Assembly (NCBI GenBank): GCA_965206845.1
Contig: OZ242221.1
Span: 1,344,001 to 1,408,000, forward strand
Direction of reading: 5' to 3'
DNA from: Cenarchaeum sp.
Lineage (GTDB): Archaea > Thermoproteota > Nitrososphaeria > Nitrososphaerales > Nitrosopumilaceae
DNA: 64,000 nucleotides
Shown here one piece after another: positions 1 to 64,000 of this stretch. A program made the position numbers and the translations under genes. Within the stretch, counting starts at the first letter, position 1, and each line of letters starts with the position of its first letter. The notes beneath the pieces were generated by a model, which worked only from the letters and a program-made list of their open reading frames with translations, ran no database searches and was not told the DNA's origin.

Positions 1-774
1 GCATTGCCTCAAACTCGGGCAGCTTGCGCCGGATCTTCCCGTACAGCCTCTCCAGCTTGCCGTTGGTCTGCGGGTGCTTGACGCGCGCCAGAATCTGGTG
101 GATTCCCAGCCCGACCAGCCTCTTCTCGAAATCAGACGCCCCCTTCCTCTTTGCCTCTGACGCGTTGGCATAGAACTGGGAGCCGTGGTCGGTCATTATC
201 GAAGCCGGCTTGCCGTGGTTCTTTATGGCCTCCTCCAGCACGGCCAGCGCGTTCTCCGTAGTGGCATGCTCAAGCGCCCCGTACCCGGTGACAAACCGCG
301 AGGCGTCGTCCCCGTAGCACAGGAACCACCTGCCGTCGTCTGACAGCTTGAAGTCCGTGTGCCACATGGAGTTGGAGTAGGTGCGCTCGTAGCGGATCCA
401 CTTCCGTCTCTGGCTCTTCTTTGGCTGCCTGGATGCCAGATGCTCGTCCCTCAATATCTTGTGGTGGTGCTGTGGGGGATATTTATTCCGGTGCTGTCCC
501 TTATGCCGTCCTGCATGCCTGCAGCCCCCAGGTGCTCCCTGTAGCGGACAGAGAGCACTGCAGAGTGCTCCCGGCGGCCCGGGAGGCCGTTCTCGGGCCT
601 GCCCATGCGTGCAGGATGGAGTATCTTGCCGGCATCCGCGTGCTTGTACCGGACCCAGAGCTTCTTGACCCAGCGCGTGGATACGTCCATGGTCTGGGCA
701 ACGTGGTTGGCGGTGGCCCCCTTTCGCTTCTGGGCTATGATCCACCTGACCTTGGATTCATCTAGTTTTTTCAT
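1..774 (-). pseudogene. IS481 transposase with 1-nt frameshift near 465-470
   Basis: ...CAC AGC ACC ACC ACA AGA TAT TGA stops at 451, while the shifted frame reads HKILRDEHLASRQPKKSQRRKWIRYER into the integrase core. Confidence 0.8.
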
Positions 775-925
775 TACACGAACCCTTCGGCCGCCTATGT
801 GTCTCCACAGCCTGGCGCATTCTGGCCGGATCCGAGCGCCTTCATTCCCGGTAAGGGAAACGCTCGCACTGTCTTTCAGACGTTTTGCTCCTTCCGACAG
901 GGGGTGAACTACTTTTCGGACTACA
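1..925 (-). mobile_element. IS481-family insertion sequence (runs off window start); transposase frameshifted
   Basis: Minus-strand end 5'-TGTAGTCCGAAAAGTAGTTCACCCC (925-901) has the TGT terminus typical of IS481. The HTH ORF 774-451 continues in another frame into an rve core (WHTDFK...DDASR...MTDHGSQF...HPQTNGKLER). Confidence 0.88.
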
Positions 926-940
926 GACGCCCATACGACT

Positions 941-956
941 AAGAAAGACTTAAAAG
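941..956 (+). promoter_or_regulatory. BRE/TATA of amoX
   Basis: AAGAAAGAC-TTAAAA about 25 nt upstream of ATG 980 (leaderless archaeal promoter geometry). Confidence 0.6.
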
Positions 957-979
957 GATTCTGGATATTACAAATTCAA

Positions 980-1342
980 ATGACTCTTCCAAAAGGATTT
1001 GGCTCAGGTGGCGCTGGCGGAGCTGGACAAGCAGATGTAGAAAAGATGATCGGCAAGCGTGTCGAAAACATGACTGGTCTGATCACCATCTCATACATTG
1101 CAGCTTGGCTGGCTACCTTTGGCGGTACCGCAGCAGGATACTTCTACTATCCGTGGGCATACCCCACACCAAGCGGTCACTATGCCTTCATTGTCCTAAC
1201 AATAATTGAGGCGATTGGCTATCTGTTCTGCGTTAAAGTAATGCAGGAAGGATCCAACAAGAACAGTAATGGTGTTATAGCGGTAACCCTCGCAGCAACT
1301 GCGGTGGGTACCGTGCTTATCTCACTGTTCGTAGGAAACTAG
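980..1342 (+). CDS. amoX: archaeal ammonia monooxygenase subunit X
   Basis: 120-aa membrane protein (MTLPKGFGSGG...YYPWAYPTPSGHYAF) directly upstream of amoA. Confidence 0.9.
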   Translation: MTLPKGFGSGGAGGAGQADVEKMIGKRVENMTGLITISYIAAWLATFGGTAAGYFYYPWAYPTPSGHYAFIVLTIIEAIGYLFCVKVMQEGSNKNSNGVIAVTLAATAVGTVLISLFVGN

Positions 1343-1389
1343 AGGGCTCAATCTTCTGTTTTTCTCTTTTTCGTGTCACAAGCTAGCTT

Positions 1390-1617
1390 CAGTAATCCCA
1401 GATGTGCCAGATCTAGCACCTGTGAGAGTTTAGATCACCTCCATCATGCCCATGAAGAGTTCAATTTGGCATGGGTCAAACCCTCGTATTCTGTCGTATG
1501 CGTCGTCATTTGTGTCTAAACCTACATGAAATGGCCAAAAATATCTGAGTGGGACCAGCCCCTCACTCAGTCAAATGGTGGCGACTTAACCTCTTACTGG
1601 CACATCTGGGATTACTG
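1390..1617. mobile_element. 228-bp non-autonomous MITE (ISH3-type ends)
   Basis: Perfect 21-bp TIR CAGTAATCCCAGATGTGCCAG (1390-1410 / 1597-1617), flanked by 5-bp direct repeat AGCTT (1385-1389, 1618-1622). No transposase. Confidence 0.88.
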
Positions 1618-1780
1618 AGCTTACATGCTGGGCTTGCTGTGGCCAGAACCGTGCTCCGGCCTGTTCTAGGACGTCTCTGCCCGGCAGAAGACTACCGATC
1701 TGGGGTATGGCGACCCTGCCGTATGGCAACACCTGATGCGCCGAGTCAGGCGTGGATTCCCATGCGACTCTCGCGCAGGC

Positions 1781-1797
1781 GTATAAAATTTTATATA
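1781..1797 (+). promoter_or_regulatory. BRE/TATA of amoA
   Basis: GTATAAAAT-TTTATATA ending 22 nt before ATG 1820. Confidence 0.7.
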
Positions 1798-1819
1798 CCA
1801 ACCGTTCAGTCTACTAGTA

Positions 1820-2470
1820 ATGGTCTGGCTAAGACGTTGTACACACTACTTGTTCATAATAGTAGTTGCAGTAAACTCTACTCTGTTGACGATTAACGCA
1901 GGTGACTACATCTTCTACACTGACTGGGCATGGACTTCGTTTGTAATATTCTCTATATCGCAGACGTTGATGCTCGCTGTTGGTGCTACATACTACCTCA
2001 CATTCACAGGCGTTCCAGGAACAGCTACGTACTACGCTCTGATAATGACGGTATACACGTGGATCGCAAAGGGTGCATGGTTTGCACTGGGTTATCCATA
2101 CGACTTTATCGTCACTCCAGTTTGGCTGCCATCGGCAATGCTGTTGGATTTGGCTTACTGGGCTACGAAGAGAAACAAACACTCGCTGATCCTGTTTGGC
2201 GGGGTACTGGTAGGAATGTCATTGCCCCTGTTCAACATGGTAAACCTACTGACAGTTGCAGACCCACTAGAAACGGCGTTCAAATACCCGAGGCCAACAC
2301 TGCCTCCGTACATGACCCCGATAGAACCCCAGGTGGGTAAGTTCTATAACAGCCCAGTAGCGTTGGGCGCGGGAGCTGGCGCAGTGTTGTCGGTGACGTT
2401 TACGGCGTTGGGTTGTAAGCTAACTACGTGGACGTATAGATGGATGGCCGCATGGTCAAAGTGGGACTAA
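1820..2470 (+). CDS. amoA: archaeal ammonia monooxygenase subunit A
   Basis: MVWLRRCTHYLFIIVVAVNSTLLTINAGDYIFYTDWAWTSF...WMAAWSKWD, canonical 216-aa AOA AmoA. Confidence 0.99.
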   Translation: MVWLRRCTHYLFIIVVAVNSTLLTINAGDYIFYTDWAWTSFVIFSISQTLMLAVGATYYLTFTGVPGTATYYALIMTVYTWIAKGAWFALGYPYDFIVTPVWLPSAMLLDLAYWATKRNKHSLILFGGVLVGMSLPLFNMVNLLTVADPLETAFKYPRPTLPPYMTPIEPQVGKFYNSPVALGAGAGAVLSVTFTALGCKLTTWTYRWMAAWSKWD

Positions 2471-2480
2471 ATCCCCAACC

Positions 2481-2498
2481 TTTTCCTTTTCTATTTTG
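2481..2498 (+). terminator. T-rich archaeal terminator after amoA
   Basis: TTTTCCTTTTCTATTTTG 10 nt after the stop codon. Confidence 0.55.
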
Positions 2499-2675
2499 TA
2501 TCGTCTGAGGCTGTGCCTTGATGCAGCTTTTTGTTTGGATCCGTTCCCGCGCATGACTGCCCCGGGCGTATGATCCGGCCTGGACATCCCAGTTACCCCT
2601 AATCCAAAAAAAGTCAGTTTGGGATCAAGTTTTTTTTACATCCGGGATCATAACAAACTCTGACACTACTCTACA

Positions 2676-3530
2676 TTGACGCAGCAGGTAGGGCAGCTGG
2701 ATTCCCCAAAGCCGTTCGTAAAGTGGGCCGGCGGGAAGAGGCAACTGATCTCCGTAATCAACGCAAACATACCGCTCTCCTTTGGTACGTACTTTGAGCC
2801 CTTTCTGGGCGGCGGGGCGGTTCTGTTTCACCTGCTGTCCGCCAGGCAGTCTGTCGCTTGTCGAGTCTCGGATCTCAACCCGGATCTGGTGCTGGCGTAC
2901 GTGGCCATCCGGGACAGAGTGAATGCAGTAGTCTCTTCACTCAAGCGCCATGCAAAAGGGTACATGTCGGATCCGCGCGCGTACTATTACGGCGTGCGCA
3001 GCTCCGTGCCTGATGGCGGAGTCGAGAAGGCATCCCGCCTCATCTTCCTCAACCGCACCTGCTTTAACGGCCTGTACCGAGTAAACAGCCGTGGCATGTT
3101 CAACGTTCCGCTGGGAAAGTACGTAAACCCCAACATTGTAAACGAGGAGAACCTCCGTGCGGTGAGCAGATCCCTGCAGTCAGAGAGGGTGCAGATCTCC
3201 TGCGGGGACTTTGAGATTGCATGCAGCTCCATGCGACGTGGCGACTTTGTCTACTTTGACCCTCCATACCAGCCAGTCAGCAGGACTGCCAGCTTTACCG
3301 GCTACACCCGCCAAGACTTTGGCGCAACAGATCTCAAGCGCCTAGTCGATCTCTGTCATGCCTTGGACTCCCGGGGATGCCACGTACTACTGTCAAACTC
3401 CAACTTGCAGGAGATTGCAGATCACTTTGACGGGGACTGGGAGGTGACAACAGTCAGCGCCAACCGTTGCATCAACTCATCTGGAGCAGGGAGAGCCGGG
3501 CATACCGAGCTCATGATAAGAAACTATTGA
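2676..3530 (+). CDS. Dam-like (D12 class) DNA N6-adenine methyltransferase
   Basis: KWAGGK, EPFLGGG, FNGLYRVN and YFDPPY motifs. No restriction endonuclease gene alongside. Confidence 0.92.
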   Translation: MTQQVGQLDSPKPFVKWAGGKRQLISVINANIPLSFGTYFEPFLGGGAVLFHLLSARQSVACRVSDLNPDLVLAYVAIRDRVNAVVSSLKRHAKGYMSDPRAYYYGVRSSVPDGGVEKASRLIFLNRTCFNGLYRVNSRGMFNVPLGKYVNPNIVNEENLRAVSRSLQSERVQISCGDFEIACSSMRRGDFVYFDPPYQPVSRTASFTGYTRQDFGATDLKRLVDLCHALDSRGCHVLLSNSNLQEIADHFDGDWEVTTVSANRCINSSGAGRAGHTELMIRNY

Positions 3531-3603
3531 AGCCCCGAACGGGATTTGAACCCGCGGCCTTTACCTTACCAAGGTAACGCTCTACCGGCTGAGCTATCAG
3601 GGC
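3531..3603 (-). tRNA. tRNA-Thr(GGT)
   Basis: GCCCTGA...TTACC-TTGGTAA-GGTAA...GGTTCAAATCC...TCGGGGC cloverleaf. Confidence 0.95.
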
Positions 3604-3709
3604 ACCTCTCTACTTGGACTGTCCAAATCCTTATAATTCTTGATTATTTCCCGGCGCATGCGATCACCCGCACCACGTAATGTGTGAAAACCCGACCGGC
3701 ACCCTAAAT

Positions 3710-4696
3710 CTAGAGGTGCATCCTGACCCTTTCAAGCAGTATGACGGGAATCATTGCAATTATCCCAATCATCATGATATGCGAAAACTCCGGTACTACC
3801 GCGATGCCGCCAAAGCAGGCAGCCTCGTCCTCCAGATTGCCGTTTAGGAACATTGAGCACCCTGCGCCGTCTGTCTGGATGATGATGTCCCCGGTATGTG
3901 TCCTAAGAAGATGGTCCGCGCCGGCATACCTGTTGACTGCATCTTGGTGCGGATGTCCGTACTGGTTGTTCTCGTTTGCCGAGAATATTACGGTTCTTGG
4001 CGTGGTGGCATCTACGAATGCCGGCGTGCTTGCATGCTTTGAGCCATGGTGCGGCGCGTTGAGAATGTCCACATCTAGGACGTCTGCGGCATATCTGTTG
4101 ACAAGCCACGACTCTGTGGTAAAGGTGGCGTCGGCCGTAAACAGGAACTCAATGTCGCCATACTCCAAGAGCATGATCACGGAATTTGAGTTTTCGAGCG
4201 ACGCGTTTCGCCTTTCACTGATCAGTGATTCTGGCGGACTGAGAACCCTGACAGATACCGAATCATCAAGATTTATGGTGTCGCCCGTATGTGCGATGGA
4301 CCTGCCTTCTGCCAGGCTAAGGAATCTTTGATATGTCCGGGTCTCCTTCTCCGTGGGGCCTGTTATGATCCCCTTTACCTCGATCGATCCGTCCTGCAAC
4401 AAAGCGTTGAGTCCCCCTATGTGATCCTGATCCGGATGTGTTGCAACAACTGCGTCTATTGTGCTGATGTCAAATGACTGTAACACCTCCTTGATATTCG
4501 GGTATGCTGATGATAGCCCGCCATCAATGAGCATGGTCTTCTCGTTTGGGAAGATGACAAGTGTCGAGTCACCCTTTGTCTCAAGATCAATGAACACAAC
4601 CGTCAGCCCATCAAAGTCGTATGCGTCATGGTCTGCATATGCAAACGGGGCGGATGCCGCCGGCAATAACAACAACAGAATGTACGTTACCTTCAC
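3710..4696 (-). CDS. secreted ComEC/Rec2-type metallo-beta-lactamase-fold hydrolase with PEF-CTERM-like anchor
   Basis: Signal peptide; GDS, LIDGG, THPDQDHIGG, NSNS, PHHGS and YGHP motifs; C-terminal VPEF + TM + basic tail. Confidence 0.85.
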   Translation of the reverse strand: MKVTYILLLLLPAASAPFAYADHDAYDFDGLTVVFIDLETKGDSTLVIFPNEKTMLIDGGLSSAYPNIKEVLQSFDISTIDAVVATHPDQDHIGGLNALLQDGSIEVKGIITGPTEKETRTYQRFLSLAEGRSIAHTGDTINLDDSVSVRVLSPPESLISERRNASLENSNSVIMLLEYGDIEFLFTADATFTTESWLVNRYAADVLDVDILNAPHHGSKHASTPAFVDATTPRTVIFSANENNQYGHPHQDAVNRYAGADHLLRTHTGDIIIQTDGAGCSMFLNGNLEDEAACFGGIAVVPEFSHIMMIGIIAMIPVILLERVRMHL

Positions 4697-4856
4697 TCAG
4701 TCAAACCAAGCCGCGAGCGGTATTTGAACATGCTTGCACCGGCGATATCTGCTTCCCGTGGCGGAGTGCAACGAGATGGAAGCGAATGAGTGGCCAAGCT
4801 TGCGGCGCATTAAAAAGAGTAGAGAGCTCTGCTGTATGACACCTGCGTAGATTCAG

Positions 4857-4930
4857 TGGACTGGAGGGGATTTGAACCCCTGACCCCCCGCGTGCAAGGC
4901 GGGTATACTACCAGGCTATACTACCAGCCC
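4857..4930 (-). tRNA. tRNA-Ala(TGC)
   Basis: GGGCTGG...CCCGC-CTTGCAC-GCGGG...GGTTCAAATCC...CCAGTCCA. Confidence 0.95.
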
Positions 4931-5164
4931 ACAGGCTTGATGGCAGTGCTAGAGATTTTAACTGTTGCTTGGTATCTGACCGCATCGGCCCGTGGGCAGG
5001 GTTGTCTAAAGAACCGATCCTCCACCAACTGCCTCACCTGCTCTTCCAACTGAACCCAAAACCTCGGGCGGCATGTTTTGGCACCTGTGTCCACGGTAGC
5101 GGACTCTGAGCGATCTGACTAACCGAAGGGAAAGAATTTATTTGAAAAACTGACAATCAGGGTC

Positions 5165-5719
5165 ATGGTTCTGCTCGAGTCTGCAAAGATGCTAAAGAAG
5201 GGGGATGTCGCCCCGAACTTTGATCTGTTTGGAACCGATGGCAGAAGACACTCCGCTGACAGCTATGGGGACTATGAGGGACTGCTGGTGATCTTCATGT
5301 GCAACCACTGCCCGTATGTCAAGGCCAAACTGGGCGCCATCAAGGAGATACACAGCAGGTTCAGGGATCGCGTAGCGATTGTAGGCATCAACAGCAACGA
5401 CTCGACTCGATACCCCGACGACAGCTTTGAGAACATGAAGGCCGTGGCCAAGGAGAAGGGCCTGGAGTTTGACTACCTGGCAGATGAGACTCAGGAGGTG
5501 GCAAGAGAATACGGTGCTGCATGCACGCCGGACCCATTCCTCTTTGACAGGAAGCGGCGGCTTGTATTTCACGGCAGGCTTGATGACGCGCTCAAGCTCG
5601 ATGACACGGCCACGGAGAAGACCACGATGAACAACATAGAAAAGATGCTGGCAGGGCAGGAGATAGAGAAGGACTTTGATCCATCCATCGGATGCTCGAT
5701 CAAGTGGAAGCAGAATTAG
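5165..5719 (+). CDS. AhpC/TSA thioredoxin-family protein
   Basis: FMCNHCPYV, GAACTPDPF and GCSIKW motifs. Confidence 0.9.
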   Translation: MVLLESAKMLKKGDVAPNFDLFGTDGRRHSADSYGDYEGLLVIFMCNHCPYVKAKLGAIKEIHSRFRDRVAIVGINSNDSTRYPDDSFENMKAVAKEKGLEFDYLADETQEVAREYGAACTPDPFLFDRKRRLVFHGRLDDALKLDDTATEKTTMNNIEKMLAGQEIEKDFDPSIGCSIKWKQN

Positions 5720-5750
5720 ACTTAAATGGCTGCGGGCTGCAAAAATTTCA

Positions 5751-5837
5751 GGGCCGGTAGCTCAGCTTGGCTGGAGCGTTCGACTGATAAACCATTTGGA
5801 TATCGAAAGGTCGTGAGTTCGAATCTCACTCGGCCCA
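5751..5837 (+). tRNA. tRNA-Ile(GAT) with 12-nt intron at 37/38 (5790-5801)
   Basis: TTCGA-CTGATA[AACCATTTGGAT]A-TCGAA anticodon arm; standard D and T arms. Confidence 0.92.
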
Positions 5838-5839
5838 TC

Positions 5840-6736
5840 TCACTCCTTGTATCTCTCAAAGGTCGTCTCTGACCACTGTAGTATCTTATCCATGTCGTGG
5901 GACAGAATGTCTGACTCCGCCTCGGCATCTTCGCTCATACTGCCGCACAGGGCCAGGGAGAGGTTGCCACGCTTGCGGATTCCTGCAGAGCTCACGGCGT
6001 CTGCAAAAAAGCTGAGGCCCTCTTCTGTCTGGGAGAAGACCACGATTATCATGATCCCGCGCCTAGACTTCCAGACCCGGGAGAGAAACTTTGGCAGGTC
6101 GATGTCAAACAAGACGTTTACCGATGAGGACATGTCGCCCAGATTGTACACCTGCCATCCCATGGAGCGGTACGACGCCTCGGCGCAGTAGCACTGCAAG
6201 AGGCTCTGGCCGTCTGCGGCGATCAGGGTGACATTTCTGTCGTCTTCGGCATCAGGCGCGTGCGCCTGCGCCAGCTTGACGCAGTTGAGGATCGAGCTCT
6301 CAAACATGCCCATCTCCGAGTTGCCTATTTTGGCCTCATCGTACATCAGGCGGACAGAGGAGATGGATGGGAGCATCACGTCGATCATGAGGCGCGGTAC
6401 GGATGCACCGGAGTTGATGCTGCTTTGAATCAGCGTGCGCGCGCGTAGGTCATGCCCCCCGATCAGGCTGTCCAGAAACCGGGCCTTTACCTTAAAGTAG
6501 TCGTCGGGAAACCGGAACAGCTCGGCTCCCTCCAGTGCAGTCCAGAGCGTAATGTTTCCTATGTCCCTGCGGCGGACCATCTCTTGGGCGGCAAACATGC
6601 TGAGGTACTTGGTTGTGGTAATCCTGTTGACGCCCAGCTCTGCAGATATCTCCACGCCGGACATCCCGATCTTTGATCCGGCCAGGATGTTCAGGATCTT
6701 TTCTCCGATCTCCAGCGTGGAGTAGCTCCTTGCCAT
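5840..6736 (-). CDS. wHTH regulator with cobalamin-binding-like cap and Rossmann domains
   Basis: N-terminal HTH (MSGVEISAELGVNRITTTKYL); B12-binding_2-like helix bundle; GWQVYNLG motif. Confidence 0.65.
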   Translation of the reverse strand: MARSYSTLEIGEKILNILAGSKIGMSGVEISAELGVNRITTTKYLSMFAAQEMVRRRDIGNITLWTALEGAELFRFPDDYFKVKARFLDSLIGGHDLRARTLIQSSINSGASVPRLMIDVMLPSISSVRLMYDEAKIGNSEMGMFESSILNCVKLAQAHAPDAEDDRNVTLIAADGQSLLQCYCAEASYRSMGWQVYNLGDMSSSVNVLFDIDLPKFLSRVWKSRRGIMIIVVFSQTEEGLSFFADAVSSAGIRKRGNLSLALCGSMSEDAEAESDILSHDMDKILQWSETTFERYKE

Positions 6737-6996
6737 ATGTGGTTATGGCTACTGGTATCGTATAAAGAATGACTGCATGCGGTGGATAGAGGTCCGGTAG
6801 CCTGTCCGCAACGCCGGTTCCCATCCGGCTATGCGACAGCGCCGGTTGCACTTCGGGAAGGGGCGAGATCACCTACCGTACTGGCTCTGCCATGGGAACT
6901 TGGTCTTGGCGCATGCGCTGGCGCCAAGATGAACAGGGACTCGGGCCTCGAAATCTCGTAAACTGTTAAATTTTGCGCAGTCGAGGGTACTGTGTT

Positions 6997-7117
6997 GGAG
7001 GAGTAATCAAGCCTGGCCAAAGCAAGCCGTTTGGCTTTTGGACATGCAGGACTTAAGATCAAACAATGGGTGATCCTGTCTCCTAGGAGTTCGTGGGTTC
7101 GAATCCCACCTCCTCCA
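6997..7117 (+). tRNA. tRNA-Leu(TAA) with two introns (D-arm ~7023-7043; 37/38 ~7058-7072)
   Basis: Removing both inserts gives GGAGGAG...ATC...GAT G CAGGA-CTTAAGA-TCCTG, a long variable arm, GTTCGAATCC and CTCCTCCA. Confidence 0.88.
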
Positions 7118-7221
7118 TCCTCGTCACATGCCATACGGAGGCCCACAGGCCGCGCCACAGATCTGCAGATCCTGCCAAACCTTGGTACATTAAAAAAATA
7201 GAACGCAATTTTTTTTTGCAG

Positions 7222-7617
7222 TTATTTTTCAAAGTATGGGTTTTTGATTCCCCGGGAGTCTAGCTTCTCATAGACTGTGGGGATTGAGAAGACATACCCT
7301 ACATGAATGCAGTCCTTCTCCTCACACAGATGGCAGTACAGCTCCCCGTTCTGGATGGTAATCTCGGCAATTCTGTTCTTGATGTTGTCCTTGAGAATTA
7401 CGCGATCTCCCTCCACTGCGAGCTCTTGGAACTTTGGAGCATGCGCTGCAAAGGTTTTATCCCTCTGCATCATCTCCTCTAGCATGGACGTAACATATCC
7501 AGCAAAGCTGTTTACGCCCTTGGAGGCCAGCTGTTCCTTGTTACTCTGGTATACCTCGTAGAACCTGTCGTACACGTACTGTGAGAGTGTTATTGACTTG
7601 AAACCGGCTTTTGGCAA
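7222..7617 (-). CDS. hypothetical protein (RHH-like N-terminus, CxxC...CxH Zn finger)
   Basis: FKSITLSQYVYD N-terminus; YCHLCEEKDCIHV; TATA box at 7654-7662. Confidence 0.75.
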   Translation of the reverse strand: MPKAGFKSITLSQYVYDRFYEVYQSNKEQLASKGVNSFAGYVTSMLEEMMQRDKTFAAHAPKFQELAVEGDRVILKDNIKNRIAEITIQNGELYCHLCEEKDCIHVGYVFSIPTVYEKLDSRGIKNPYFEK

Positions 7618-7952
7618 ATTACTTTCACTTTACCGTACCATAAAGTATACTGGTATATAAAATTTTAGAGCGATCCGGAGCGCGGATTCCACTTCCACCT
7701 CCCATTCAGGCACAAAGGTACACACCGTGTGAAGTCCCTGCATCCGGTTCGACACGGCCGATGATCCCATGCATCCCCTGACTGCCATGGGTATGCGCGC
7801 AAAACCGGCAGATCTTCAGGCAGATCACGACCGCACAGAGCAGCCGGCGCGCATTAGCTGCACCATCTTTCATTCGGGCATTGGGATATACACCTAGACG
7901 AATCCCTGCGCTCGGTTCTGTGCGGCAGGCGACGCCGGATCAACGGCTGCCG

Positions 7953-9161
7953 GGGGTTGGTGCGTAATTCTCCGAACCGCCTAGACCAGTCCGATACGTT
8001 CAATGATCCGCGATCTCCCGCACGCGGCAATGAGCGAACACAACAGACGGGAAGGATACTGGCAGTACTATGAACTGGCAAAGGAAGTCGAGGCACCTAG
8101 TCTGAAGAGGACGCTGATCGAGATAATCCGGGAGAACCCTTGCCCGCGCCGAGAAAACGGCAACAGGGGCCGTCCCCCGGTTCACTCCAAGGAGAAACTG
8201 GACTTTGCCTGTCTGCTGATGATGGCAGGCAACAACACCTATCGCGGAGTCGAATCGGACCTGCGAGGCATGCGGACACCATGGGACAACGAGCCCGTCC
8301 CGGACCATACCACACTGGTCAGGCACCTCCAGACGATACCGGCAGACTGGCTCGATCTGATCGTGGCCGAGACGGCCCGCCGTTGCATCAAGGAGGCGGA
8401 CGAGGCGACGGGCCCGCTGGGAGCCGACAGCAGCGCGGCGGAGACCACTAGGTACGAATACGTCGAGAGGCCAAGCAGGAAGGAGCGCGACTTCGTCGAG
8501 ACACGCCAAAAGACCTACTGGAAATACCACATAACGGCCATCTTGGGCCTGCAGATCGTGCTGGCGGCGTTCACCACGCCCAGCAACATCAACGACACGA
8601 CCATGCTTCCAGTCATGCTGGCTGAGATCAGGCGTCGCGGGTTTGACTTTGCGGGGAACTTCTTTGACGGGGACAAGGGGTACGACTCTGACTACAACTG
8701 CGAGCTGCTGTTCTGGATGGGCATGATCCCCAACATCAAGCAACGGAAGGATGCCGTCAACCGTGGCAAGTCGCACAGGAGGAAGGCAGCTGGCATGTTC
8801 AGCGATAGCGAGTACAGAAAGAGGGCCCTGATAGAGGGCATCTTCGGGGCCGAGGAGACCCGGCGGCACCAGCTGCACTGCCGGTTCGTCCGGAAGGACA
8901 ACCGGCGCCTGTTCGCCAAGGGAAGGGCGATCGCCTGGAACATCCGGGTCCTCAACCGGTTCGAGTGCGCCAACCGGCTAAACATACCAATACCCTCCTA
9001 CGGTGGCATGGCGCACGTGGAGTGCGCCTGATGATCCGACCCGTCAGTAGCTGATCACGGCGTGCGGGCAACAAAAGCCCGACACGCACCAAAGCACCGC
9101 CGGTGAAGATGCGGTGGGAGACACACATGAGCAGGACGGAGCAGAATTACGCACCAACCCC
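7953..9161 (+). mobile_element. 1209-bp IS5/IS4-type DDE insertion sequence, copy 1
   Basis: 19-bp TIR GGGGTTGGTGCGTAATTCT (7953-7971 / 9143-9161); 9-bp TSD CGGCTGCCG (7944-7952, 9162-9170). Confidence 0.93.
8003..9031 (+). CDS. DDE transposase (DDE_Tnp_1-like)
   Basis: PDHTTL, GADSS, DGDKGYDS and YRKRALIEGIF motifs. Confidence 0.92.
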   Translation: MIRDLPHAAMSEHNRREGYWQYYELAKEVEAPSLKRTLIEIIRENPCPRRENGNRGRPPVHSKEKLDFACLLMMAGNNTYRGVESDLRGMRTPWDNEPVPDHTTLVRHLQTIPADWLDLIVAETARRCIKEADEATGPLGADSSAAETTRYEYVERPSRKERDFVETRQKTYWKYHITAILGLQIVLAAFTTPSNINDTTMLPVMLAEIRRRGFDFAGNFFDGDKGYDSDYNCELLFWMGMIPNIKQRKDAVNRGKSHRRKAAGMFSDSEYRKRALIEGIFGAEETRRHQLHCRFVRKDNRRLFAKGRAIAWNIRVLNRFECANRLNIPIPSYGGMAHVECA

Positions 9162-9206
9162 CGGCTGCCGGATGGATTTAAATAGGATTAGTTCTGTTCC
9201 ATTAGC

Positions 9207-9314
9207 ATGGCAAATCCAGCAGACGGTTGGCCGGTATGGATACCTCTTATTGTGGGATTAGCTCCAGGATTAGTTTACTGGTTCGCTATCACAGCAAGAC
9301 GATCTAGAAGGTAG
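9207..9314 (+). CDS. 35-aa single-TM microprotein MANPADGWPVWIPLIVGLAPGLVYWFAITARRSRR (not in ORF track)
   Basis: TTTAAATA at 9177-9184, ATG 9207, TAG 9312-9314, downstream T-tract; hydrophobic core plus Arg-rich tail. Confidence 0.72.
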   Translation: MANPADGWPVWIPLIVGLAPGLVYWFAITARRSRR

Positions 9315-9451
9315 AAACGCACGGTTTCCAATCTTTTTCTTCTTTATCCAAATTGAACCCCGTCGGGCATCACATTCCACATTCAGGTGTGTTCTGGTGC
9401 TTGATGTGGCTTTACTGCAAGACAAATTAATCACCTCTATACAAGCACTGT

Positions 9452-10492
9452 GTGAAGATCCTTCTGATAGTAGTCTTGGCAGCAATCCTGATTCCTGCAG
9501 GCATCAGCGCAGCCCCGCCCATAGACACTTTGCCCTCGCTGAGCGTCAGGCCTACCAGCGATGCCCCGTTCTTTTATCGGGCAGGCGACAACTCCACCGT
9601 GCTTGTCGGCGAGGTTCGTAACGACAACGCCTTTCCTGTGACTGACGTGCAGGTCATTGCAGCATTCTACGACGACGCAAGCCCCCTGCCTGAGCAGGTT
9701 GTGTCTGGATATTCGTTGCTTGAGGTAATTCCGCCAGGCGGGATCTCGCCATACGTCCTCAGAACCACGAACACGGATGTCGCCATCAGGCAGGCCACGA
9801 TGGCCGTGGTCGGATTCACCTCCTCTGCTACAAAACAGCAGGTGCTGGATGTCTCGCTTGATCTATCGGGATTTGCAGAAAGGATGTATCTTGCTGGCAT
9901 GGTCACAAACGGAGCCAGCGTCCCATCTGAGAACACCAGGGTGCATGTGGCAGTCTATGATCCATTCATACCGCCTAGGCTGCTGGACGTGCATACCATA
10001 TATCTGGACAGCATCGGTGCAAACTCCGCACTGGAGTTTGTCCTTGACGAGCAGCGCAGCCACATGGCATACAGCGTAGCCATATTTGCCGAGTCAGGCA
10101 ACTTTGGAGCAAATGTGCTCGAGCTTGACATGCCCCCGCTTGTGCCCCCTGCACACCGGGCAACCATACACGATACCGCAGCGTCCGGCACACCGGGCAG
10201 GACGGCGCCTTCTGCTGGCTCTCCTGTTCTCGTAGAGAGCGTAATATCAGTGCAGGGTGAGCCGCTTCCGGCAGGCTACACCTACTATGTCCAGATCCGG
10301 GAGTCGGAGCAGTCCCCCGCGGAGTTTGTTGGCGTGTACGAGTCTGGGCTTGACGAACCTGGATTTCAGAATCCCGGAGTGGAGTGGATCCCGCCTAGGC
10401 CAGGTGTTTACCACGTGGAGACGTTTGTGTGGTCCTCGTATGGAGGCGCGCTGGCGGCCCCCGGCCCCATCGTCACAGTGGAGGTCATCTGA
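9452..10492 (+). CDS. secreted hypothetical protein with FxLYD-like Ig domains
   Basis: Signal peptide; VGEVRN...VIAAFYD motif, repeated as AGMVTN...VAVYD. Confidence 0.7.
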   Translation: MKILLIVVLAAILIPAGISAAPPIDTLPSLSVRPTSDAPFFYRAGDNSTVLVGEVRNDNAFPVTDVQVIAAFYDDASPLPEQVVSGYSLLEVIPPGGISPYVLRTTNTDVAIRQATMAVVGFTSSATKQQVLDVSLDLSGFAERMYLAGMVTNGASVPSENTRVHVAVYDPFIPPRLLDVHTIYLDSIGANSALEFVLDEQRSHMAYSVAIFAESGNFGANVLELDMPPLVPPAHRATIHDTAASGTPGRTAPSAGSPVLVESVISVQGEPLPAGYTYYVQIRESEQSPAEFVGVYESGLDEPGFQNPGVEWIPPRPGVYHVETFVWSSYGGALAAPGPIVTVEVI

Positions 10493-10521
10493 GGCGTGCA
10501 GCTTGGTTTATCTTTTCGATC

Positions 10522-11001
10522 ATGGCATCTTCTGCAGTGAAGAGGTACGGCCTTGTCGCCACCGGTGGCACCTTTGATATCATACACAGGGGACACCGCG
10601 CCCTGCTGTCTGAGGCATTCTCGGTATCGGAGCGCGTGATCATCGGCCTCACAGGCGACGGCCTTGCCAAGAGGAGGGGCAAGATCCTGTTGAACACGTA
10701 CCAGCAGAGGCTTGAACTCCTGCACGATGTGCTCCGTACCGAGTTTCCCGGCTCCAGATATGTCATAAGCAGGCTCGATGATGACTTTGGGCCCGCGGTG
10801 CTGGAGGAGGATGTTCAGGCCTTGGTGGTCAGCCAGGAGACCCGCCGCAAGGGCGACATCCTCAACGGCATGCGGCGGGCGCGGGGCGTCCGGCCGGTGG
10901 TGATCGTCATGGTGCCAATGGTTATGGCATCTGACGGGCGCCGCATATCCACCACCAGGATTCGCAACTCCGAGATAGACTCCCGGGGCGGGTTGGTATG
11001 A
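10522..11001 (+). CDS. coaD: archaeal phosphopantetheine adenylyltransferase
   Basis: GGTFDIIHRGH, LVVSQET and ISTTRIR motifs. Confidence 0.88.
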   Translation: MASSAVKRYGLVATGGTFDIIHRGHRALLSEAFSVSERVIIGLTGDGLAKRRGKILLNTYQQRLELLHDVLRTEFPGSRYVISRLDDDFGPAVLEEDVQALVVSQETRRKGDILNGMRRARGVRPVVIVMVPMVMASDGRRISTTRIRNSEIDSRGGLV

Positions 11002-11065
11002 TTTGACAACGCGCTACCAGCTCTTTGATCAACCATGATAAAGTTTCATCTATGGATCCGCTGCC

Positions 11066-11395
11066 ATGGGAATGGCAGATCACATGGCGCGCAAGCTGCA
11101 GGGAAGCGTGGAGAGCCTCCAAGACGGCCTGCAGCCCGAGAGTCTGTCTGCCTGGTACGGCATAATCATATCCCAGACAAAGAAGATGGCTCCGCCTTGG
11201 CTTTATGACCGGATCAGCGTCAGGCAGGATCCGATGCTTCCAATGAAGTTCAAGCTGGACATATCCCGGCGGGCAGTCAAATATTTTATGATGGCAGTGG
11301 ACTCGAATATAGACCTGATGCCGCAGTCCACGAGGCTCTACTTTCTCCGAGTCCAAGAGTCGCTGGATACCGAGGTAGACAGATCCCTAGTCTAA
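11066..11395 (+). CDS. hypothetical protein
   Basis: 109-aa ORF filling the gap between coaD and a convergent gene. Confidence 0.7.
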   Translation: MGMADHMARKLQGSVESLQDGLQPESLSAWYGIIISQTKKMAPPWLYDRISVRQDPMLPMKFKLDISRRAVKYFMMAVDSNIDLMPQSTRLYFLRVQESLDTEVDRSLV

Positions 11396-11398
11396 CGG

Positions 11399-11677
11399 TC
11401 ACTCCTTGAGTATCTCTACTGCGCTGTCTGAGGCCTCTGCCATGGTGATGCGGTGCATGCGCTCCAGAACCGACTGCATAAAGTCTGCAAGGGCCTCCAC
11501 CTGGGCCTCGTCTGCCAGTACTATGCTGTGGGCCGATTTGTCCTTGAGGGACACCACCATCTCGCAGCCGTACACGTTGAGAATCTTCCAGACAAACGTC
11601 TCACGGCTTTCGCCAAAGATCATGCTGGCAAGCTTTTGCGCCTCGTACCTGTCTTGGCAGAGCACCCGTATCCTCAT
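11399..11677 (-). CDS. hypothetical protein
   Basis: 92-aa ORF coupled to the trpS stop (overlap 11674-11677). Confidence 0.7.
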   Translation of the reverse strand: MRIRVLCQDRYEAQKLASMIFGESRETFVWKILNVYGCEMVVSLKDKSAHSIVLADEAQVEALADFMQSVLERMHRITMAEASDSAVEILKE

Positions 11678-12777
11678 AGCAGAAACTCGTGCACTGCGTC
11701 TGCTGCCTGCAGGCGCCTCTTCTGGTGCCCCTCCAGAAACGTGTTGATCTTCTCGATTAGGATCGCCTTTAGCTGGCCTGTCAGCATCCTGCCGGACGCG
11801 TATTCGCGCCGGATCTCTGCAAGCCTCTCATCGTCTGGCTCGAAGAAGATCTTCAGATACTGGTATGAGACATCGATATCCGGGTCTCCGCCCAGCCGGC
11901 GGTGCTGCTCTACATCAGGCTGGCCTCCGGAGAATGCATACCCGTTGATCTTGTCCCTGACAACGCTTGGCGAGTCGGTGGTGTATATGGCATCTGATTC
12001 TTGGGACGCGGACATCTTTCCTCCCGGTCCCTGCAGTCCGGGAATCATCACATTGTGTATCAGCGCCGGCTTGCGCCATCCGACCTTTGGAGCCACATCC
12101 CGGGTCAGTCTGAAGTGGGGATCCTGATCCACTCCCAGCGGGATCAGCACCCGGCGATCCTCAAGAAAGCACGGGGCCGACTGTAGCGCCGTGTAGAATA
12201 TCATGCCTATGTTGGTCTCGCCGCTGAATCCAAAGACCGCTTTTGTATTTGAGAAGTTTATCCTCTTTGCCACCTGCGCAGCAGCTGGGTACAGCTTGCC
12301 TATGTCCCTGGTGTCTATGATGATCTTTGTGTTCTCCGGGGAGAACCCCAGCGCGATAAAGTCCAGCGCATTCTCGTACGCAAAGGACTCTGTCTGCTTC
12401 AGGGTCAGATCCTGTTTTGCGAAGAACTTTTCGTCGTCGGTGAGCTGAAAGTACACCTTTGCATGGAACTTCTCCTGCAACCATCTTGCAAAGACCCAGG
12501 GGACGAGGTGCCCGATGTGGGTGCGGCCAGACGGCCCCCTTCCTGTATAGATAAAGAAACCCTCGCCCCGCTCATGTTCGTCTAGGACGATGTTCAGATC
12601 CCTGTGGGAGAAGAAGATTCCGCGCCTTAGCATAAAGTGATCCTCTCCTGCGGCTCCTCTGATCCTCTGCAGGAGCTTGGGCGTGATCCTCTCGGTGCCA
12701 AACTGCTTGATCAGCTTGTCATAGTCGATATTGCCCTCAACGCGCCACGGCGTTACGACAAAATCGTCAGCTGGCAT
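11674..12777 (-). CDS. trpS: tryptophanyl-tRNA synthetase
   Basis: YTGRGPS, HIGH, GVDQDPHFR and KMSAS motifs. Confidence 0.97.
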   Translation of the reverse strand: MPADDFVVTPWRVEGNIDYDKLIKQFGTERITPKLLQRIRGAAGEDHFMLRRGIFFSHRDLNIVLDEHERGEGFFIYTGRGPSGRTHIGHLVPWVFARWLQEKFHAKVYFQLTDDEKFFAKQDLTLKQTESFAYENALDFIALGFSPENTKIIIDTRDIGKLYPAAAQVAKRINFSNTKAVFGFSGETNIGMIFYTALQSAPCFLEDRRVLIPLGVDQDPHFRLTRDVAPKVGWRKPALIHNVMIPGLQGPGGKMSASQESDAIYTTDSPSVVRDKINGYAFSGGQPDVEQHRRLGGDPDIDVSYQYLKIFFEPDDERLAEIRREYASGRMLTGQLKAILIEKINTFLEGHQKRRLQAADAVHEFLL

Positions 12778-12828
12778 TTATGCTAGGCGCCGGTTAAGGT
12801 TTAAAAAGTCTTTGTCAAATATCCAGAT

Positions 12829-14220
12829 GTGTCTAGAGCTCTGCATGGTATCGAGATAAAACTCATACGCGTACTGCGGGGCCTGCCAGCGGCGGATCAT
12901 GCGGCGCTGGGGGACGCAGCCCAACTGTCGCCGGATCAGGTAAGACGCGGGGTGGAATGGCTCAAGCACAAGGGCCTGGCATCCGTGTCGCACAAGGAGA
13001 CCGCATTTGTCCGGCTGGGAGGGCGCGGCCTGGACGCGCTGTCGGCAGGACTACCCGAGAGACGGCTACTGGCTCTGGTAGAGGCAGGCGTCTGTGACGT
13101 GGCCAGACTCAAGGCCAAGATGGGTTCTGACTTTGGGCCCGCCTTGGGAGTGGCCAGAAGAGGCGGCTGGGTGAGTGTAGAAGGCGGACGAATCGCGCCG
13201 GGCCGCATTCCCGTAAGCATTCCGGCAGAGGATCTGCTTCGCAGCATAGGCCATCTTGATGTAAAGGCGGACGCCGTGGATCAGGACGCCCTGGCATCCC
13301 TGAGGCGGAGGCCTGATTATGTCGTGCCGTTCGTGCGCAAGACAAGCACCGTGTCCCTGACCCCTGCTGTGGCAGAGATCGACCCTGCAAGCCTGGAGGG
13401 CAGCGCCATGGATCTCGAGGCCCCGGCCCCCATGGTGTACCCCGCCAAAAACCACCCGCTCCGGGAGGTGATAAACGAGATACGCGAGATCTTTGCGCTG
13501 CTGGGATTTACCGAGGCCGTGGGCCATATGGTGCAGCCCAGCTTTTGGAACTTTGATGCCCTCTTTACCCCGCAGGATCACCCCGCACGGGAGATGCAGG
13601 ACACGTTCTTTCTGAAGGATGTCCGGGCTGCTGACATGGCGTCGCCTGATACCATCAGGAACGTTGCCGACTCCCACCGGGCCGCCTGGGGGCAGTCTTG
13701 GAGCCTGGATGAGGCAGAGAAGATGGTTCTGCGGACCCACACCACCGGCGTTACCATCAAGTACCTGGCAGACAACCGGCCCGACGAGGCCCGCGTGTTC
13801 TCCTTGGGGAGGGTGTTTCGAAACGAGAAGGTCAGCTACAGGCACTTGGTGGAGTTTCACCAGATCGAGGGGGTGGTCACAGGCAAGAACGCAACGCTGC
13901 GGGATCTTATGGGAATCCAGAAGGAGTTCTACAGGAGGATCGGCCTTGAGCGGGTAAAGTTCTGGCCCACATTCTTTCCCTACACGGAGCCCTCTCTCCA
14001 GTCCATGGTATACAGCGATCAGCTGGGAAGGTGGATCGAGCTCTTCGGAATGGGGATATTCCGGCCGCAGGTGACAGACCCGTTGGGGATCCGGGGGCCC
14101 GTGCTGGCTTGGGGGGGCGGAATCGAGAGGATCGCAATGCTCATGTACGGGCTTGACGACGTGCGGGAGTTTTACAGCAACAACCTCCGGTGGTTGAGGA
14201 GCGCCGCAAGATGCCGGTAG
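12829..14220 (+). CDS. pheS: phenylalanyl-tRNA synthetase alpha subunit
   Basis: FWNFDALFTPQDHPAR, LRTHTT and FFPYTEPS motifs. Confidence 0.97.
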   Translation: MSRALHGIEIKLIRVLRGLPAADHAALGDAAQLSPDQVRRGVEWLKHKGLASVSHKETAFVRLGGRGLDALSAGLPERRLLALVEAGVCDVARLKAKMGSDFGPALGVARRGGWVSVEGGRIAPGRIPVSIPAEDLLRSIGHLDVKADAVDQDALASLRRRPDYVVPFVRKTSTVSLTPAVAEIDPASLEGSAMDLEAPAPMVYPAKNHPLREVINEIREIFALLGFTEAVGHMVQPSFWNFDALFTPQDHPAREMQDTFFLKDVRAADMASPDTIRNVADSHRAAWGQSWSLDEAEKMVLRTHTTGVTIKYLADNRPDEARVFSLGRVFRNEKVSYRHLVEFHQIEGVVTGKNATLRDLMGIQKEFYRRIGLERVKFWPTFFPYTEPSLQSMVYSDQLGRWIELFGMGIFRPQVTDPLGIRGPVLAWGGGIERIAMLMYGLDDVREFYSNNLRWLRSAARCR

Positions 14221-15872
14221 TCGATCTCGAGTATCCGCGGCTAGAGGAGCTGGTGGGGCCCGGCACCGGGGATGCCATCCGGGACGCGCTGCCGTTTCTC
14301 GGGCTGGACGTCGAGTCCGAGTCCGGCGGCGTGGTCCGCGCAGAGTACAGCCCCAACAGGCCGGACTACTCCACAGAGTACGGGATTGCCCTGGGGCTGC
14401 AGGGGCTGACAGGCACCAGAACCGGCCTGTACGGCCTGGACATTGCGGCGTCGGGGTACCTGCTGCATGCAGAGCCCGCAGTATCGGATGTCAGGCCGTC
14501 AGTTACCTGCATTGCCGCAAGGGGCGGCAGGGTGGATGACCGCCTCATACGCCAGCTCATGGCAATGCAGGAAGACCTCCACTCCGGCCTGGGGCGGCGC
14601 CGGCGAAGATCGTCCATCGGGATACACGACCTGGGCAGCATGTCATTTCCCCTGCGGTACACCACCGTCCCGCGCAACCACAGCTTTGTACCGCTGGACT
14701 CTGCAGTGGCGCAGCCGATCTCCGGAATACTGGAGGGGACGCCGGTGGGCCGCAGATACAGCCACATACTGGAAGACCACGCCATGGTGCCCGTAATTCT
14801 TGACGCAAAGGATCAGACCATCTCACTTCCGCCGGTGATAAACTCGGCCCTCACCACGGTAACGACTGATACCCGGGATCTGCTGGTGGAGGTGACGGGG
14901 CTTGACCGAGGCATCGATGACGTGCTGGCCGTGGCCGCGGTCACACTTCAGGCCGCAGGCTTTGAGCTGTTCCGGGTGGATGTGACCGGGGCGGGCAACT
15001 CGACTCCGGCCCTGCGAAACCGTGAGGTTACAGCAGATGCCGGGCTTGTCGCTAAGACCCTTGGCTCAGACATGACCCACCAGGAGATTGTATCCTCGCT
15101 GGCAAAGTGCCGGCTGGATGCGCAGGTGCAAGACGGCACGATACGCTGTACGGCTCCGCCATACCGGTTTGACATACTGGGGCCCATGGATATAGTAGAA
15201 GAGGTGGCCCTGGGATACGGCATCAGGCGCCTCCAGCCGGTGCTGTCGCCGTCACAGGTGATCGGGCAGAAGGATCCTGGGCTGGAGAGGCTGAACCGTG
15301 CCGGCACCACAATGATTGGGCTGGGATACCTGGAGGCGATGGGCTCCTCCCTTACCAACAGCAGGGTACTCTATGACATCCCAGGACGGGATCCATCAGA
15401 GGCGATACCCGTTGCCAGCTCCAAGAGCAGGGAGCACACCATACTGCGGGATGCGATCCTCCCAGGGCTTGTGGAGAGCTTGTCGCGAAACGTCCACGAG
15501 CCGTACCCGCAGAGGCTCTTTGAGATCGGCACCGTATTCCTGCGCGCCTCCGGAGCGGCCCCCGTGGAGGAGCAGGTTCACCTGGCTTGCGTAAATGCCT
15601 CCGGCGGAGCAAGCTTCTCGGGAACCAAGTCCGTGCTGCAGGCCCTGCTTGACTCCCTGGGGGAGGAGTGCACCACATCTGCCTCACGTCATCCACTGCT
15701 TGCCGAAGGAAGAGCAGCAGAGATCCTCCTGGACGGCAGGCGCCTAGGCTATGTGGGTGAGGTGGGCCCCGAGATAATCCGGAACCTCAGGATCAGGGTT
15801 CCGGTGGCCGCATTTGAGGTCGACCTGGATGCAGAGTATGCGGTGCATGTGGTGCCCGGCCTCCGGGATTGA
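14211..15872 (+). CDS. pheT: phenylalanyl-tRNA synthetase beta subunit
   Basis: PNRPD, PPVINS, YRFDILGPMDIVEEVA and PYPQRLFEIG motifs. Confidence 0.95.
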   Translation: MPVVDLEYPRLEELVGPGTGDAIRDALPFLGLDVESESGGVVRAEYSPNRPDYSTEYGIALGLQGLTGTRTGLYGLDIAASGYLLHAEPAVSDVRPSVTCIAARGGRVDDRLIRQLMAMQEDLHSGLGRRRRRSSIGIHDLGSMSFPLRYTTVPRNHSFVPLDSAVAQPISGILEGTPVGRRYSHILEDHAMVPVILDAKDQTISLPPVINSALTTVTTDTRDLLVEVTGLDRGIDDVLAVAAVTLQAAGFELFRVDVTGAGNSTPALRNREVTADAGLVAKTLGSDMTHQEIVSSLAKCRLDAQVQDGTIRCTAPPYRFDILGPMDIVEEVALGYGIRRLQPVLSPSQVIGQKDPGLERLNRAGTTMIGLGYLEAMGSSLTNSRVLYDIPGRDPSEAIPVASSKSREHTILRDAILPGLVESLSRNVHEPYPQRLFEIGTVFLRASGAAPVEEQVHLACVNASGGASFSGTKSVLQALLDSLGEECTTSASRHPLLAEGRAAEILLDGRRLGYVGEVGPEIIRNLRIRVPVAAFEVDLDAEYAVHVVPGLRD

Positions 15873-16162
15873 CTTAAAAACCAACGCCGCATAGGGGAGG
15901 TGCCCCAAGAGCACCCGCGCAGACGGATCAGGCAGAGATGATCGTGTCGATTCCTGTGACTCCTGATTCACCCAGGCGCGGCACATCGGGGCAACCCCGG
16001 TTTGAGAACGCAGGGAGGCATATGGCTACAACACCAATGATACTGTGCGAGTCAGAACCGGGGGACACTAAAATGGGATCGTATCTTCTAGGCACCCTGA
16101 TCGGTGCGAGCATGGCTGACTCCCACATTAAATAAGGGGGGGGGGCACCTGCCATGTAGCGC

Positions 16163-16591
16163 ATGACTGGCTACTGGTTGACAAAACAGGAGCCCGACGG
16201 TCCACGGGGATACAGCTTTGATGATCTGAGGCGGGACGGCAGAACCGTCTGGGATGGCGTCCACAACAACTTGGCGCTAAAACACATGAGGGGCATGAGA
16301 AGGGGCGACCTGGTGATCTTCTACCACACCGGCAAGGAGAGGCGGGCGGTGGGAACCATGAGGGTGATCTCAGACCCATATCCGAATCCCCAGGAGGCGG
16401 ACAGCCGGTTCATGGCAGTCGACGTCGAGTACGTAGCCCCCTTCGGGCGGCCCGTCACGCTGGACGAGATGAAGAGGAGACCGGACTTTGCACAGTGGGA
16501 GTTGTTGCGGATCTCCAGGCTCTCTGTCATGCCGGTGCCTGACCGCATCTGGGAGGCCGTCATGGAGATGTCCGAGGCCGGCCCGACGTAG
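16163..16591 (+). CDS. EVE-domain protein
   Basis: YWLTKQEP, WDGVHNNLA, GDLVIFYHTG and RLSVMPV motifs. Confidence 0.92.
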   Translation: MTGYWLTKQEPDGPRGYSFDDLRRDGRTVWDGVHNNLALKHMRGMRRGDLVIFYHTGKERRAVGTMRVISDPYPNPQEADSRFMAVDVEYVAPFGRPVTLDEMKRRPDFAQWELLRISRLSVMPVPDRIWEAVMEMSEAGPT

Positions 16592-16637
16592 CCTGGACCT
16601 GCTACATAGCGTGTCCCTCACGGTTCGGGGTAATGCC

Positions 16638-17846
16638 GAGGTTGGTGCGTAATTCTCCGAACCGCCTAGACCCGTCCGATACGTTCAATGATCCGCGATC
16701 TCCCGCACGCGGCAATGAGCGAACACAACAGACGGGAAGGATACTGACAGTATTATGAGCTGGCAAAGGAAGTCGAGGCGCCTAGTCTGAAGAGGGAGCT
16801 GATCGAGATAATCCGGGAGAACTCTTGCCCGCGCCGAGAAAACGGCAACAGGGGTCGTCCCCCGGTTCACTCCAAGGAGAAACTGGACTTTGCCTGTCTG
16901 CTGATGATGGCAGGCAACAACACCTATCGCGGAGTCGAATCGGACCTGCGAGGCATGCGGACACCATGGGACAACGAGCCCGTCCCGGACCATACCACAC
17001 TGGTCAGGCACCTCCAGACGATACCGGCAGACTGGCTCGATCTGATCGTGGCCGAGACGGCCCGCCGTTGCATCAAGGAGGCGGACGAGGCGACGGGCCC
17101 GCTGGGAGCCGACAGCAGCGCGGCGGAGACCACTAGGTACGAATACGTCGAGAGGCCGAACAGGGAGGAGCGCGACTTCGTCGAGACGCGCCAAAAGACC
17201 TACTGGAAATACCACATAACGGCCATCTTGGGCCTGCAGATCGTGCTGGCGGCGTTCACCAAGCCCGGCAACATCAACGACACGACCATGCTTCCAGTCA
17301 TGCTGGCTGAGATCAGGCGCCGCGGGTTTGACTTTGCGGGGAACTTCTTTGACGGGGACAAGGGGTACGACTCTGACTACAACTGCGAGCTGCTGTTCTG
17401 GATGGGCATGATCCCCAACATCAGGCAACGGAAGGATGCCGTCAACCGTGGCAAGCCACACAGGAGGAAGGCGGCCGGCATGTTCAGCGATAGCGAGTAC
17501 AGAAAGAGGGCCCTGATAGAGGGCATCTTCGGGGCCGAGGAGACCCGGCGGCACCAGCTGCACTGCCGGTTCGTCCGGAAGGACAACCGGCGCCTGTTCG
17601 CCAAGGGAAGGGCGATCGCCTGGAACATCCGGGTCCTCAACCGGTTCGAGTGCGCCAACCGGCTAAACATACCAATACCTTCCTACGGTGGCGTGGCGCA
17701 CGCGGAGTGCGCCTGATGATCCGACCCGTCAGTAGCTGATCACGGCGTGCGGGCAACAAAAGCCTGACACGCACCAAAGCACCGCCGGTGAAAACGCGGC
17801 GGGAGACGCACATAAGCAGGACGGAGCAGAATTACGCACCAACCTC
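16638..17846 (+). mobile_element. 1209-bp IS5/IS4-type insertion sequence, copy 2
   Basis: TIR GAGGTTGGTGCGTAATTCT (16638-16656 / 17828-17846); TSD GGTAATGCC (16629-16637, 17847-17855); near-identical to copy 1. Confidence 0.93.
16688..17716 (+). pseudogene. transposase with nonsense codon 20 (TGG>TGA at 16745-16747)
   Basis: Aligns ungapped to 8003-9031, where the same codon is TGG. Confidence 0.85.
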
Positions 17847-17891
17847 GGTAATGCCAAAAGAACCTTATACTAGAAAAATTGTAGGAGATGT

Positions 17892-18131
17892 ATGGCGACA
17901 GCTTATGTCCTGATAAACTGTGAACTCGGTTCCGAGGAGGCAATCATACAACAGCTCAAGGGACTTGAAGGCGTAAGAGAGGTTCATGGAACCTTTGGCG
18001 CCTACGATATCCTTGCAAAGATCGAATCCGACACGGTAGAGAAGCTCAGGGAGACCATTACGTGGAAGATAAGAAAGATAGAGAAGATCCGATCCACGCT
18101 GACTCTGATGGGAATCGAGGGCCAAAACTAA
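17892..18131 (+). CDS. Lrp/AsnC ligand-binding-domain protein
   Basis: AYVLINC...HGTFGAYDILAKI...IRSTLTL. Confidence 0.9.
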   Translation: MATAYVLINCELGSEEAIIQQLKGLEGVREVHGTFGAYDILAKIESDTVEKLRETITWKIRKIEKIRSTLTLMGIEGQN

Positions 18132-18145
18132 CCATTTTTTTTACT

Positions 18146-18733
18146 ATGATCCTGCATTTTGTCTTTGTAGTGCGAGAGGAGGATCTGGACGACCGCAGGG
18201 GCGAGTTTGAGTATGTCCAGCAGATGGGGCGCTTCTTCCAGGTGTGGATACGGGCAAGATTCTCCTTGGATGTAGAGGTCAGATGCGATCAGATGATCAC
18301 TCATGCCCGGAGCATGCTGCAGCGGTTGGACACGCACACGTTGATAGATGATCACCGCAGTCGTGGATCCGGCACCTTTCACTTTTACCTATGCCACTTT
18401 CGTCCCACGTGGACCGACTGCACCTGCGAGGGGTATCATTCTGAGAACTTTGGAATGGTCTTTTGGCGGCGTCCCAAGGCGCAGGACGATTGGCTATTCC
18501 TGGCAGAGAAGAACTGCACCACCGTGTCCCACGAGCTTGCGCACGAGCTTCTCCGGCAGGCAGGCTACAAGAGGTACGGCACGGACGTGCACGACATATG
18601 GACCAGGCACCTCTTTGACGGGCTCGAGTTTGAGCAGTACGGCAAGGACTTTGAAAGGACCGATGTGGAACCGTGGTTTCTGGCCATCGACCTGTCGTCT
18701 CTTGAGTACGGCAGGCGGGTCAGCACTTTGTAA
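18146..18733 (+). CDS. hypothetical protein with HExxH zincin-like motif
   Basis: VSHELAHELL and DCTCEGYH motifs. Confidence 0.7.
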   Translation: MILHFVFVVREEDLDDRRGEFEYVQQMGRFFQVWIRARFSLDVEVRCDQMITHARSMLQRLDTHTLIDDHRSRGSGTFHFYLCHFRPTWTDCTCEGYHSENFGMVFWRRPKAQDDWLFLAEKNCTTVSHELAHELLRQAGYKRYGTDVHDIWTRHLFDGLEFEQYGKDFERTDVEPWFLAIDLSSLEYGRRVSTL

Positions 18734-19352
18734 CTGTGTAGATGCTGTTCTCAAAATTGGTAGTCTTGAACTCGATCTTGTTCTCGGGATCCTTTGATCT
18801 TGCCGTGTTCAGGCTGGCAAGCTCTGCTAGGGCATCGCTTCTGAATCCCACAGACGAACCGTAGATCGCCTCGGCGAGCTGCGTGCCGTGCTCGCCCCCC
18901 TTGATGTCGTCTACCATGTCGTAAAATTTTGTGGTCTCCCTCCGGTTGACAGGGTTTCCTGTTGCCTTGTTGACCGCCACGGCAGTGTACATGCCGTGCT
19001 GCTTTACGGCCACTTGGACCATGTTGCTCTTGTTTGTTCTGCCAGGAATGGTCTCATCCACCAGAATCTCACACTTGTGGAACATGCTGGATACGTACGC
19101 GTAGAACCGGTACTGGGCAAACCTGCCCTCGTCATCCTCGTCGCAGTCCACAAAGACCTTGTGCAGCATGGTCAGTGCGTTGTCGTTCATGCTCTGCAGG
19201 CGATCAATGATGCGCCCCCTCTCCAAAAGCTCCGAACCGCACTCCTTGGCAACCAGCTCTAGGATAAAGTCTGGCAGGTTGTAGTTCTTAAGCGACGTCA
19301 CATGCGCGCCGGCCTGGGACAGACCGAACTTTGGAAATCCCTTGTTTACCAT
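18720..19352 (-). CDS. hypothetical protein, possibly a degenerate restriction-endonuclease-like fold
   Basis: 210-aa ORF; IPGRTNKS..VQVAVK...AVAVNK resembles the Mrr-type core without clear catalytic acids. Confidence 0.6.
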   Translation of the reverse strand: MVNKGFPKFGLSQAGAHVTSLKNYNLPDFILELVAKECGSELLERGRIIDRLQSMNDNALTMLHKVFVDCDEDDEGRFAQYRFYAYVSSMFHKCEILVDETIPGRTNKSNMVQVAVKQHGMYTAVAVNKATGNPVNRRETTKFYDMVDDIKGGEHGTQLAEAIYGSSVGFRSDALAELASLNTARSKDPENKIEFKTTNFENSIYTVTKC

Positions 19353-19434
19353 TTCCTGTATTTTGACTCCTTGCAGTGTTCATACATGTCCAATAGTCAT
19401 ACGTCGGTTATGCATTTAATTGTTGAGATTCTTG

Positions 19435-20860
19435 TAGTTAGTTTCACAACCTAGGTCTTAATGGCACCTCCTTGATCCAAGCGCGGGCGCTTGCGACAAC
19501 TCTACGTTCATGCCCCTGCGATCGCCTCCCGTGCCACCGCCAACAGCCTGTTGTACATGTTGATCCTTATTGCGATCTCCTGGACGATGTTTTCCATCTT
19601 TACCGCGTTCACGGAACCGCCGAACATCCGCTTGAGCGACGAGAACACGATCTCCACCAGCCACCGCCGGCCGTAGCCGACCCGCCTCTTCCAGTCCTTC
19701 TGGTTCTGGACGCGCTCGCACTCGTCCAGCGCGGCGAGTCTTTTCGGGCCGGGATCGCTACCGCACAGCTGATCTTGGGCGGCCAGGCCGCGCGTCCTGC
19801 CCACCCCGCCGGCTCTGCTGTTGGCGTTCTTCTTTATCCTGATGAGCGGCACTATTCCCAGATTCTTGCAGTATTCAAATATCTGCCTCGTATCGTATCC
19901 GGCATCTGCCCGCAGCTCTATCACAGACTGCCCTCCGGCATGCATTGCAGGGCAGAAAGGCAGCATGCCGTACCGTTCTGCGGATCCCGCGGTGTCTGTG
20001 GCCCTCGTGCCTCCCGCTGCGGATCTTTCGGCGCGACTCCCGGCCTCCGCGGCATCTGTACCCTGTGCCTTGGCTGCCCCCTTCGCCAGGACCCCCGCCC
20101 TGAGGCTCTCCGAATCCAGGCCGAGCGCCTCCAGCGAACCGTCCACCAGATCCTTGAACTGGGACGAGTCGCCCTTCCGCTCGTCCGTTACGCGGAACGC
20201 CAGGATCTCCCGGGTCTCTTGGTTTATCATGGCGCTCAGCTTGATGAACCCGAGCGCCTTCCTGTGCTTGTGGTGTATCCAGTCGCTTCGCGTGGCCGGT
20301 GCCAGCCCGGTGGCGTCCGGTATCAGGCAGAGAACGTCGTTGCCGTTCCTGACCGTGGTTATGTTGTCTTCCTGCCGTATCTCCATGGCATTTATTCTCC
20401 GCCACAGGGTGACATGGTCAGGGGCATCCTCCTCGCCTAGGGCCGATTCGGCCATTCCCTGGCACATGCGGTACGGCAGGGGGCCGTGAATGGCCCGTAT
20501 TCCCGCGATAGACATTATGACGGTGTCGGGGTAACTGTAGGGGCGCCCGTTCTTGTTCATGTTCATGCCCTCAAGCTCCCTGTCCGAGCTGGGATCCTTC
20601 GTCAGATGTAGCAGCTTTCCCATCTCCACGTACCTGGCGTCGTTCTGGGTGTGGGTTATCTTCAGTCGCGATTTCTGTTTGATCGGGCCTGTCCCGGTTT
20701 TGTCCATGGATGTGACACCGTTGATCTGATCCTAGTACTTTTCGGATTAAAACAGTCAACCATCAGCTTGAATTCTGTTGGCCTCTGGGAGTCTGGCATG
20801 CGGGATAGCCTGCTTGAGGCGGTGATGCCTTGGTAGAAGACAATGTTGTGAAACTAACTA
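19435..20860 (-). mobile_element. 1426-bp IS5-family insertion sequence
   Basis: Perfect 16-bp TIR TAGTTAGTTTCACAAC (19435-19450 / 20845-20860); TSD GATTCTTG (19427-19434, 20861-20868). Confidence 0.92.
19508..20707 (-). CDS. IS5-family DDE transposase
   Basis: GRPYSYPD, PDHVTLWRR, DATG, ADAGYD and YGRRWLVEIVFS motifs. Confidence 0.92.
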   Translation of the reverse strand: MDKTGTGPIKQKSRLKITHTQNDARYVEMGKLLHLTKDPSSDRELEGMNMNKNGRPYSYPDTVIMSIAGIRAIHGPLPYRMCQGMAESALGEEDAPDHVTLWRRINAMEIRQEDNITTVRNGNDVLCLIPDATGLAPATRSDWIHHKHRKALGFIKLSAMINQETREILAFRVTDERKGDSSQFKDLVDGSLEALGLDSESLRAGVLAKGAAKAQGTDAAEAGSRAERSAAGGTRATDTAGSAERYGMLPFCPAMHAGGQSVIELRADAGYDTRQIFEYCKNLGIVPLIRIKKNANSRAGGVGRTRGLAAQDQLCGSDPGPKRLAALDECERVQNQKDWKRRVGYGRRWLVEIVFSSLKRMFGGSVNAVKMENIVQEIAIRINMYNRLLAVAREAIAGA

Positions 20861-20869
20861 GATTCTTGG

Positions 20870-21863
20870 GTACAAACTCACGCCCCATCGCCATTCGGGA
20901 GCGGGAAATGCGTATTTTCCGGAGGTTTTTCGTATCTGGCCAAGTATTGCATGCAATCTCGCACCTCAGCTGGAGTGGATCTCTGTTTTTAGGATCGGTT
21001 TTTGCAACATTTTCTGCAGTCTTTGTCCTCATTATCTGTTTGCCACCACTAGGGCCTTCTTGCCAAACGACGTGCCCGATATGGCCGGAAAGTCCGGCCC
21101 GGTGACATGGCCGCAGTCGGCACAGGCGTACTCCCATCCAATGTGCGCCACCGTCCGGATGTTGATGCGGGGGCCGTCAAAGTCATTTACCAGCCTGCAC
21201 CGGCACCGGCCCCGCTTGGTGTGGCGCCCCCCGCAGTTGGCGCACCTCGTAAAGACGTGCCAGACCTTCCTGACTGGCCTGTTTGAATGGCTGCATCCCT
21301 TGTGTCCTGCGGGCGGACCGGTCTTTTTGGACGACCCCGCCCCTTCCTCCGTCGCGTCTCCCGCTTCTTGCGCCATGTCCTCGCTCACCCGGAATCTCTT
21401 CTTGGTGTACTCGGTCTTTCCGGACAGGTTTTGGTGCTCGTAGCGCAGCCTTAGCGCCCTTGCCTCCGCCTCCAGCTCCTCCACCCGCGTCTTGTACCTC
21501 TCCACCAGGGCGGACTGGTCGGGGTCAGGCCAGCTGAAGCCCGGCGCCATCTCGTCCCTGCATCTCGGCGGCATGCTCCATCTTCATGGTGGTCACGGCA
21601 TCCAGCAGTATGCGGTTTGATTCGGCCAGGGTGTCGTTGGCATGGTGCAGGCGGCATATCTCCTCCCGATACGCGGCAAGCTGCGTTCTCATGACGAACC
21701 GCCCCCGTGGCCCGGTGCCTGACCCTCAGACGGGCTTTCCCTTGGCGCTATGACGACAGCCATGTGGGTGCGGGCGATCTGCCGTTATAGATCTGTTTTG
21801 GTCATCCTGCGCCTGTGGAGCTTGGTCAGGGTAGAGTCATTTCAGATGGACCTGAGGATGTAC
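20870..21863 (-). mobile_element. internally deleted IS66-like relic
   Basis: ORF 21574-21032 has coiled coil, GPPAGHKG, CxxCG and CxxCGH like the IS66 TnpC N-terminus, but no DDE domain. Imperfect ends GTACAAACTCA (20870-20880) / TGAGGATGTAC (21853-21863). Confidence 0.65.
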
Positions 21864-21876
21864 GCGGCACGCTCTG

Positions 21877-23601
21877 CAGTTAACCCAAAAGTTAGGTTAA
21901 CCTAATGCCTGCAAATCAAGCAATGCCCGACAATCCCCCGTATTTTGGTAAAAACCACGTTCAACTAACATGGCAGACGATCCAGAACACCGTCATCTGT
22001 AACGGTAATGCCGACGCGTACGGAATCAAAATCCGTACCGTGCATCCATGCCATGTTTGGAAAAACAAGAGACGCTCCACGCACGCTAAATTCGTGCCTG
22101 AACCAGAAAATTTCCCCAGACGGCGAGAACGGATACCGACATTCCAAACGCGGTGGCACGGGCCTTGCAGCATCATGTTGCCCGAAAGGGATTGCGGCCA
22201 GGCGCGTCACGCGCGGGATCCGCTGCTCAGTACAGAGGCAGATAGTCTGGATCCGGCGATTCTCCGGGATCGGGCCCGTGCCGGGCAAGTACAAATGTCA
22301 GGTTGACCTTCAGCTGCGTCTGCGTCATGCGTCGCTTGCCTGCCCCGGCCTGTTTGGACGTGACTGACAGCAGCATGTTTATCGCCACCCATGCATTGAA
22401 CATCACCACCGAATACAGGAAGCAGAATATGCGGGCCGCGGTGTGCTTGCTGCACGTCTTTGCCCTCATGTTCTCTATCATGCGGTAGCCCGTCTCTATG
22501 CCCCACCTTTTGGAATACAGTTCGGCATCTGCCTGCGGCATGTTGGTGGCAAACCCGATGAACTTTTCCTTCGGGGGCAGGTCTTCTGACTCTCCGCCCT
22601 TGCGGCTTTTCTTCTTTCTCTCGGTTATAATCATGGTGTATTTTACCGAGACGCCGTCGGCGTTAGTGATGTACATCTCGGAGACTGCAGGGCGAATGCC
22701 TGCGGCAAACTCGTCGATGGCGCTTACCACGGGATCCGTGTTCTTGCACGGCACGATGTAGCCTGCATCCAGCTCGTCAAACATGGCAAAGACGTCTGCA
22801 GAAAAGAATTCCCGGTCAAGCAGGACTGCCCTGACGTTGGCGCCTGCATGGCGACACTCCTCGACCAGACTGCGCACGGATCTTGGAACAAAACCAAACG
22901 CCCCCATGTGAATGGCTCCCAGCACCAGGCGCGGCCCGCCCTCGACGCACTGCGCGGTGGCGTACCGCTCGAATGTTCCCGTCCCGTTCTTTCTTTTTGA
23001 GCGTGTCAGGTCGCTGTCGCGCTTTTTGTCCCACCGCGGAATCAGGTGCATGTCAATGGCAATTACCATCCCGTCGCCGGACAGCTGTCCCAGACCACGT
23101 GCCACATCCATCTGCAGGCGCACCGATCTGGCAAAACCGTCCATCAGATCGTTCTTGTCCGTCTTGGAAAGAACGCCATTGAACCATTCGTCAGTCGGGG
23201 AGGCGCGGTGGTTGGTCTGCGCCCCGACGATCCCCTCGATCCGGCCCCGCACGGCAGAGGCCACCGAGCCGACCGAGGAGCCAAGCGTCACTGCCCACAG
23301 CATGCCACGGTTAAAGTCGTCCAGCCCGTATGTCGCGTTTGCCTTGTCAGATACCTTGATGCATGAGAGGATGTTCTCCTCTGCTGCCATTCGCGATGCT
23401 TCGTCGCGCATTTTGGGGTTGTTCATCAGATCCCGGCCCATGATGTTTGGCATGATGACTTGTTGTAAAAGATGTCTTTATGGTACGGTGCCATGCATTG
23501 CGCGAGATTGTGTAAAAAATTGCGCATGTGCAGGGTGCCGACGAGCCGCAAAAGGATTGGTCAATCAATGCATTAGAGCAGCCTAACTTTTGGGTTAACT
23601 G
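21877..23601 (-). mobile_element. 1725-bp ISH3-family insertion sequence
   Basis: 20-bp TIR CAGTTAACCCAAAAGTTAGG (21877-21896 / 23582-23601); 5-bp TSD CTCTG (21872-21876, 23602-23606). Confidence 0.92.
22227..23453 (-). CDS. ISH3-family transposase
   Basis: IAIDMHLIP, LLDREFFS, FATN and YSKRWGIETGYR motifs. Confidence 0.92.
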   Translation of the reverse strand: MPNIMGRDLMNNPKMRDEASRMAAEENILSCIKVSDKANATYGLDDFNRGMLWAVTLGSSVGSVASAVRGRIEGIVGAQTNHRASPTDEWFNGVLSKTDKNDLMDGFARSVRLQMDVARGLGQLSGDGMVIAIDMHLIPRWDKKRDSDLTRSKRKNGTGTFERYATAQCVEGGPRLVLGAIHMGAFGFVPRSVRSLVEECRHAGANVRAVLLDREFFSADVFAMFDELDAGYIVPCKNTDPVVSAIDEFAAGIRPAVSEMYITNADGVSVKYTMIITERKKKSRKGGESEDLPPKEKFIGFATNMPQADAELYSKRWGIETGYRMIENMRAKTCSKHTAARIFCFLYSVVMFNAWVAINMLLSVTSKQAGAGKRRMTQTQLKVNLTFVLARHGPDPGESPDPDYLPLY

Positions 23602-23689
23602 CTCTGTGAGCCATATTAATAAGATAGTTTCTGTTAGATACTTATGAGCGAGATGATACCTACTGGCACTTGATCCGATCTATTCCAAT

Positions 23690-24592
23690 GTGATAATATT
23701 TTCCAGTCTGCTTGCCCTTCTGAGCATCGGCCTTACACTCACATACATTACAACAAAGGTTCCAAACTTTGCACATGCGTCTTTTGCAACCATTGGGATG
23801 TATGTGGCACTGGTTGGAACCAGGGTCTGGGAGGTGACGCCCTATGCTGCAATCCCGCTTGCGTTTGTGCTGTCCGGAATCGCGGCGCTGTCGCTGTATG
23901 TATTCATCCTGAAGCCGCTGATCCGGAAGGGCGCCTCGTACTCGATCCAGATGATCGCGACCCTTGCATTTGATCTGGTGCTGATTGCCGTGCTGAACAT
24001 GTTTGCAGACGCTATAGTGCGGACGTACCACATCACGGCAAGAGAGTTTACCCTGCGCAGCTATGATCTGGATTTTGGCGGACTGCCCATGATCGTGGTT
24101 GCCGCGCCCGTGGCCATTGCTGCCCTTGGGATAGGGCTGCACATCACCATGCGCAAGACAAAGTTCGGCATCGCCATGAGGGCCACAACCGAGAACTCGG
24201 ACCTGGCAAGCACGGTGGGAATCAACGTCAAGCTGATCTATTCGGTATCGTGGATACTGGGAGGCGGGATTGCAGGAGTGGCAGGCGTGCTCATGGCGAT
24301 GTGGTTCCAGGGAGATCCCAGCTTTGGAGCCCTGTTGCTCCCAAGCACGTTTGCCGCAAGCATAGTGGGCGGGTTCACGAGCATCTACGGGGCCATTGCG
24401 GGAGGGCTTCTTGTGGGAGTGGCCGAGGTTCTTGGAACCAGGATGCTTGCAGGCGAGTTTGGCTCCTGGCTGATTGCGTACCGTCCGCTGGTTCCACTTG
24501 TATTCATTGTCGTAACACTGCTCCTCGCTCCGCGGGGAATTGCAGGAGTTAACTGGTCGAGGTTGTTGAGAAGGAATGGCTCTAGCATCTGA
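23690..24592 (+). CDS. livH: branched-chain amino acid ABC permease (start may be CTG 23663)
   Basis: GLTLTY...NFAHA and TKFGIAMRATTEN...GIN motifs. Confidence 0.9.
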   Translation: MIIFSSLLALLSIGLTLTYITTKVPNFAHASFATIGMYVALVGTRVWEVTPYAAIPLAFVLSGIAALSLYVFILKPLIRKGASYSIQMIATLAFDLVLIAVLNMFADAIVRTYHITAREFTLRSYDLDFGGLPMIVVAAPVAIAALGIGLHITMRKTKFGIAMRATTENSDLASTVGINVKLIYSVSWILGGGIAGVAGVLMAMWFQGDPSFGALLLPSTFAASIVGGFTSIYGAIAGGLLVGVAEVLGTRMLAGEFGSWLIAYRPLVPLVFIVVTLLLAPRGIAGVNWSRLLRRNGSSI

Positions 24593-25646
24593 ATTCATAT
24601 TTCTGATTGACCTGCTTGCGATCTTTGCAGTCTATGCGATCATCAACCTGAGCCTGAACCTAGAGTACGGGTACACGGGGATTCCAAACTTTGGAAAGGT
24701 GCTGGCAGTGGGCGTCGGAGCCTTTGTTGCCGCGTCCGTCCCGGGAAGGATATATGCGGCCATTGCCGGAATCGAGGGCGACTATATCTCAGACAACCTG
24801 TCGGTGGTCCACCAGATCAACATATGGCTGGAAAGCAATGTGGAGATCGGCTTTGCCGTGTTCGTCCTTATGCTGATTACGGCAGCCGGGGCGGGCGCCG
24901 TGGTGGGCGGGTTCACCTCGTATCCTGCAATAAAGCTGAGGGGCGACTACCTGGCAATCACACTGCTTGCATGCGGCGAGGGCATACGGATAATCGGAAA
25001 CAACTACACCCCCCTGGCGGGCGGCACGCTGGGCGTCCAGATTCCGGATCCGCTGTCGTTCCTGCCCGGTGAGCTGCGCTTTACCGTGGCAACGATGCTG
25101 CTCCTGGTGGTAGCAGGCATGGTATACCTGTACAGCGAGAAGATGGTCCGCTCTCCCTTGGGAAGGATGCTTAGGGCCGTTCGCGACAACGAGAATGCGG
25201 CCGAGTCCCTTGGGAAGGACACCAAACACGTGAGGATAAAGATCATCATGGTCTCAGCAGCCCTTGCCGCAATAGGCGGGGCGCTGTACGCGTCCTATGT
25301 GGGCGGGGCGATCGCCTTTGCGTACGACAGGGCAAGCTGGACGTTCTGGCCCTTCCTCATGATACTTATCGGCGGCCTTGCAAACAACAAGGGCATCCTA
25401 CTTGGCACGCTGATATTTGTGACGCTGAGAAAGACCATCACGTACTTCAAGGACTCACTGGACGGATACCTTCCCTTTGACGTCATCTGGCTTGACTTCC
25501 TGCTGCTGGGGGCCATACTGCTTGCAATACTGCTGTACCGGCCGCAGGGAATCATCGTTGAAAAATCCACGTATACCATACCCAAAAAGGAGTACAAAAC
25601 GCCACCGGGTCCCCTGAGAAGAATCACCGACTTTTTCCTGCGCTAA
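24576..25646 (+). CDS. livM: branched-chain amino acid ABC permease
   Basis: LNLEYGYTG, LRGDYLAI and SPLGRMLRAVRDNE motifs. Confidence 0.9.
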   Translation: MALASEFIFLIDLLAIFAVYAIINLSLNLEYGYTGIPNFGKVLAVGVGAFVAASVPGRIYAAIAGIEGDYISDNLSVVHQINIWLESNVEIGFAVFVLMLITAAGAGAVVGGFTSYPAIKLRGDYLAITLLACGEGIRIIGNNYTPLAGGTLGVQIPDPLSFLPGELRFTVATMLLLVVAGMVYLYSEKMVRSPLGRMLRAVRDNENAAESLGKDTKHVRIKIIMVSAALAAIGGALYASYVGGAIAFAYDRASWTFWPFLMILIGGLANNKGILLGTLIFVTLRKTITYFKDSLDGYLPFDVIWLDFLLLGAILLAILLYRPQGIIVEKSTYTIPKKEYKTPPGPLRRITDFFLR

Positions 25647-25795
25647 CTTACGCTTTGCCGGATAGTGCCTCCAGTCTGGGCTCCTGTGGGAGAGTCCAGA
25701 TGCCTGCCACGGCGCAGGCCAAAGCCGGGACTGAGGGCTGCCCCGCCAGGGGATAAAAATAGCTTAAAATCATAGTGGTATCACCTATCATGTGT

Positions 25796-25941
25796 GGGGT
25801 CGTAGCCTAGCCTGGTAGGGCGACAGTGCTTGGTCACCGCTAAGGGCTCCAGAGGTTGAATTCAAACTGCTGATGAAAAGATGATGTGAGTTTGGAGCTG
25901 CAGTGACCCGTAGGTCGCCGGTTCGATTCCGGTCGGCCCCA
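25796..25941 (+). tRNA. tRNA-Trp(CCA) with two introns (~25825-25843 at 28/29; ~25853-25905 at 37/38)
   Basis: Splicing restores the ACGGG-CTCCAGA-CCCGT anticodon arm; acceptor GGGGTCG/CGGCCCC; T arm GTTCGATTCC. Confidence 0.87.
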
Positions 25942-25947
25942 CATGTT

Positions 25948-28212
25948 CTAGCTCTGCCGCAGCGAGTTGAGCGCCGAGCCTGCCTGGAACCAGCGGATCT
26001 GAAGGCGGTTGTACGAGTGTGTCAGCAGAATCTCTCCCTCGGTGCCGTCGTTATGGGATATGGTACACCTTACTGGGGTACGGGGCGCCAGCCCGTTCAG
26101 GCCAGTTAGGCTGATCCGGTCATCCTCCAGTATCTTGTCATAGTCGGTAGGATTCGTAAACGTCAGCGCAAGCATTCCCTGCTTCTTTAGATTGGTCTCG
26201 TGAATCCTGGCAAAGCTTCTTGCTATCACTGCCACGCCTCCTAGGTATCTGGGTGTCATGGCCGCATGCTCCCGGCTGCTGCCCTCGCCATAGTTTCTGT
26301 CGCCTACGATTACCCAAGGTATGCCGCCCTTCTTGTACTGCTCTGCAATCTGCGAAAACGGCTCGATCGTGCCTGTCAGGGCATTTTTGCCCTGGCCGAC
26401 ATGCCCGCCAAAGGCGTTCACCGCTCCAAGCAGCATGTTGTCACTGAGGTTTGCAAGGTGGCCGCGGAAGGAGAGCCAGGCTCCCGCGGGTGATATGTGG
26501 TCCGTGGTGCACTTGCCTTTTGCCTTGATCATTACGCGCAGATTCGTCATGTCTCGGCCGTCCCAAGGCTCAAATGGCTCCAGTTTCTGCAGACGGCGAC
26601 TCCCGGGTTTGATCGACACGTCCACCTTGTCGGGCTCCTCTGACGGCGGGCTGTACACCCCGTGCGGTTTGGCGAACCCGTCCTTGGGAACCTCGGGGGC
26701 CGCAGGCGGAGGCTCCAGCCTGAACCTGCTGCCGTCCGCTGCAACAAGGTGATCCGCAACTGGGTTGAAGGACAGCCTGCCTCCAAGGGCCATGGCGACC
26801 ACCATCTCGGGACTTGCGATAAAGTTCATGGTGTCCCGGCGTCCGTCGTTTCTTCCGGGAAAGTTTCTGTTAAACGAGGTGATTATCGTGTTCTGCTTCC
26901 CGCTCTCAAGCTCGGGCCTGCTCCACTGACCGATGCACGGGCCGCACGCGTTTGCAAGAACCGTTGCGCCGATCTCCTGAAGCGACGACATCTGGCCGTC
27001 GCGCTCGATGGTGGCCCGTATGAGCTCCGAGCCCGGGGTCACCAGCAGGGGAACCTTTGCCCGGATGCCGCGCGCGCCTGCTTGCTTGGCAAGGCCTGCG
27101 GCCCGGGACATGTCCTCGTATGATGAGTTTGTGCAGCTTCCGATCAGCGCAACCGAGATCTCGTCCACATAGTGGTTGGATGCGGCGTCGTCCTCCAGCT
27201 GCGATATCGGCCTTGCAAGGTCAGGAGTGTGGGGGCCCACTATGTGCGGCTCGAGGGTCGACAGGTCGATCTCGATCACCTGGTCAAAGTACCTCTTGGG
27301 ATCCATCTCCACCTCGGGGTCGGGGACAAGAACGGACCTGTGCCTGGTTGCAAGGTCGGCAATCTCCCCGCGGTCCGTGTGCCTGAGGTAGGTCTCCATT
27401 CTGTCGTCATAGGGAAATATGGAACAGGTGGCGCCTATCTCGGCGCCCATGTTTGTTATGGTGGCCTTGCCGGTGCAGCTGATCGATCTGGCGCCGGGCC
27501 CAAAGTACTCCACAATGGCGTTGGTGCCCCCAGATACGGTAAGCAATGATGCGATCTTTAGTATGACGTCCTTGGGGGCCGTCCATCCGCTCAGCTCCCC
27601 GGCGAGATGGACCCCTATCCTTCGGGGGTAGAGGAGCTCCCAGGGCAGCCCTGCCATGACCTCTGCGGCATCCACTCCGCCGACACCAACGGCGACCATA
27701 CCCAGCCCGCCTGCATTGGGGGTGTGCGAGTCGGTGCCGATCATGAGCCCTCCGGGAAACGCATAGTTCTCCAGCACCACCTGGTGGATGATCCCCGCAC
27801 CAGGTCGCCAAAAGCCGCAGCCGTACCTGGACGCGGCAGACTCTAAAAACTGAAAGACCTCGCTGTTCTCGTCCAAGGATGTCCTGATATCGGTCTCGCC
27901 CTCGACTCTGGCCCGGATGAGGTGATCACAGTGGATTGTCGTCGGGATGGCTGCCTGCTTCACACCTGCGGACATGAACTGGAGCATCACCATCTGCCCC
28001 GTGACATCCTGGAGCGCCACCCTGTCTGGCATCAGAAAGACGTAACCCGCTTCCTGGTCCAGGCTCTCCTCGGGCATCTCTGCCAGGTGTCCGGACAGGA
28101 TCTTCTCGGAGAGTGTAAGGGGTCTGCCCACAACGCGCCTGTAAGCTGCCGAGTTCTTCTCCAGCCTCTCATACACCGACGACACCATCGCCTGCGTGGT
28201 CTCGATCTCCAT
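25948..28212 (-). CDS. aconitate hydratase (mitochondrial-like)
   Basis: DRVALQD, HCDH, GTDSHT, IGSCTNSS, ACGPCIGQW, TTDHIS and GSSREHAA motifs. Confidence 0.96.
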   Translation of the reverse strand: MEIETTQAMVSSVYERLEKNSAAYRRVVGRPLTLSEKILSGHLAEMPEESLDQEAGYVFLMPDRVALQDVTGQMVMLQFMSAGVKQAAIPTTIHCDHLIRARVEGETDIRTSLDENSEVFQFLESAASRYGCGFWRPGAGIIHQVVLENYAFPGGLMIGTDSHTPNAGGLGMVAVGVGGVDAAEVMAGLPWELLYPRRIGVHLAGELSGWTAPKDVILKIASLLTVSGGTNAIVEYFGPGARSISCTGKATITNMGAEIGATCSIFPYDDRMETYLRHTDRGEIADLATRHRSVLVPDPEVEMDPKRYFDQVIEIDLSTLEPHIVGPHTPDLARPISQLEDDAASNHYVDEISVALIGSCTNSSYEDMSRAAGLAKQAGARGIRAKVPLLVTPGSELIRATIERDGQMSSLQEIGATVLANACGPCIGQWSRPELESGKQNTIITSFNRNFPGRNDGRRDTMNFIASPEMVVAMALGGRLSFNPVADHLVAADGSRFRLEPPPAAPEVPKDGFAKPHGVYSPPSEEPDKVDVSIKPGSRRLQKLEPFEPWDGRDMTNLRVMIKAKGKCTTDHISPAGAWLSFRGHLANLSDNMLLGAVNAFGGHVGQGKNALTGTIEPFSQIAEQYKKGGIPWVIVGDRNYGEGSSREHAAMTPRYLGGVAVIARSFARIHETNLKKQGMLALTFTNPTDYDKILEDDRISLTGLNGLAPRTPVRCTISHNDGTEGEILLTHSYNRLQIRWFQAGSALNSLRQS

Positions 28213-28343
28213 GGGAATAAGGCGGGTTTGACCTGAATTTATTGGTTCCAGTAGTGGCGCTGGCATGCTCCCAGATGCAGGCGCTGGCTGCATACCGGCC
28301 GGCGTGCGCAATTTTTTTTAACTGCACTTGGTATAGTTCTGAT

Positions 28344-29099
28344 ATGGCTATACTAGAGATCACAGGGGTCAAGAAGAGTTTTGGCGGACTCAAGGTGCTT
28401 GACGGAATAGACCTGACGGTGGAGGAGGGAACGGTATGCCAGCTTGTCGGACCCAACGGCTGTGGCAAAACCACGCTGATCAACCTAATAACCGGACTTC
28501 TAGAGTCCGACGAGGGCAAGATCGTCTTTGACGGGCAGGATCTCACAAAAAAGGGACTCCTCCAGAGCTATCAGGCCGGATTGATTCGGACATGGCAGAC
28601 GCCCCAGCCGTTTGTAAACCTTACCTCCTCGGAGACCCTCATGACGGCAAGTCCGGACAACCCGGGCGAGTCGTTCATATACGCCTTGGCAAGGGGCTTG
28701 TGGAGTGGTGCAGAGCGTTCCATCCTGAAGCGCAGCCGTGGCGTGGGAGAGAGGATCAACCTGATAAAGAAGAGCGAGACGCTAAGCGGGAACCTCAGCG
28801 GAGGCCAGCAGAAGCTCTTGGAGCTTGGGAAGACGATGATGGCCGGCTCAAAGCTGATTCTACTTGACGAGCCCATTGCAGGTGTTAACCCCAAGCTGGC
28901 ATTGGAGATATTTGGGAATATTAGGGACATGTGCAAGAAGCAGGGAATTACATTCCTGTTTGTGGAGCACAGGCTAGACATCTCGTTCCAGTACACGGAC
29001 AAGGTCTTTGCGCTGAACCGGGGGAAGATAATCGCCGAGGGCACGGCAGAAGAGGTCGTAAGCCACCCCGAAGTAATGGAGTCATACCTGGGTAATTAG
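28344..29099 (+). CDS. livG: BCAA ABC transporter ATPase
   Basis: GPNGCGKTT, LSGGQ and LLDEP motifs. Confidence 0.9.
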   Translation: MAILEITGVKKSFGGLKVLDGIDLTVEEGTVCQLVGPNGCGKTTLINLITGLLESDEGKIVFDGQDLTKKGLLQSYQAGLIRTWQTPQPFVNLTSSETLMTASPDNPGESFIYALARGLWSGAERSILKRSRGVGERINLIKKSETLSGNLSGGQQKLLELGKTMMAGSKLILLDEPIAGVNPKLALEIFGNIRDMCKKQGITFLFVEHRLDISFQYTDKVFALNRGKIIAEGTAEEVVSHPEVMESYLGN

Positions 29100-29849
29100 A
29101 TGTCTGACACAAAAGATGCCGTCATTCGCGTGGGATCACTTGAAGCAGGGTACGCCCAGAGCCACGTGCTCTTTGGGGTCGACTTTGAGGCAAGGGAGAA
29201 GCAGATTACGGTGATAGTGGGGCCAAACGGGTGCGGCAAGAGCACCCTGCTCAAGAGCATATTTGGCCTTACCAACATCTACTCTGGCACCATAACCTAC
29301 AAGAATGAGAGCATTGGGGGCCTTGACCCACATGTCATTGCAAGAAAGAAGATAGCGTACCTGCCGCAGGTGAAGAATGTCTTTACAAACCTTACCGTAA
29401 AGGAGAACCTGGTGATGGCAAGCTACACGTTTGGCTCCAAGGAGTTTGGCGAGCGGCTGCCAGATCTCCTTCGCACGTTTCCCGAGCTTAAAAAACACGA
29501 GCGCTCAAAGGCCGGCGACCTCAGCGGGGGCCAGCGCCAGATGCTTGCAATGGCAATGGCTCTGATAAGACGGCCCGAGGCACTCCTCTTTGACGAGCCC
29601 ACTGCCAGCCTGTCGCCAAAGCTTGCAGCCGAGGTGCTTGACCGGATAAAACTTGTGCGAAAAGAGTACGAAATTACCATCATTCTGGTGGAGCAGAACA
29701 TCAAGCAGGCGCTAAATATAGGCGATATCGTGTACCTTCTGGCAAACGGTAAGAACATATACAACGGCAAGGCGTTGGATCTGCTGGCAAACAAGGATCT
29801 GGGCAGGATGTATCTGGGAACCCATACAAAGACCGATGAAGACGACTGA
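29100..29849 (+). CDS. livF: BCAA ABC transporter ATPase
   Basis: GPNGCGKST, LSGGQRQM, FDEPT and LVEQN motifs. Confidence 0.9.
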   Translation: MSDTKDAVIRVGSLEAGYAQSHVLFGVDFEAREKQITVIVGPNGCGKSTLLKSIFGLTNIYSGTITYKNESIGGLDPHVIARKKIAYLPQVKNVFTNLTVKENLVMASYTFGSKEFGERLPDLLRTFPELKKHERSKAGDLSGGQRQMLAMAMALIRRPEALLFDEPTASLSPKLAAEVLDRIKLVRKEYEITIILVEQNIKQALNIGDIVYLLANGKNIYNGKALDLLANKDLGRMYLGTHTKTDEDD

Positions 29850-30040
29850 GCTGTGACAAGCGGGCCGCTGTTCTGTCTTGATCCCGGGTATGGGGCTGGC
29901 AGCCGCTGCGCGCCTGCGCAACCGGGTATCTTGCGACACGAGGCAGCTGGTGCCACGAGGCCGCCTTGCATGCGGCGCCCTGCGCAGCCGCGGGCCGCCG
30001 TCAAGGTTTATTGCCAACGCGCCACACCATACGTAGGGGT

Positions 30041-30574
30041 ATGGTACGAGCTATAGTTCTGGTGGGCTTTGCGGTTCCTGCGATAATCGCATCCCTCCTT
30101 GCCGTCTCGCTGGTCTCGCAGCCGGACATACCGTTCTCCGCTGCAAACCCCCGGGATTCCATCAGCATCGAGTACACAAAGCACCAGGTGATCGTAGTCT
30201 CGCACGGCGTCACCGAGAGGGCAGGCGCCCAGAAGACCGAGATACTGGAGATCCAAAGCGACGGGAACGCAAGATACTATTTGGTCGAAGACGGCGCGTC
30301 TGCGCCAAGCGTGCGCGGGAGCCTGGACGAGGCCCAGCTGCAGAGGCTCAAGGCGGTAATCAAGGAGACCGGGTTTATCGCCGTTCCGCCCGAGTCGTTT
30401 CCCGTGATGGACGGGATCGACCGGTACCAAAAGTCGTCCGTCAAGGTTACGCTAAACGGCGTCACAACCGAGGTGCGCTGGCCCGAGCAGAACGCCACAT
30501 CCAAGTTCATTCCGCCCATCATCGCCATGATCGAGGCGGAGCTGGACAGCGTGATCAACGAAATCCGTAAATAA
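30041..30574 (+). CDS. membrane-anchored hypothetical protein
   Basis: N-terminal TM segment followed by a globular domain. Confidence 0.7.
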   Translation: MVRAIVLVGFAVPAIIASLLAVSLVSQPDIPFSAANPRDSISIEYTKHQVIVVSHGVTERAGAQKTEILEIQSDGNARYYLVEDGASAPSVRGSLDEAQLQRLKAVIKETGFIAVPPESFPVMDGIDRYQKSSVKVTLNGVTTEVRWPEQNATSKFIPPIIAMIEAELDSVINEIRK

Positions 30575-30604
30575 ATACAAATAGCGAGTGCGCGGTACGG
30601 TGGT

Positions 30605-31561
30605 ATGATACCTCTTTCAGGAGACCGCCGTAAAGCGAGCGGGATGACCGAGTCTGGCGGGTCGGCGCGGGGCACATCGACCCTCAAGCGCGGCTTTGCC
30701 CACATGCTCAAGGGCGGCGTGGTGATGGATGTCACCACAGCCGCGCAGGCCCGGATTGCAGAGGAGGCAGGCGCGGTGTCTGTGATGGTTCTAGACAAGC
30801 TGCCGTCTGATGTGAGGGCGGCAGGCGGCGTGGCAAGGACCGCCAGTGTCAGGATCATTCAGGAGATTATGGATGCGGTGACGATTCCCGTCATGGCAAA
30901 GTGCAGGATAGGGCACGTCTACGAGGCGCGTGTCTTGTATGATGCGGACGTGGACATGATCGACGAGTCCGAGGTGCTGACACCTGCAGACGAGCGCCAC
31001 CACATATGGAAGTGGGACTTTACCACGCCCTTTGTCAACGGGGCGCGCTCGCTGGCAGAGGCGCTACGGCGGGTCGAGGAGGGGGCCGCCATGATAAGGA
31101 CAAAGGGGGAGCCTGGCACCGGCAACGTGGCAGAGGCCATCACGCACATCAAGCGGGTCAACGATGAGATGCGCATGATAAAGTCCGTGTATGACGCAGG
31201 CGACTTGCAGGATCTGATCCGCATATCCCGGGAGTTTCGCGTGTCCTACGATCTGGTCGAGGAGACGGCACGCCTGGGCAGGCTGCCGGTAGTGAACTTT
31301 GCAGCCGGCGGAATTGCGACGCCGGCAGACGCGGCATACCTGATGTCCTTGGGCTGCGACGGCATATTCGTGGGCTCGGGGATATTCAAGGCCGCAGATG
31401 CCATGGAGAGGGCGCAGGCGGTCGTGCTTGCGACCACATTCTGGCAGGACGCTGGCAGGGTGAGGGCGGCCCAGGAGATGATCGACGAGAGGCAGTCTAT
31501 GCTGGGGCTAGACGTAAACACGCTGGATCTTAGGATGCAGGAGCGGGGCGGTTCGGCATGA
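30605..31561 (+). CDS. pdxS: pyridoxal 5'-phosphate synthase, lyase subunit
   Basis: [20 protein letters not shown] and [13 protein letters not shown] motifs. Confidence 0.97.
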
Positions 31562-32172
31562 GCAGGATTACCGTGGGCGTCCTGGGACTTCAGGGAGACG
31601 TTGCAGAGAATGTGTCGTCCATCCGACAGGCGCTAGACGACGCCGGACGGGCCGGCAATGTCATCCCGGTGAAGACATCACAGGATGTTGTGCGCATCGA
31701 CGGGCTTGTAATTCCCGGCGGCGAGAGCACCACCATCGGCCGGATGTCGATGCTTGGGGGCATGCTGGAGTCGGTCAGGGACAGGATCCTGTCCGGAGTG
31801 CCCGTGTTTGGCATCTGTGCGGGAATGGTCCTGCTCTCAAAGAACACCCGGGACTTGGTGGTCGGGGAGACGAACCAGGCGCTTCTGGGAATACTTGATG
31901 TGGACGTGGAGCGCAACTCCTTTGGAAGGCAGCGGCAGTCCTTTGAGAGGCAGGTGGATATGACCACTGCCGGAATCCCGAGCTTTACCGGCGTCTTCAT
32001 CCGGGCGCCCTCCGTCGTCAGGGCCGGCCCCACGGTTGCGATCCTGGCAGAGCTGGACGGCCGCACGGTTGCCGTAAAACAGGAGAACATGCTGGCCACT
32101 GCGTTTCATCCCGAGCTGACAGCTGACGTGGCCCTTCACAGGTACTTTGTCGACATGATTCCAGCTGTCTAG
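31558..32172 (+). CDS. pdxT: PLP synthase glutaminase subunit
   Basis: LQGD, PGGESTT, GICAG and FHPEL motifs. Confidence 0.96.
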
Positions 32173-32179
32173 TGTGGCA

Positions 32180-34492
32180 TCAGTCCGGCCCGTCTGTTAT
32201 CCCGTGCATGCTCTCAAGATCCCGCCTGTATGCAGAGAGGCTCTCTGGAACCTTTACCGGTATGGGGTCCTTCAGCGACAGGTTCCTGGACTTTTTCAGG
32301 TTCCAGACCATCGAGTTGAACTCTGTTATCTCCTTTGTGATGTGCCGCATGTCCTCTGAGGATTCCGGGGTGACAAGCCGCTCCCGGTGAATGCTTCCGT
32401 CCGAGTACAGCGCCTGCCAGAGGTACTCGGTGATAAACGGCGTGATGGGCGCCAGGAGCTTGAGGATCGTAGACATCACCCTGTGCAGCGTGTACACCGC
32501 GGCATCCCTCTCCTCTGCGGAGAACCCGTTCCCGTATGCCCTTGCCTTTACCATCTCTATGTACTGCGCGGCAAACACGTTCCGGGCAAACTCCCGAACC
32601 GCGGTGGCAGGCACAAAAAAGTTGTACTCGTCGTACCCCTTTTTGCACTCCCCCACGACCCGGTCAAGCTCCGCGAGTATCCACCGGTCTGATGCGGCGG
32701 GGACGGCCGACTCGACCAAAGGGAAGCCGGACAGGAATCTGGCTATATTCCAGAGCTTGCTCAGAAACTTTCTTGTCGTCTCGATCTTCTGCTCGTTGCA
32801 CCTAAAGTCGTACCCGTGGTTCACCTCACTGGCGCTCCAGAACCGGAAGGTGTCGGCGCCGAGCCTCTCGATCACCGGCAGGGGGTCTATGGCGTTTCCC
32901 TTGCTCTTGCTCATCTTCATCCCCCTCTCGTCAAGGCCGTACCCCATTATCCATGCCTCGGACCAGGGCTTCTGGCCTGTGAGCATGTTGCACTTTAGCA
33001 TGGTGTAGTGCAGCCATGTCCGGACTATGTCCTTTGCCTGCGGCCTCAGGGCGGCGGGATACGTCTTTTTGAAAAAGTCCTCGTCCCTGCCGAACTTGGA
33101 GACGAACAGCGGCGACGCGCTGGAGTCCATCCAGGTGTCAAAGGTCCTCTGCTCGCCCTCAAACTCCTTGCCCCCGCACTTCTGGCACCGGCTGATTGGC
33201 GCGTCATCCTTCCATGGCTGGTAGTACCGTCCGGGCTCTGGCACGTGGGGCGCGCGGCATTCCTGGCAGTACCATATGGGAATCTCCGTCCCGTAGTATC
33301 TCCTGCGGGAGATGGGCCAGTCTATGGATATGGACGCAAGCCAGTTGAGCAGTATCTGCTTGTGCATGGGGGGATGAAACCGGATCTCTTCGGCAAGCTC
33401 CCTCATCCTGTCCACCTCGTCGACCTGCTTTAGGTAGTACTCGTCCATGGGGATTATCTCGATTGGCACCTTGCTCCTCTCGGAGACCGGCGTCCTGTGG
33501 GTGATCCTCTCTACCCTGTCTGTGTGTCCGCCGCTCTCCAGATCCTGGATTATCTTGGCCCGCGCCTGCTTTGGCCTCAGGCCCGCATACGTCCCGGCAG
33601 CGCCGGTCATCCTGCCGTCCATTCCTATGGCCACCACCTCCTTGAGTTTCAGCTCCCTGAACAGCGCCACGTCGTTGTGGTCTCCATAGCTGCAGATCAT
33701 CACCGCCCCGGAACCAAAGTCTGTCTGCGCCGAGGGATGGGCTATGATCTCCACCTCGTTTCCAAAGATGGGCACCCTTACCTTGCTGCCTATCATGCCT
33801 GTGTATCTTGCGTCATTGGGGTTTACGATTACGGCCCGGCAGGCGCACAGAAGCTCGGGCCTGGTGCTTGCTATGACGATGCCTGCGCCAAACCTCATGT
33901 ACACCAGGTCTGCCGGCAGATCTTCGTAGAGTATCTCGGCGTCGGCAATGGTGGTTCCCGACACCCAGTCATAGTTGTTGGGTCTCGTGGCAAGGTATAC
34001 CTTGCCCTTCCGCCACAGCTCGATGAACGTCGCCTGCGTCAGGGCCCTGTACTCCTCCGAGTCCGTCCTGTAGTGCTCGTCTATCAGCCCGCTGATCCCC
34101 AGCTCCTTCATAATCTGGATCATCTCCGCCTCGAGGTCATCTAGCGCCTCCCTGCACAGCTCAAGGAACCTGCCGCGCTCAGTCTCCCTCATTCTTATGT
34201 TGTGCTTCTTCTCGGTGTACATCTCCACGGGGAGGCCGTTCCGGTCTATTCCTATGGGAAAGTAGACGTTCCTTCCGGCCATGCGGGCCGTCCGGGCGAT
34301 CATGTCTATCTGGGCGTAGTGGGCGGCGGCTCCGATGTGCCACGGCCGTCCCGAGGGGTATGGTGGCGGCGTATCTATGGTGTAGTTCTCGTCCTTCAGC
34401 TCGAACCTGTAGATGTCTGTCTCCTCCCATCTCCGGCGCACCTGGGCCTCCAGCTCCGGATTCCATGCCTTCTCCTCGACTCTGGGCTTCAT
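32180..34492 (-). CDS. valS: valyl-tRNA synthetase
   Basis: IDTPPPYPSG, HIG, DWPISR and KMSKS motifs. Confidence 0.95.
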   Translation of the reverse strand: MKPRVEEKAWNPELEAQVRRRWEETDIYRFELKDENYTIDTPPPYPSGRPWHIGAAAHYAQIDMIARTARMAGRNVYFPIGIDRNGLPVEMYTEKKHNIRMRETERGRFLELCREALDDLEAEMIQIMKELGISGLIDEHYRTDSEEYRALTQATFIELWRKGKVYLATRPNNYDWVSGTTIADAEILYEDLPADLVYMRFGAGIVIASTRPELLCACRAVIVNPNDARYTGMIGSKVRVPIFGNEVEIIAHPSAQTDFGSGAVMICSYGDHNDVALFRELKLKEVVAIGMDGRMTGAAGTYAGLRPKQARAKIIQDLESGGHTDRVERITHRTPVSERSKVPIEIIPMDEYYLKQVDEVDRMRELAEEIRFHPPMHKQILLNWLASISIDWPISRRRYYGTEIPIWYCQECRAPHVPEPGRYYQPWKDDAPISRCQKCGGKEFEGEQRTFDTWMDSSASPLFVSKFGRDEDFFKKTYPAALRPQAKDIVRTWLHYTMLKCNMLTGQKPWSEAWIMGYGLDERGMKMSKSKGNAIDPLPVIERLGADTFRFWSASEVNHGYDFRCNEQKIETTRKFLSKLWNIARFLSGFPLVESAVPAASDRWILAELDRVVGECKKGYDEYNFFVPATAVREFARNVFAAQYIEMVKARAYGNGFSAEERDAAVYTLHRVMSTILKLLAPITPFITEYLWQALYSDGSIHRERLVTPESSEDMRHITKEITEFNSMVWNLKKSRNLSLKDPIPVKVPESLSAYRRDLESMHGITDGPD

Positions 34493-35307
34493 TACTTCTC
34501 TGCCAGGCTGGATATGATGTGCGAGCCCTTGTTGTACCCCTCGTAGATGTAGACCCCTATGGCCTCCACGTTGGGCGGAAACCTGGGAGCCAGGAGGCGT
34601 ATCATCTCGGTAGCCAGATTCTCGACTGTGGCCTCGCCCTTGAGAAGGTACGTGGTGTCCTGCGGCACCTGCAGGTCAAAGACGCCCCTGGGTCCCTCAA
34701 AGGAGACCCTGCACTGTGCGCCGTCCCCGCCTACGAGGTACCTCTTGTTGATGAAGAACTTGTGATCAAACGTTGCGATGACCTCCTTTATGATCCTCTT
34801 TGCCTCGCCAAAGTCGATGAGTAGGTTGTCCTTCATCTGGCCTGCCAGCTCCACCATCACCAGCGAGGTGTGGCCGTGCAGGATGGAGCACTTTTCCACT
34901 AGGGGCAGTATGTGTGCATAATCAAACGTAAACGATTCGCTCTCGATGAAGATGGAGCCTGTCTGGGGGTCGGCCTGATCATAAAATACGACGTCCTGCA
35001 GGTCTTTTATGCGGGCCGCGTACTTGGGGTGCCCTATGGCCATGATTCGGGTCTCTGGCATGTCGGCCTTGATCCTCCTGTACTTTTCAACGTCGGCCTC
35101 GCTGTCGACCACCTCGATGAATCCCACATTCGTCCTAAAGTCGGCTCGCACCTCCTGGCCCGCCTTCACGGGGCAGTCGTACTCGTAGTCCTTTCCGAGA
35201 AAGGAGAGCATCCTGGCAATGGACAGCTCCGTTCTGCTCTTCAGCAGGTTTCCCTTCTGGTCGACAAACCTATAGTCCGAGTCAAGAACGGCCGGAGTGG
35301 ACTTCAT
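34492..35307 (-). CDS. 6-pyruvoyl-tetrahydropterin synthase/QueD with N-terminal nuclease-like domain
   Basis: FDYAH...CSILHGH...DFG...FDHKF...TVEN in the C-half; KSRTE...YEY...ADF...FIEV in the N-half. Confidence 0.85.
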   Translation of the reverse strand: MKSTPAVLDSDYRFVDQKGNLLKSRTELSIARMLSFLGKDYEYDCPVKAGQEVRADFRTNVGFIEVVDSEADVEKYRRIKADMPETRIMAIGHPKYAARIKDLQDVVFYDQADPQTGSIFIESESFTFDYAHILPLVEKCSILHGHTSLVMVELAGQMKDNLLIDFGEAKRIIKEVIATFDHKFFINKRYLVGGDGAQCRVSFEGPRGVFDLQVPQDTTYLLKGEATVENLATEMIRLLAPRFPPNVEAIGVYIYEGYNKGSHIISSLAEK

Positions 35308-35388
35308 ACTGTACAGGATGGCCGGTTGTACCGCAAATATACGTTCTGAAGCAGCAGGCTGCATGCGGCCGGTTCCTGCAGGGAATGA

Positions 35389-35463
35389 AGGGCTCGGAGG
35401 GCTTCGATCCCTCGACCTAGCGGTCCGGAACCGCTCGCACTATCCATGCTGTGCCACGAGTCC
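35389..35463 (-). tRNA. tRNA-Arg(CCG)
   Basis: GGACTCG...AGCGG-TTCCGGA-CCGCT...GGATCGAAGCC...CGAGCCC. Confidence 0.92.
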
Positions 35464-35610
35464 GTTCAGGCTGCTGCGTTCCGGACATAAAAACCACAGC
35501 CTGGCATCCGACCGGTGGGAATGGCTGCCCGGGGAAGGATTGCAAACCCGCTAGATGCCTGCCACATCTTGGCAAACCGGACGCAGGCAACAGTGCATGT
35601 TATCTGGTCT

Positions 35611-36942
35611 TTATGACACGTCCGTATAGTAAAATCCGGAACCGAAGATATATCCGTCGTACAGGCGCAGGTATGCACGTTTGGACTCCTCACCTCCAGA
35701 TTCGGGGTTCGTGACCGTGTACTCCACCCAGGCGTTCCCGTCTCTCCGCAGATCGTCTATGATCTCCCTATACGGCCTGTCTGCCTGCTCTCTCAGGACA
35801 GTGGCCTCGATCTCAGTCTGTCCCGGATATGCGCTGTGCACTAGAACCCTGCCCGTAACAGAATCCAGGACAAACGGGTAATGGGGTTCGGTGCCCACAT
35901 ACAGCCCGTTGATGCTGTCAAATGCACCCTCCTCTTCAAGTTCATACAGGCGGACGGCCTCCTCGACCACATGCCTGGATCTGTCCTGAACCGGGTGGTA
36001 GTATCCGGAACCAAAGATGTATCCGTCGTGCATGGTTAACCAGGAGCGTTTCTGGTTTACCTGCTCTGTTGCTAGGTTTGTAAATGAGATATACGTCCAG
36101 ACACTGTTACCTTCCTGCAGATCGGTTATGATCCTTTCGGGCAGCTCGTTTATACGATCAACGGGGGCTGACCCCACGACCCCGACCCAGTCCGGGGCCG
36201 CGCTGTCTGTTACAACCTTCATGGTGGACGCGTCTATGACAAACGTGTAGTGGCGGTTGGGCTCTGCCGACAGCGATCTAATGGCATCAAACGCGTCTTC
36301 GCCCCTCAATTCGTACAGGCGGACGGCCTGTTCAACCTCGTGCTTGATCCTGGACTCGAGCGAGTAGTAGTGCCCGGCGCCAAAGATGTATCCGTCGTGC
36401 AAGGTAAGCCAGGAGCGTTTGAGCTGTTGCGTGCCTGTCTCGGGGTTTAGAAATATGTATTCTACCCAGGTGCCGTTGCTGTTTTGCAGTTCGTCAATAA
36501 TTACATCGTACGGCTTGTCCGCATAGTCTTCCGCAATAATCAGAGATCGTGTTCCAACCCTGTCTAGGACTGCGCCGTGCGCCACGACCGTCTCGGTGTC
36601 AGGATCCAGAACAAACGGATATTGCACAACGGGGTGCTCGGCCAGCGCGTTGATGTTGGCAAACGCATTCTCCTTGTCCGAGTCATACATGCGGACAGTC
36701 TCTTCAACGATGGACTTGGCACTGGCATCCTCGGGACTGGTAATTGACTGCTCTACATAACCAATCGTCTCTGTGGCATCGAGTACCGGATCGTCAGTCT
36801 TGACAACGGTTCCTGCCAGGACTGCGGCTCCAAATACAACTGCTGCAATGGCAACTACGGCTACCGCAGTGACAACCAACACCATTACCTTCGGATTCAT
36901 CCTACTGTTATTTGGTTGTACGCTGCTAAATAATTTTGCCAT
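35611..36942 (-). CDS. membrane-anchored protein with three tandem Cache-like domains
   Basis: N-terminal TM; three ~122-aa repeats (YPFVLD...WVEY...NP...KRSWL..HDGYIFG.G.Y). Confidence 0.82.
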   Translation of the reverse strand: MAKLFSSVQPNNSRMNPKVMVLVVTAVAVVAIAAVVFGAAVLAGTVVKTDDPVLDATETIGYVEQSITSPEDASAKSIVEETVRMYDSDKENAFANINALAEHPVVQYPFVLDPDTETVVAHGAVLDRVGTRSLIIAEDYADKPYDVIIDELQNSNGTWVEYIFLNPETGTQQLKRSWLTLHDGYIFGAGHYYSLESRIKHEVEQAVRLYELRGEDAFDAIRSLSAEPNRHYTFVIDASTMKVVTDSAAPDWVGVVGSAPVDRINELPERIITDLQEGNSVWTYISFTNLATEQVNQKRSWLTMHDGYIFGSGYYHPVQDRSRHVVEEAVRLYELEEEGAFDSINGLYVGTEPHYPFVLDSVTGRVLVHSAYPGQTEIEATVLREQADRPYREIIDDLRRDGNAWVEYTVTNPESGGEESKRAYLRLYDGYIFGSGFYYTDVS

Positions 36943-37397
36943 GTCGTCGACTCTTCTTGTGTGAAAATTGTGTTCGCTAGCAGCTGGAGCCTACATCCAC
37001 CCGTTTTGGGTCTTTTTCCTGATCGCTTCTGCTGCCTTTTTGGCGAAAAGCGCCTTGAGCGGGTCTCATAGTTGTCGATGTCCAACGAAAAGTGTAGTCT
37101 TCTCTCGCTGTAGTACTCAGCATAACTGGACGGGCTCTCGTAGTGAAAGATCTCCTCCATGCCTCTGTGGAGCCGTTTCGGCTTGCCGCCTGTCTGCGGG
37201 CGGTGCGGCCCGGAATTGATCAGTCCGGCGTGCCTGCCTGTGAACCTGCTCCCAAACGTGGCCGGTTGCCATCGTCAAGAAGCGTCATCAAACTGAGTCA
37301 TTTGAGGGCGTATCCTTCACCATGAGCCAGTCCGTATGCCCGCGGGGTCAGAGTGCCCCATCTCGTGGCGTATCTACTATGTGTTCTGCTCGCGCCG

Positions 37398-37676
37398 CTA
37401 GCGGAGCGAGTTTAAGATCGCGGCAAGATCCACATCGTTCTGCGTGATGCCGCCGGCATCGTGGGTCATCAGGTCAACTGACAGCCTGTTGTAGACGTTG
37501 AACCACTCCGGATGGTGGTTCATCTTCTCTATCTCCATGGCGGCCCTGGCCATGAAACCAAAGGCCTCGTTGAACGACGCAAACTCGAAATCCCTGTGAA
37601 GCTTTCCATCGGATACGGACCAGCCGGGAAGCCCCAAGAGTGCGGCATCGATCTGATCCTGCGTAAGCCTCTCCAT
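37398..37676 (-). CDS. pterin-4a-carbinolamine dehydratase
   Basis: [12 protein letters not shown] and THDAGG motifs. Confidence 0.93.
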
Positions 37677-37732
37677 ACGTAGTGTCACACGCCCTGCTAA
37701 ATTAATATTTTGCAGGCCCGTCACCCACTCTG

Positions 37733-38488
37733 ATGGAGCCAAGGCACAGGGAACTGCTCGAGGAGATGACGCGCGCGATAGGGGGAGCCGTGGCAGGGGG
37801 GAGAGTCGGCATCGCGTTCTCCGGCGGTGTGGACAGCACCCTGATGGCCAAGATCTGCGCCGACCTGGGATACGGCGTGACGCTGCTCACCATAGGGTTT
37901 GCAGGCTCCCACGACGTGGGGTTTGCCCGGGAGGTAAACCGGCATCTGGGGTTGCCCCACCACACCCTTGAGATACCCCCGGAGTCCTTTGGCCGCGTGT
38001 CTGCAGACATACGGGAGATGGTGGGCGGCTGCAGCCTCTCCTGGATCGAGAACTGCATCGCATTTCACTACGTCTCCGAGCTGGCCCGGACCCTGGACAT
38101 ATCGGTGGTGGTTACTGCCAACGGGATCGACGAGCTCTTCTGCGGGTACAACGCGTACCGCGAGACGATGGCCGAAGGCGAACAGGCGGTGCTGCGCATG
38201 ATGGATACCAAGATCGCAAACGAGGTAAGAATGATGGAGGTGGTGAACGCGGTATCTGCCCGGAACAGCACCAGAATCGTGCAGCCCCTGCTGTCTGCGG
38301 ACTTTGTGGGATACGCCAGAGAGATTCCAATAAAATACAAGATCACGGGCAGCGACGATCTGATGCGCAAGCACATCGTCCGCGAGCTGGCACAAAGTGT
38401 GGGAGTGCCGGAGCTCTCCGCAAAAAAGAGAAAGAAGGCGCTCCAGTACGGCTCTGCAATCCACAAGGCGCTGATAAAGTCTATGTGA
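37733..38488 (+). CDS. asparagine-synthase C-terminal-domain (PP-loop) protein
   Basis: [18 protein letters not shown] and KKALQYGS motifs; no glutaminase domain. Confidence 0.85.
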
Positions 38489-39842
38489 ACCTTTTTGCCG
38501 TCTTGCGCACGGACCTGCACACAGAGCCGATTATCGACCTTGACGCGCCAAGGTGCCTCTTCGGGGCGAATATCTTTTTGATCTCGTCCCGGGGCAAGAC
38601 CGAGGAGATGGCAGCATCGGCCGCAACGGCATCGATATAGTCCATGTTGTGCTCCTTTGCATAAAACGCCACCCTCTGGATGTCCCTGTATGCCTGCATC
38701 CGGGGAATGCCCTTCCTGATCATGGCCTCTAGCACGAACTCGGCAAATATCTGACCCCTTGTGGCCGTGAGGTTTTCTAGGATTCTGTCCTCGTTTACCT
38801 GCAGGCCGCCCACTATCTTGATCATGGCCTCCAGCATCTCGTCTAGTATTATGGCGGAGATCGGGATGATGAACCGCTCGTTTGCCGAGTTTGTGAGATC
38901 CCTCTCGTGCCATAGCGGTATGTTCTCAAATGCCACCGACACCTGGCCGCGCAGCAGCCTTGAGAGCGACGAGATCCTCTCGCTCTTGATCGGATTGCGC
39001 TTTACTGGCACGGCGCTGCTTCCCACCTGGCCCTTCCTGAACTGCTCTGATGCCTCTCCTATCTCGGTTCTCTGAAGGTTCCGTATCTCCACTGCGATCT
39101 TCTCCAGGGTCGCTCCCACCAGCGCCGTCTCAAAGACGTACTCGGCATACCTCTCCCTGGGAACCACTTGTGTTGCCACCCTGGCCGGCTGCAGCCCCAG
39201 CCTCTCTGCAACGAGCCTCTGCACGGTTGTGGCCTTTGCGCCCATCAGGGAGCCTGTCCCAACGACTCCCAGCGTTTTGCAGATCAGCATGCGCCCCTTG
39301 GAACCGTCGATTCTCCTCAGGTGCTCTGCCATCTCCTCTGCCCAGTTGGCAAACTTTAAACCAAATGATATGATGCTGGCGTGCTGCCCGTGGGTTCTCC
39401 CCACAGCCGGCAGATCGTTGTGCCTTGTGGCAAGATCCGCCAGCGCCAAGGCAAGCGCCGCGATCTTTGGCTGGATTATGTCCAAGGCGTCTCTCATCTG
39501 CATCGAGTTGCTGGTGTCGACCAGATCGCTGCTTGTCAGGCCAAAGTGTACCCAGGGCCGGCTGTCCTGGCGGCACCCTTCGCCCAGCGCCTGCACCAGT
39601 GCGGCAGTGTCGTGATCGGTTATCTCCTCCAGCTGCTTGACCCGCTCTGCCGTAACGCTTCCGGACTTTGACGCGGCCAGGATGTCCTGTCCGGCGGACT
39701 CGGGGATCATTCCAATCTCGGCCTGGGACGCGGCCGTCGCCCCTTCGATCTCCAGCTGGTAGTCTATCTTGCGCTGCTCCTCAAATATCGCGAGCATCTC
39801 CGGGGTTCCATACCTGCCGGAGTCGATTGGAAGTATTGCCAA
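38481..39842 (-). CDS. purB: adenylosuccinate lyase
   Basis: HFGLTSSD, GRTHGQHA and GSSAVPVKRNP motifs. Confidence 0.96.
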   Translation of the reverse strand: MAILPIDSGRYGTPEMLAIFEEQRKIDYQLEIEGATAASQAEIGMIPESAGQDILAASKSGSVTAERVKQLEEITDHDTAALVQALGEGCRQDSRPWVHFGLTSSDLVDTSNSMQMRDALDIIQPKIAALALALADLATRHNDLPAVGRTHGQHASIISFGLKFANWAEEMAEHLRRIDGSKGRMLICKTLGVVGTGSLMGAKATTVQRLVAERLGLQPARVATQVVPRERYAEYVFETALVGATLEKIAVEIRNLQRTEIGEASEQFRKGQVGSSAVPVKRNPIKSERISSLSRLLRGQVSVAFENIPLWHERDLTNSANERFIIPISAIILDEMLEAMIKIVGGLQVNEDRILENLTATRGQIFAEFVLEAMIRKGIPRMQAYRDIQRVAFYAKEHNMDYIDAVAADAAISSVLPRDEIKKIFAPKRHLGASRSIIGSVCRSVRKTAKRFT

Positions 39843-39883
39843 GCAGTCTGTCTGTGTTTTATTCTAAAATAAGTCTGCTGATT

Positions 39884-40084
39884 CCTGCAGGCGTGCGGGG
39901 CCGGGTCACTCCACATTCGGGCACAGGCCTGTGCGCCTGCCCTGGTTTTCGCACCTAGATCGGTATGGCAAGCGACTCCGTACGGGTCTGCAGCACTAGA
40001 CCGCCTGCCACCTTGGGCCAGGCGTGAAGACCCCTCCGAACGCGCATTCTTGTGCCTGGGCAAGAGTGATCTCATGCCCGCAGG
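39884..40084. repeat. ~200-bp imperfect palindromic intergenic element (best-preserved member of a dispersed family)
   Basis: 39914-39974 is an imperfect inverted repeat of 40002-40062; the ends CCTGCAGGC / GCCCGCAGG pair; shares GCGACTCCGTAC..CTGCAGCACT with 43152-43174. Confidence 0.7.
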
Positions 40085-40127
40085 CCGCTTTATGGTTTAA
40101 ATGTGCACCGCGCGTCTCCAATCTGAA

Positions 40128-41576
40128 ATGTCGTCGCTGCTTCCAAAGAAAACCGGCAACATGGAGTATGTGATCGAGCCCGACTCCGAAAACGGGATGA
40201 ACGTTCCGGTGAGAATACTTGCCAGCGAGGGGCTGCTTCAAAAGATGCTCTCAGATCGGACCGTCCGGCAGGCGGCAAACGTCGCGTCCATGCCTGGCAT
40301 CGTGGGACACTGCACGGTTCTACCCGACGGCCACGAGGGGTACGGCTTTCCCGTGGGCGGTGTGGCCGCAATGGATGCAGAGGAGGGGATGATCAGCCCC
40401 GGCGGCGTGGGCTATGACATCAACTGCGGTGTCCGGCTGATCCGGACCAGCCTGAAGGAGAAGGATCTGCGGCCCAGGCTCAAGACGCTGGTGGCGGACC
40501 TCTTCCACTCGGTTCCGTCCGGCGTCGGCTCCAAGGGGGCGATCCGGCTGAACCACTCCCAGCTGGACGAGGTGCTCGTCCGCGGAGTCAGGTGGGCCAT
40601 AGATGGCGGCTACGGATCCAGGGACGACGCAGACGTCTGCGAGGAGAACGGGCAGATGGCCAGGGCGGATCCTGACAAGGTATCTGACAGGGCCCGCAAG
40701 CGGGGAGCCCCGCAGCTGGGAAGCCTGGGATCCGGGAACCACTTTCTTGAGGTGCAGAGGGTGGACGAGATTCACGACCCCGTGGCGGCTGCCCGGATGG
40801 GGATAGAGGAAGGCCAGGTCACGGTTCTGGTGCACTGCGGCTCCCGCGGCTTTGGCCACCAGATATGCAGCGACTACCTCAGGGTCTGCGAGCAGGCGCT
40901 CCCACGGTACGGCATAAAACTAAAGGATCGGGAGCTGGCATGCGTGCCAAACTCGTCCGAGGAGGGGGAATCCTACAGAATGGCGATGTTTGCCGCGCTG
41001 AACTTTGCGTGGAGCAACAGGCAGATGATAACCCACTGGATACGGCGCTCCTTTGAGCGCGTGTTTGGCCAGACCGAATCGGATCTGGGAATGAATCTCA
41101 TATATGATGTGGCCCACAACATAGCCAAGGTGGAGGAGCACACGGTAGACGGGTGTAACAGATCAGTGGTGGTTCACAGGAAGGGCGCCACTAGGGCGTA
41201 CCCCGCAGGCAGGCAGGAGGTGCCCTCAAAGTACAGGGACCTAGGACAGCCCGTGTTCGTTCCAGGCTCGATGGGCACTGCCAGCTGGATCCTGCTGGGC
41301 CAGCCCGGCTCGATGGATATGACCTTCGGCTCCACCGCGCACGGCGCCGGCAGGACGATGTCCCGATCCAGGGCAAGGCGCCAGTACACCGAGTCGCAGG
41401 TAAAAAAGTCGCTAAGTGAGAGGGGAATATTTGTCAAGTCGCTGACGCGGAACGGTGTCGTGGAGGAGGCTCCTCAGGCATACAAGGATGTGGACAGCGT
41501 GATCGATGTCTCGCACCAGCTGGGCATAGCAACCAAGGTGGCAAGGCTGGTTCCGGTGGGGGTGATCAAGGGTTGA
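40128..41576 (+). CDS. rtcB: tRNA-splicing ligase RtcB
   Basis: PDGHEGYGFP, GYDINCG, GSGNHF, HCGSRG, HRKGAT and HGAGR motifs. Confidence 0.97.
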   Translation: MSSLLPKKTGNMEYVIEPDSENGMNVPVRILASEGLLQKMLSDRTVRQAANVASMPGIVGHCTVLPDGHEGYGFPVGGVAAMDAEEGMISPGGVGYDINCGVRLIRTSLKEKDLRPRLKTLVADLFHSVPSGVGSKGAIRLNHSQLDEVLVRGVRWAIDGGYGSRDDADVCEENGQMARADPDKVSDRARKRGAPQLGSLGSGNHFLEVQRVDEIHDPVAAARMGIEEGQVTVLVHCGSRGFGHQICSDYLRVCEQALPRYGIKLKDRELACVPNSSEEGESYRMAMFAALNFAWSNRQMITHWIRRSFERVFGQTESDLGMNLIYDVAHNIAKVEEHTVDGCNRSVVVHRKGATRAYPAGRQEVPSKYRDLGQPVFVPGSMGTASWILLGQPGSMDMTFGSTAHGAGRTMSRSRARRQYTESQVKKSLSERGIFVKSLTRNGVVEEAPQAYKDVDSVIDVSHQLGIATKVARLVPVGVIKG

Positions 41577-41956
41577 GCACCGACGACGAGCTGGAGAGGC
41601 TGAAGGCAAGGAGGCTTGCCGAGATGCAAAAGAACCTCTCGACAAAGCAGCCCAAGCCTGCCGAACCAGAAAAGAGGCAATCTGCCAGGGATCTGCTGGT
41701 GTCTCGGCTGGGATACCGGGGGCTGGAGGTTCTGGAGCTTGCCGAGAGGCAGTATCCGGTACAGACCCGCTCCATAACCGCAAAGATAGCCGAGCTTATC
41801 TTGCAGGGTGGCATAGATCAGGCAATCGACGGTGGGGATCTCCTCGCGCTGTTCAGGTCAGTGGGGCTACCGGTAAGGGTAAAGACCACAATCAGCGTAG
41901 AGCAGGACGGCAAGCTGGTCTCACTCTCCGAGCGACTGAGGGCCGACAAGGAGTAG
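41573..41956 (+). CDS. PDCD5-like double-stranded DNA-binding protein
   Basis: DDELERLKARRLAEMQ N-terminus; overlaps the rtcB stop. Confidence 0.75.
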   Translation: MSTDDELERLKARRLAEMQKNLSTKQPKPAEPEKRQSARDLLVSRLGYRGLEVLELAERQYPVQTRSITAKIAELILQGGIDQAIDGGDLLALFRSVGLPVRVKTTISVEQDGKLVSLSERLRADKE

Positions 41957-41962
41957 GCGGTC

Positions 41963-42277
41963 TTGTGCGCAGTCTTTGAGCTCAGCACAAGGGACTACGA
42001 CAACAGCTCCTTTCAGATCAAGAAGGCGCTCTCGCACCTTGAGACGATCTGCGAGGCGTGGAACGGCTACCGGCTGGGCCCGCCAAAGTCAAAGTTCGGA
42101 TGGACTTTCTTTGAGATGATAATCCAGCCACAGCTACAGAGCGGTATCGAGTCTAGGTTCGCAGACATGATCAGCCAGTACCGGTTCAGCAAGCGTCCAG
42201 AGAAGTTCACAAAGTTCTTCGGGGACTATCTTGACGCCAAAAAGTGCAACGTCCGGGTAAGGCTGATCGACTTTTAG
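41963..42277 (+). CDS. hypothetical protein
   Basis: 104-aa ORF in the rtcB operon. Confidence 0.65.
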   Translation: MCAVFELSTRDYDNSSFQIKKALSHLETICEAWNGYRLGPPKSKFGWTFFEMIIQPQLQSGIESRFADMISQYRFSKRPEKFTKFFGDYLDAKKCNVRVRLIDF

Positions 42278-42505
42278 CGCGGCCCCGCCTTCTGCCGGCC
42301 GCGGCATGTCCTGGCAGCTGTATGCGGACAGGTTCCGCGCCTACCATCGCCGGTTTCTGCGGGACAGTCAGAGGCGGCCCGACCTCTTCGCTGCCTGTCG
42401 GACTACACAAGTATGATCCAGTCTGCGGGGATCGCAGGTGCCCGTCAAATGGATGACGACGCTAGATAAACTCTCTACCTAGCTAAAGATAGTTCCTGTA
42501 GGAGA

Positions 42506-43045
42506 CTAGACCCTTCTGCCCCGCTTGCCACCCTTCTTTCTGGTGGTATCGTGCGGAATGGGCGTCACATCGTCGATCCTGCCTATTGTGAAGCCGCCTC
42601 TTGCCAGGGCCCTGATTGCAGCCTGCGCGCCCGGACCCGGAACGCGGGAGCCGACTCCGCCGACTGCCCTGACCCTTATGTGAAACGCCGTAAATCCCTT
42701 TGATCTTGCCGACTCGACCACCGCGTTGGCGGCCTTCATGGCGGCAAACGGTGACGACTCGTACCGGTCTGCATTTACATGCATTCCGCCGGAGCTTATC
42801 GAGACCGTCTCTGCGCCCGTCAGGTCGGTCATGTGGATGATGGTGTTGTTGTAACTGCTGAATATGTGGGCTACTCCCCACTTTTCCCGCGCGATCTTCT
42901 TTGCCGCAGGCTCCTTTGCCTGCTCGACTGCCTCCGGGGAGGCCACTTCGGATTTTGTCTCTGCTTGCGTGCCCTCTACCGCTTCTGCCTGTGTGCTCTC
43001 TGCGGCCTCTGCTGGCTTTTGCTCCTCTGTTACGGTCTCTGACAC
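42506..43045 (-). CDS. rps11: 30S ribosomal protein uS11 with acidic N-terminal extension
   Basis: [35 protein letters not shown] and GRRV motifs; GTG start with TATA at 43068-43076. Confidence 0.96.
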
Positions 43046-43083
43046 AGAGTACAAACCCTCTGAAGGGTTTAAAAAACATTGGT

Positions 43084-43268
43084 TTGCAGGCGGCACCTCT
43101 GGGCACGAAAACACACATTCTGAAGTTTTCATGCTTGGGTTGGTGCGGCAGGCGACTCCGTACCCTGCAGCACTCAAGGCAGGCCCCGGCTCGACTCGGG
43201 CATGGGTCTGTACCCGTGCATGCTTTTGCGCCATGTTCAACACGGCAGGCGACCTCGCATCTCTGTAA
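43084..43268. repeat. imperfect palindromic intergenic element (same family as 39884-40084)
   Basis: TTCATGCTTGGGTTGG pairs with TCGACTCGGGCATGGG (Watson-Crick plus G-U); ungapped transition-rich similarity to 39945-39983 and 7909-7940. Confidence 0.65.
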
Positions 43269-43291
43269 CGACCGAACAGCCCAAATAACTG

Positions 43292-44194
43292 ATGCGTGTA
43301 TCCGGTACTGTGAAGACGGTGGATCCGCTGGATGTGTTTCTGTGGACCTTCCGGCGGAGTGAGCGGGATGTCATAAAGCTCTACGACTCGCTCTCAGACG
43401 TGATGGCGCTGGCAACCGGTGGGGACATGATAAACTTCGGGCTCTGGGACGAGGGCACGCCGGATCCAATATCTGCCCAGAGGAGGCTCTGTCTGGCCTT
43501 TGCAGAGATGGCGGGGCTGCGGGACGGCGAGCGCGTCCTTGATGTGGGATGCGGCTATGCGGCTCCGGCAGCCCAGTGGCACGACACCTGCAAGTCCGAG
43601 TTCTTCTGCGTCAACATCAACCTAGGCCAGCTCCGTGACTCGCAGAGGAACCCCGATGTCGCCTCAAAGTCCCGTATGCGCAAGGACGGCGGCATCCGTC
43701 TCGTCAACGCGACTGCCACCCGGATGCCGTTTGCGGACTGCTGGGCGGACAGGGTTCTGGCGTTCGAGTCGCCGCAGCACTTCCGGCCGCTGAGATCCTT
43801 CATTGCGGAGTCCAGAAGAATCCTCAAGCCCGGCGGACTGCTGGTGCTGGCCCTTCCGGTGGTATCTGCGAACACCGCCGCTCCCGTAATCAGGCTGGGG
43901 CTGCTGGCGATGACCTGGTCGTCTGAACACTACACCGCCGACTTTGTTCTGTCGCTGCTGGCAGAGGAGGGCTTTGACATACTGGAGAGGCAGGAGATCG
44001 GCTCCCATGTGTACGGACCGCTTGCGGACTATTACTCACAGAACAGGGATGCGATACGGCAGAAGCTCCTTCTACGATATCCGGGCTACGTGGAGGCGAT
44101 CCTCAACAAGTCGATGCAGAAGATGAAGCAGGTGTCGCGCGACGGCATAATCGGGTACCTCATGGTGTCCTGCCAAAAACCCGACACGCCTTAG
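43292..44194 (+). CDS. class I SAM-dependent methyltransferase (sterol/tocopherol MTase-like)
   Basis: [14 protein letters not shown] and ILKPGG motifs. Confidence 0.88.
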
Positions 44195-45123
44195 AAGCGG
44201 CGCCACCCGCGATCCGTGACCGCGACCCTCCTGCCGCCAAGATCCCGGTAGACGCCGGATCCCGAAAGGACCGTCCCTATGATATCCAGGTGCACGCCGG
44301 TTGATTGTGCCAGCTCCGCAAGGCGCTGTCCCGCCTCGGGCGGGGCGGTAAACACGATCTCGTACTCTCCGCCGCCGTACAGAACCATCTCTGCCGTGTC
44401 AAGGCCGTGCTGTTGCGCAAACCCCGCCGCCCCCTCTGCTGCCGGCAGGCTATCCACCAGAAACATCCTGTTGCTCTGCCTTGCCATCTCGTTGAGGCAT
44501 GTCGCGAGCCCGTCGCTGGAATCCATGGACGATGTTGCCAGCTCCGTGTACCTGGTGCCAAACTCCAGTGGTGGCCGCGGCCTGAGAACCGCTGACTTGG
44601 CCCGGGCGGCAAACTCCCCGCCGTCCGGCAGCCCCTCCATGAGAATCTTCAGCCCGGCGGCAGTGTACCCAAAGGGACCCGTGGCGTAGATGCGGTCCCC
44701 CGTGCGCGCCCCCCGCCTGCGCACCGCGCCCCCGGAGGAGCCAAACAGGGTCACCTGCGCCACCATCTCTCTTCCCCTGCCGGTATCTCCACCGAGAATC
44801 CTGATCCCAAATTCCCCTGCCGCATCTGCCATGCCCTCAGAGAGGAGCCTCACATCCTGCGGCGTAAATGCGTCGGGAATGGTGACTGCGATCACGCCGT
44901 ATTCGGGCCTGATCCCCTTGGCGGCAAAGTCGCTCACGCAGGAGGCCACGCTCCTGTACCCGGCATTGCGCAGACCTGACCCCGGTGGAACATCTGAGCT
45001 CTCAGATATGGCATCGGTGTTTACCGCCATGGTCCCCTTTGCGGCCTCAAACGTCTCCACGTCCTCAAACGTGTCTATGCCCAGGCTCTTCTGAAATATC
45101 CCGATGATCTCACGCTCATCCAT
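44191..45123 (-). CDS. thiL: thiamine-monophosphate kinase
   Basis: SDFAAKG, GGDTG, DSSDGL and GGEYE motifs. Confidence 0.92.
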   Translation of the reverse strand: MDEREIIGIFQKSLGIDTFEDVETFEAAKGTMAVNTDAISESSDVPPGSGLRNAGYRSVASCVSDFAAKGIRPEYGVIAVTIPDAFTPQDVRLLSEGMADAAGEFGIRILGGDTGRGREMVAQVTLFGSSGGAVRRRGARTGDRIYATGPFGYTAAGLKILMEGLPDGGEFAARAKSAVLRPRPPLEFGTRYTELATSSMDSSDGLATCLNEMARQSNRMFLVDSLPAAEGAAGFAQQHGLDTAEMVLYGGGEYEIVFTAPPEAGQRLAELAQSTGVHLDIIGTVLSGSGVYRDLGGRRVAVTDRGWRRF

Positions 45124-46402
45124 GGCACTCTGCCACCATCCTCTTTACGCTGTCTGCCATGAGGCGGGCCCGGCCGGGCCTGTTGGACTCGGCTGACACC
45201 CTGATGACATCCTCCGTGTTTGATGCCCGCACCAGCACCCAGCTGTCCTCGTCTGCGATCCCCTTGATGCCGTCGATATCTACAGTCTCGCTGTACTCGT
45301 GCGCCATCCTGCCTGCTATGCGCCCAAGCGTTGCGTCGTGCCTGTCTGAGTCCAGCGCCACTGCATCCCTGACTTGGTGGTACGACTCCATAAACGAGAC
45401 GACCTCGTCCATGTCCGACAGATCCAGCATCGACGCAACAAGGCCGCCTGTCAGTATTCCGTCCCTGCAGTAGTTGAACTCGGGGAGTATGAACCCGGCA
45501 CTGCTTCCCTCACCGCCTGCCTGCGCGCCCGTCTCCTGTATCATCTCCACCACGTTGGCCTCGCCCACCTTTGATCTTTTCGCGCTCCCGCCGCCCTGTC
45601 TGATGATCCTCTCGACTGCCACGCTGGTGTCGATGCTCAGCACGTACCTCTTGTACCCCATGTCCAGGGCCTTTGCGATCCCAAGGCCCAGCGTGGCGTC
45701 CGGAGACAGCCTTCTGCCCCCCCTCACTATCACCAGCCGGTCCCCGTCCAGGTCAAAGGCAAAGCCGACGTCTGCCGTGCTGCCTGCCGCCGTCAGGTCG
45801 GCCAGCCCGTCGGAGGTGGGATCCGGGCCACGGGTCGACTCTGCCAACGTACCATTGATCGTGCGCACCCTGCAGCCGAGCCTCTCCAGAAGAGCGGGCG
45901 CAACGCCTGCCGCGGCTCCCCCTCCGGCATCCACCAGTATGTCCGGCGAGCCGTCGATGGGGCCCACCAGCTCTGTCGCGTCATCTATGTATGACGACTC
46001 TGCCGTGCCGTAGGAGCCGATCGCGTCCTTTGGCGTCTCCTGCGGCCGGAGCACGGTCTCCAGCTCTCGCGAGTTGATCCCCCGGCCGCCCAGCGCGAAC
46101 TTGAGGCCGTTCCACTCCACGGGGTTGTGTGACGAGGTTACGTTGAGTGCCGCGCCGTACCTGCGCGACTCCCTGAACACAACCGGGGTGGGAGCCACTC
46201 CGAGATCATGCACGTCCATGCCGTTTTGCATGAGAGCGGCAGCTGCCGCCCCGCAGATCATGGCTCCCGACGGCCTGGTGTCTCTGGCAAGTATGCAGTC
46301 TTCGGCAGCCAGAACCGAGAAGCTGTTGCAAAAACCCATGACGTCCACCAGGCTCAGGTCGCGTCCGGCTACCCCCCTGATTCCGGAGATGGTCTTTTTC
46401 AT
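45116..46402 (-). CDS. phosphomannomutase/phosphoglucosamine mutase family protein
   Basis: ISGIRG, TSSHNP, FDLDGDR and RASNTE motifs. Confidence 0.93.
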   Translation of the reverse strand: MKKTISGIRGVAGRDLSLVDVMGFCNSFSVLAAEDCILARDTRPSGAMICGAAAAALMQNGMDVHDLGVAPTPVVFRESRRYGAALNVTSSHNPVEWNGLKFALGGRGINSRELETVLRPQETPKDAIGSYGTAESSYIDDATELVGPIDGSPDILVDAGGGAAAGVAPALLERLGCRVRTINGTLAESTRGPDPTSDGLADLTAAGSTADVGFAFDLDGDRLVIVRGGRRLSPDATLGLGIAKALDMGYKRYVLSIDTSVAVERIIRQGGGSAKRSKVGEANVVEMIQETGAQAGGEGSSAGFILPEFNYCRDGILTGGLVASMLDLSDMDEVVSFMESYHQVRDAVALDSDRHDATLGRIAGRMAHEYSETVDIDGIKGIADEDSWVLVRASNTEDVIRVSAESNRPGRARLMADSVKRMVAECHG

Positions 46403-46452
46403 AACCCAGAACCGGAAAGGGTTTTATTAACTCTGACTAAAGTCGTGTCGGT

Positions 46453-46526
46453 GCCCCGATAGCTCAGCCCGGTAGAGCGAACGCCTCGTAAGCGTTAGGT
46501 CGCGGGTTCAGATCCCGTTCGGGGCT
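46453..46526 (+). tRNA. tRNA-Thr(CGT)
   Basis: GCCCCGA...AACGC-CTCGTAA-GCGTT...GGTTCAGATCC...TCGGGGC. Confidence 0.95.
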
Positions 46527-46884
46527 CTTCCTCTTCTGCGTGGAGTCATGTCACGTCTCGTAGTGTGATTCAATGTCGTTCTGAAGTTTTTCGCCAAGGC
46601 TTTTCCACCAACTCGTGCGATCTTCTGTCATCTATGGTACGTGATCCTATTCATATATAGATCTGTCGGTAGCCCGGCACGGAACCGTCCGGCGCCCCTC
46701 CCCGGCTCGGGTTCGTGCGCCGGGCTGGGATTTTGTGCCCAGCCATGTACGCACCCGTGTCTGCCTGGGTGAGCATGTGCCCCGCAGGCCAGTCCGGGGT
46801 GCCTGCGGGCCGATCCACCGGAACCGGCTGATCCGGCAGGGGGAATGATATAATTCGCACCGGCTCCGTAATGAAGAGCAGGCA

Positions 46885-47718
46885 ATGAATCTGAGAATAA
46901 ACGATGCAGAGGTTACCGTCTTCACCGGCGACTGCCTTGACTTTATGGGGACGATACCTGACGAGAGTGTCAAGCTGATCGTGACGTCCCCTCCATACAA
47001 CATCGGCAAGGAGTACGAAAAAAGGGACAGCCTGTCTGCATACCTGGAGAGCCAGCGGCAGGTGATAGGTGCGTGCGTCGGCAAGCTCGACCCGGGCGGC
47101 TCCATCTGCTGGCAGGTCGGCAACTTTGTCGAGAACGGCGCGATCATCCCGCTGGATGTGGAACTGTACCCCATCTTCAAGGATCTGGGGCTGAAGATGC
47201 GGAACCGCATAATCTGGCATTTTGGCCACGGCCTGCAGTGCTCCCGGAGGCTCTCTGGCAGGTACGAGACCATACTGTGGTTCACAAAGTCAGACGAGTA
47301 CACGTTCAACCTGGATCCCATCAGGGTGCCACAAAAGTACCCCAACAAGCGCTACTTCTCGGGAAAGAGAAAAGGCGAGCTGTCCTGCAACCCGCTTGGC
47401 AAGAACCCGTCTGACGTGTGGGAGATTCCAAACGTCAAGCACAACCACATCGAGAAGACGGCTCACCCGGCACAGTTTCCGGTGGAGCTTGTGGAGAGGC
47501 TGGTTCTGTCGCTCACCGATGAGGGTGACACAGTCTTTGATCCCTACATCGGATCTGGCAGCACCGCGGTGGCGTCCCTCATGCACAAAAGGAACTGTCT
47601 TGGCTCTGAGCGGGAGCCCAAGTACGTCCGAATCATGCTTGAAAGGCTGGATCGTCTAGGCGAGAAGAGACTCAAGACCCGTCCCATGGACAGGCCTGTG
47701 TACCGACCTGGGACGTAG
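46885..47718 (+). CDS. beta-class N4-cytosine/N6-adenine DNA methyltransferase (orphan)
   Basis: TSPPYN precedes HPAQFP and FDPYIGSGST (beta motif order). Confidence 0.92.
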   Translation: MNLRINDAEVTVFTGDCLDFMGTIPDESVKLIVTSPPYNIGKEYEKRDSLSAYLESQRQVIGACVGKLDPGGSICWQVGNFVENGAIIPLDVELYPIFKDLGLKMRNRIIWHFGHGLQCSRRLSGRYETILWFTKSDEYTFNLDPIRVPQKYPNKRYFSGKRKGELSCNPLGKNPSDVWEIPNVKHNHIEKTAHPAQFPVELVERLVLSLTDEGDTVFDPYIGSGSTAVASLMHKRNCLGSEREPKYVRIMLERLDRLGEKRLKTRPMDRPVYRPGT

Positions 47719-48087
47719 CCCGAGCTGTCCTGCCGCGGCAGGCTATTTTGCCCTCTTCTTCTTTTTCAAGAGTATTACTATAAAGGCCCCTCCGGCGCAC
47801 GACCAGAATATGGGCCATCCCAGGGGATCCTGCTGCGGTATGGGGCCGACAAAGGCGTAGATTGTCCCCCCCACGAGTCCGAATCCGATAAGATCCAGAA
47901 TCCTACTCATTCCGTACCGCGGCCACTCTGATACTGTAAAGTTTTCGGAGCAGCGCGAGATCGGATCCCGTCACGTTTGGGCATGGGTTTGTATTCCGGA
48001 ACGGATCCCCACATCCGGCCCGGTGCGGCAGGCAGCCTCACCATGCCGGGTTCAAAAAGATATATTGTTTCACGGGGTATCATACCC

Positions 48088-48282
48088 ATGGACAAGTATC
48101 TGCTGGTCGTGCTGATGTTTCTCATCGGTGGAATGGGAATAGCGATAACCAGGAGTCCGCCCCAGTACCTCCTCTTTTACGGCATGCTGGGCGGGGCGAT
48201 CGTAGTCATAATCTACAGCTCGCTCAAAACCAGAAGGGCGCAAGATGAGCTGAGAAGGCAGAAGAGGAAATCAAAAAAATAG
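48088..48282 (+). CDS. small 2-TM membrane protein
   Basis: MDKYLLVVLMF...; two hydrophobic helices and a basic tail; AT-rich box ~25 nt upstream. Confidence 0.7.
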   Translation: MDKYLLVVLMFLIGGMGIAITRSPPQYLLFYGMLGGAIVVIIYSSLKTRRAQDELRRQKRKSKK

Positions 48283-48284
48283 TC

Positions 48285-48560
48285 CTATAGTTCCAGACCG
48301 AAAGATCCGGCCATCTCTGAGAACTTTCTATACGATTCCAGGTACTGTCGCCCCTTGGACGTAATTACGAACGTGTTTTTGCCGTCGTACTCGATCTTTG
48401 TAATCAGGCCCGCGCCTGTAAGGTTCTCGATGAACTTGGTTAGTCTTGAATGTGATAGGTTTGCCTTTGTGAGTAGCGAGGTCGTCTTGATGCCCTCGTG
48501 GCCCGAATCGCTGGTTACTGCCAGCAGATCCGCTACAATTTTTACACTTGTGCGATACAT
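48285..48560 (-). CDS. winged-helix transcriptional regulator (ArnR1/HTH_45-like)
   Basis: YRTSVKIVADLL...KANLSHSRL...ITSKGRQYL. Confidence 0.85.
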   Translation of the reverse strand: MYRTSVKIVADLLAVTSDSGHEGIKTTSLLTKANLSHSRLTKFIENLTGAGLITKIEYDGKNTFVITSKGRQYLESYRKFSEMAGSFGLEL

Positions 48561-48692
48561 GGTATCCTTGAGAGTACAATTGCATATAAGCGTATATGAC
48601 AGTTCTAGGCACGGTTTTGCGCATCCCGTGGCCGTGCCCTGAAACATAGACATGGTGTTGCAGCTATCCTTAAATAAATTGGACAATTCCAA

Positions 48693-51530
48693 GTGGTGTT
48701 GCGGCGTGGATTGGCAGGAGCGTCTGTTCTTGCGGTGATTGTGGCAGGAACCATAGGCATCGGCGCATATGCGCAGGATGGCGCCCCCGACTCCGGACTG
48801 TCCGGGGAGATCAACCTGGGCTCGATCGCGCCGCTTACGGGCGATCTGGCGCAGTACGGGGAGGAGGACCTGACGGCTACGAGACTTGCCATATCTGATT
48901 TTAACGAGTACCTTGCCGGCAAGGGCGCCGGCTGGTCAATCAACCTGATAGTCGAGGACTCGCAGACTCTCCCGACGGTTGCGCTGGACAAGCTTCAGGT
49001 ACTGCATGCCAAGAACATAAAGATCGTGCTAGGGCCCGAGACCAGCTCCAACCTTCAGAACATGAAGGGATATGCAGATGCCAACGGGATGCTGCTGTTC
49101 AGCTGCTGCTCCACATCCCCGCTTCTTGCCATCTCCGGCGACACCATATTTCGGATGGCGCCCGACGACTCCAACCAGGGCGCCGCAGTAGGCAAGATAT
49201 TCAGCGATGCCGGAATAGAGGTGATGGTACCGGTGTGGCGCGCCGACTCGTGGGGCGTGGGACTCGAGGAGGCCGCACGGGAGTCGTTCGTATCCCGAGG
49301 CGGTGTGGTCAACGAAGGGATAAGCTACAACCCCGAGGTCAGCGAGTTTTCGTCCGAGGCATCGCTTCTGGCGGATGTGGTCAGGGGATACGTGGACGAG
49401 TACGGCGCAGACAGGGTGGGCGTACTGTACATAGGGTTCGGCGAGGTGCTGCTGTTCATGCAGTCCGCATCAGACCACGACGTGCTCGACGATGTGATGT
49501 GGTTTGGCAGCGATGCCAACACAAAGGATTCGAGCCTTGTGGAGGATCCCATCGGACTGCAGTTTGTAACCGATACGAGATATACGACCGTGCAGGTGGC
49601 ATCGGGCAAGAACGATCTTAGCAGGCATGTGGACGAGTCGCTGAAGGCGGATATTGGAAGAGTGCCAAGCACGTACGCAAGCTCCGCATACGACGCGGCA
49701 TGGGTTGTGGGACTTGCAATAGAGCGGGCGCAGAGCACAGACGTCGAGACGGTGAGCCGGGCGATTCCTGTTGTTGCCGCGGAGCACACAGGTGCCTTGG
49801 GTTCTGCACGCCTTAACGACTACGGCGACCTGGCCCAGACAAACTACGACATCTGGGATATCAGGGACGGTTCATGGACACTGGCCGGAACGTACTTTTC
49901 AGCATCAGACGCCATCGAGCTTGAAGACGGCCCTAAAATGACGGCCAAACCCACTCTTGACGGCACCGTTCAGATTGGCGCCCTGCTCCCGATCACCGGA
50001 GACGGCTCAAGCGACGGTGCGGACATCCAGATTACGGTGGATCTCGCAGAGGCCCACTTTAACGATTATCTTGAGGAGAACGGAGTAGGCTGGAGGCTTG
50101 GCGTCCTGATCGAGGACACCGCAACCAGCCCCGCAATTGCCCTTGACAAGATATCTGGCCTCAAGGCAAGGGGCATCAATGCGATAGTGGGGACGTATTC
50201 CAGCGCGGAGCTGCAAAACGTCATGGGGTATGCAGAATCCAACGACCTGCTCCTGATCAGCTATGCGTCTGGAGCCCAGTCCCTTTCAATCGCCGGGGAC
50301 AACATATTCCGTTTTGTTCCAGCTGGAGCACAGGAAGCGCCGGCAGTGGCTAAATACCTAAAGGAGATTGGGATTACAAACCTGGTTCCTATATGGAGGG
50401 GCGATACCTGGGGTGACGGATTGATCGAGGCCCTGGAGTCGGAGATTGCTGCTACGGGCGGTGTCATGGATGAGGGAGTGCGGTATCATCCGGGATCCAC
50501 GGAATTTTCCACAGAGGTATCCATGCTCGCAGATCGGGTCGGGGCCAACATAGATGAAGCCGGAGCAGATAGAGTTGCAGTAGCAGCGTTGGCATTTGGC
50601 GAGATCGCAGACATCATGCAGTCCGCATCACGTCATGAGTCACTCTCCGGAGTGCTGTGGTATGGCACCGATGCGATCGTAAACAACGAGAAGTTTTCAA
50701 GCGATCCCGCCGTCCAGAAACTCGTCAGCGAGGCAGGCCTGGTCATACCAGTTTTTGTCCTGGCGCCGAATCCGGTATATGAGAAGGTAGTCTCACAGGC
50801 ATCGGAGATCAGCGGCAGGACCCCAAGCATATACGCAATACCTGCATACGATGCAGTCTGGGTGCTTGGGCTGTCGATGCTGGAGGCGGACTCTGCAGAG
50901 ACCGATGCGATCGTATCTGCGATGCCAGACGTGCTGGAGAGCTATTCCGGGGCGCTCGGCTCGATCGTCCTAAATGCCGCCGGCGACCTGGATACTGCCG
51001 CGTTTGAGATATACTCCGTGAATGGCACGCAGTGGACTTTGATCGGATCCTACGACTCGGCATCGGACTCTCTCGTACTTGAGGATGCCGTGATGGAGGA
51101 TAAGATGGCAGAAGACAAAACGGCAGAGGATGTCATAGATGAGCCTGGCGGATGCCTGATTGCGACTGCCGCATACGGCAGCGAGCTTGCCCCACAGGTC
51201 CAGTTTCTGCGCGAGATAAGGGACGGCACGCTGCTCTCCACCGACTCGGGGACATCGTTCATGGCAGGATTCAACCAGTTCTACTACTCGTTCTCCCCCG
51301 CAGTTGCGGACCTTGAGCGCGAGAGTGTCGTGTTCCGGGACGCCGTGAGGGTGGCGATAGCGCCTGCGCTGTACACGCTGAACATAATGGCGCTCGCAGA
51401 CCAGGGCTCCGACGTCTCGGTCATCGCGTTTGGCCTTCTTGCAGTTGCCGCCATGGCGGGCATCTATGTGGCAGGACCGGTCCTGGCAGTACGTGCCGTT
51501 AGCAGGAAGATAAGGAACAGGCACAGCTAG
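48693..51530 (+). CDS. surface solute-binding protein: two LivK/LivJ-like PBP domains + CFI-box-CTERM-like tail (paralog 1)
   Basis: Signal peptide; PLTG...EDSQT...YDAAW module occurs twice; GGCLIATAAYGSELAP...FNQFYYSFSP + TM. Confidence 0.88.
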   Translation: MVLRRGLAGASVLAVIVAGTIGIGAYAQDGAPDSGLSGEINLGSIAPLTGDLAQYGEEDLTATRLAISDFNEYLAGKGAGWSINLIVEDSQTLPTVALDKLQVLHAKNIKIVLGPETSSNLQNMKGYADANGMLLFSCCSTSPLLAISGDTIFRMAPDDSNQGAAVGKIFSDAGIEVMVPVWRADSWGVGLEEAARESFVSRGGVVNEGISYNPEVSEFSSEASLLADVVRGYVDEYGADRVGVLYIGFGEVLLFMQSASDHDVLDDVMWFGSDANTKDSSLVEDPIGLQFVTDTRYTTVQVASGKNDLSRHVDESLKADIGRVPSTYASSAYDAAWVVGLAIERAQSTDVETVSRAIPVVAAEHTGALGSARLNDYGDLAQTNYDIWDIRDGSWTLAGTYFSASDAIELEDGPKMTAKPTLDGTVQIGALLPITGDGSSDGADIQITVDLAEAHFNDYLEENGVGWRLGVLIEDTATSPAIALDKISGLKARGINAIVGTYSSAELQNVMGYAESNDLLLISYASGAQSLSIAGDNIFRFVPAGAQEAPAVAKYLKEIGITNLVPIWRGDTWGDGLIEALESEIAATGGVMDEGVRYHPGSTEFSTEVSMLADRVGANIDEAGADRVAVAALAFGEIADIMQSASRHESLSGVLWYGTDAIVNNEKFSSDPAVQKLVSEAGLVIPVFVLAPNPVYEKVVSQASEISGRTPSIYAIPAYDAVWVLGLSMLEADSAETDAIVSAMPDVLESYSGALGSIVLNAAGDLDTAAFEIYSVNGTQWTLIGSYDSASDSLVLEDAVMEDKMAEDKTAEDVIDEPGGCLIATAAYGSELAPQVQFLREIRDGTLLSTDSGTSFMAGFNQFYYSFSPAVADLERESVVFRDAVRVAIAPALYTLNIMALADQGSDVSVIAFGLLAVAAMAGIYVAGPVLAVRAVSRKIRNRHS

Positions 51531-51705
51531 GCCCCTGCGGTACTATATGCGCCGGGAACATGATCGCGCATGGGCGCCCTTGCAGCGTGATGCGGCTGCC
51601 AGCAGGATACTCGCAGTAGAATCTGGATGGGGGTCTGCGCATGCCTCTGTAGGGTGCAGCTGTCCAGTTAATCATTTTATAAACTAGACAGTTTTAACAG
51701 AATCG

Positions 51706-54552
51706 TTGTGGCATGGGTCAACAGGCGCATTTGTCCTTGCGGTGATTGTGGCAGGAGCCATGGGTGTCGGCGCATATGCACAGGATGGCGCCCCTGACTC
51801 CGGACTGTCCGGGGAGATCAGCCTTGGCCTGATCTCGCCGCTTACGGGCGACATAGCGCAGTACGGGGAGGAGAACCTGGCGGCCACGAGACTCGCCATA
51901 TCTGATTTTAACGAGTACCTTGCCGGCAAGGATGCCGGCTGGTCAATTAATGTTGTAGTAGAGGATACGCAGACGCTTCCCACCGTGGCGCTGGAGAAAC
52001 TGCAGTCGCTGCGCTCCAAGGACATAAGGGTCGTACTTGGGCCTGTGTCCAGCGCATCATTGCAGAACGTAAAGGGGTATGCCGATGCCAATGGAATGCT
52101 GCTGTTCAGCTGCTGCTCCACATCGCCGCTTCTTGCCATATCTGGCGACATGATATTTAGGATGTCGCCTGATGACTCCAATGCGGGCATTGCAATGGGC
52201 AAGATCCTCGAGGATGCTGGGATCGATGTAATTGTGCCGGTATGGCGCGAGGACGCATGGGGCGTGGGAATTGAGAGTGCCTCGCGGGAGTCATTTACAT
52301 CCCGGGGTGGCACAGTAGACGACGGACTGGGCTACAGCCCCGAGGTCAGCGAGTTTTCAGCCGAGACGTCAATCTTGGCAGACAGGGTGCAGGGATACGT
52401 AGACGAGTACGGGGCAGATAATGTGGGCGTACTGTACATGGGATTCGGCGAAGTGTTGCCGTTCATGCAGGCAGCGTCGATCCACGACATACTTGGCGAT
52501 GTGAGATGGTTTGGCACCGATGCCAACACAAAGGCGTCAAGTCTTGTGGAAGATCCCATCGGGCTCCAATTTGTAACTCATACAGGGTATACGACCACAC
52601 TGGTAACGTCAGGCAAGAACGACCTCAGCAAGCATGTGGAGGAGTCGCTGGATGCGGAGATTGGAAGGATACCCACCACGTACGCAAGCTCCGCATACGA
52701 TGCGGCATGGGTTGTGGCCCTTGCAATAGAGAGAGAGCAGAGCACCGATGTTGTGGCGCTGGCCGAGGCAATACCCGAGGTTGTCGCAGGGTACACAGGC
52801 GCCTTGGGCCCCATACGCCTCAACGACGCGGGTGACTTGATCCAGACAAACTATGACGTATGGACCATCAGTGATGGCGCATGGGCAGTAATCGGATCGT
52901 ACCTTGCGGCCACGGACACGATCAAGCTTGATGATGCCATGGCGGATGATAAAATGATGGCCAAACCCGCCCTTGACGGCACCGTCCAAATTGGCGGACT
53001 GGTTACAACTACCGGCTCCGCCTCAAACTCTGGCGCGGATGTCGCAGTCGCGGTGGCCCTTGCAGAGTCTGATTTCAACAAGTATCTTCAGGAGAACGGC
53101 ATGACTTGGACGCTTGATGTCTTGATCGAGGACACTGCAACCGACCCCGGGATGGCTCTTGACCTTGTTGCCGGATTTGATGCGAGGGGCATCAATGTTG
53201 TGGTGGGACCGTATAGCAGCGCGGAACTGGGCAACATCCGGGAGTATGTGGACTCCAATGGAATGCTCGCGCTCAGCTATGGGTCCACCGCCCCGTCCCT
53301 TGCAATCGCAGGAGACAACATACTCCGGTTTGTCGCAGACGACAGAACCCAGGCACCTGCAGCTGCAAAGTATTTGGAGGACATCGGGATTACAAACATC
53401 GTTCCGATATGGAGGGGAGACCCTTGGGGTGACGGCCTGAGCGATGCCATAAGGGCAGAGTTTACGGCAGCAGGTGGCGTCGCAGACGGCGGGGTGCGAT
53501 ACGCGCCAGACGCCGTGGACTTTGCCGCCGATGCCCTGGTACTTTCAGAACGGGTTGCCTCCAACATAGGCGCTGTGGGGGCAGACAGGGTAGCAGTCAT
53601 TGCCCTGCCATTCAACGAATTTCCCAGAATCATACACTCTGCATCACAGCATGGGCCGCTCTCCCAAGTACTCTGGCTTACCACCGACACGGTCGTATCC
53701 AGCGTCAACCTGCTAGACGATCCCGTCTCCAAGGAGTTCATAGATGCGACAGGAATGACCATGATCGGCCTTGATCTGCCGTCAAATCCAACACAGGATG
53801 AGGTGGGCTCCAAGATAGAGGCCATCAACGGCGGGGCTCCGGCTAGATATGCATTCTACGCATATGACACGGTATGGATCGCCGGACTGTCGATACTTGC
53901 AGCGGGCTCTGCTGAGACCGACGCGGTTATGGCCGCGATTCCAGGCGTGCTGGAGGACTACTCCGGAGCCGCCGGTACGTTTACCCTAAATGACGCAGGC
54001 GATCTGGACTCGGTCACCTACAGCATATTCCGCCTGCAAGATTTTGAGTTTGTTGCGATCGAGACCTTTGATCCGGCATCCGGCTCGTTTGCCCCCGTTG
54101 ATGCAATGACGGACGATAAGGAGTCCGGTGATGCCATGTCCAAGCCTGATGATGCCGAGTCCCCCGGCGGCGGATGCCTGATTGCGACCGCCGCATACGG
54201 TAGCGAGCTTGCCCCGCAGATCCAGTTCCTGCGTGAGATAAGGGATGGCACGCTGCTCTCCACCGACTCGGGGACATCGTTCATGACAGGCTTCAACCAG
54301 TTCTACTATTCGTTCTCCCCCGCCATTGCAGACCTTGAGCGCGAGAGTGTCGTGTTCCGGGACGCCGTGAGGGTAGCGATAACGCCTGCACTGTACACGC
54401 TGAACATAATGACGCTTGCAGACCAGGGCTCTGACGGTTCTGTCATCGCGTTTGGCCTACTCGCGATTGCCGCCATGGCAGGCATCTATGTGGCAGGACC
54501 AGTCCTGGCAGTACGCACCGTTGGCAGAAAGGTAAGGAACAGGCACAGCTAG
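51706..54552 (+). CDS. surface solute-binding protein: two PBP domains + CFI-box-CTERM-like tail (paralog 2)
   Basis: Tandem paralog of 48693-51530 with the same architecture. Confidence 0.88.
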   Translation: MWHGSTGAFVLAVIVAGAMGVGAYAQDGAPDSGLSGEISLGLISPLTGDIAQYGEENLAATRLAISDFNEYLAGKDAGWSINVVVEDTQTLPTVALEKLQSLRSKDIRVVLGPVSSASLQNVKGYADANGMLLFSCCSTSPLLAISGDMIFRMSPDDSNAGIAMGKILEDAGIDVIVPVWREDAWGVGIESASRESFTSRGGTVDDGLGYSPEVSEFSAETSILADRVQGYVDEYGADNVGVLYMGFGEVLPFMQAASIHDILGDVRWFGTDANTKASSLVEDPIGLQFVTHTGYTTTLVTSGKNDLSKHVEESLDAEIGRIPTTYASSAYDAAWVVALAIEREQSTDVVALAEAIPEVVAGYTGALGPIRLNDAGDLIQTNYDVWTISDGAWAVIGSYLAATDTIKLDDAMADDKMMAKPALDGTVQIGGLVTTTGSASNSGADVAVAVALAESDFNKYLQENGMTWTLDVLIEDTATDPGMALDLVAGFDARGINVVVGPYSSAELGNIREYVDSNGMLALSYGSTAPSLAIAGDNILRFVADDRTQAPAAAKYLEDIGITNIVPIWRGDPWGDGLSDAIRAEFTAAGGVADGGVRYAPDAVDFAADALVLSERVASNIGAVGADRVAVIALPFNEFPRIIHSASQHGPLSQVLWLTTDTVVSSVNLLDDPVSKEFIDATGMTMIGLDLPSNPTQDEVGSKIEAINGGAPARYAFYAYDTVWIAGLSILAAGSAETDAVMAAIPGVLEDYSGAAGTFTLNDAGDLDSVTYSIFRLQDFEFVAIETFDPASGSFAPVDAMTDDKESGDAMSKPDDAESPGGGCLIATAAYGSELAPQIQFLREIRDGTLLSTDSGTSFMTGFNQFYYSFSPAIADLERESVVFRDAVRVAITPALYTLNIMTLADQGSDGSVIAFGLLAIAAMAGIYVAGPVLAVRTVGRKVRNRHS

Positions 54553-54715
54553 GCATCTGTTGCACTGCGCGGGAGACTGGGGATGTGGTCACGCACCGGC
54601 GCCCCCTCTTTGTGATACGGCTGCCGGCAGGGTACCTGTCCTGGCCTGTCGCAGTATGGCAGCATCAGGGCCTTTACGATCAAATACATATACCGTACGC
54701 CCTCTCATCTCTCCG

Positions 54716-55303
54716 TTGTCCGGCTCCATAAACTGGTTCAGCGACTTTCTGGGCGTCGCATACCGGTACTACGACCTCAGGATGAATGTGGCCCCCCTGT
54801 TTCCGGACAGGAGGATAGCCGCTGCCGTATGGAACGATACCCTCCACTGGTGGGTGGACCCAACTGTGCGACTTCGGTTCGTGGAGAGCAATGACGATAT
54901 CTGGTTCATCGTTGCCGCCGAGTCAAGGCGACCCGATACGAACATGGCGTTCTTCAAGGTTCTACCCAGATCCGAAAACTACGAGCGGTTCAAAAAGGGC
55001 CACGGCGGCGAGGCTTACATTCGGCTGGGGGTGTACATGAAGAAGTACCGGGACGATGTCAAGGACGATGCCCTGTGCGACTGCATGCACGAGAAGCAGG
55101 ATCACGACGAGGGGGACAGCAGCGAGTGCCTCTACGAAGACTGCCAGTGCAAAAAGTTCGAGTCCTTCCAGATCACGTTGCTCAAGAAGAAGAAGGTCAT
55201 CACTGACATCAGGTTTCTCTCCGAGGATGAGGTTCGGGATGACGCACTGACCTGGAACTGTCTTTACACCTACAAGTATCGGGCCCAGGAATCCGAAGGA
55301 TAA
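54716..55303 (+). CDS. hypothetical protein with Cys/His-rich insert
   Basis: TTG start about 25 nt after an AT-rich box; CDCMH...H...C...CQC motif. Confidence 0.7.
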   Translation: MSGSINWFSDFLGVAYRYYDLRMNVAPLFPDRRIAAAVWNDTLHWWVDPTVRLRFVESNDDIWFIVAAESRRPDTNMAFFKVLPRSENYERFKKGHGGEAYIRLGVYMKKYRDDVKDDALCDCMHEKQDHDEGDSSECLYEDCQCKKFESFQITLLKKKKVITDIRFLSEDEVRDDALTWNCLYTYKYRAQESEG

Positions 55304-55306
55304 TCT

Positions 55307-55474
55307 CTAGTCTTTGTCTATATTGACCCGGACATGATCGCCGGGATAGTGATCACATATCTTCTGGGAGTAGCACCCACTGCACAGGGGCCCCTGGATC
55401 TTCCATTGAACCATGGGCTCGTACCTCTGTGCCACGACCCCTCCACAGATGCTACATTTTTCGTCCGAAACCAA
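55307..55474 (-). CDS. 55-aa zinc-finger protein (not in ORF track)
   Basis: MVSDEKCSICGG...PLCSGCYSQKICDHYPGDHVRVNIDKD*; TTTATATA about 25 nt upstream. Confidence 0.75.
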   Translation of the reverse strand: MVSDEKCSICGGVVAQRYEPMVQWKIQGPLCSGCYSQKICDHYPGDHVRVNIDKD

Positions 55475-55815
55475 TTCGGTACTGCTATCCGGCAGTCTAT
55501 ATAAAAATCAATAATGGGTGGCGCAAACAGAGGCTCGATCCCTATTGGAAGCTGGATCGCATCCTCAGGAGCTGGCCTGATCCGTGCTGAGCCAAGACGG
55601 ATACCTGGCCTGATGCGTCCTCGGGACAATCTGCGGGCGGCGTGGGTCTGGAGGCGCGTCCTTGCAGCATGGGTCCGTGCAAGCGTGGCAGGTGCCCACC
55701 GCATCCCCGGTGGGGACCATGACACTTGCAGGTTGTGGCTGCCGTACCCTGTGTGCCGCGCCCGGTTTGGGTGCTCCTGTCACTGTATAATATACCTCGT
55801 GTACAGGTGTCTGTC

Positions 55816-56229
55816 ATGAGGAGGTGGCTTGGTGCCGTGGCCGGCGCCGTCACGGCGGCAGTAGTCTTGGCTGCGGTATCGGGCGGCGGCACTGCCGAGG
55901 ATGTCGACGTGGCTCCGGTGGCATTTGACGTGCTCATGCCCGTCAAGTCCTCCCGGCCCGGCTGCGAGGAGGCAGACATGTGCTACATTCCGTCCGCAGT
56001 CACAGCCGGAGTGGGACAGCCGGTGGTCTGGATGAACCGGGATGTGGCGTTTCACAGCATTACGTCGGGCTCGTACGGCGCGCCCACGGAACTCTTTGAC
56101 AGCGGCCACCTGGATCCGGACGAGACCTTCTCTGTCACGTTTGAGGAGCCGGGCCGGTACGACTACTTTTGCACGCTGCACCCGTGGATGGAGGGCGAGG
56201 TGATGATCAAAGGTGAGGAAGGGATTTGA
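55816..56229 (+). CDS. blue (type 1) copper protein, plastocyanin/azurin family
   Basis: Signal peptide; FHSITSG and YFCTLHPWMEG copper ligands. Confidence 0.92.
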   Translation: MRRWLGAVAGAVTAAVVLAAVSGGGTAEDVDVAPVAFDVLMPVKSSRPGCEEADMCYIPSAVTAGVGQPVVWMNRDVAFHSITSGSYGAPTELFDSGHLDPDETFSVTFEEPGRYDYFCTLHPWMEGEVMIKGEEGI

Positions 56230-56282
56230 ACCCCTGTAAATGGGCTTTGCAGGCCCACGCATAACCGCTCTGCCACCTCACC
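56211..56282 (-). tRNA. tRNA-Cys(GCA)
   Basis: GGTGAGG...TGGGC-CTGCAAA-GCCCA...GGTTCAAATCC...CCTCACCT. Confidence 0.94.
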
Positions 56283-56416
56283 GCAGTCAGAGAACCCTGC
56301 AAATTACAATTAAACGCTTCGTGTGGATTGCGCCGGAGGCCTAGTGCCCTTTGGGGACGCTCTGGCAGGTGCTCCACCTGCAGCCCTCTGCATCAGGACG
56401 CATGCCTGCATAAAGG

Positions 56417-56635
56417 TCAGGATCTTATAAACGCCTTTGAGGCCAGCTTTATGTCGTCTGCCCTCACCGTCTTTCTTCCCGCGTGGTATGCCATCTCCAC
56501 GGCGCTCTTTGATATGGCAAGCGCTATATCCTCGACAGTCCGCCTCAGCTCGTCTGTTGACTCCTCGCTTATCCTCTCCGCTCCGGATTTTTTTAGGATC
56601 CTGTACACTGCCATCGCCCCGATATCTGATCCCAT
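56417..56635 (-). CDS. archaeal histone (HMf-like)
   Basis: RILKKSGAERIS...HAGRKTVRADDIKLA histone fold. Confidence 0.93.
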   Translation of the reverse strand: MGSDIGAMAVYRILKKSGAERISEESTDELRRTVEDIALAISKSAVEMAYHAGRKTVRADDIKLASKAFIRS

Positions 56636-56722
56636 GGGTAGATCATCCCCTACGCGCTAAAATACTTTGAGATCGCGCCCGGCGGGAATCGATTTATACC
56701 GCTCATCGGGTTACCGTGTCTT

Positions 56723-57475
56723 ATGTCTTGGCTGTACGACGCGCACATCCATCTCTCAGACTCCGTGTACGCGCCGGGGATGGAGTCCGTGCTGCAGGCC
56801 ATGGGGCGGATGCGGATAAAGGCATGCTGCGTGTCGACGGACCACGACACCTCACTGCGGGCGCTGGATCTGGCAGAGAGGAGCCGCCTGATCCTGCCAT
56901 TCCTGGGGATCCATCCGGAGGAGGCGCAGGAAGACACCGGTGTGGTGGAGCGCCTGATCGAGGAGAACTCTTCTGCGATTGCTGGGGTCGGCGAGATCGG
57001 CCTTGACAGGACACTTGCGTCAGGAGAACGGTTTGGCCGGCAGAGGACGGTCTTTGAGAGGATGCTGGGGTTGGCAGAGAGGCTGGGAAAGCCCGTGTCT
57101 GTCCACTCAAGAAAGACCCTAGACGAGGTATGCGATATACTTCCCTCGTTTAACACCGGCGGGGTGCTGCTGCACTGGTTTGATGGCAGCAAGAGGCAGC
57201 TGGCTAGGGCCATGGATCTGGGATTTTATGTCTCGTACGGCCCCGTCATGGTGTACGCAAATGACAAGCGTGTCCTGCTCTCAAAGACCGATCGGGATCG
57301 GATCCTGGTGGAGACCGACGGCCCGGTGCGGTTCTCGCGCTGCTTTGGGCACAGGCCGGCCAGCCCGGGCTTTATACCCAGCGTGGTCTTTTGCGCCTCG
57401 CAGATTCTGCGGCTTCCGTACCCGGAGACCTGCTCCATGCTTGAGCGCAACTCCGAGAGGTTTCTTGGGGTGTAG
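56723..57475 (+). CDS. TatD-family hydrolase
   Basis: DAHIH, GIHP, GEIGLD, VHSR, LHWF and ETDGP motifs. Confidence 0.93.
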   Translation: MSWLYDAHIHLSDSVYAPGMESVLQAMGRMRIKACCVSTDHDTSLRALDLAERSRLILPFLGIHPEEAQEDTGVVERLIEENSSAIAGVGEIGLDRTLASGERFGRQRTVFERMLGLAERLGKPVSVHSRKTLDEVCDILPSFNTGGVLLHWFDGSKRQLARAMDLGFYVSYGPVMVYANDKRVLLSKTDRDRILVETDGPVRFSRCFGHRPASPGFIPSVVFCASQILRLPYPETCSMLERNSERFLGV

Positions 57476-57622
57476 CCAGCATGGCCCGCTTCCTTGCGGG
57501 TGTCTGGTTGTGTGCGGCTGCCAGGGGCTGGCGCGCATCCGGAATCTGAGCGTGGCTTGGGGTTGCATGCCGCAGAGCCATTCTGGTATAGGTATAAAAC
57601 CCCCCTGCCAATAATCCCGCCA

Positions 57623-58129
57623 TTGAACAGAATCAAGAGTCTGTCCAGAAAGGTGCTACAGGAGCACAAATCCAAGTTTGGCCCCAGCTTTGCCGCAAAC
57701 AAGGAGGCACTGGGCCAGGTCTCGATTATATCCTCAAAGGGCCTGAAGAATGAGATTGCAGGCTATATTACAAACCTGATAAAAAAGGAGCTAGCGGCTG
57801 CAAAGGAGAAGCTGGAACAGGAGATGATACTGGCAGAGCAGGAGAGGAAGGAGGCAGAGCGGCTCAAGAAGGAAGAGGAGGAGAGGAACGCCTTGGCACA
57901 AAAGGCCACGGCGGCCGTTCCGGCTGAAGACGCACAAGCCGTTTCAGGCGAGGACGCCCCCGCAGCTCCCGCCGGGGAGGCCACGCCCACAAAACCTGCC
58001 GAGCCCGAGCAAGAGACTGCTGCAGCACCGGATGCGCCCGGCGGAGATGCGCCAGACCCCGCTGACGCAGAACCCAAAGGCGCCGACGCGGCAAAGCCTG
58101 CACCCGCCGTGGAGTCTCCCGCAGATTAG
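57623..58129 (+). CDS. rps17e: 30S ribosomal protein eS17 with long Ala/Pro/Glu tail
   Basis: F...NKEAL...SKGLKNEIAGYIT motif; TTG start. Confidence 0.85.
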   Translation: MNRIKSLSRKVLQEHKSKFGPSFAANKEALGQVSIISSKGLKNEIAGYITNLIKKELAAAKEKLEQEMILAEQERKEAERLKKEEEERNALAQKATAAVPAEDAQAVSGEDAPAAPAGEATPTKPAEPEQETAAAPDAPGGDAPDPADAEPKGADAAKPAPAVESPAD

Positions 58130-58146
58130 CGAGACCTGTTGCAGCG

Positions 58147-58917
58147 TTGATACGAATCAAGCTCTTTGGCGGTGCCAGAAAGTCGTTCCTGAGCGACGAG
58201 ATCACAATCGATGGGGGCGGCATCACCATAGCAGACATCCTGGAGTACTTGGTGCAGAACAAGCCGGAGGGTACTGCGGATCTTGATACCGCCAATGCCC
58301 TGATAGCCGTCAACGGGGCGGACTCGTCTGCGCTGGGAGGCCGCGATGCGGTGGTAAACTCGGGCGACGTGGTGAGCGTCATCCCTGTGATACACGGCGG
58401 CTCTCGGATCCGGTTCATGATCGGAAGCAGGCCCGTCGAGATCCTCGAGGTGCGGGGCAGGGAGGAGTTTGACCACACGTACATCGATGATCTCAGGGAG
58501 CGGCACCGGAGGCTGGCGCTCCAGGGCGTGTCGTCCGCGTTTGTGCTTGGCATATCGCACGTCCAGAAGATACTCTACCTGTCGCTGCGATCCCAAAGAT
58601 ACGGCGCACTCCTGGCAAAAAGACTCGAGGCCGACATACTGGCGCGGTTTGCGTGCACGACGCAGATCTCCAGGGCCATTGCCGGCGCCGGCATATCCCC
58701 CGGACGGGACTTTGTCCTGATCGCTGTGGGGCCTACCGCCGGGCTGAACCGCCTGTATTCGGACGTCAAGCCGTTCCTAGCGCCCAATCCCTTTCAAAAT
58801 GCCAATCCGGAGTTTCTGAAGAGAGAGTTTCAGATCACGCAGGAGCACCTGCAGGCAGTCGACTCGGACACCCCGCTGGAGGACGTCCTGGTGGAGCGGG
58901 CCGCCACACTATTCTGA
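58147..58917 (+). CDS. ThiS/MoaD ubiquitin-like domain fused to KEOPS Cgi121
   Basis: IKLFGG...IAVNG...VIPVIHGG followed by a Cgi121-like domain (LEADILARFACTTQISRAI...G). Confidence 0.85.
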   Translation: MIRIKLFGGARKSFLSDEITIDGGGITIADILEYLVQNKPEGTADLDTANALIAVNGADSSALGGRDAVVNSGDVVSVIPVIHGGSRIRFMIGSRPVEILEVRGREEFDHTYIDDLRERHRRLALQGVSSAFVLGISHVQKILYLSLRSQRYGALLAKRLEADILARFACTTQISRAIAGAGISPGRDFVLIAVGPTAGLNRLYSDVKPFLAPNPFQNANPEFLKREFQITQEHLQAVDSDTPLEDVLVERAATLF

Positions 58918-59424
58918 CGCGCGCTTGAGCTTCTCCACGCTGATGACATCGCCTGGGCGCACAAGGGACACCCCGGTCTCTGCACCCAGAACCTCGACGA
59001 GCACCTCCCATGCCGGCTCCTCCAGTGAAACCTTTCCCTGAATCCCGTCGGCTATCCGGGAGATCAGCTCTGCCGATGATATCTTGGAATGCCTCTTCTC
59101 TACGGTGACGCGGTACGTGTCGTCGCCTATCACGTCCCGGTAGCCCCTGCAGGCTTCGGCTATCTGGTCCGCGCCGGTGGGGACGGTCTTGTGCACCGGT
59201 ATCACCCGGAGCATGTACCTGACAGACCATGGCTCCTCTGTAACCATCCCCCTTACGCGCCCCACAAAGTCAGCAGGCTCCACCGTGGTCCTGACGGTCA
59301 GGATTCCTGACATGCCGGTAATGCGCACCTCTGGCGTCGCGTCCCCCAGCCCTTCAAGAACCGACGCGATCTCGTCCCCGGCATCCTCCTCCATGCGCCT
59401 GGCGCATGTCACGATCAGGTTCAA
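58909..59424 (-). CDS. stand-alone THUMP-domain protein
   Basis: TYRVTVEKRHS...KVSLEEP...VLVEVLG. Confidence 0.85.
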   Translation of the reverse strand: MNLIVTCARRMEEDAGDEIASVLEGLGDATPEVRITGMSGILTVRTTVEPADFVGRVRGMVTEEPWSVRYMLRVIPVHKTVPTGADQIAEACRGYRDVIGDDTYRVTVEKRHSKISSAELISRIADGIQGKVSLEEPAWEVLVEVLGAETGVSLVRPGDVISVEKLKRASE

Positions 59425-60017
59425 AGCGCGCGCCAGACCTCCTCCGGCGGTACTGCTCCCTCCCTCACGATCCCCACCGTGTCTCCACTGGCGTCGACTA
59501 TGGTCGACTCGCCGCCGGGGGTGATGCCGCCGTCTACAAACGTGTCGCACCCGTCTATTCCGAGCACCTGCCGGGGATCCCGCTGGGGCCCCTCGCCGGA
59601 TATGTTGGCGCTGGTTCCCACCACATACCTGCACTCCAAGAGCATCCTTGTGGTGCACTCGCAGCCGGGAACCCGGACGGCGATCCGCTCCCTTATTCCC
59701 ATGGACTTGCCCAGCCTGGCATCCCTTAGCCTTAGAATCAGCGTCAGCCCTCCGGGCCAGAACTCCTCTGCCAGCCTTCCGGCGGCGGGGCTGATCACGG
59801 CAACCCTTGCAACATCATCGATTGACCACGCCAGAACCGGCAGCGGCATGTCTGGCCTGCGACGCTTGATCCGGCGCACCCTCTCCACGGCAGACGCGCT
59901 GTAGGGGTCGCAGCCAATCCCGTATACAGTATCTGTGGGGTACACGACGACCCCGCCGTCCCTTACCGTCTGTACCGCCGCCGCAACCCCGGCCGCATCA
60001 CACCGCACGCGCCTCAT
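59421..60017 (-). CDS. threonylcarbamoyl-AMP synthase (TsaC/Sua5 YrdC domain)
   Basis: YPTDTVYGIG, KRR, FWPGGLT, TSANISG and STIVD motifs. Confidence 0.93.
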   Translation of the reverse strand: MRRVRCDAAGVAAAVQTVRDGGVVVYPTDTVYGIGCDPYSASAVERVRRIKRRRPDMPLPVLAWSIDDVARVAVISPAAGRLAEEFWPGGLTLILRLRDARLGKSMGIRERIAVRVPGCECTTRMLLECRYVVGTSANISGEGPQRDPRQVLGIDGCDTFVDGGITPGGESTIVDASGDTVGIVREGAVPPEEVWRAL

Positions 60018-60101
60018 GCATTCAGGCGGGCGCCATGTCAATAATAACCTGATCCGGCTGTGTCCCTTGATGGTGATACCGCAAAATAGCATGCCTTATT
60101 T

Positions 60102-61349
60102 ATGAATGGGTGCGGGTATGGTGTGGTGGAGAACAAGACGCAGACCGGGTTTGGGATGCGGCGCAGAATGGCGCTGGTTCCCATGCTTGCGCTGGTCCTG
60201 TCGGGGCTCGCTGTCCCCGCTTATGCCGCGTGTCCTGCGTGGTTTCCGCCCCTTGATCACGTAATAGTCCCGGATGACAACGCGCCGGTCTTTGTCACAT
60301 ACTCCGAGTCCGACAGGGTGGAGACCCTGGTGCTACTGCCCGAGTTTTCCGGAACCGCCGCGGAGTTTGGAATGGTGCTGCCGCTTCCGGGCAGGCCGGA
60401 GATCAACGAGGCGCCCGAGGAGATGTTTGACTTTCTTGCAGAGTATACCAACAGGGTCTTCTTTGAGAGGTCGCCTGCATTTGACTCGATGGCGGAAGGC
60501 TTTGCGGTGTCCGAATCGTCGGTCGTGGTAGTGGAGCAGAAGGACGTGGGCGACTTTGAGACGACACTGCTTACTGCCAGTAATGCGCAGGACTTGGTTG
60601 ACTGGCTCAACGACCGTGACTTTCAGTTTACCGAGGAGGACGAGGATAACTTTGACTACTATGTTCAGAAAGGCGGGTATTACTTTGTCGCCATGAAGGT
60701 AAACATGGATGAGGCAAGCATTGACGAGAGCGGGGGGATAGACGGGGAGCTGCGACCGATCGAGTTCGTGTTTCCAAGTGAGCACCCGATGCTTCCGCTG
60801 AGAATAATGTCACATGACATGGATCCGATGGACTTCACGCTATACACCATGACGGAATTTCCATATTACATCCCGGGAGTCGACGTGATCTATAGCGAAA
60901 AGGTAGGCTGGCGGAACTACGGGGAGTTTTGGCAGCTGGACAGATATGATCCCTTCGACAAGTGGTTTGTGCGCATGAACGTTGAGTTTGATCCCAGGAC
61001 AATCGAGACAAACCTGCTGCTGCAGCGTGCCGATAAGCTTGATAACACGAATGCCTTGGACTACATCTTTAGGATAAACCCTGACCAGCTGCCCAGTGCG
61101 GGGGTTATCGGGGGCGATGCGGAATCAAACCTTTTCCTGGGGGCGTTTGCCGATGCGATGACTCCGCGCGAGCAGACAGAGCACGGAATCCCGCCTGAAA
61201 GCATCGAGTGCGACCACCCGCTAAAGCTGATGCTTAGGTCCGATGGCCAGAACACGGCATGCGTACTTCCGACAAGCGTGTCCACTCTGACTGAGCGCGG
61301 GTGGCAGGTGTCCACCATGCGAGCTGACGAGTTAGAGCGCCTGTCCTAG
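60102..61349 (+). CDS. secreted DUF2330-like protein with thaumarchaeal Cys-pair C-terminal motif
   Basis: Signal peptide; FGMVLPLP, LVDWL, YFVAMK and PMLPLRI motifs; PREQ..GI...C...ACV...LTERGW tail. Confidence 0.72.
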   Translation: MNGCGYGVVENKTQTGFGMRRRMALVPMLALVLSGLAVPAYAACPAWFPPLDHVIVPDDNAPVFVTYSESDRVETLVLLPEFSGTAAEFGMVLPLPGRPEINEAPEEMFDFLAEYTNRVFFERSPAFDSMAEGFAVSESSVVVVEQKDVGDFETTLLTASNAQDLVDWLNDRDFQFTEEDEDNFDYYVQKGGYYFVAMKVNMDEASIDESGGIDGELRPIEFVFPSEHPMLPLRIMSHDMDPMDFTLYTMTEFPYYIPGVDVIYSEKVGWRNYGEFWQLDRYDPFDKWFVRMNVEFDPRTIETNLLLQRADKLDNTNALDYIFRINPDQLPSAGVIGGDAESNLFLGAFADAMTPREQTEHGIPPESIECDHPLKLMLRSDGQNTACVLPTSVSTLTERGWQVSTMRADELERLS

Positions 61350-61603
61350 TGTGGGGACGGCGCGCCTCCCGGGCAGCGGATTCGGTATATCCTGAAGCCT
61401 GCGGACCTGGCCGGGACGGCGCCGGCGGCGCGTAGAGCACCAAAGCCTGCAACCGAATAGTTGCCAGGGAACACCTCTGCACGTGCAATCCGGCGGATCC
61501 CGTCCGTAGCCGTCTCCCGGTTGCATGATAGCAAGCTGCCCCTGCCTGCAGTATGGCCGAGCCGGTAAAGCGGACGATCCCGTATTCTTGACGCGGTCTC
61601 TGC

Positions 61604-61891
61604 CTAGATGACCAGCCCAAAGTTCTCTGAGAACTTTGCAAACGTCCTGTACTCTTGCAGAAACTGCCTCCCGGTGGTGCTTATGCGGTACTTTCTGGCC
61701 CTCTTCGAATCGACCTGCTCCAAAAGCCCCTGGGTCACCAGGATCTTGAGGATCTTTATGATTCTGACATGGGATATGTTGGCGTTTCTGATGAGGTAGG
61801 TTACAGTGGCGCCGTCGTCATACCGCAGACTGTCGTCTGCCGTGGTCAGGATGTCCTCGATTATCTTCATGTGGGTTCTGTATGCCGCCAT
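61604..61891 (-). CDS. winged-helix regulator (paralog of 48285-48560)
   Basis: YRTHMKIIEDIL...NANISHVRI...ISTTGRQFL...FGL. Confidence 0.85.
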   Translation of the reverse strand: MAAYRTHMKIIEDILTTADDSLRYDDGATVTYLIRNANISHVRIIKILKILVTQGLLEQVDSKRARKYRISTTGRQFLQEYRTFAKFSENFGLVI

Positions 61892-62297
61892 GTAAGCTAA
61901 TAGCTCGCTATTCTGCATTTATCGACAAAGGATCTTACAGTATACAAAATAGATAAAAGAATTTGACAATTGGTAGTATGAGGCAAGATCCGCCTTCATT
62001 TAGACACAAAATTGCGCATCCGGACAAGTTTTTACGCCTGACTCTGCATGGTGGGCGGCCTAGCGTAACTGTGCAGTCCCTGCGGGCCTGTATCTGCGGA
62101 TTCTTCCATGTGGCGGACTCTGCCTGCCGGAATGAATGGGGATATTGGTTCTGCAATCTTTGAGGACAAGGGTCATACGCGGAATGTGGCCGGCAAGGAC
62201 AAGCTGGGCCAGCCGGAGGATCCGGCCAGGTTCAGCATGTCCTCATGGACTGTAATGCGTATTGCATGCGCGCCTGTCTGCTTTGGCCTGGGGCCTC

Positions 62298-62507
62298 CTA
62301 GTCCCACTCGTCCAGCGTTCCGGGGGATTGGCCCTTTGCCCCCTTTGCATAGTCGCCTAGGATGTCCGAGTACGTCGAGTTCTTGTGCGCTACGTACCTG
62401 ACGTACTCACCGTAGCCCATATCAAAGTCGCAGCTGTCGCACTTTACAGACACAAAGCCTGGCGACAGCTCCGCGGCGCCTTTGCACTGGGGACACCTTA
62501 TCTTCAT
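62298..62507 (-). CDS. small zinc-ribbon protein
   Basis: CPQC...CDSC motifs; GTLDEWD C-terminus. Confidence 0.75.
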   Translation of the reverse strand: MKIRCPQCKGAAELSPGFVSVKCDSCDFDMGYGEYVRYVAHKNSTYSDILGDYAKGAKGQSPGTLDEWD

Positions 62508-62653
62508 GCGCCTCTATGGTTTGCCGTAGTTATTATTAGTTGGCACCGGCCGGCTCTACATCCAGGCTGCCGCAGACGCCAAACCTGTGGTGTCGCCGGG
62601 CATGGCCTCTGGCTGGTAAATGAAAAAGAAAAAGAAAAGACGCTTTTGCGCAT

Positions 62654-63217
62654 CTAGGGTATTGCGCGGCTGTACAGCTTGCCTTCAAGGGCCATCTTGT
62701 ACATCTCTGCAACGTACGGGTTCTCACCGGGTGTCTCTGCGCCAAGTTCGACCAGTCTCGCATACACCCTTACGACGTACGCGAGTGCGCCCATAAAGGC
62801 CACGACTACACCCATGTTGAACATCCAGTGGTTTGGTACCGCGAAGATCTCTTCCACGAACCAAAAGTGCCACATCTCATTGATGCCTATGGTGAACATG
62901 GTCGCAAGATAACCAAGGATGGTCATCTTCAGTCCCGTGTTCATCGAGTTGTTCGGGCCTCTGAGTACTGGCACCCTTCGATCGTAGATTGCGACCGAGC
63001 CCCAGCCCAGTGGCAGTGCTACAAAGTGGGAGTATAGCCACCAGTGTGCAGGAGTAAACGCGCTGTCTCTTATGGATGTCTGGTGCAGGGAACCGTCGAC
63101 AAAGTTGTCTACCTCGACCGACGCTGCAGTTGATCCCATTGCGATGACGATGAGCCAGATCTTCTTGAGTCTCTGGATCTCGACCTCTTTTGGGATTAGA
63201 GCGGGCATTTGTGCCAT
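62654..63217 (-). CDS. amoC: archaeal ammonia monooxygenase subunit C
   Basis: MAQMPALIPKEVEIQRLKKIW...DGSLHQTSIRDSAFTPAHWW...NEMWHFWFVEEIFAVPNHW; TTTATAT about 25 nt upstream. Confidence 0.99.
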   Translation of the reverse strand: MAQMPALIPKEVEIQRLKKIWLIVIAMGSTAASVEVDNFVDGSLHQTSIRDSAFTPAHWWLYSHFVALPLGWGSVAIYDRRVPVLRGPNNSMNTGLKMTILGYLATMFTIGINEMWHFWFVEEIFAVPNHWMFNMGVVVAFMGALAYVVRVYARLVELGAETPGENPYVAEMYKMALEGKLYSRAIP

Positions 63218-63762
63218 GTGTGCACTACGGCGTGATCCGAATATAAAGCAGTAGCTGGTTCTGGACAGGACTTGGTGCCTTATTCTTACATGGTTTATCG
63301 CAGTATATGCTGTATCTTACAAAAACATGTGACTACAAACAAAAAATTGTGACTTGGTGCATGTCGTTCTCGTTGTTTAACATCGATGATAATCATGCAG
63401 TTGTCGGCGTGCCTGTGGGCAGCGTTCCGCGGCATGCCATGTGTGCTAGACTGTGTTCAGTTCATGGCCTCCCAGTGACTTGTTGGGATTTTTGACCTGT
63501 CCAGGAAGAGCCGAAGGCAAATAGATAGGGAGGGCCAGCAGCAGAGCGGGGATGGTGTAAAGCGCCACCAGACAAAAAGCTAGGCATGGTGGCTGATTCT
63601 TCGTGTTTGGTGATCGTGGTCATACGGAACACCATGTGGCACCAATGGTGCAAAAGCGCGGGCTGGCCGTCATGCTAGGCTGCTCCGGCCTGGTTCTGGC
63701 AGCCAATACCAAACCGACATTCACGTAAAAAAATAAAAGGGCCGATAGTTCATAATCAGACG

Positions 63763-64000
63763 TTGTCCAGAACATGCACAAAATGCAAGACAGAGATACC
63801 AGATGGCGAACAGCTGGACGAGATAGCAGCAAAGTACCCGTGCTGCAACAAATGCTGGGCCGCGTGGAAGGAGTACCGGGTCATGGTAATGAACGAGATG
63901 CGGCTGGACATGTCCATGCCGGATCACCGCAAGGTAGTCAAGAGGAACGAAAAGATCTTTGTAGGCGTGTTGACGCCAGAAGGAGACATCATAGACTACG
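63763..64000 (+). CDS. YggX-like Fe(II)-trafficking/Fe-S protection protein, truncated by window end (not in ORF track)
   Basis: TTG start; MSRTCTKC...CWAAWKEYRVMVMNEMRLDMSMPDHRK resembles the YggX W..W...M..NE..L.M...HRK pattern. Confidence 0.7.
   Translation, partial: MSRTCTKCKTEIPDGEQLDEIAAKYPCCNKCWAAWKEYRVMVMNEMRLDMSMPDHRKVVKRNEKIFVGVLTPEGDIIDY

Follow-up and report, generated by a model that had tools for sequence, protein, structure and literature searches.

Ty3 of budding yeast is an LTR retrotransposon whose integrase is of the retroviral type, and TFIIIB directs its integration to the start sites of RNA polymerase III. For Ty3, targeting by protein-protein contact is established, and the complex involved holds TBP and the TFB/TFIIB-like protein Brf1. 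Tf1 of fission yeast, P elements and others favour the region upstream of genes with a TBP-dependent polymerase, and these preferences are regional, over tens to hundreds of base pairs, or depend on a factor such as Sap1. Sequence-defined targets of insertion sequences (IS) include TA for IS630 and short A/T-rich words. To our knowledge, the in vivo target choice of archaeal transposons is almost unstudied.

The sections of Guerillot et al. (2014, PMC3942029) drawn on here describe the TnGBS conjugative elements, ISLre2 and the ISKra4 group, which have bacterial Mutator-like DDE transposases and insert 15-17 bp upstream of the -35 box of sigma-A promoters. In those sections, the trait of TnGBS and ISLre2 belongs to two related transposase lineages with a common sequence signature, and among archaeal elements only ISH6, which duplicates an A/T-rich motif, is mentioned as one that might favour promoters. 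A literature search, with most subscription journals outside it, found no report of IS landing at an archaeal promoter border, and the portions of PMC6563490 and PMC13343696 searched for promoter or TATA hold no such report for archaea.

The window analysed here, a stretch of 64,000 nucleotides, belongs to the 1.65-Mb genome (57% GC, AmoC encoded) of a sponge-associated ammonia-oxidising archaeon. As far as those sections of PMC3942029 go, the IS of this genome resemble TnGBS and ISLre2 in being DDE transposons with a fixed spacing to a core promoter element downstream of them and in leaving promoter and gene intact; insertion in either orientation, given for TnGBS/ISLre2 elements with near-perfect inverted repeats, is counted as a further likeness. 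They differ in that at least eight families are involved, with transposases of the DDE_Tnp_1 and rve types, and in that the landmark is the archaeal BRE/TATA element at -30 from start codons, not a sigma-factor promoter. The families that follow the rule have Pfam matches to DDE_Tnp_1, DDE_Tnp_1_5, DUF772 or rve, with no Mutator-type (p-MULT 3/4) domain among them. By analogy with Ty3, the near-fixed position relative to the promoter, here in register to the TATA sequence, may offer a safe haven beside genes, but the elements are DNA transposons and lie upstream of BRE/TATA, whereas Ty3 lies at the start site. Unlike the preferences of Tf1 and P elements, the register is exact to one base.

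Promoter model and insertions in the window

A BRE/TATA matrix was built from the genome's own upstream regions (n = 899). An unseeded motif search settled on a G/C-to-A/T boundary motif, and seeded refinement was used instead. The promoter consensus is cAAnnTTTAWATA. In most of the 899 upstream regions its core begins 30 nt ahead of the start codon, which implies that most genes are leaderless. The insertion set comprises 31 insertions, genome-wide, with a verified target-site duplication (TSD). The main count takes in 25 insertions of the families labelled A, B, C, D, E, F, L and T in this analysis, and leaves out eight full-length copies that lack a TSD. An insertion was taken to fit when, with the IS removed, an outward-facing matrix match of at least 7.5 bits had its core starting 5-9 nt past the TSD (spacing d). 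Both the 5-9 nt window and the 7.5-bit threshold were set after the data had been seen, for which a hold-out and an A/T test are a partial remedy. The features of the window are as follows.

1..928, minus strand: right part of an IS481-like element, family F (Pfam rve, rve_3); end from the 13-nt TSD
929..941, unstranded: right copy of the family F TSD, 13 nt, GCCCATACGACTA; left copy just outside the window
949..956, plus strand: BRE/TATA core CTTAAAAG, 11.5 bits, d = 7 beyond the TSD; predicted promoter of ORF 980-1342
1390..1617, unstranded: MITE, family M1, from family O, with ends CAGTAATCCCAGATGTGC and a 5-nt TSD, AGCTT
7953..9161, plus strand: IS copy 1, family A, 1209 bp (Pfam DDE_Tnp_1), placed by TSD and ends
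9177..9184, plus strand: TATA core TTTAAATA, 9.5 bits, d = 6 beyond the TSD; predicted promoter of ORF 9207-9314
16638..17846, plus strand: IS copy 2, family A, with a 9-nt TSD, GGTAATGCC, at 16629-16637 and 17847-17855
17862..17869, plus strand: BRE/TATA core ACCTTATA, 8.1 bits, d = 6 beyond the TSD; predicted promoter of 17892-18131
19413..19420, minus strand: TATA core ATTAAATG, 12.0 bits, d = 7 beyond the TSD; presumed promoter of 18720-19352 (minus)
19433..20861, minus strand: IS, family D, 1429 bp (Pfam DDE_Tnp_1 and DDE_Tnp_1_5); ends and TSD fixed via the second copy
21877..23601, minus strand: ISH3-like IS, family E, 1725 bp, with a 5-nt TSD, CTCTG, at 21872-21876 and 23602-23606
23616..23623, plus strand: TATA core TTAATAAG, 9.2 bits, d = 9 beyond the TSD

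The whole family F element occupies genome positions 1343795-1344928, its minus-strand transposase gene running past the window start, and a second copy is 95.8% identical. Members of the IS481 family have an rve-type DDE transposase, terminal inverted repeats starting TGT and a long TSD. The label of this element follows from its rve-type Pfam match, its ends TGTGGG/TGTAG and its 13-nt TSD. The inverted repeats place the right end at 925 and the TSD places it at 928. ORF 980-1342, whose ATG lies 31 nt after the core start, encodes a membrane-like protein of 120 aa. G001, a genome of the same genus, matches the region 942-1372 at 79% identity.

Copy 1 of family A encodes a DDE transposase of 342 aa (8003-9031) and is flanked by the 9-nt TSD CGGCTGCCG at 7944-7952 and 9162-9170, with about 326 nt of non-coding DNA on the side away from the promoter. 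The ATG of ORF 9207-9314 (35 aa) lies 30 nt after the core start, and 9171-9299 is 79% identical in G001. This small ORF was itself spotted through the IS-junction rule. The spacer around copy 2 is short (37 + 36 nt); the genes that flank it are adjacent without the IS in G001, and its junctions are seen in contigs of three other samples. Its box precedes the gene for a 79-aa AsnC-type protein (17892-18131, Pfam AsnC_trans_reg), again with the ATG 30 nt after the core start.

The family D transposase (399 aa, 19508-20707, minus strand) belongs to an element whose second copy is 99.2% identical, and the 5-nt TSD ATTCT lies at 19428-19432 and 20862-20866. Gene 18720-19352 (minus) has its ATG at 19352, and 68 nt separate this from the core start. 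An RNA contig spans 18617-19383 and ends there; it is the sole RNA contig end that fits a box and is weak evidence. In the RNA contigs of X18, uncovered stretches are uninformative and depth was unused.

The ISH3 family has an ISH3-type DDE transposase, a length of about 1.4-1.7 kb and a 4-5-nt TSD. The family E element, with a transposase of 408 aa (22227-23453, minus strand), is called ISH3-like by a weak DDE_Tnp_1 match (39 bits), its length of 1725 bp and a 5-nt TSD in both copies. Its insertion in the window obeys the rule and is polymorphic in natural populations: contigs that skip 21871-23600 reach full single-copy depth in run X7 and about half in X1, and the insertion is present in X10. 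A search of contigs from other genomes with this transposase found no related loci. Downstream of the core at 23616-23623 lie a 9-codon ORF (23645) and then a branched-chain amino-acid permease gene (23690-24592, Pfam BPD_transp_2). From the core to the permease start at 23690 there are 74 nt, and the ATG at canonical distance opens the 9-codon frame only.

The positions of five element ends and boxes that the earlier note had read by eye agree with the present ones within 0-3 nt. Copy 1 (end 9161, box 9177, 15 nt between), copy 2 (end 17846, TTATA 17865, 18 nt) and the ISH3-like element (end 23601, TTAATA 23616, 14 nt) stand as given. For the family D element, there called IS5, the minus-strand TTAAAT at 19419-19414 holds, but the TSD moves the left end from 19435 to 19433 and the spacing from 15 to 13 nt. 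For the IS481-like element, TTAAAA at 950 and the inverted-repeat end at 925 were recovered, but the TSD-based end is 928. All five by-eye boxes match the genome's own matrix at 8.1-12.0 bits, and four have an ATG 28-31 nt after the core start, one of these being the 9-codon frame of the ISH3-like case. The MITE at 1390, already set apart as an exception, has its nearest outward box, of 7.7 bits, at d = 18.

Register between IS ends and TATA cores

The register, its one-sidedness, its family specificity and the excess over uniform landing are demonstrated by the genome-wide count. From the window alone, it had been proposed that unrelated IS land at a short fixed distance upstream of TATA boxes. 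Across the genome, a BRE/TATA core starts 5-9 nt beyond the TSD in 18 of 25 insertions from eight families, always on one side only, where about one is expected. The comparison with an intergenic null that the earlier note had called for separates the two clearly: with uniform landing in each insertion's own non-coding stretch, 0.95-1.08 cases are expected (Poisson-binomial p ~4e-22 to 4e-21), an excess of about 18-fold with a fixed matrix and a fixed window. A null that confines landing to the 40 nt upstream of the promoter still gives p 1e-11, and a hold-out that drops the five original cases gives 13/20 against 0.76 expected (p 2e-15). A matrix-free test finds at least 7/8 A/T at 6-13 nt past the TSD in 16/25 insertions, compared with 8.6% of random intergenic positions (p 9e-12), and in 12/20 with the same five removed (p 1e-8); on the other side of the 25 insertions there is no A/T enrichment. 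Among the TSD-less full-length copies of A, B and F, 2/6 show, at one end, a box in the expected register that scores 7.5 bits or more. A further null, of "viable positions" with promoter zones excluded, was dropped, as quasi-palindromic TATA boxes score on both strands and many observed sites were flagged non-viable.

The spacing is specific to the family (permutation p 1e-5), with d of 6, 6, 6 and 6 in A; 6, 5, 5, 6 and 6 in B; 6 and 6 in C; 7 and 7 in D; 9 and 9 in E; 7 in F; 8 in L; and 7 in T. Four family B copies that are 99-99.5% alike lie at d = 5, 5, 6 and 6. The non-coding stretches around the insertions are mostly 100-400+ nt long, and within them the edge of the TSD is constant to one base per family. 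The flanks have no common sequence, barring a single 15-nt match and two sites that are neighbours. Across families A-T, the TSDs are mutually unrelated and often G/C-rich, with neither a conserved TSD nor a two-sided flank consensus; what is conserved is found to one side of the TSD, beyond it. Measured from its centre, the TSD of DDE elements with 5-9-nt duplications is 9.5-11.5 bp from the core start, about one helical turn; across families, the near edge (5-9) is equally or more constant than the centre (9.5-15).

No insertion falls inside a called gene (0/25), though genes make up 80% of the genome, and in the eight families the interval from box to gene is free of insertions. At 13/18 targets the core start is followed after 24-44 nt by an ORF of 25 aa or longer, one of the 13 being judged spurious, and at one further target a tRNA gene starts 33 nt after the core start. 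Boxes with a start codon at canonical distance are somewhat more frequent at targets (13/18) than among all intergenic boxes (43%, p 0.01); with the spurious ORF dropped, p is roughly estimated at ~0.03. The products include L7Ae, LSm, RNA polymerase subunit L (RpoL), CarA, HMG-CoA synthase and an Fe-S assembly protein. Their consensus position and the genes that follow mark the boxes beside IS as canonical predicted promoters of real genes. Stronger promoters are not preferred, with a median of 11.0 bits at targets and 10.0 at other promoters of at least 7.5 bits (p 0.21).

The seven misfits among the 25 are A 99132 (box at d = 0), B 181554, B 1529265, C 1440333 (a good promoter at d = 19), L 182872, L 713940 (6.9 bits at d = 3) and T 1241424. 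Family O, which is related to family E, follows the rule in 0/6 cases together with its MITE (M1), and family G in 0/2; survival alone therefore does not force the pattern.

Possible guides of the insertions

It is very probable that insertion is biased toward the promoter, whatever the guide. For the more specific reading, in which the core promoter's upstream border is the target of IS from several unrelated families and the TBP/TFB-bound promoter is the guide, the balance is about even. Of the staggered cuts, the one closer to the promoter would be made 5-9 bp upstream of where the 8-bp TATA core begins, at the BRE or barely outside it, so that the IS would come to lie beside an intact unit of BRE, TATA and leaderless gene. 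The guide would be the promoter in its cellular state, with TBP and TFB bound to it and bending it: the bound proteins would shield the DNA that they cover and offer the adjoining, distorted DNA as a favoured target, and the transpososome would dock as near as its own geometry permits, giving each family its own spacing. The outcome would be a safe landing place, in which host gene and element both survive. Counting against this reading, the disregard of promoters by family O and its MITE is unexpected under a purely host-imposed hot spot. The seven misfits, the lack of any preference for stronger promoters and the results from G085 and G088 weigh on the same side.

The same observations can be read without a host protein. 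Transposases may read bare DNA; in a genome of 57% GC, the TATA box is the one 8-mer that is deformable and strongly rich in A/T. The transpososome would contact or bend a target arm roughly a helical turn away from the cut-site centre, and selection would remove insertions on the gene side. This bare-DNA reading is unlikely, though by no means negligible. The distance from TSD centre to core start agrees with it, as do the choice of promoters that are not the strongest and the IS1595-type TnpB cassettes, which duplicate A/T-rich 8-mers and are found near boxes without a set distance; the failure of O and M1 would be natural if each transposase has its own preference, and IS231A and IS903 prefer targets with A/T-rich or bent flanks. 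However, the same one-sided preference would have to be present in every one of eight families whose transposases, of DDE_Tnp_1 types and rve types, are unrelated. Two-sided target patterns are what symmetric transpososomes usually yield, the near edge of the TSD is at least about as constant as its centre, and boxes at canonical distance from a start codon are somewhat over-represented. An origin in random insertion, followed by purifying selection or differential retention that spares positions adjoining promoters in a compact genome, is improbable. Selection, or else targeting, must remove insertions from genes; the empty interval between box and gene and several short spacers, such as that around copy 2, also suit it, and since every insertion seen is a survivor, selective loss between TATA and gene surely adds to the one-sidedness. 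But the expected even spread over tolerated non-coding DNA is not found: most insertions had ample free non-coding DNA, yet the TSD edge is fixed to one base in each family. A position beside the BRE also severs the promoter from all upstream regulatory sites, so this border is not obviously the safest place. As the earlier note had suggested, selection alone does not account for the pattern, given this spacing, the survival of O and M1 copies elsewhere and the conformity of very young insertions, namely the near-identical B copies and the polymorphic E copy. That some box would lie near any IS end, loose TATA-like words being frequent in intergenic DNA, has almost no probability left. At least 6/8 A/T is indeed found in the tested window, on one side, at 24% of random intergenic positions, and the box definitions of the earlier note differed from case to case; the matrix count with its fixed window, the A/T test and the hold-out nevertheless all go against a by-eye artefact, as does the canonical distance of the boxes from start codons, and this explanation is refuted.

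A wider form of the TBP/TFB reading is tentative and may well fail. In it, DNA transposons in general would use TBP and TFB on BRE/TATA, the pre-initiation platform of archaea, as a landing pad, and unrelated transpososomes would dock against this platform so that the closest strand transfer came at the upstream edge of the BRE. This would be a safe-haven strategy, possibly widespread in archaea, parallel to Ty3 and TFIIIB in eukaryotes and to TnGBS at bacterial sigma-A promoters. The archaeal transcription machinery is ancestral to the eukaryotic one. If IS of many families do aim at the BRE border, archaeal transposons would have a simple, host-linked target rule, and there would be a testable link between TBP/TFB and transposition that bears on the age of the Ty3-type strategy. 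The rule would also explain how housekeeping genes work in IS-laden symbiont genomes; an IS sits right beside the promoter in the case of L7Ae, LSm, RpoL, carA and a tRNA. IS junctions would then be base-precise core-promoter markers in uncultured archaea and an aid to the annotation of promoters and small genes.

Other genomes and other elements

Gene order is kept in G001, but its intergenic DNA is not alignable, and no empty sites were recoverable there at base level; its IS481-like copies, 66-85% alike, are too diverged for setting ends. The register was not reproduced in two other genomes, G085 and G088. G085 (34% GC) has 19 copies, 99.9% alike, of a 997-bp IS with 8-9-nt TSDs. At one IS end, boxes lie at d = 0 in 6/19 copies against 0.5 expected, a modest excess at 0-1 nt, and at the other end there is a modest excess at 2-4 nt, both in an A/T-rich background. 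In G088 (47% GC), a 1340-bp IS is present in 14 copies, its 3-nt TSD lying within A-T-rich pentamers, and by eye these copies show no fixed promoter distance; this IS family is sequence-targeted. The G088 IS and the IS1595-type TnpB cassettes are thus like elements with sequence-defined targets, and families A-T are unlike them. Near the TnpB cassettes, a box of at least 6.3 bits lies between -10 and +13 in 9/13 cases and at 5-9 in 1/13.

Possible further insertion sites of families D and E appear in other samples, with a consensus agreement of 0.58-0.59, and were excluded from use. In two families whose ends are unverified, boxes likewise lie in a fixed register to the IS end: 11-13 nt in 3/3 cases for family N, with scores of 11.9-12.4 bits, and 15-16 nt in 2/2 for family H.

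Insertions in the window and a promoter model

The earlier note had proposed, from five insertions in the window, that different IS elements land a short distance upstream of TATA boxes. Its placing of the IS ends and of the TATA-like boxes is right to within 0-3 nt. The family letters are our own labels.

7953-9161, family A, copy 1, 9-nt TSD
16638-17846, family A, copy 2, 9-nt TSD
19433-20861, family D (the "IS5" of the earlier note), 5-nt TSD ATTCT
21877-23601, family E, ISH3-like, 5-nt TSD CTCTG
ending at 928, family F, IS481-like, end set by a 13-nt TSD

The window is G000:C1:1344001-1408000, and the genome around it is a single contig of 1.65 Mb with 57% GC that encodes AmoC. A simple hexamer-based caller of our own was used to define 1516 genes, which cover 80% of the genome. 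The A/T content is maximal 32-22 nt upstream of start codons, and a BRE/TATA matrix, generated by seeded refinement on 899 upstream regions of this genome, has the consensus cAAnnTTTAWATA. In these regions the 8-nt TATA core begins mostly 30 nt ahead of the start codon, and therefore most genes are leaderless. With the IS removed, the five insertions have an outward-facing core at 6, 6, 7, 9 and 7 nt past the TSD, with matrix scores of 8.1-12.0 bits. The MITE at 1390-1617, already noted as an exception, remains one, given that the matrix finds no comparable box beside it.

The family E insertion is polymorphic in nature. Window positions 21871-23600 are skipped by some contigs and present in another sample's contigs (X10). 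In the contigs that skip it the element is exactly absent, with 6 shared letters at the joint, and their depth amounts to full single-copy coverage in sample X7 (63.2) and to about half in X1 (235 of ~450-495). Between the TATA core and a permease gene (GTG start at 23690) there is a 9-codon ORF, at window 23645-23674, which begins 29 nt past the core. It may encode a leader peptide; alternatively, the permease gene may have been assigned a wrong start.

The register across the genome

Repeat families were found by self-BLAST, and Pfam searches on the longest frames were used to tell transposases from ordinary paralogues; Band 7, alcohol dehydrogenase, PhaC, sodium:solute symporter, AmoC and periplasmic binding protein repeats were set aside as paralogues. 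The ends of all full-length copies were inspected, and a copy was kept only if its TSD could be verified, which resulted in a catalogue of 31 insertions. Two copies of family G were added afterwards; the TnpB cassettes with IS1595-type ends, 13 in number, form a set of their own. The main count leaves out eight full-length TSD-less copies (two of A, three of B, and one each of F, O and M1), families H, K, N, P, Q, M and M2, for which the TSD is unverified, and family V, the ends of which could not be set.

Insertions kept out of full-length copies, and spacing from TSD to TATA core where the register is found
A: 5 of 7; 6, 6, 6, 6 nt
B: 7 of 10 (one TSD with one mismatch); 6, 5, 5, 6, 6 nt
C: 3 of 3; 6, 6 nt
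D: 2 of 2; 7, 7 nt
E: 2 of 2; 9, 9 nt
F: 1 of 2; 7 nt
L: 3 of 3; 8 nt
T: 2 of 2; 7 nt
O: 2 of 3
M1 (MITE derived from O): 4 of 5

Among the 25 insertions in families A, B, C, D, E, F, L and T, 18 have an outward-facing core of at least 7.5 bits at 5-9 nt past the TSD, on one side only. The null was generated by placing the TSD at each position of the insertion's own non-coding, non-IS stretch, to a maximum of 400 nt per side, and it predicts 0.95-1.08 such insertions (Poisson-binomial p ~4e-22 to 4e-21), so the proposed pattern holds genome-wide. The 5-9 nt window and the 7.5-bit threshold were chosen after the data had been seen. Therefore, the test was repeated without the original five cases, with 13 of 20 seen and 0.76 expected (p 2e-15). 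A matrix-free version, which asks for at least 7 of 8 A/T letters at 6-13 nt past the TSD on either side, finds 16 of 25 as compared to 8.6% of random intergenic positions (p 9e-12), or 12 of 20 in the hold-out (p 1e-8). Even an extreme null that allows landing only within 40 nt upstream of a promoter gives p 1e-11.

The spacing depends on the family (permutation p 1e-5, with groups set post hoc). The predicted promoter adjoins one or the other IS end in A and E, and in B it mostly keeps to a single end (4 of 5). The two C copies agree with each other in this respect, as do the two D copies. All these counts are too low for an orientation rule to be claimed. At none of the sites does a box point only towards the insertion; that is, no IS lies between a box and its gene. 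The misses are varied. They include an A copy with a box at d=0 (99132), where d is the distance from TSD to core, B and L copies within one IS cluster (181554 and 182872), a B copy with no box within 60 nt (1529265), a C copy with a good promoter at d=19 (1440333), an L copy with 6.9 bits at d=3 (713940) and a T copy that adjoins the 3' end of a gene (1241424). Of the six TSD-less A, B and F copies, two show a box where the register predicts it, at one end and with 7.5 bits or more. Measured from the IS end, a fixed register is found in families N (3 of 3, 11-13 nt) and H (2 of 2, 15-16 nt), and none in K, P, M and M2.

Genes behind the boxes

An ORF of at least 25 aa begins 24-44 nt past the core start for 13 of the 18 boxes, most commonly at 30-31 nt; one of these 13, a 31-aa ORF adjoining D, was judged spurious. 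Behind that D box the real gene has its start 68 nt from the core; between box and ATG, at 19383, an RNA contig comes to an end. A canonical start codon is commoner at the targeted boxes than at intergenic boxes generally (13 of 18 versus 43%, p 0.01). By Pfam, the products encoded behind the boxes include L7Ae, LSm, RNA polymerase subunit L, CarA, HMG-CoA synthase, an Fe-S assembly protein, an SSB-like OB protein, an AsnC-type protein, a binding-protein fusion and a permease. Apart from the promoter motif, a single 15-nt match and two neighbouring sites, the flanks have no sequence in common.

The same-genus genome G001 has the two genes around A copy 2 adjacent, without the IS, and the promoter-gene unit behind F is 79% conserved there. 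Behind A copy 1, a 35-aa hydrophobic ORF (window 9207-9314) begins exactly 30 nt past the consensus TTTAAATA. Given its 79% nucleotide identity in G001, this ORF probably encodes a genuine small membrane protein, one that the gene caller overlooked.

A tRNA gene (genome 551619-551713; locus L031 2919-3013) lies 33 nt past another of the 18 TATA cores, one with a family B IS at the BRE border. ARAGORN reads a 4-letter anticodon, so this gene probably contains an intron. The adjoining IS holds an additional insert of ~140 bp.

Targeting, selection and related elements

Insertions that hit a gene, or that fall between a TATA box and its gene, are surely lost to selection. Random landing filtered by such selection does not explain the precision of the pattern, given that the spacers are 100-400+ nt long and yet the spacing is family-specific and precise to one base; this supports the earlier suggestion that selection alone is not responsible. 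The BRE border is also not obviously the safest spot, because an insertion there severs the promoter from everything upstream. Young copies follow the rule, with four B copies that are 99-99.5% alike at 5, 5, 6 and 6 nt and the polymorphic E copy at 9 nt, and elements that ignore it persist at other places (O and its MITE, 0 of 6; G, 0 of 2). For the TnpB cassettes the duplicated target is an A/T-rich 8-mer, and boxes occur nearby at scattered distances: 9 of 13 have one that scores 6.3 bits or more within -10 to +13, and 1 of 13 falls at 5-9. Therefore, the behaviour depends on the element.

As for how the register demonstrated here arises, the promoter, probably bound and bent by TBP/TFB, would be a preferred landing place along its upstream edge, where each transpososome would dock as near to it as its own geometry permits. 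The main rival is that the bare, deformable TATA sequence is recognised, at roughly one turn of the helix from the middle of the cut site. The excess of canonical start codons at the targets and a one-sided rule common to eight unrelated transposase families argue weakly for the functional promoter. The dependence on family and the lack of preference for stronger promoters among the targets count weakly against a hot spot imposed purely by the host.

The rule is not universal for all IS families, as follows from two other genomes. In G085 (same order, 3.4 Mb, 34% GC), the 19 copies (L049-L067) of a 997-bp IS are 99.9-100% identical and each has a perfect TSD of 8-9 nt, the mark of a very recent burst; their excess of boxes at 0-4 nt is only modest. 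In G088 (47% GC), 14 IS copies with a 3-nt TSD belong to a sequence-targeted family. One known system for comparison is Ty3/TFIIIB. No report of such a promoter register in archaea was found in the literature searched, and term searches for "promoter" and "TATA" in PMC6563490 and PMC13343696 found neither. The closest prokaryotic case, described in PMC3942029, is that of TnGBS, ISLre2 and ISKra4 elements, which land 15-17 bp ahead of the -35 box in sigma-A promoters via Mutator-like transposases; on archaea, the passages considered note only the duplication of an A/T-rich motif by ISH6.

Several other repeats were found. The two family G copies (genome 1326770-1328268 and 1542241-1543739, outside the window; locus L007) encode an IS110-type transposase (DEDD_Tnp_IS110 and Transposase_20). 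Their ends are inverted repeats (GGCTGTGTCCTAC...) that resemble the termini of families B and H, both IS5-type, with an 8-nt TSD on either side (TGTGTTTG; AACCTTAC). IS110 elements are not known to have such ends, which makes this arrangement unusual. The MITE family M2, with ends TATAGCGCCGA and probably a TA TSD, has five copies of ~202 bp (e.g. 543416-543617) and derives from a ~1.5-kb element (genome 236050-237563) whose 368-aa protein has no Pfam match. One TnpB cassette (genome 870565-872715; 8-nt TSD TCATGAAA) carries a nested family A copy without TSD at 870719-871926. Within the window, 48698-54468 consists of ~3-kb tandem repeats, 71-91% alike, of periplasmic-binding-protein genes (ANF_receptor/Peripla_BP_6), with more copies elsewhere in the genome. 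Two inverted copies of an amoC-like gene segment, 97% identical, flank the window region, at genome 1342758-1343385, just before the window, and at window 62620-63251.
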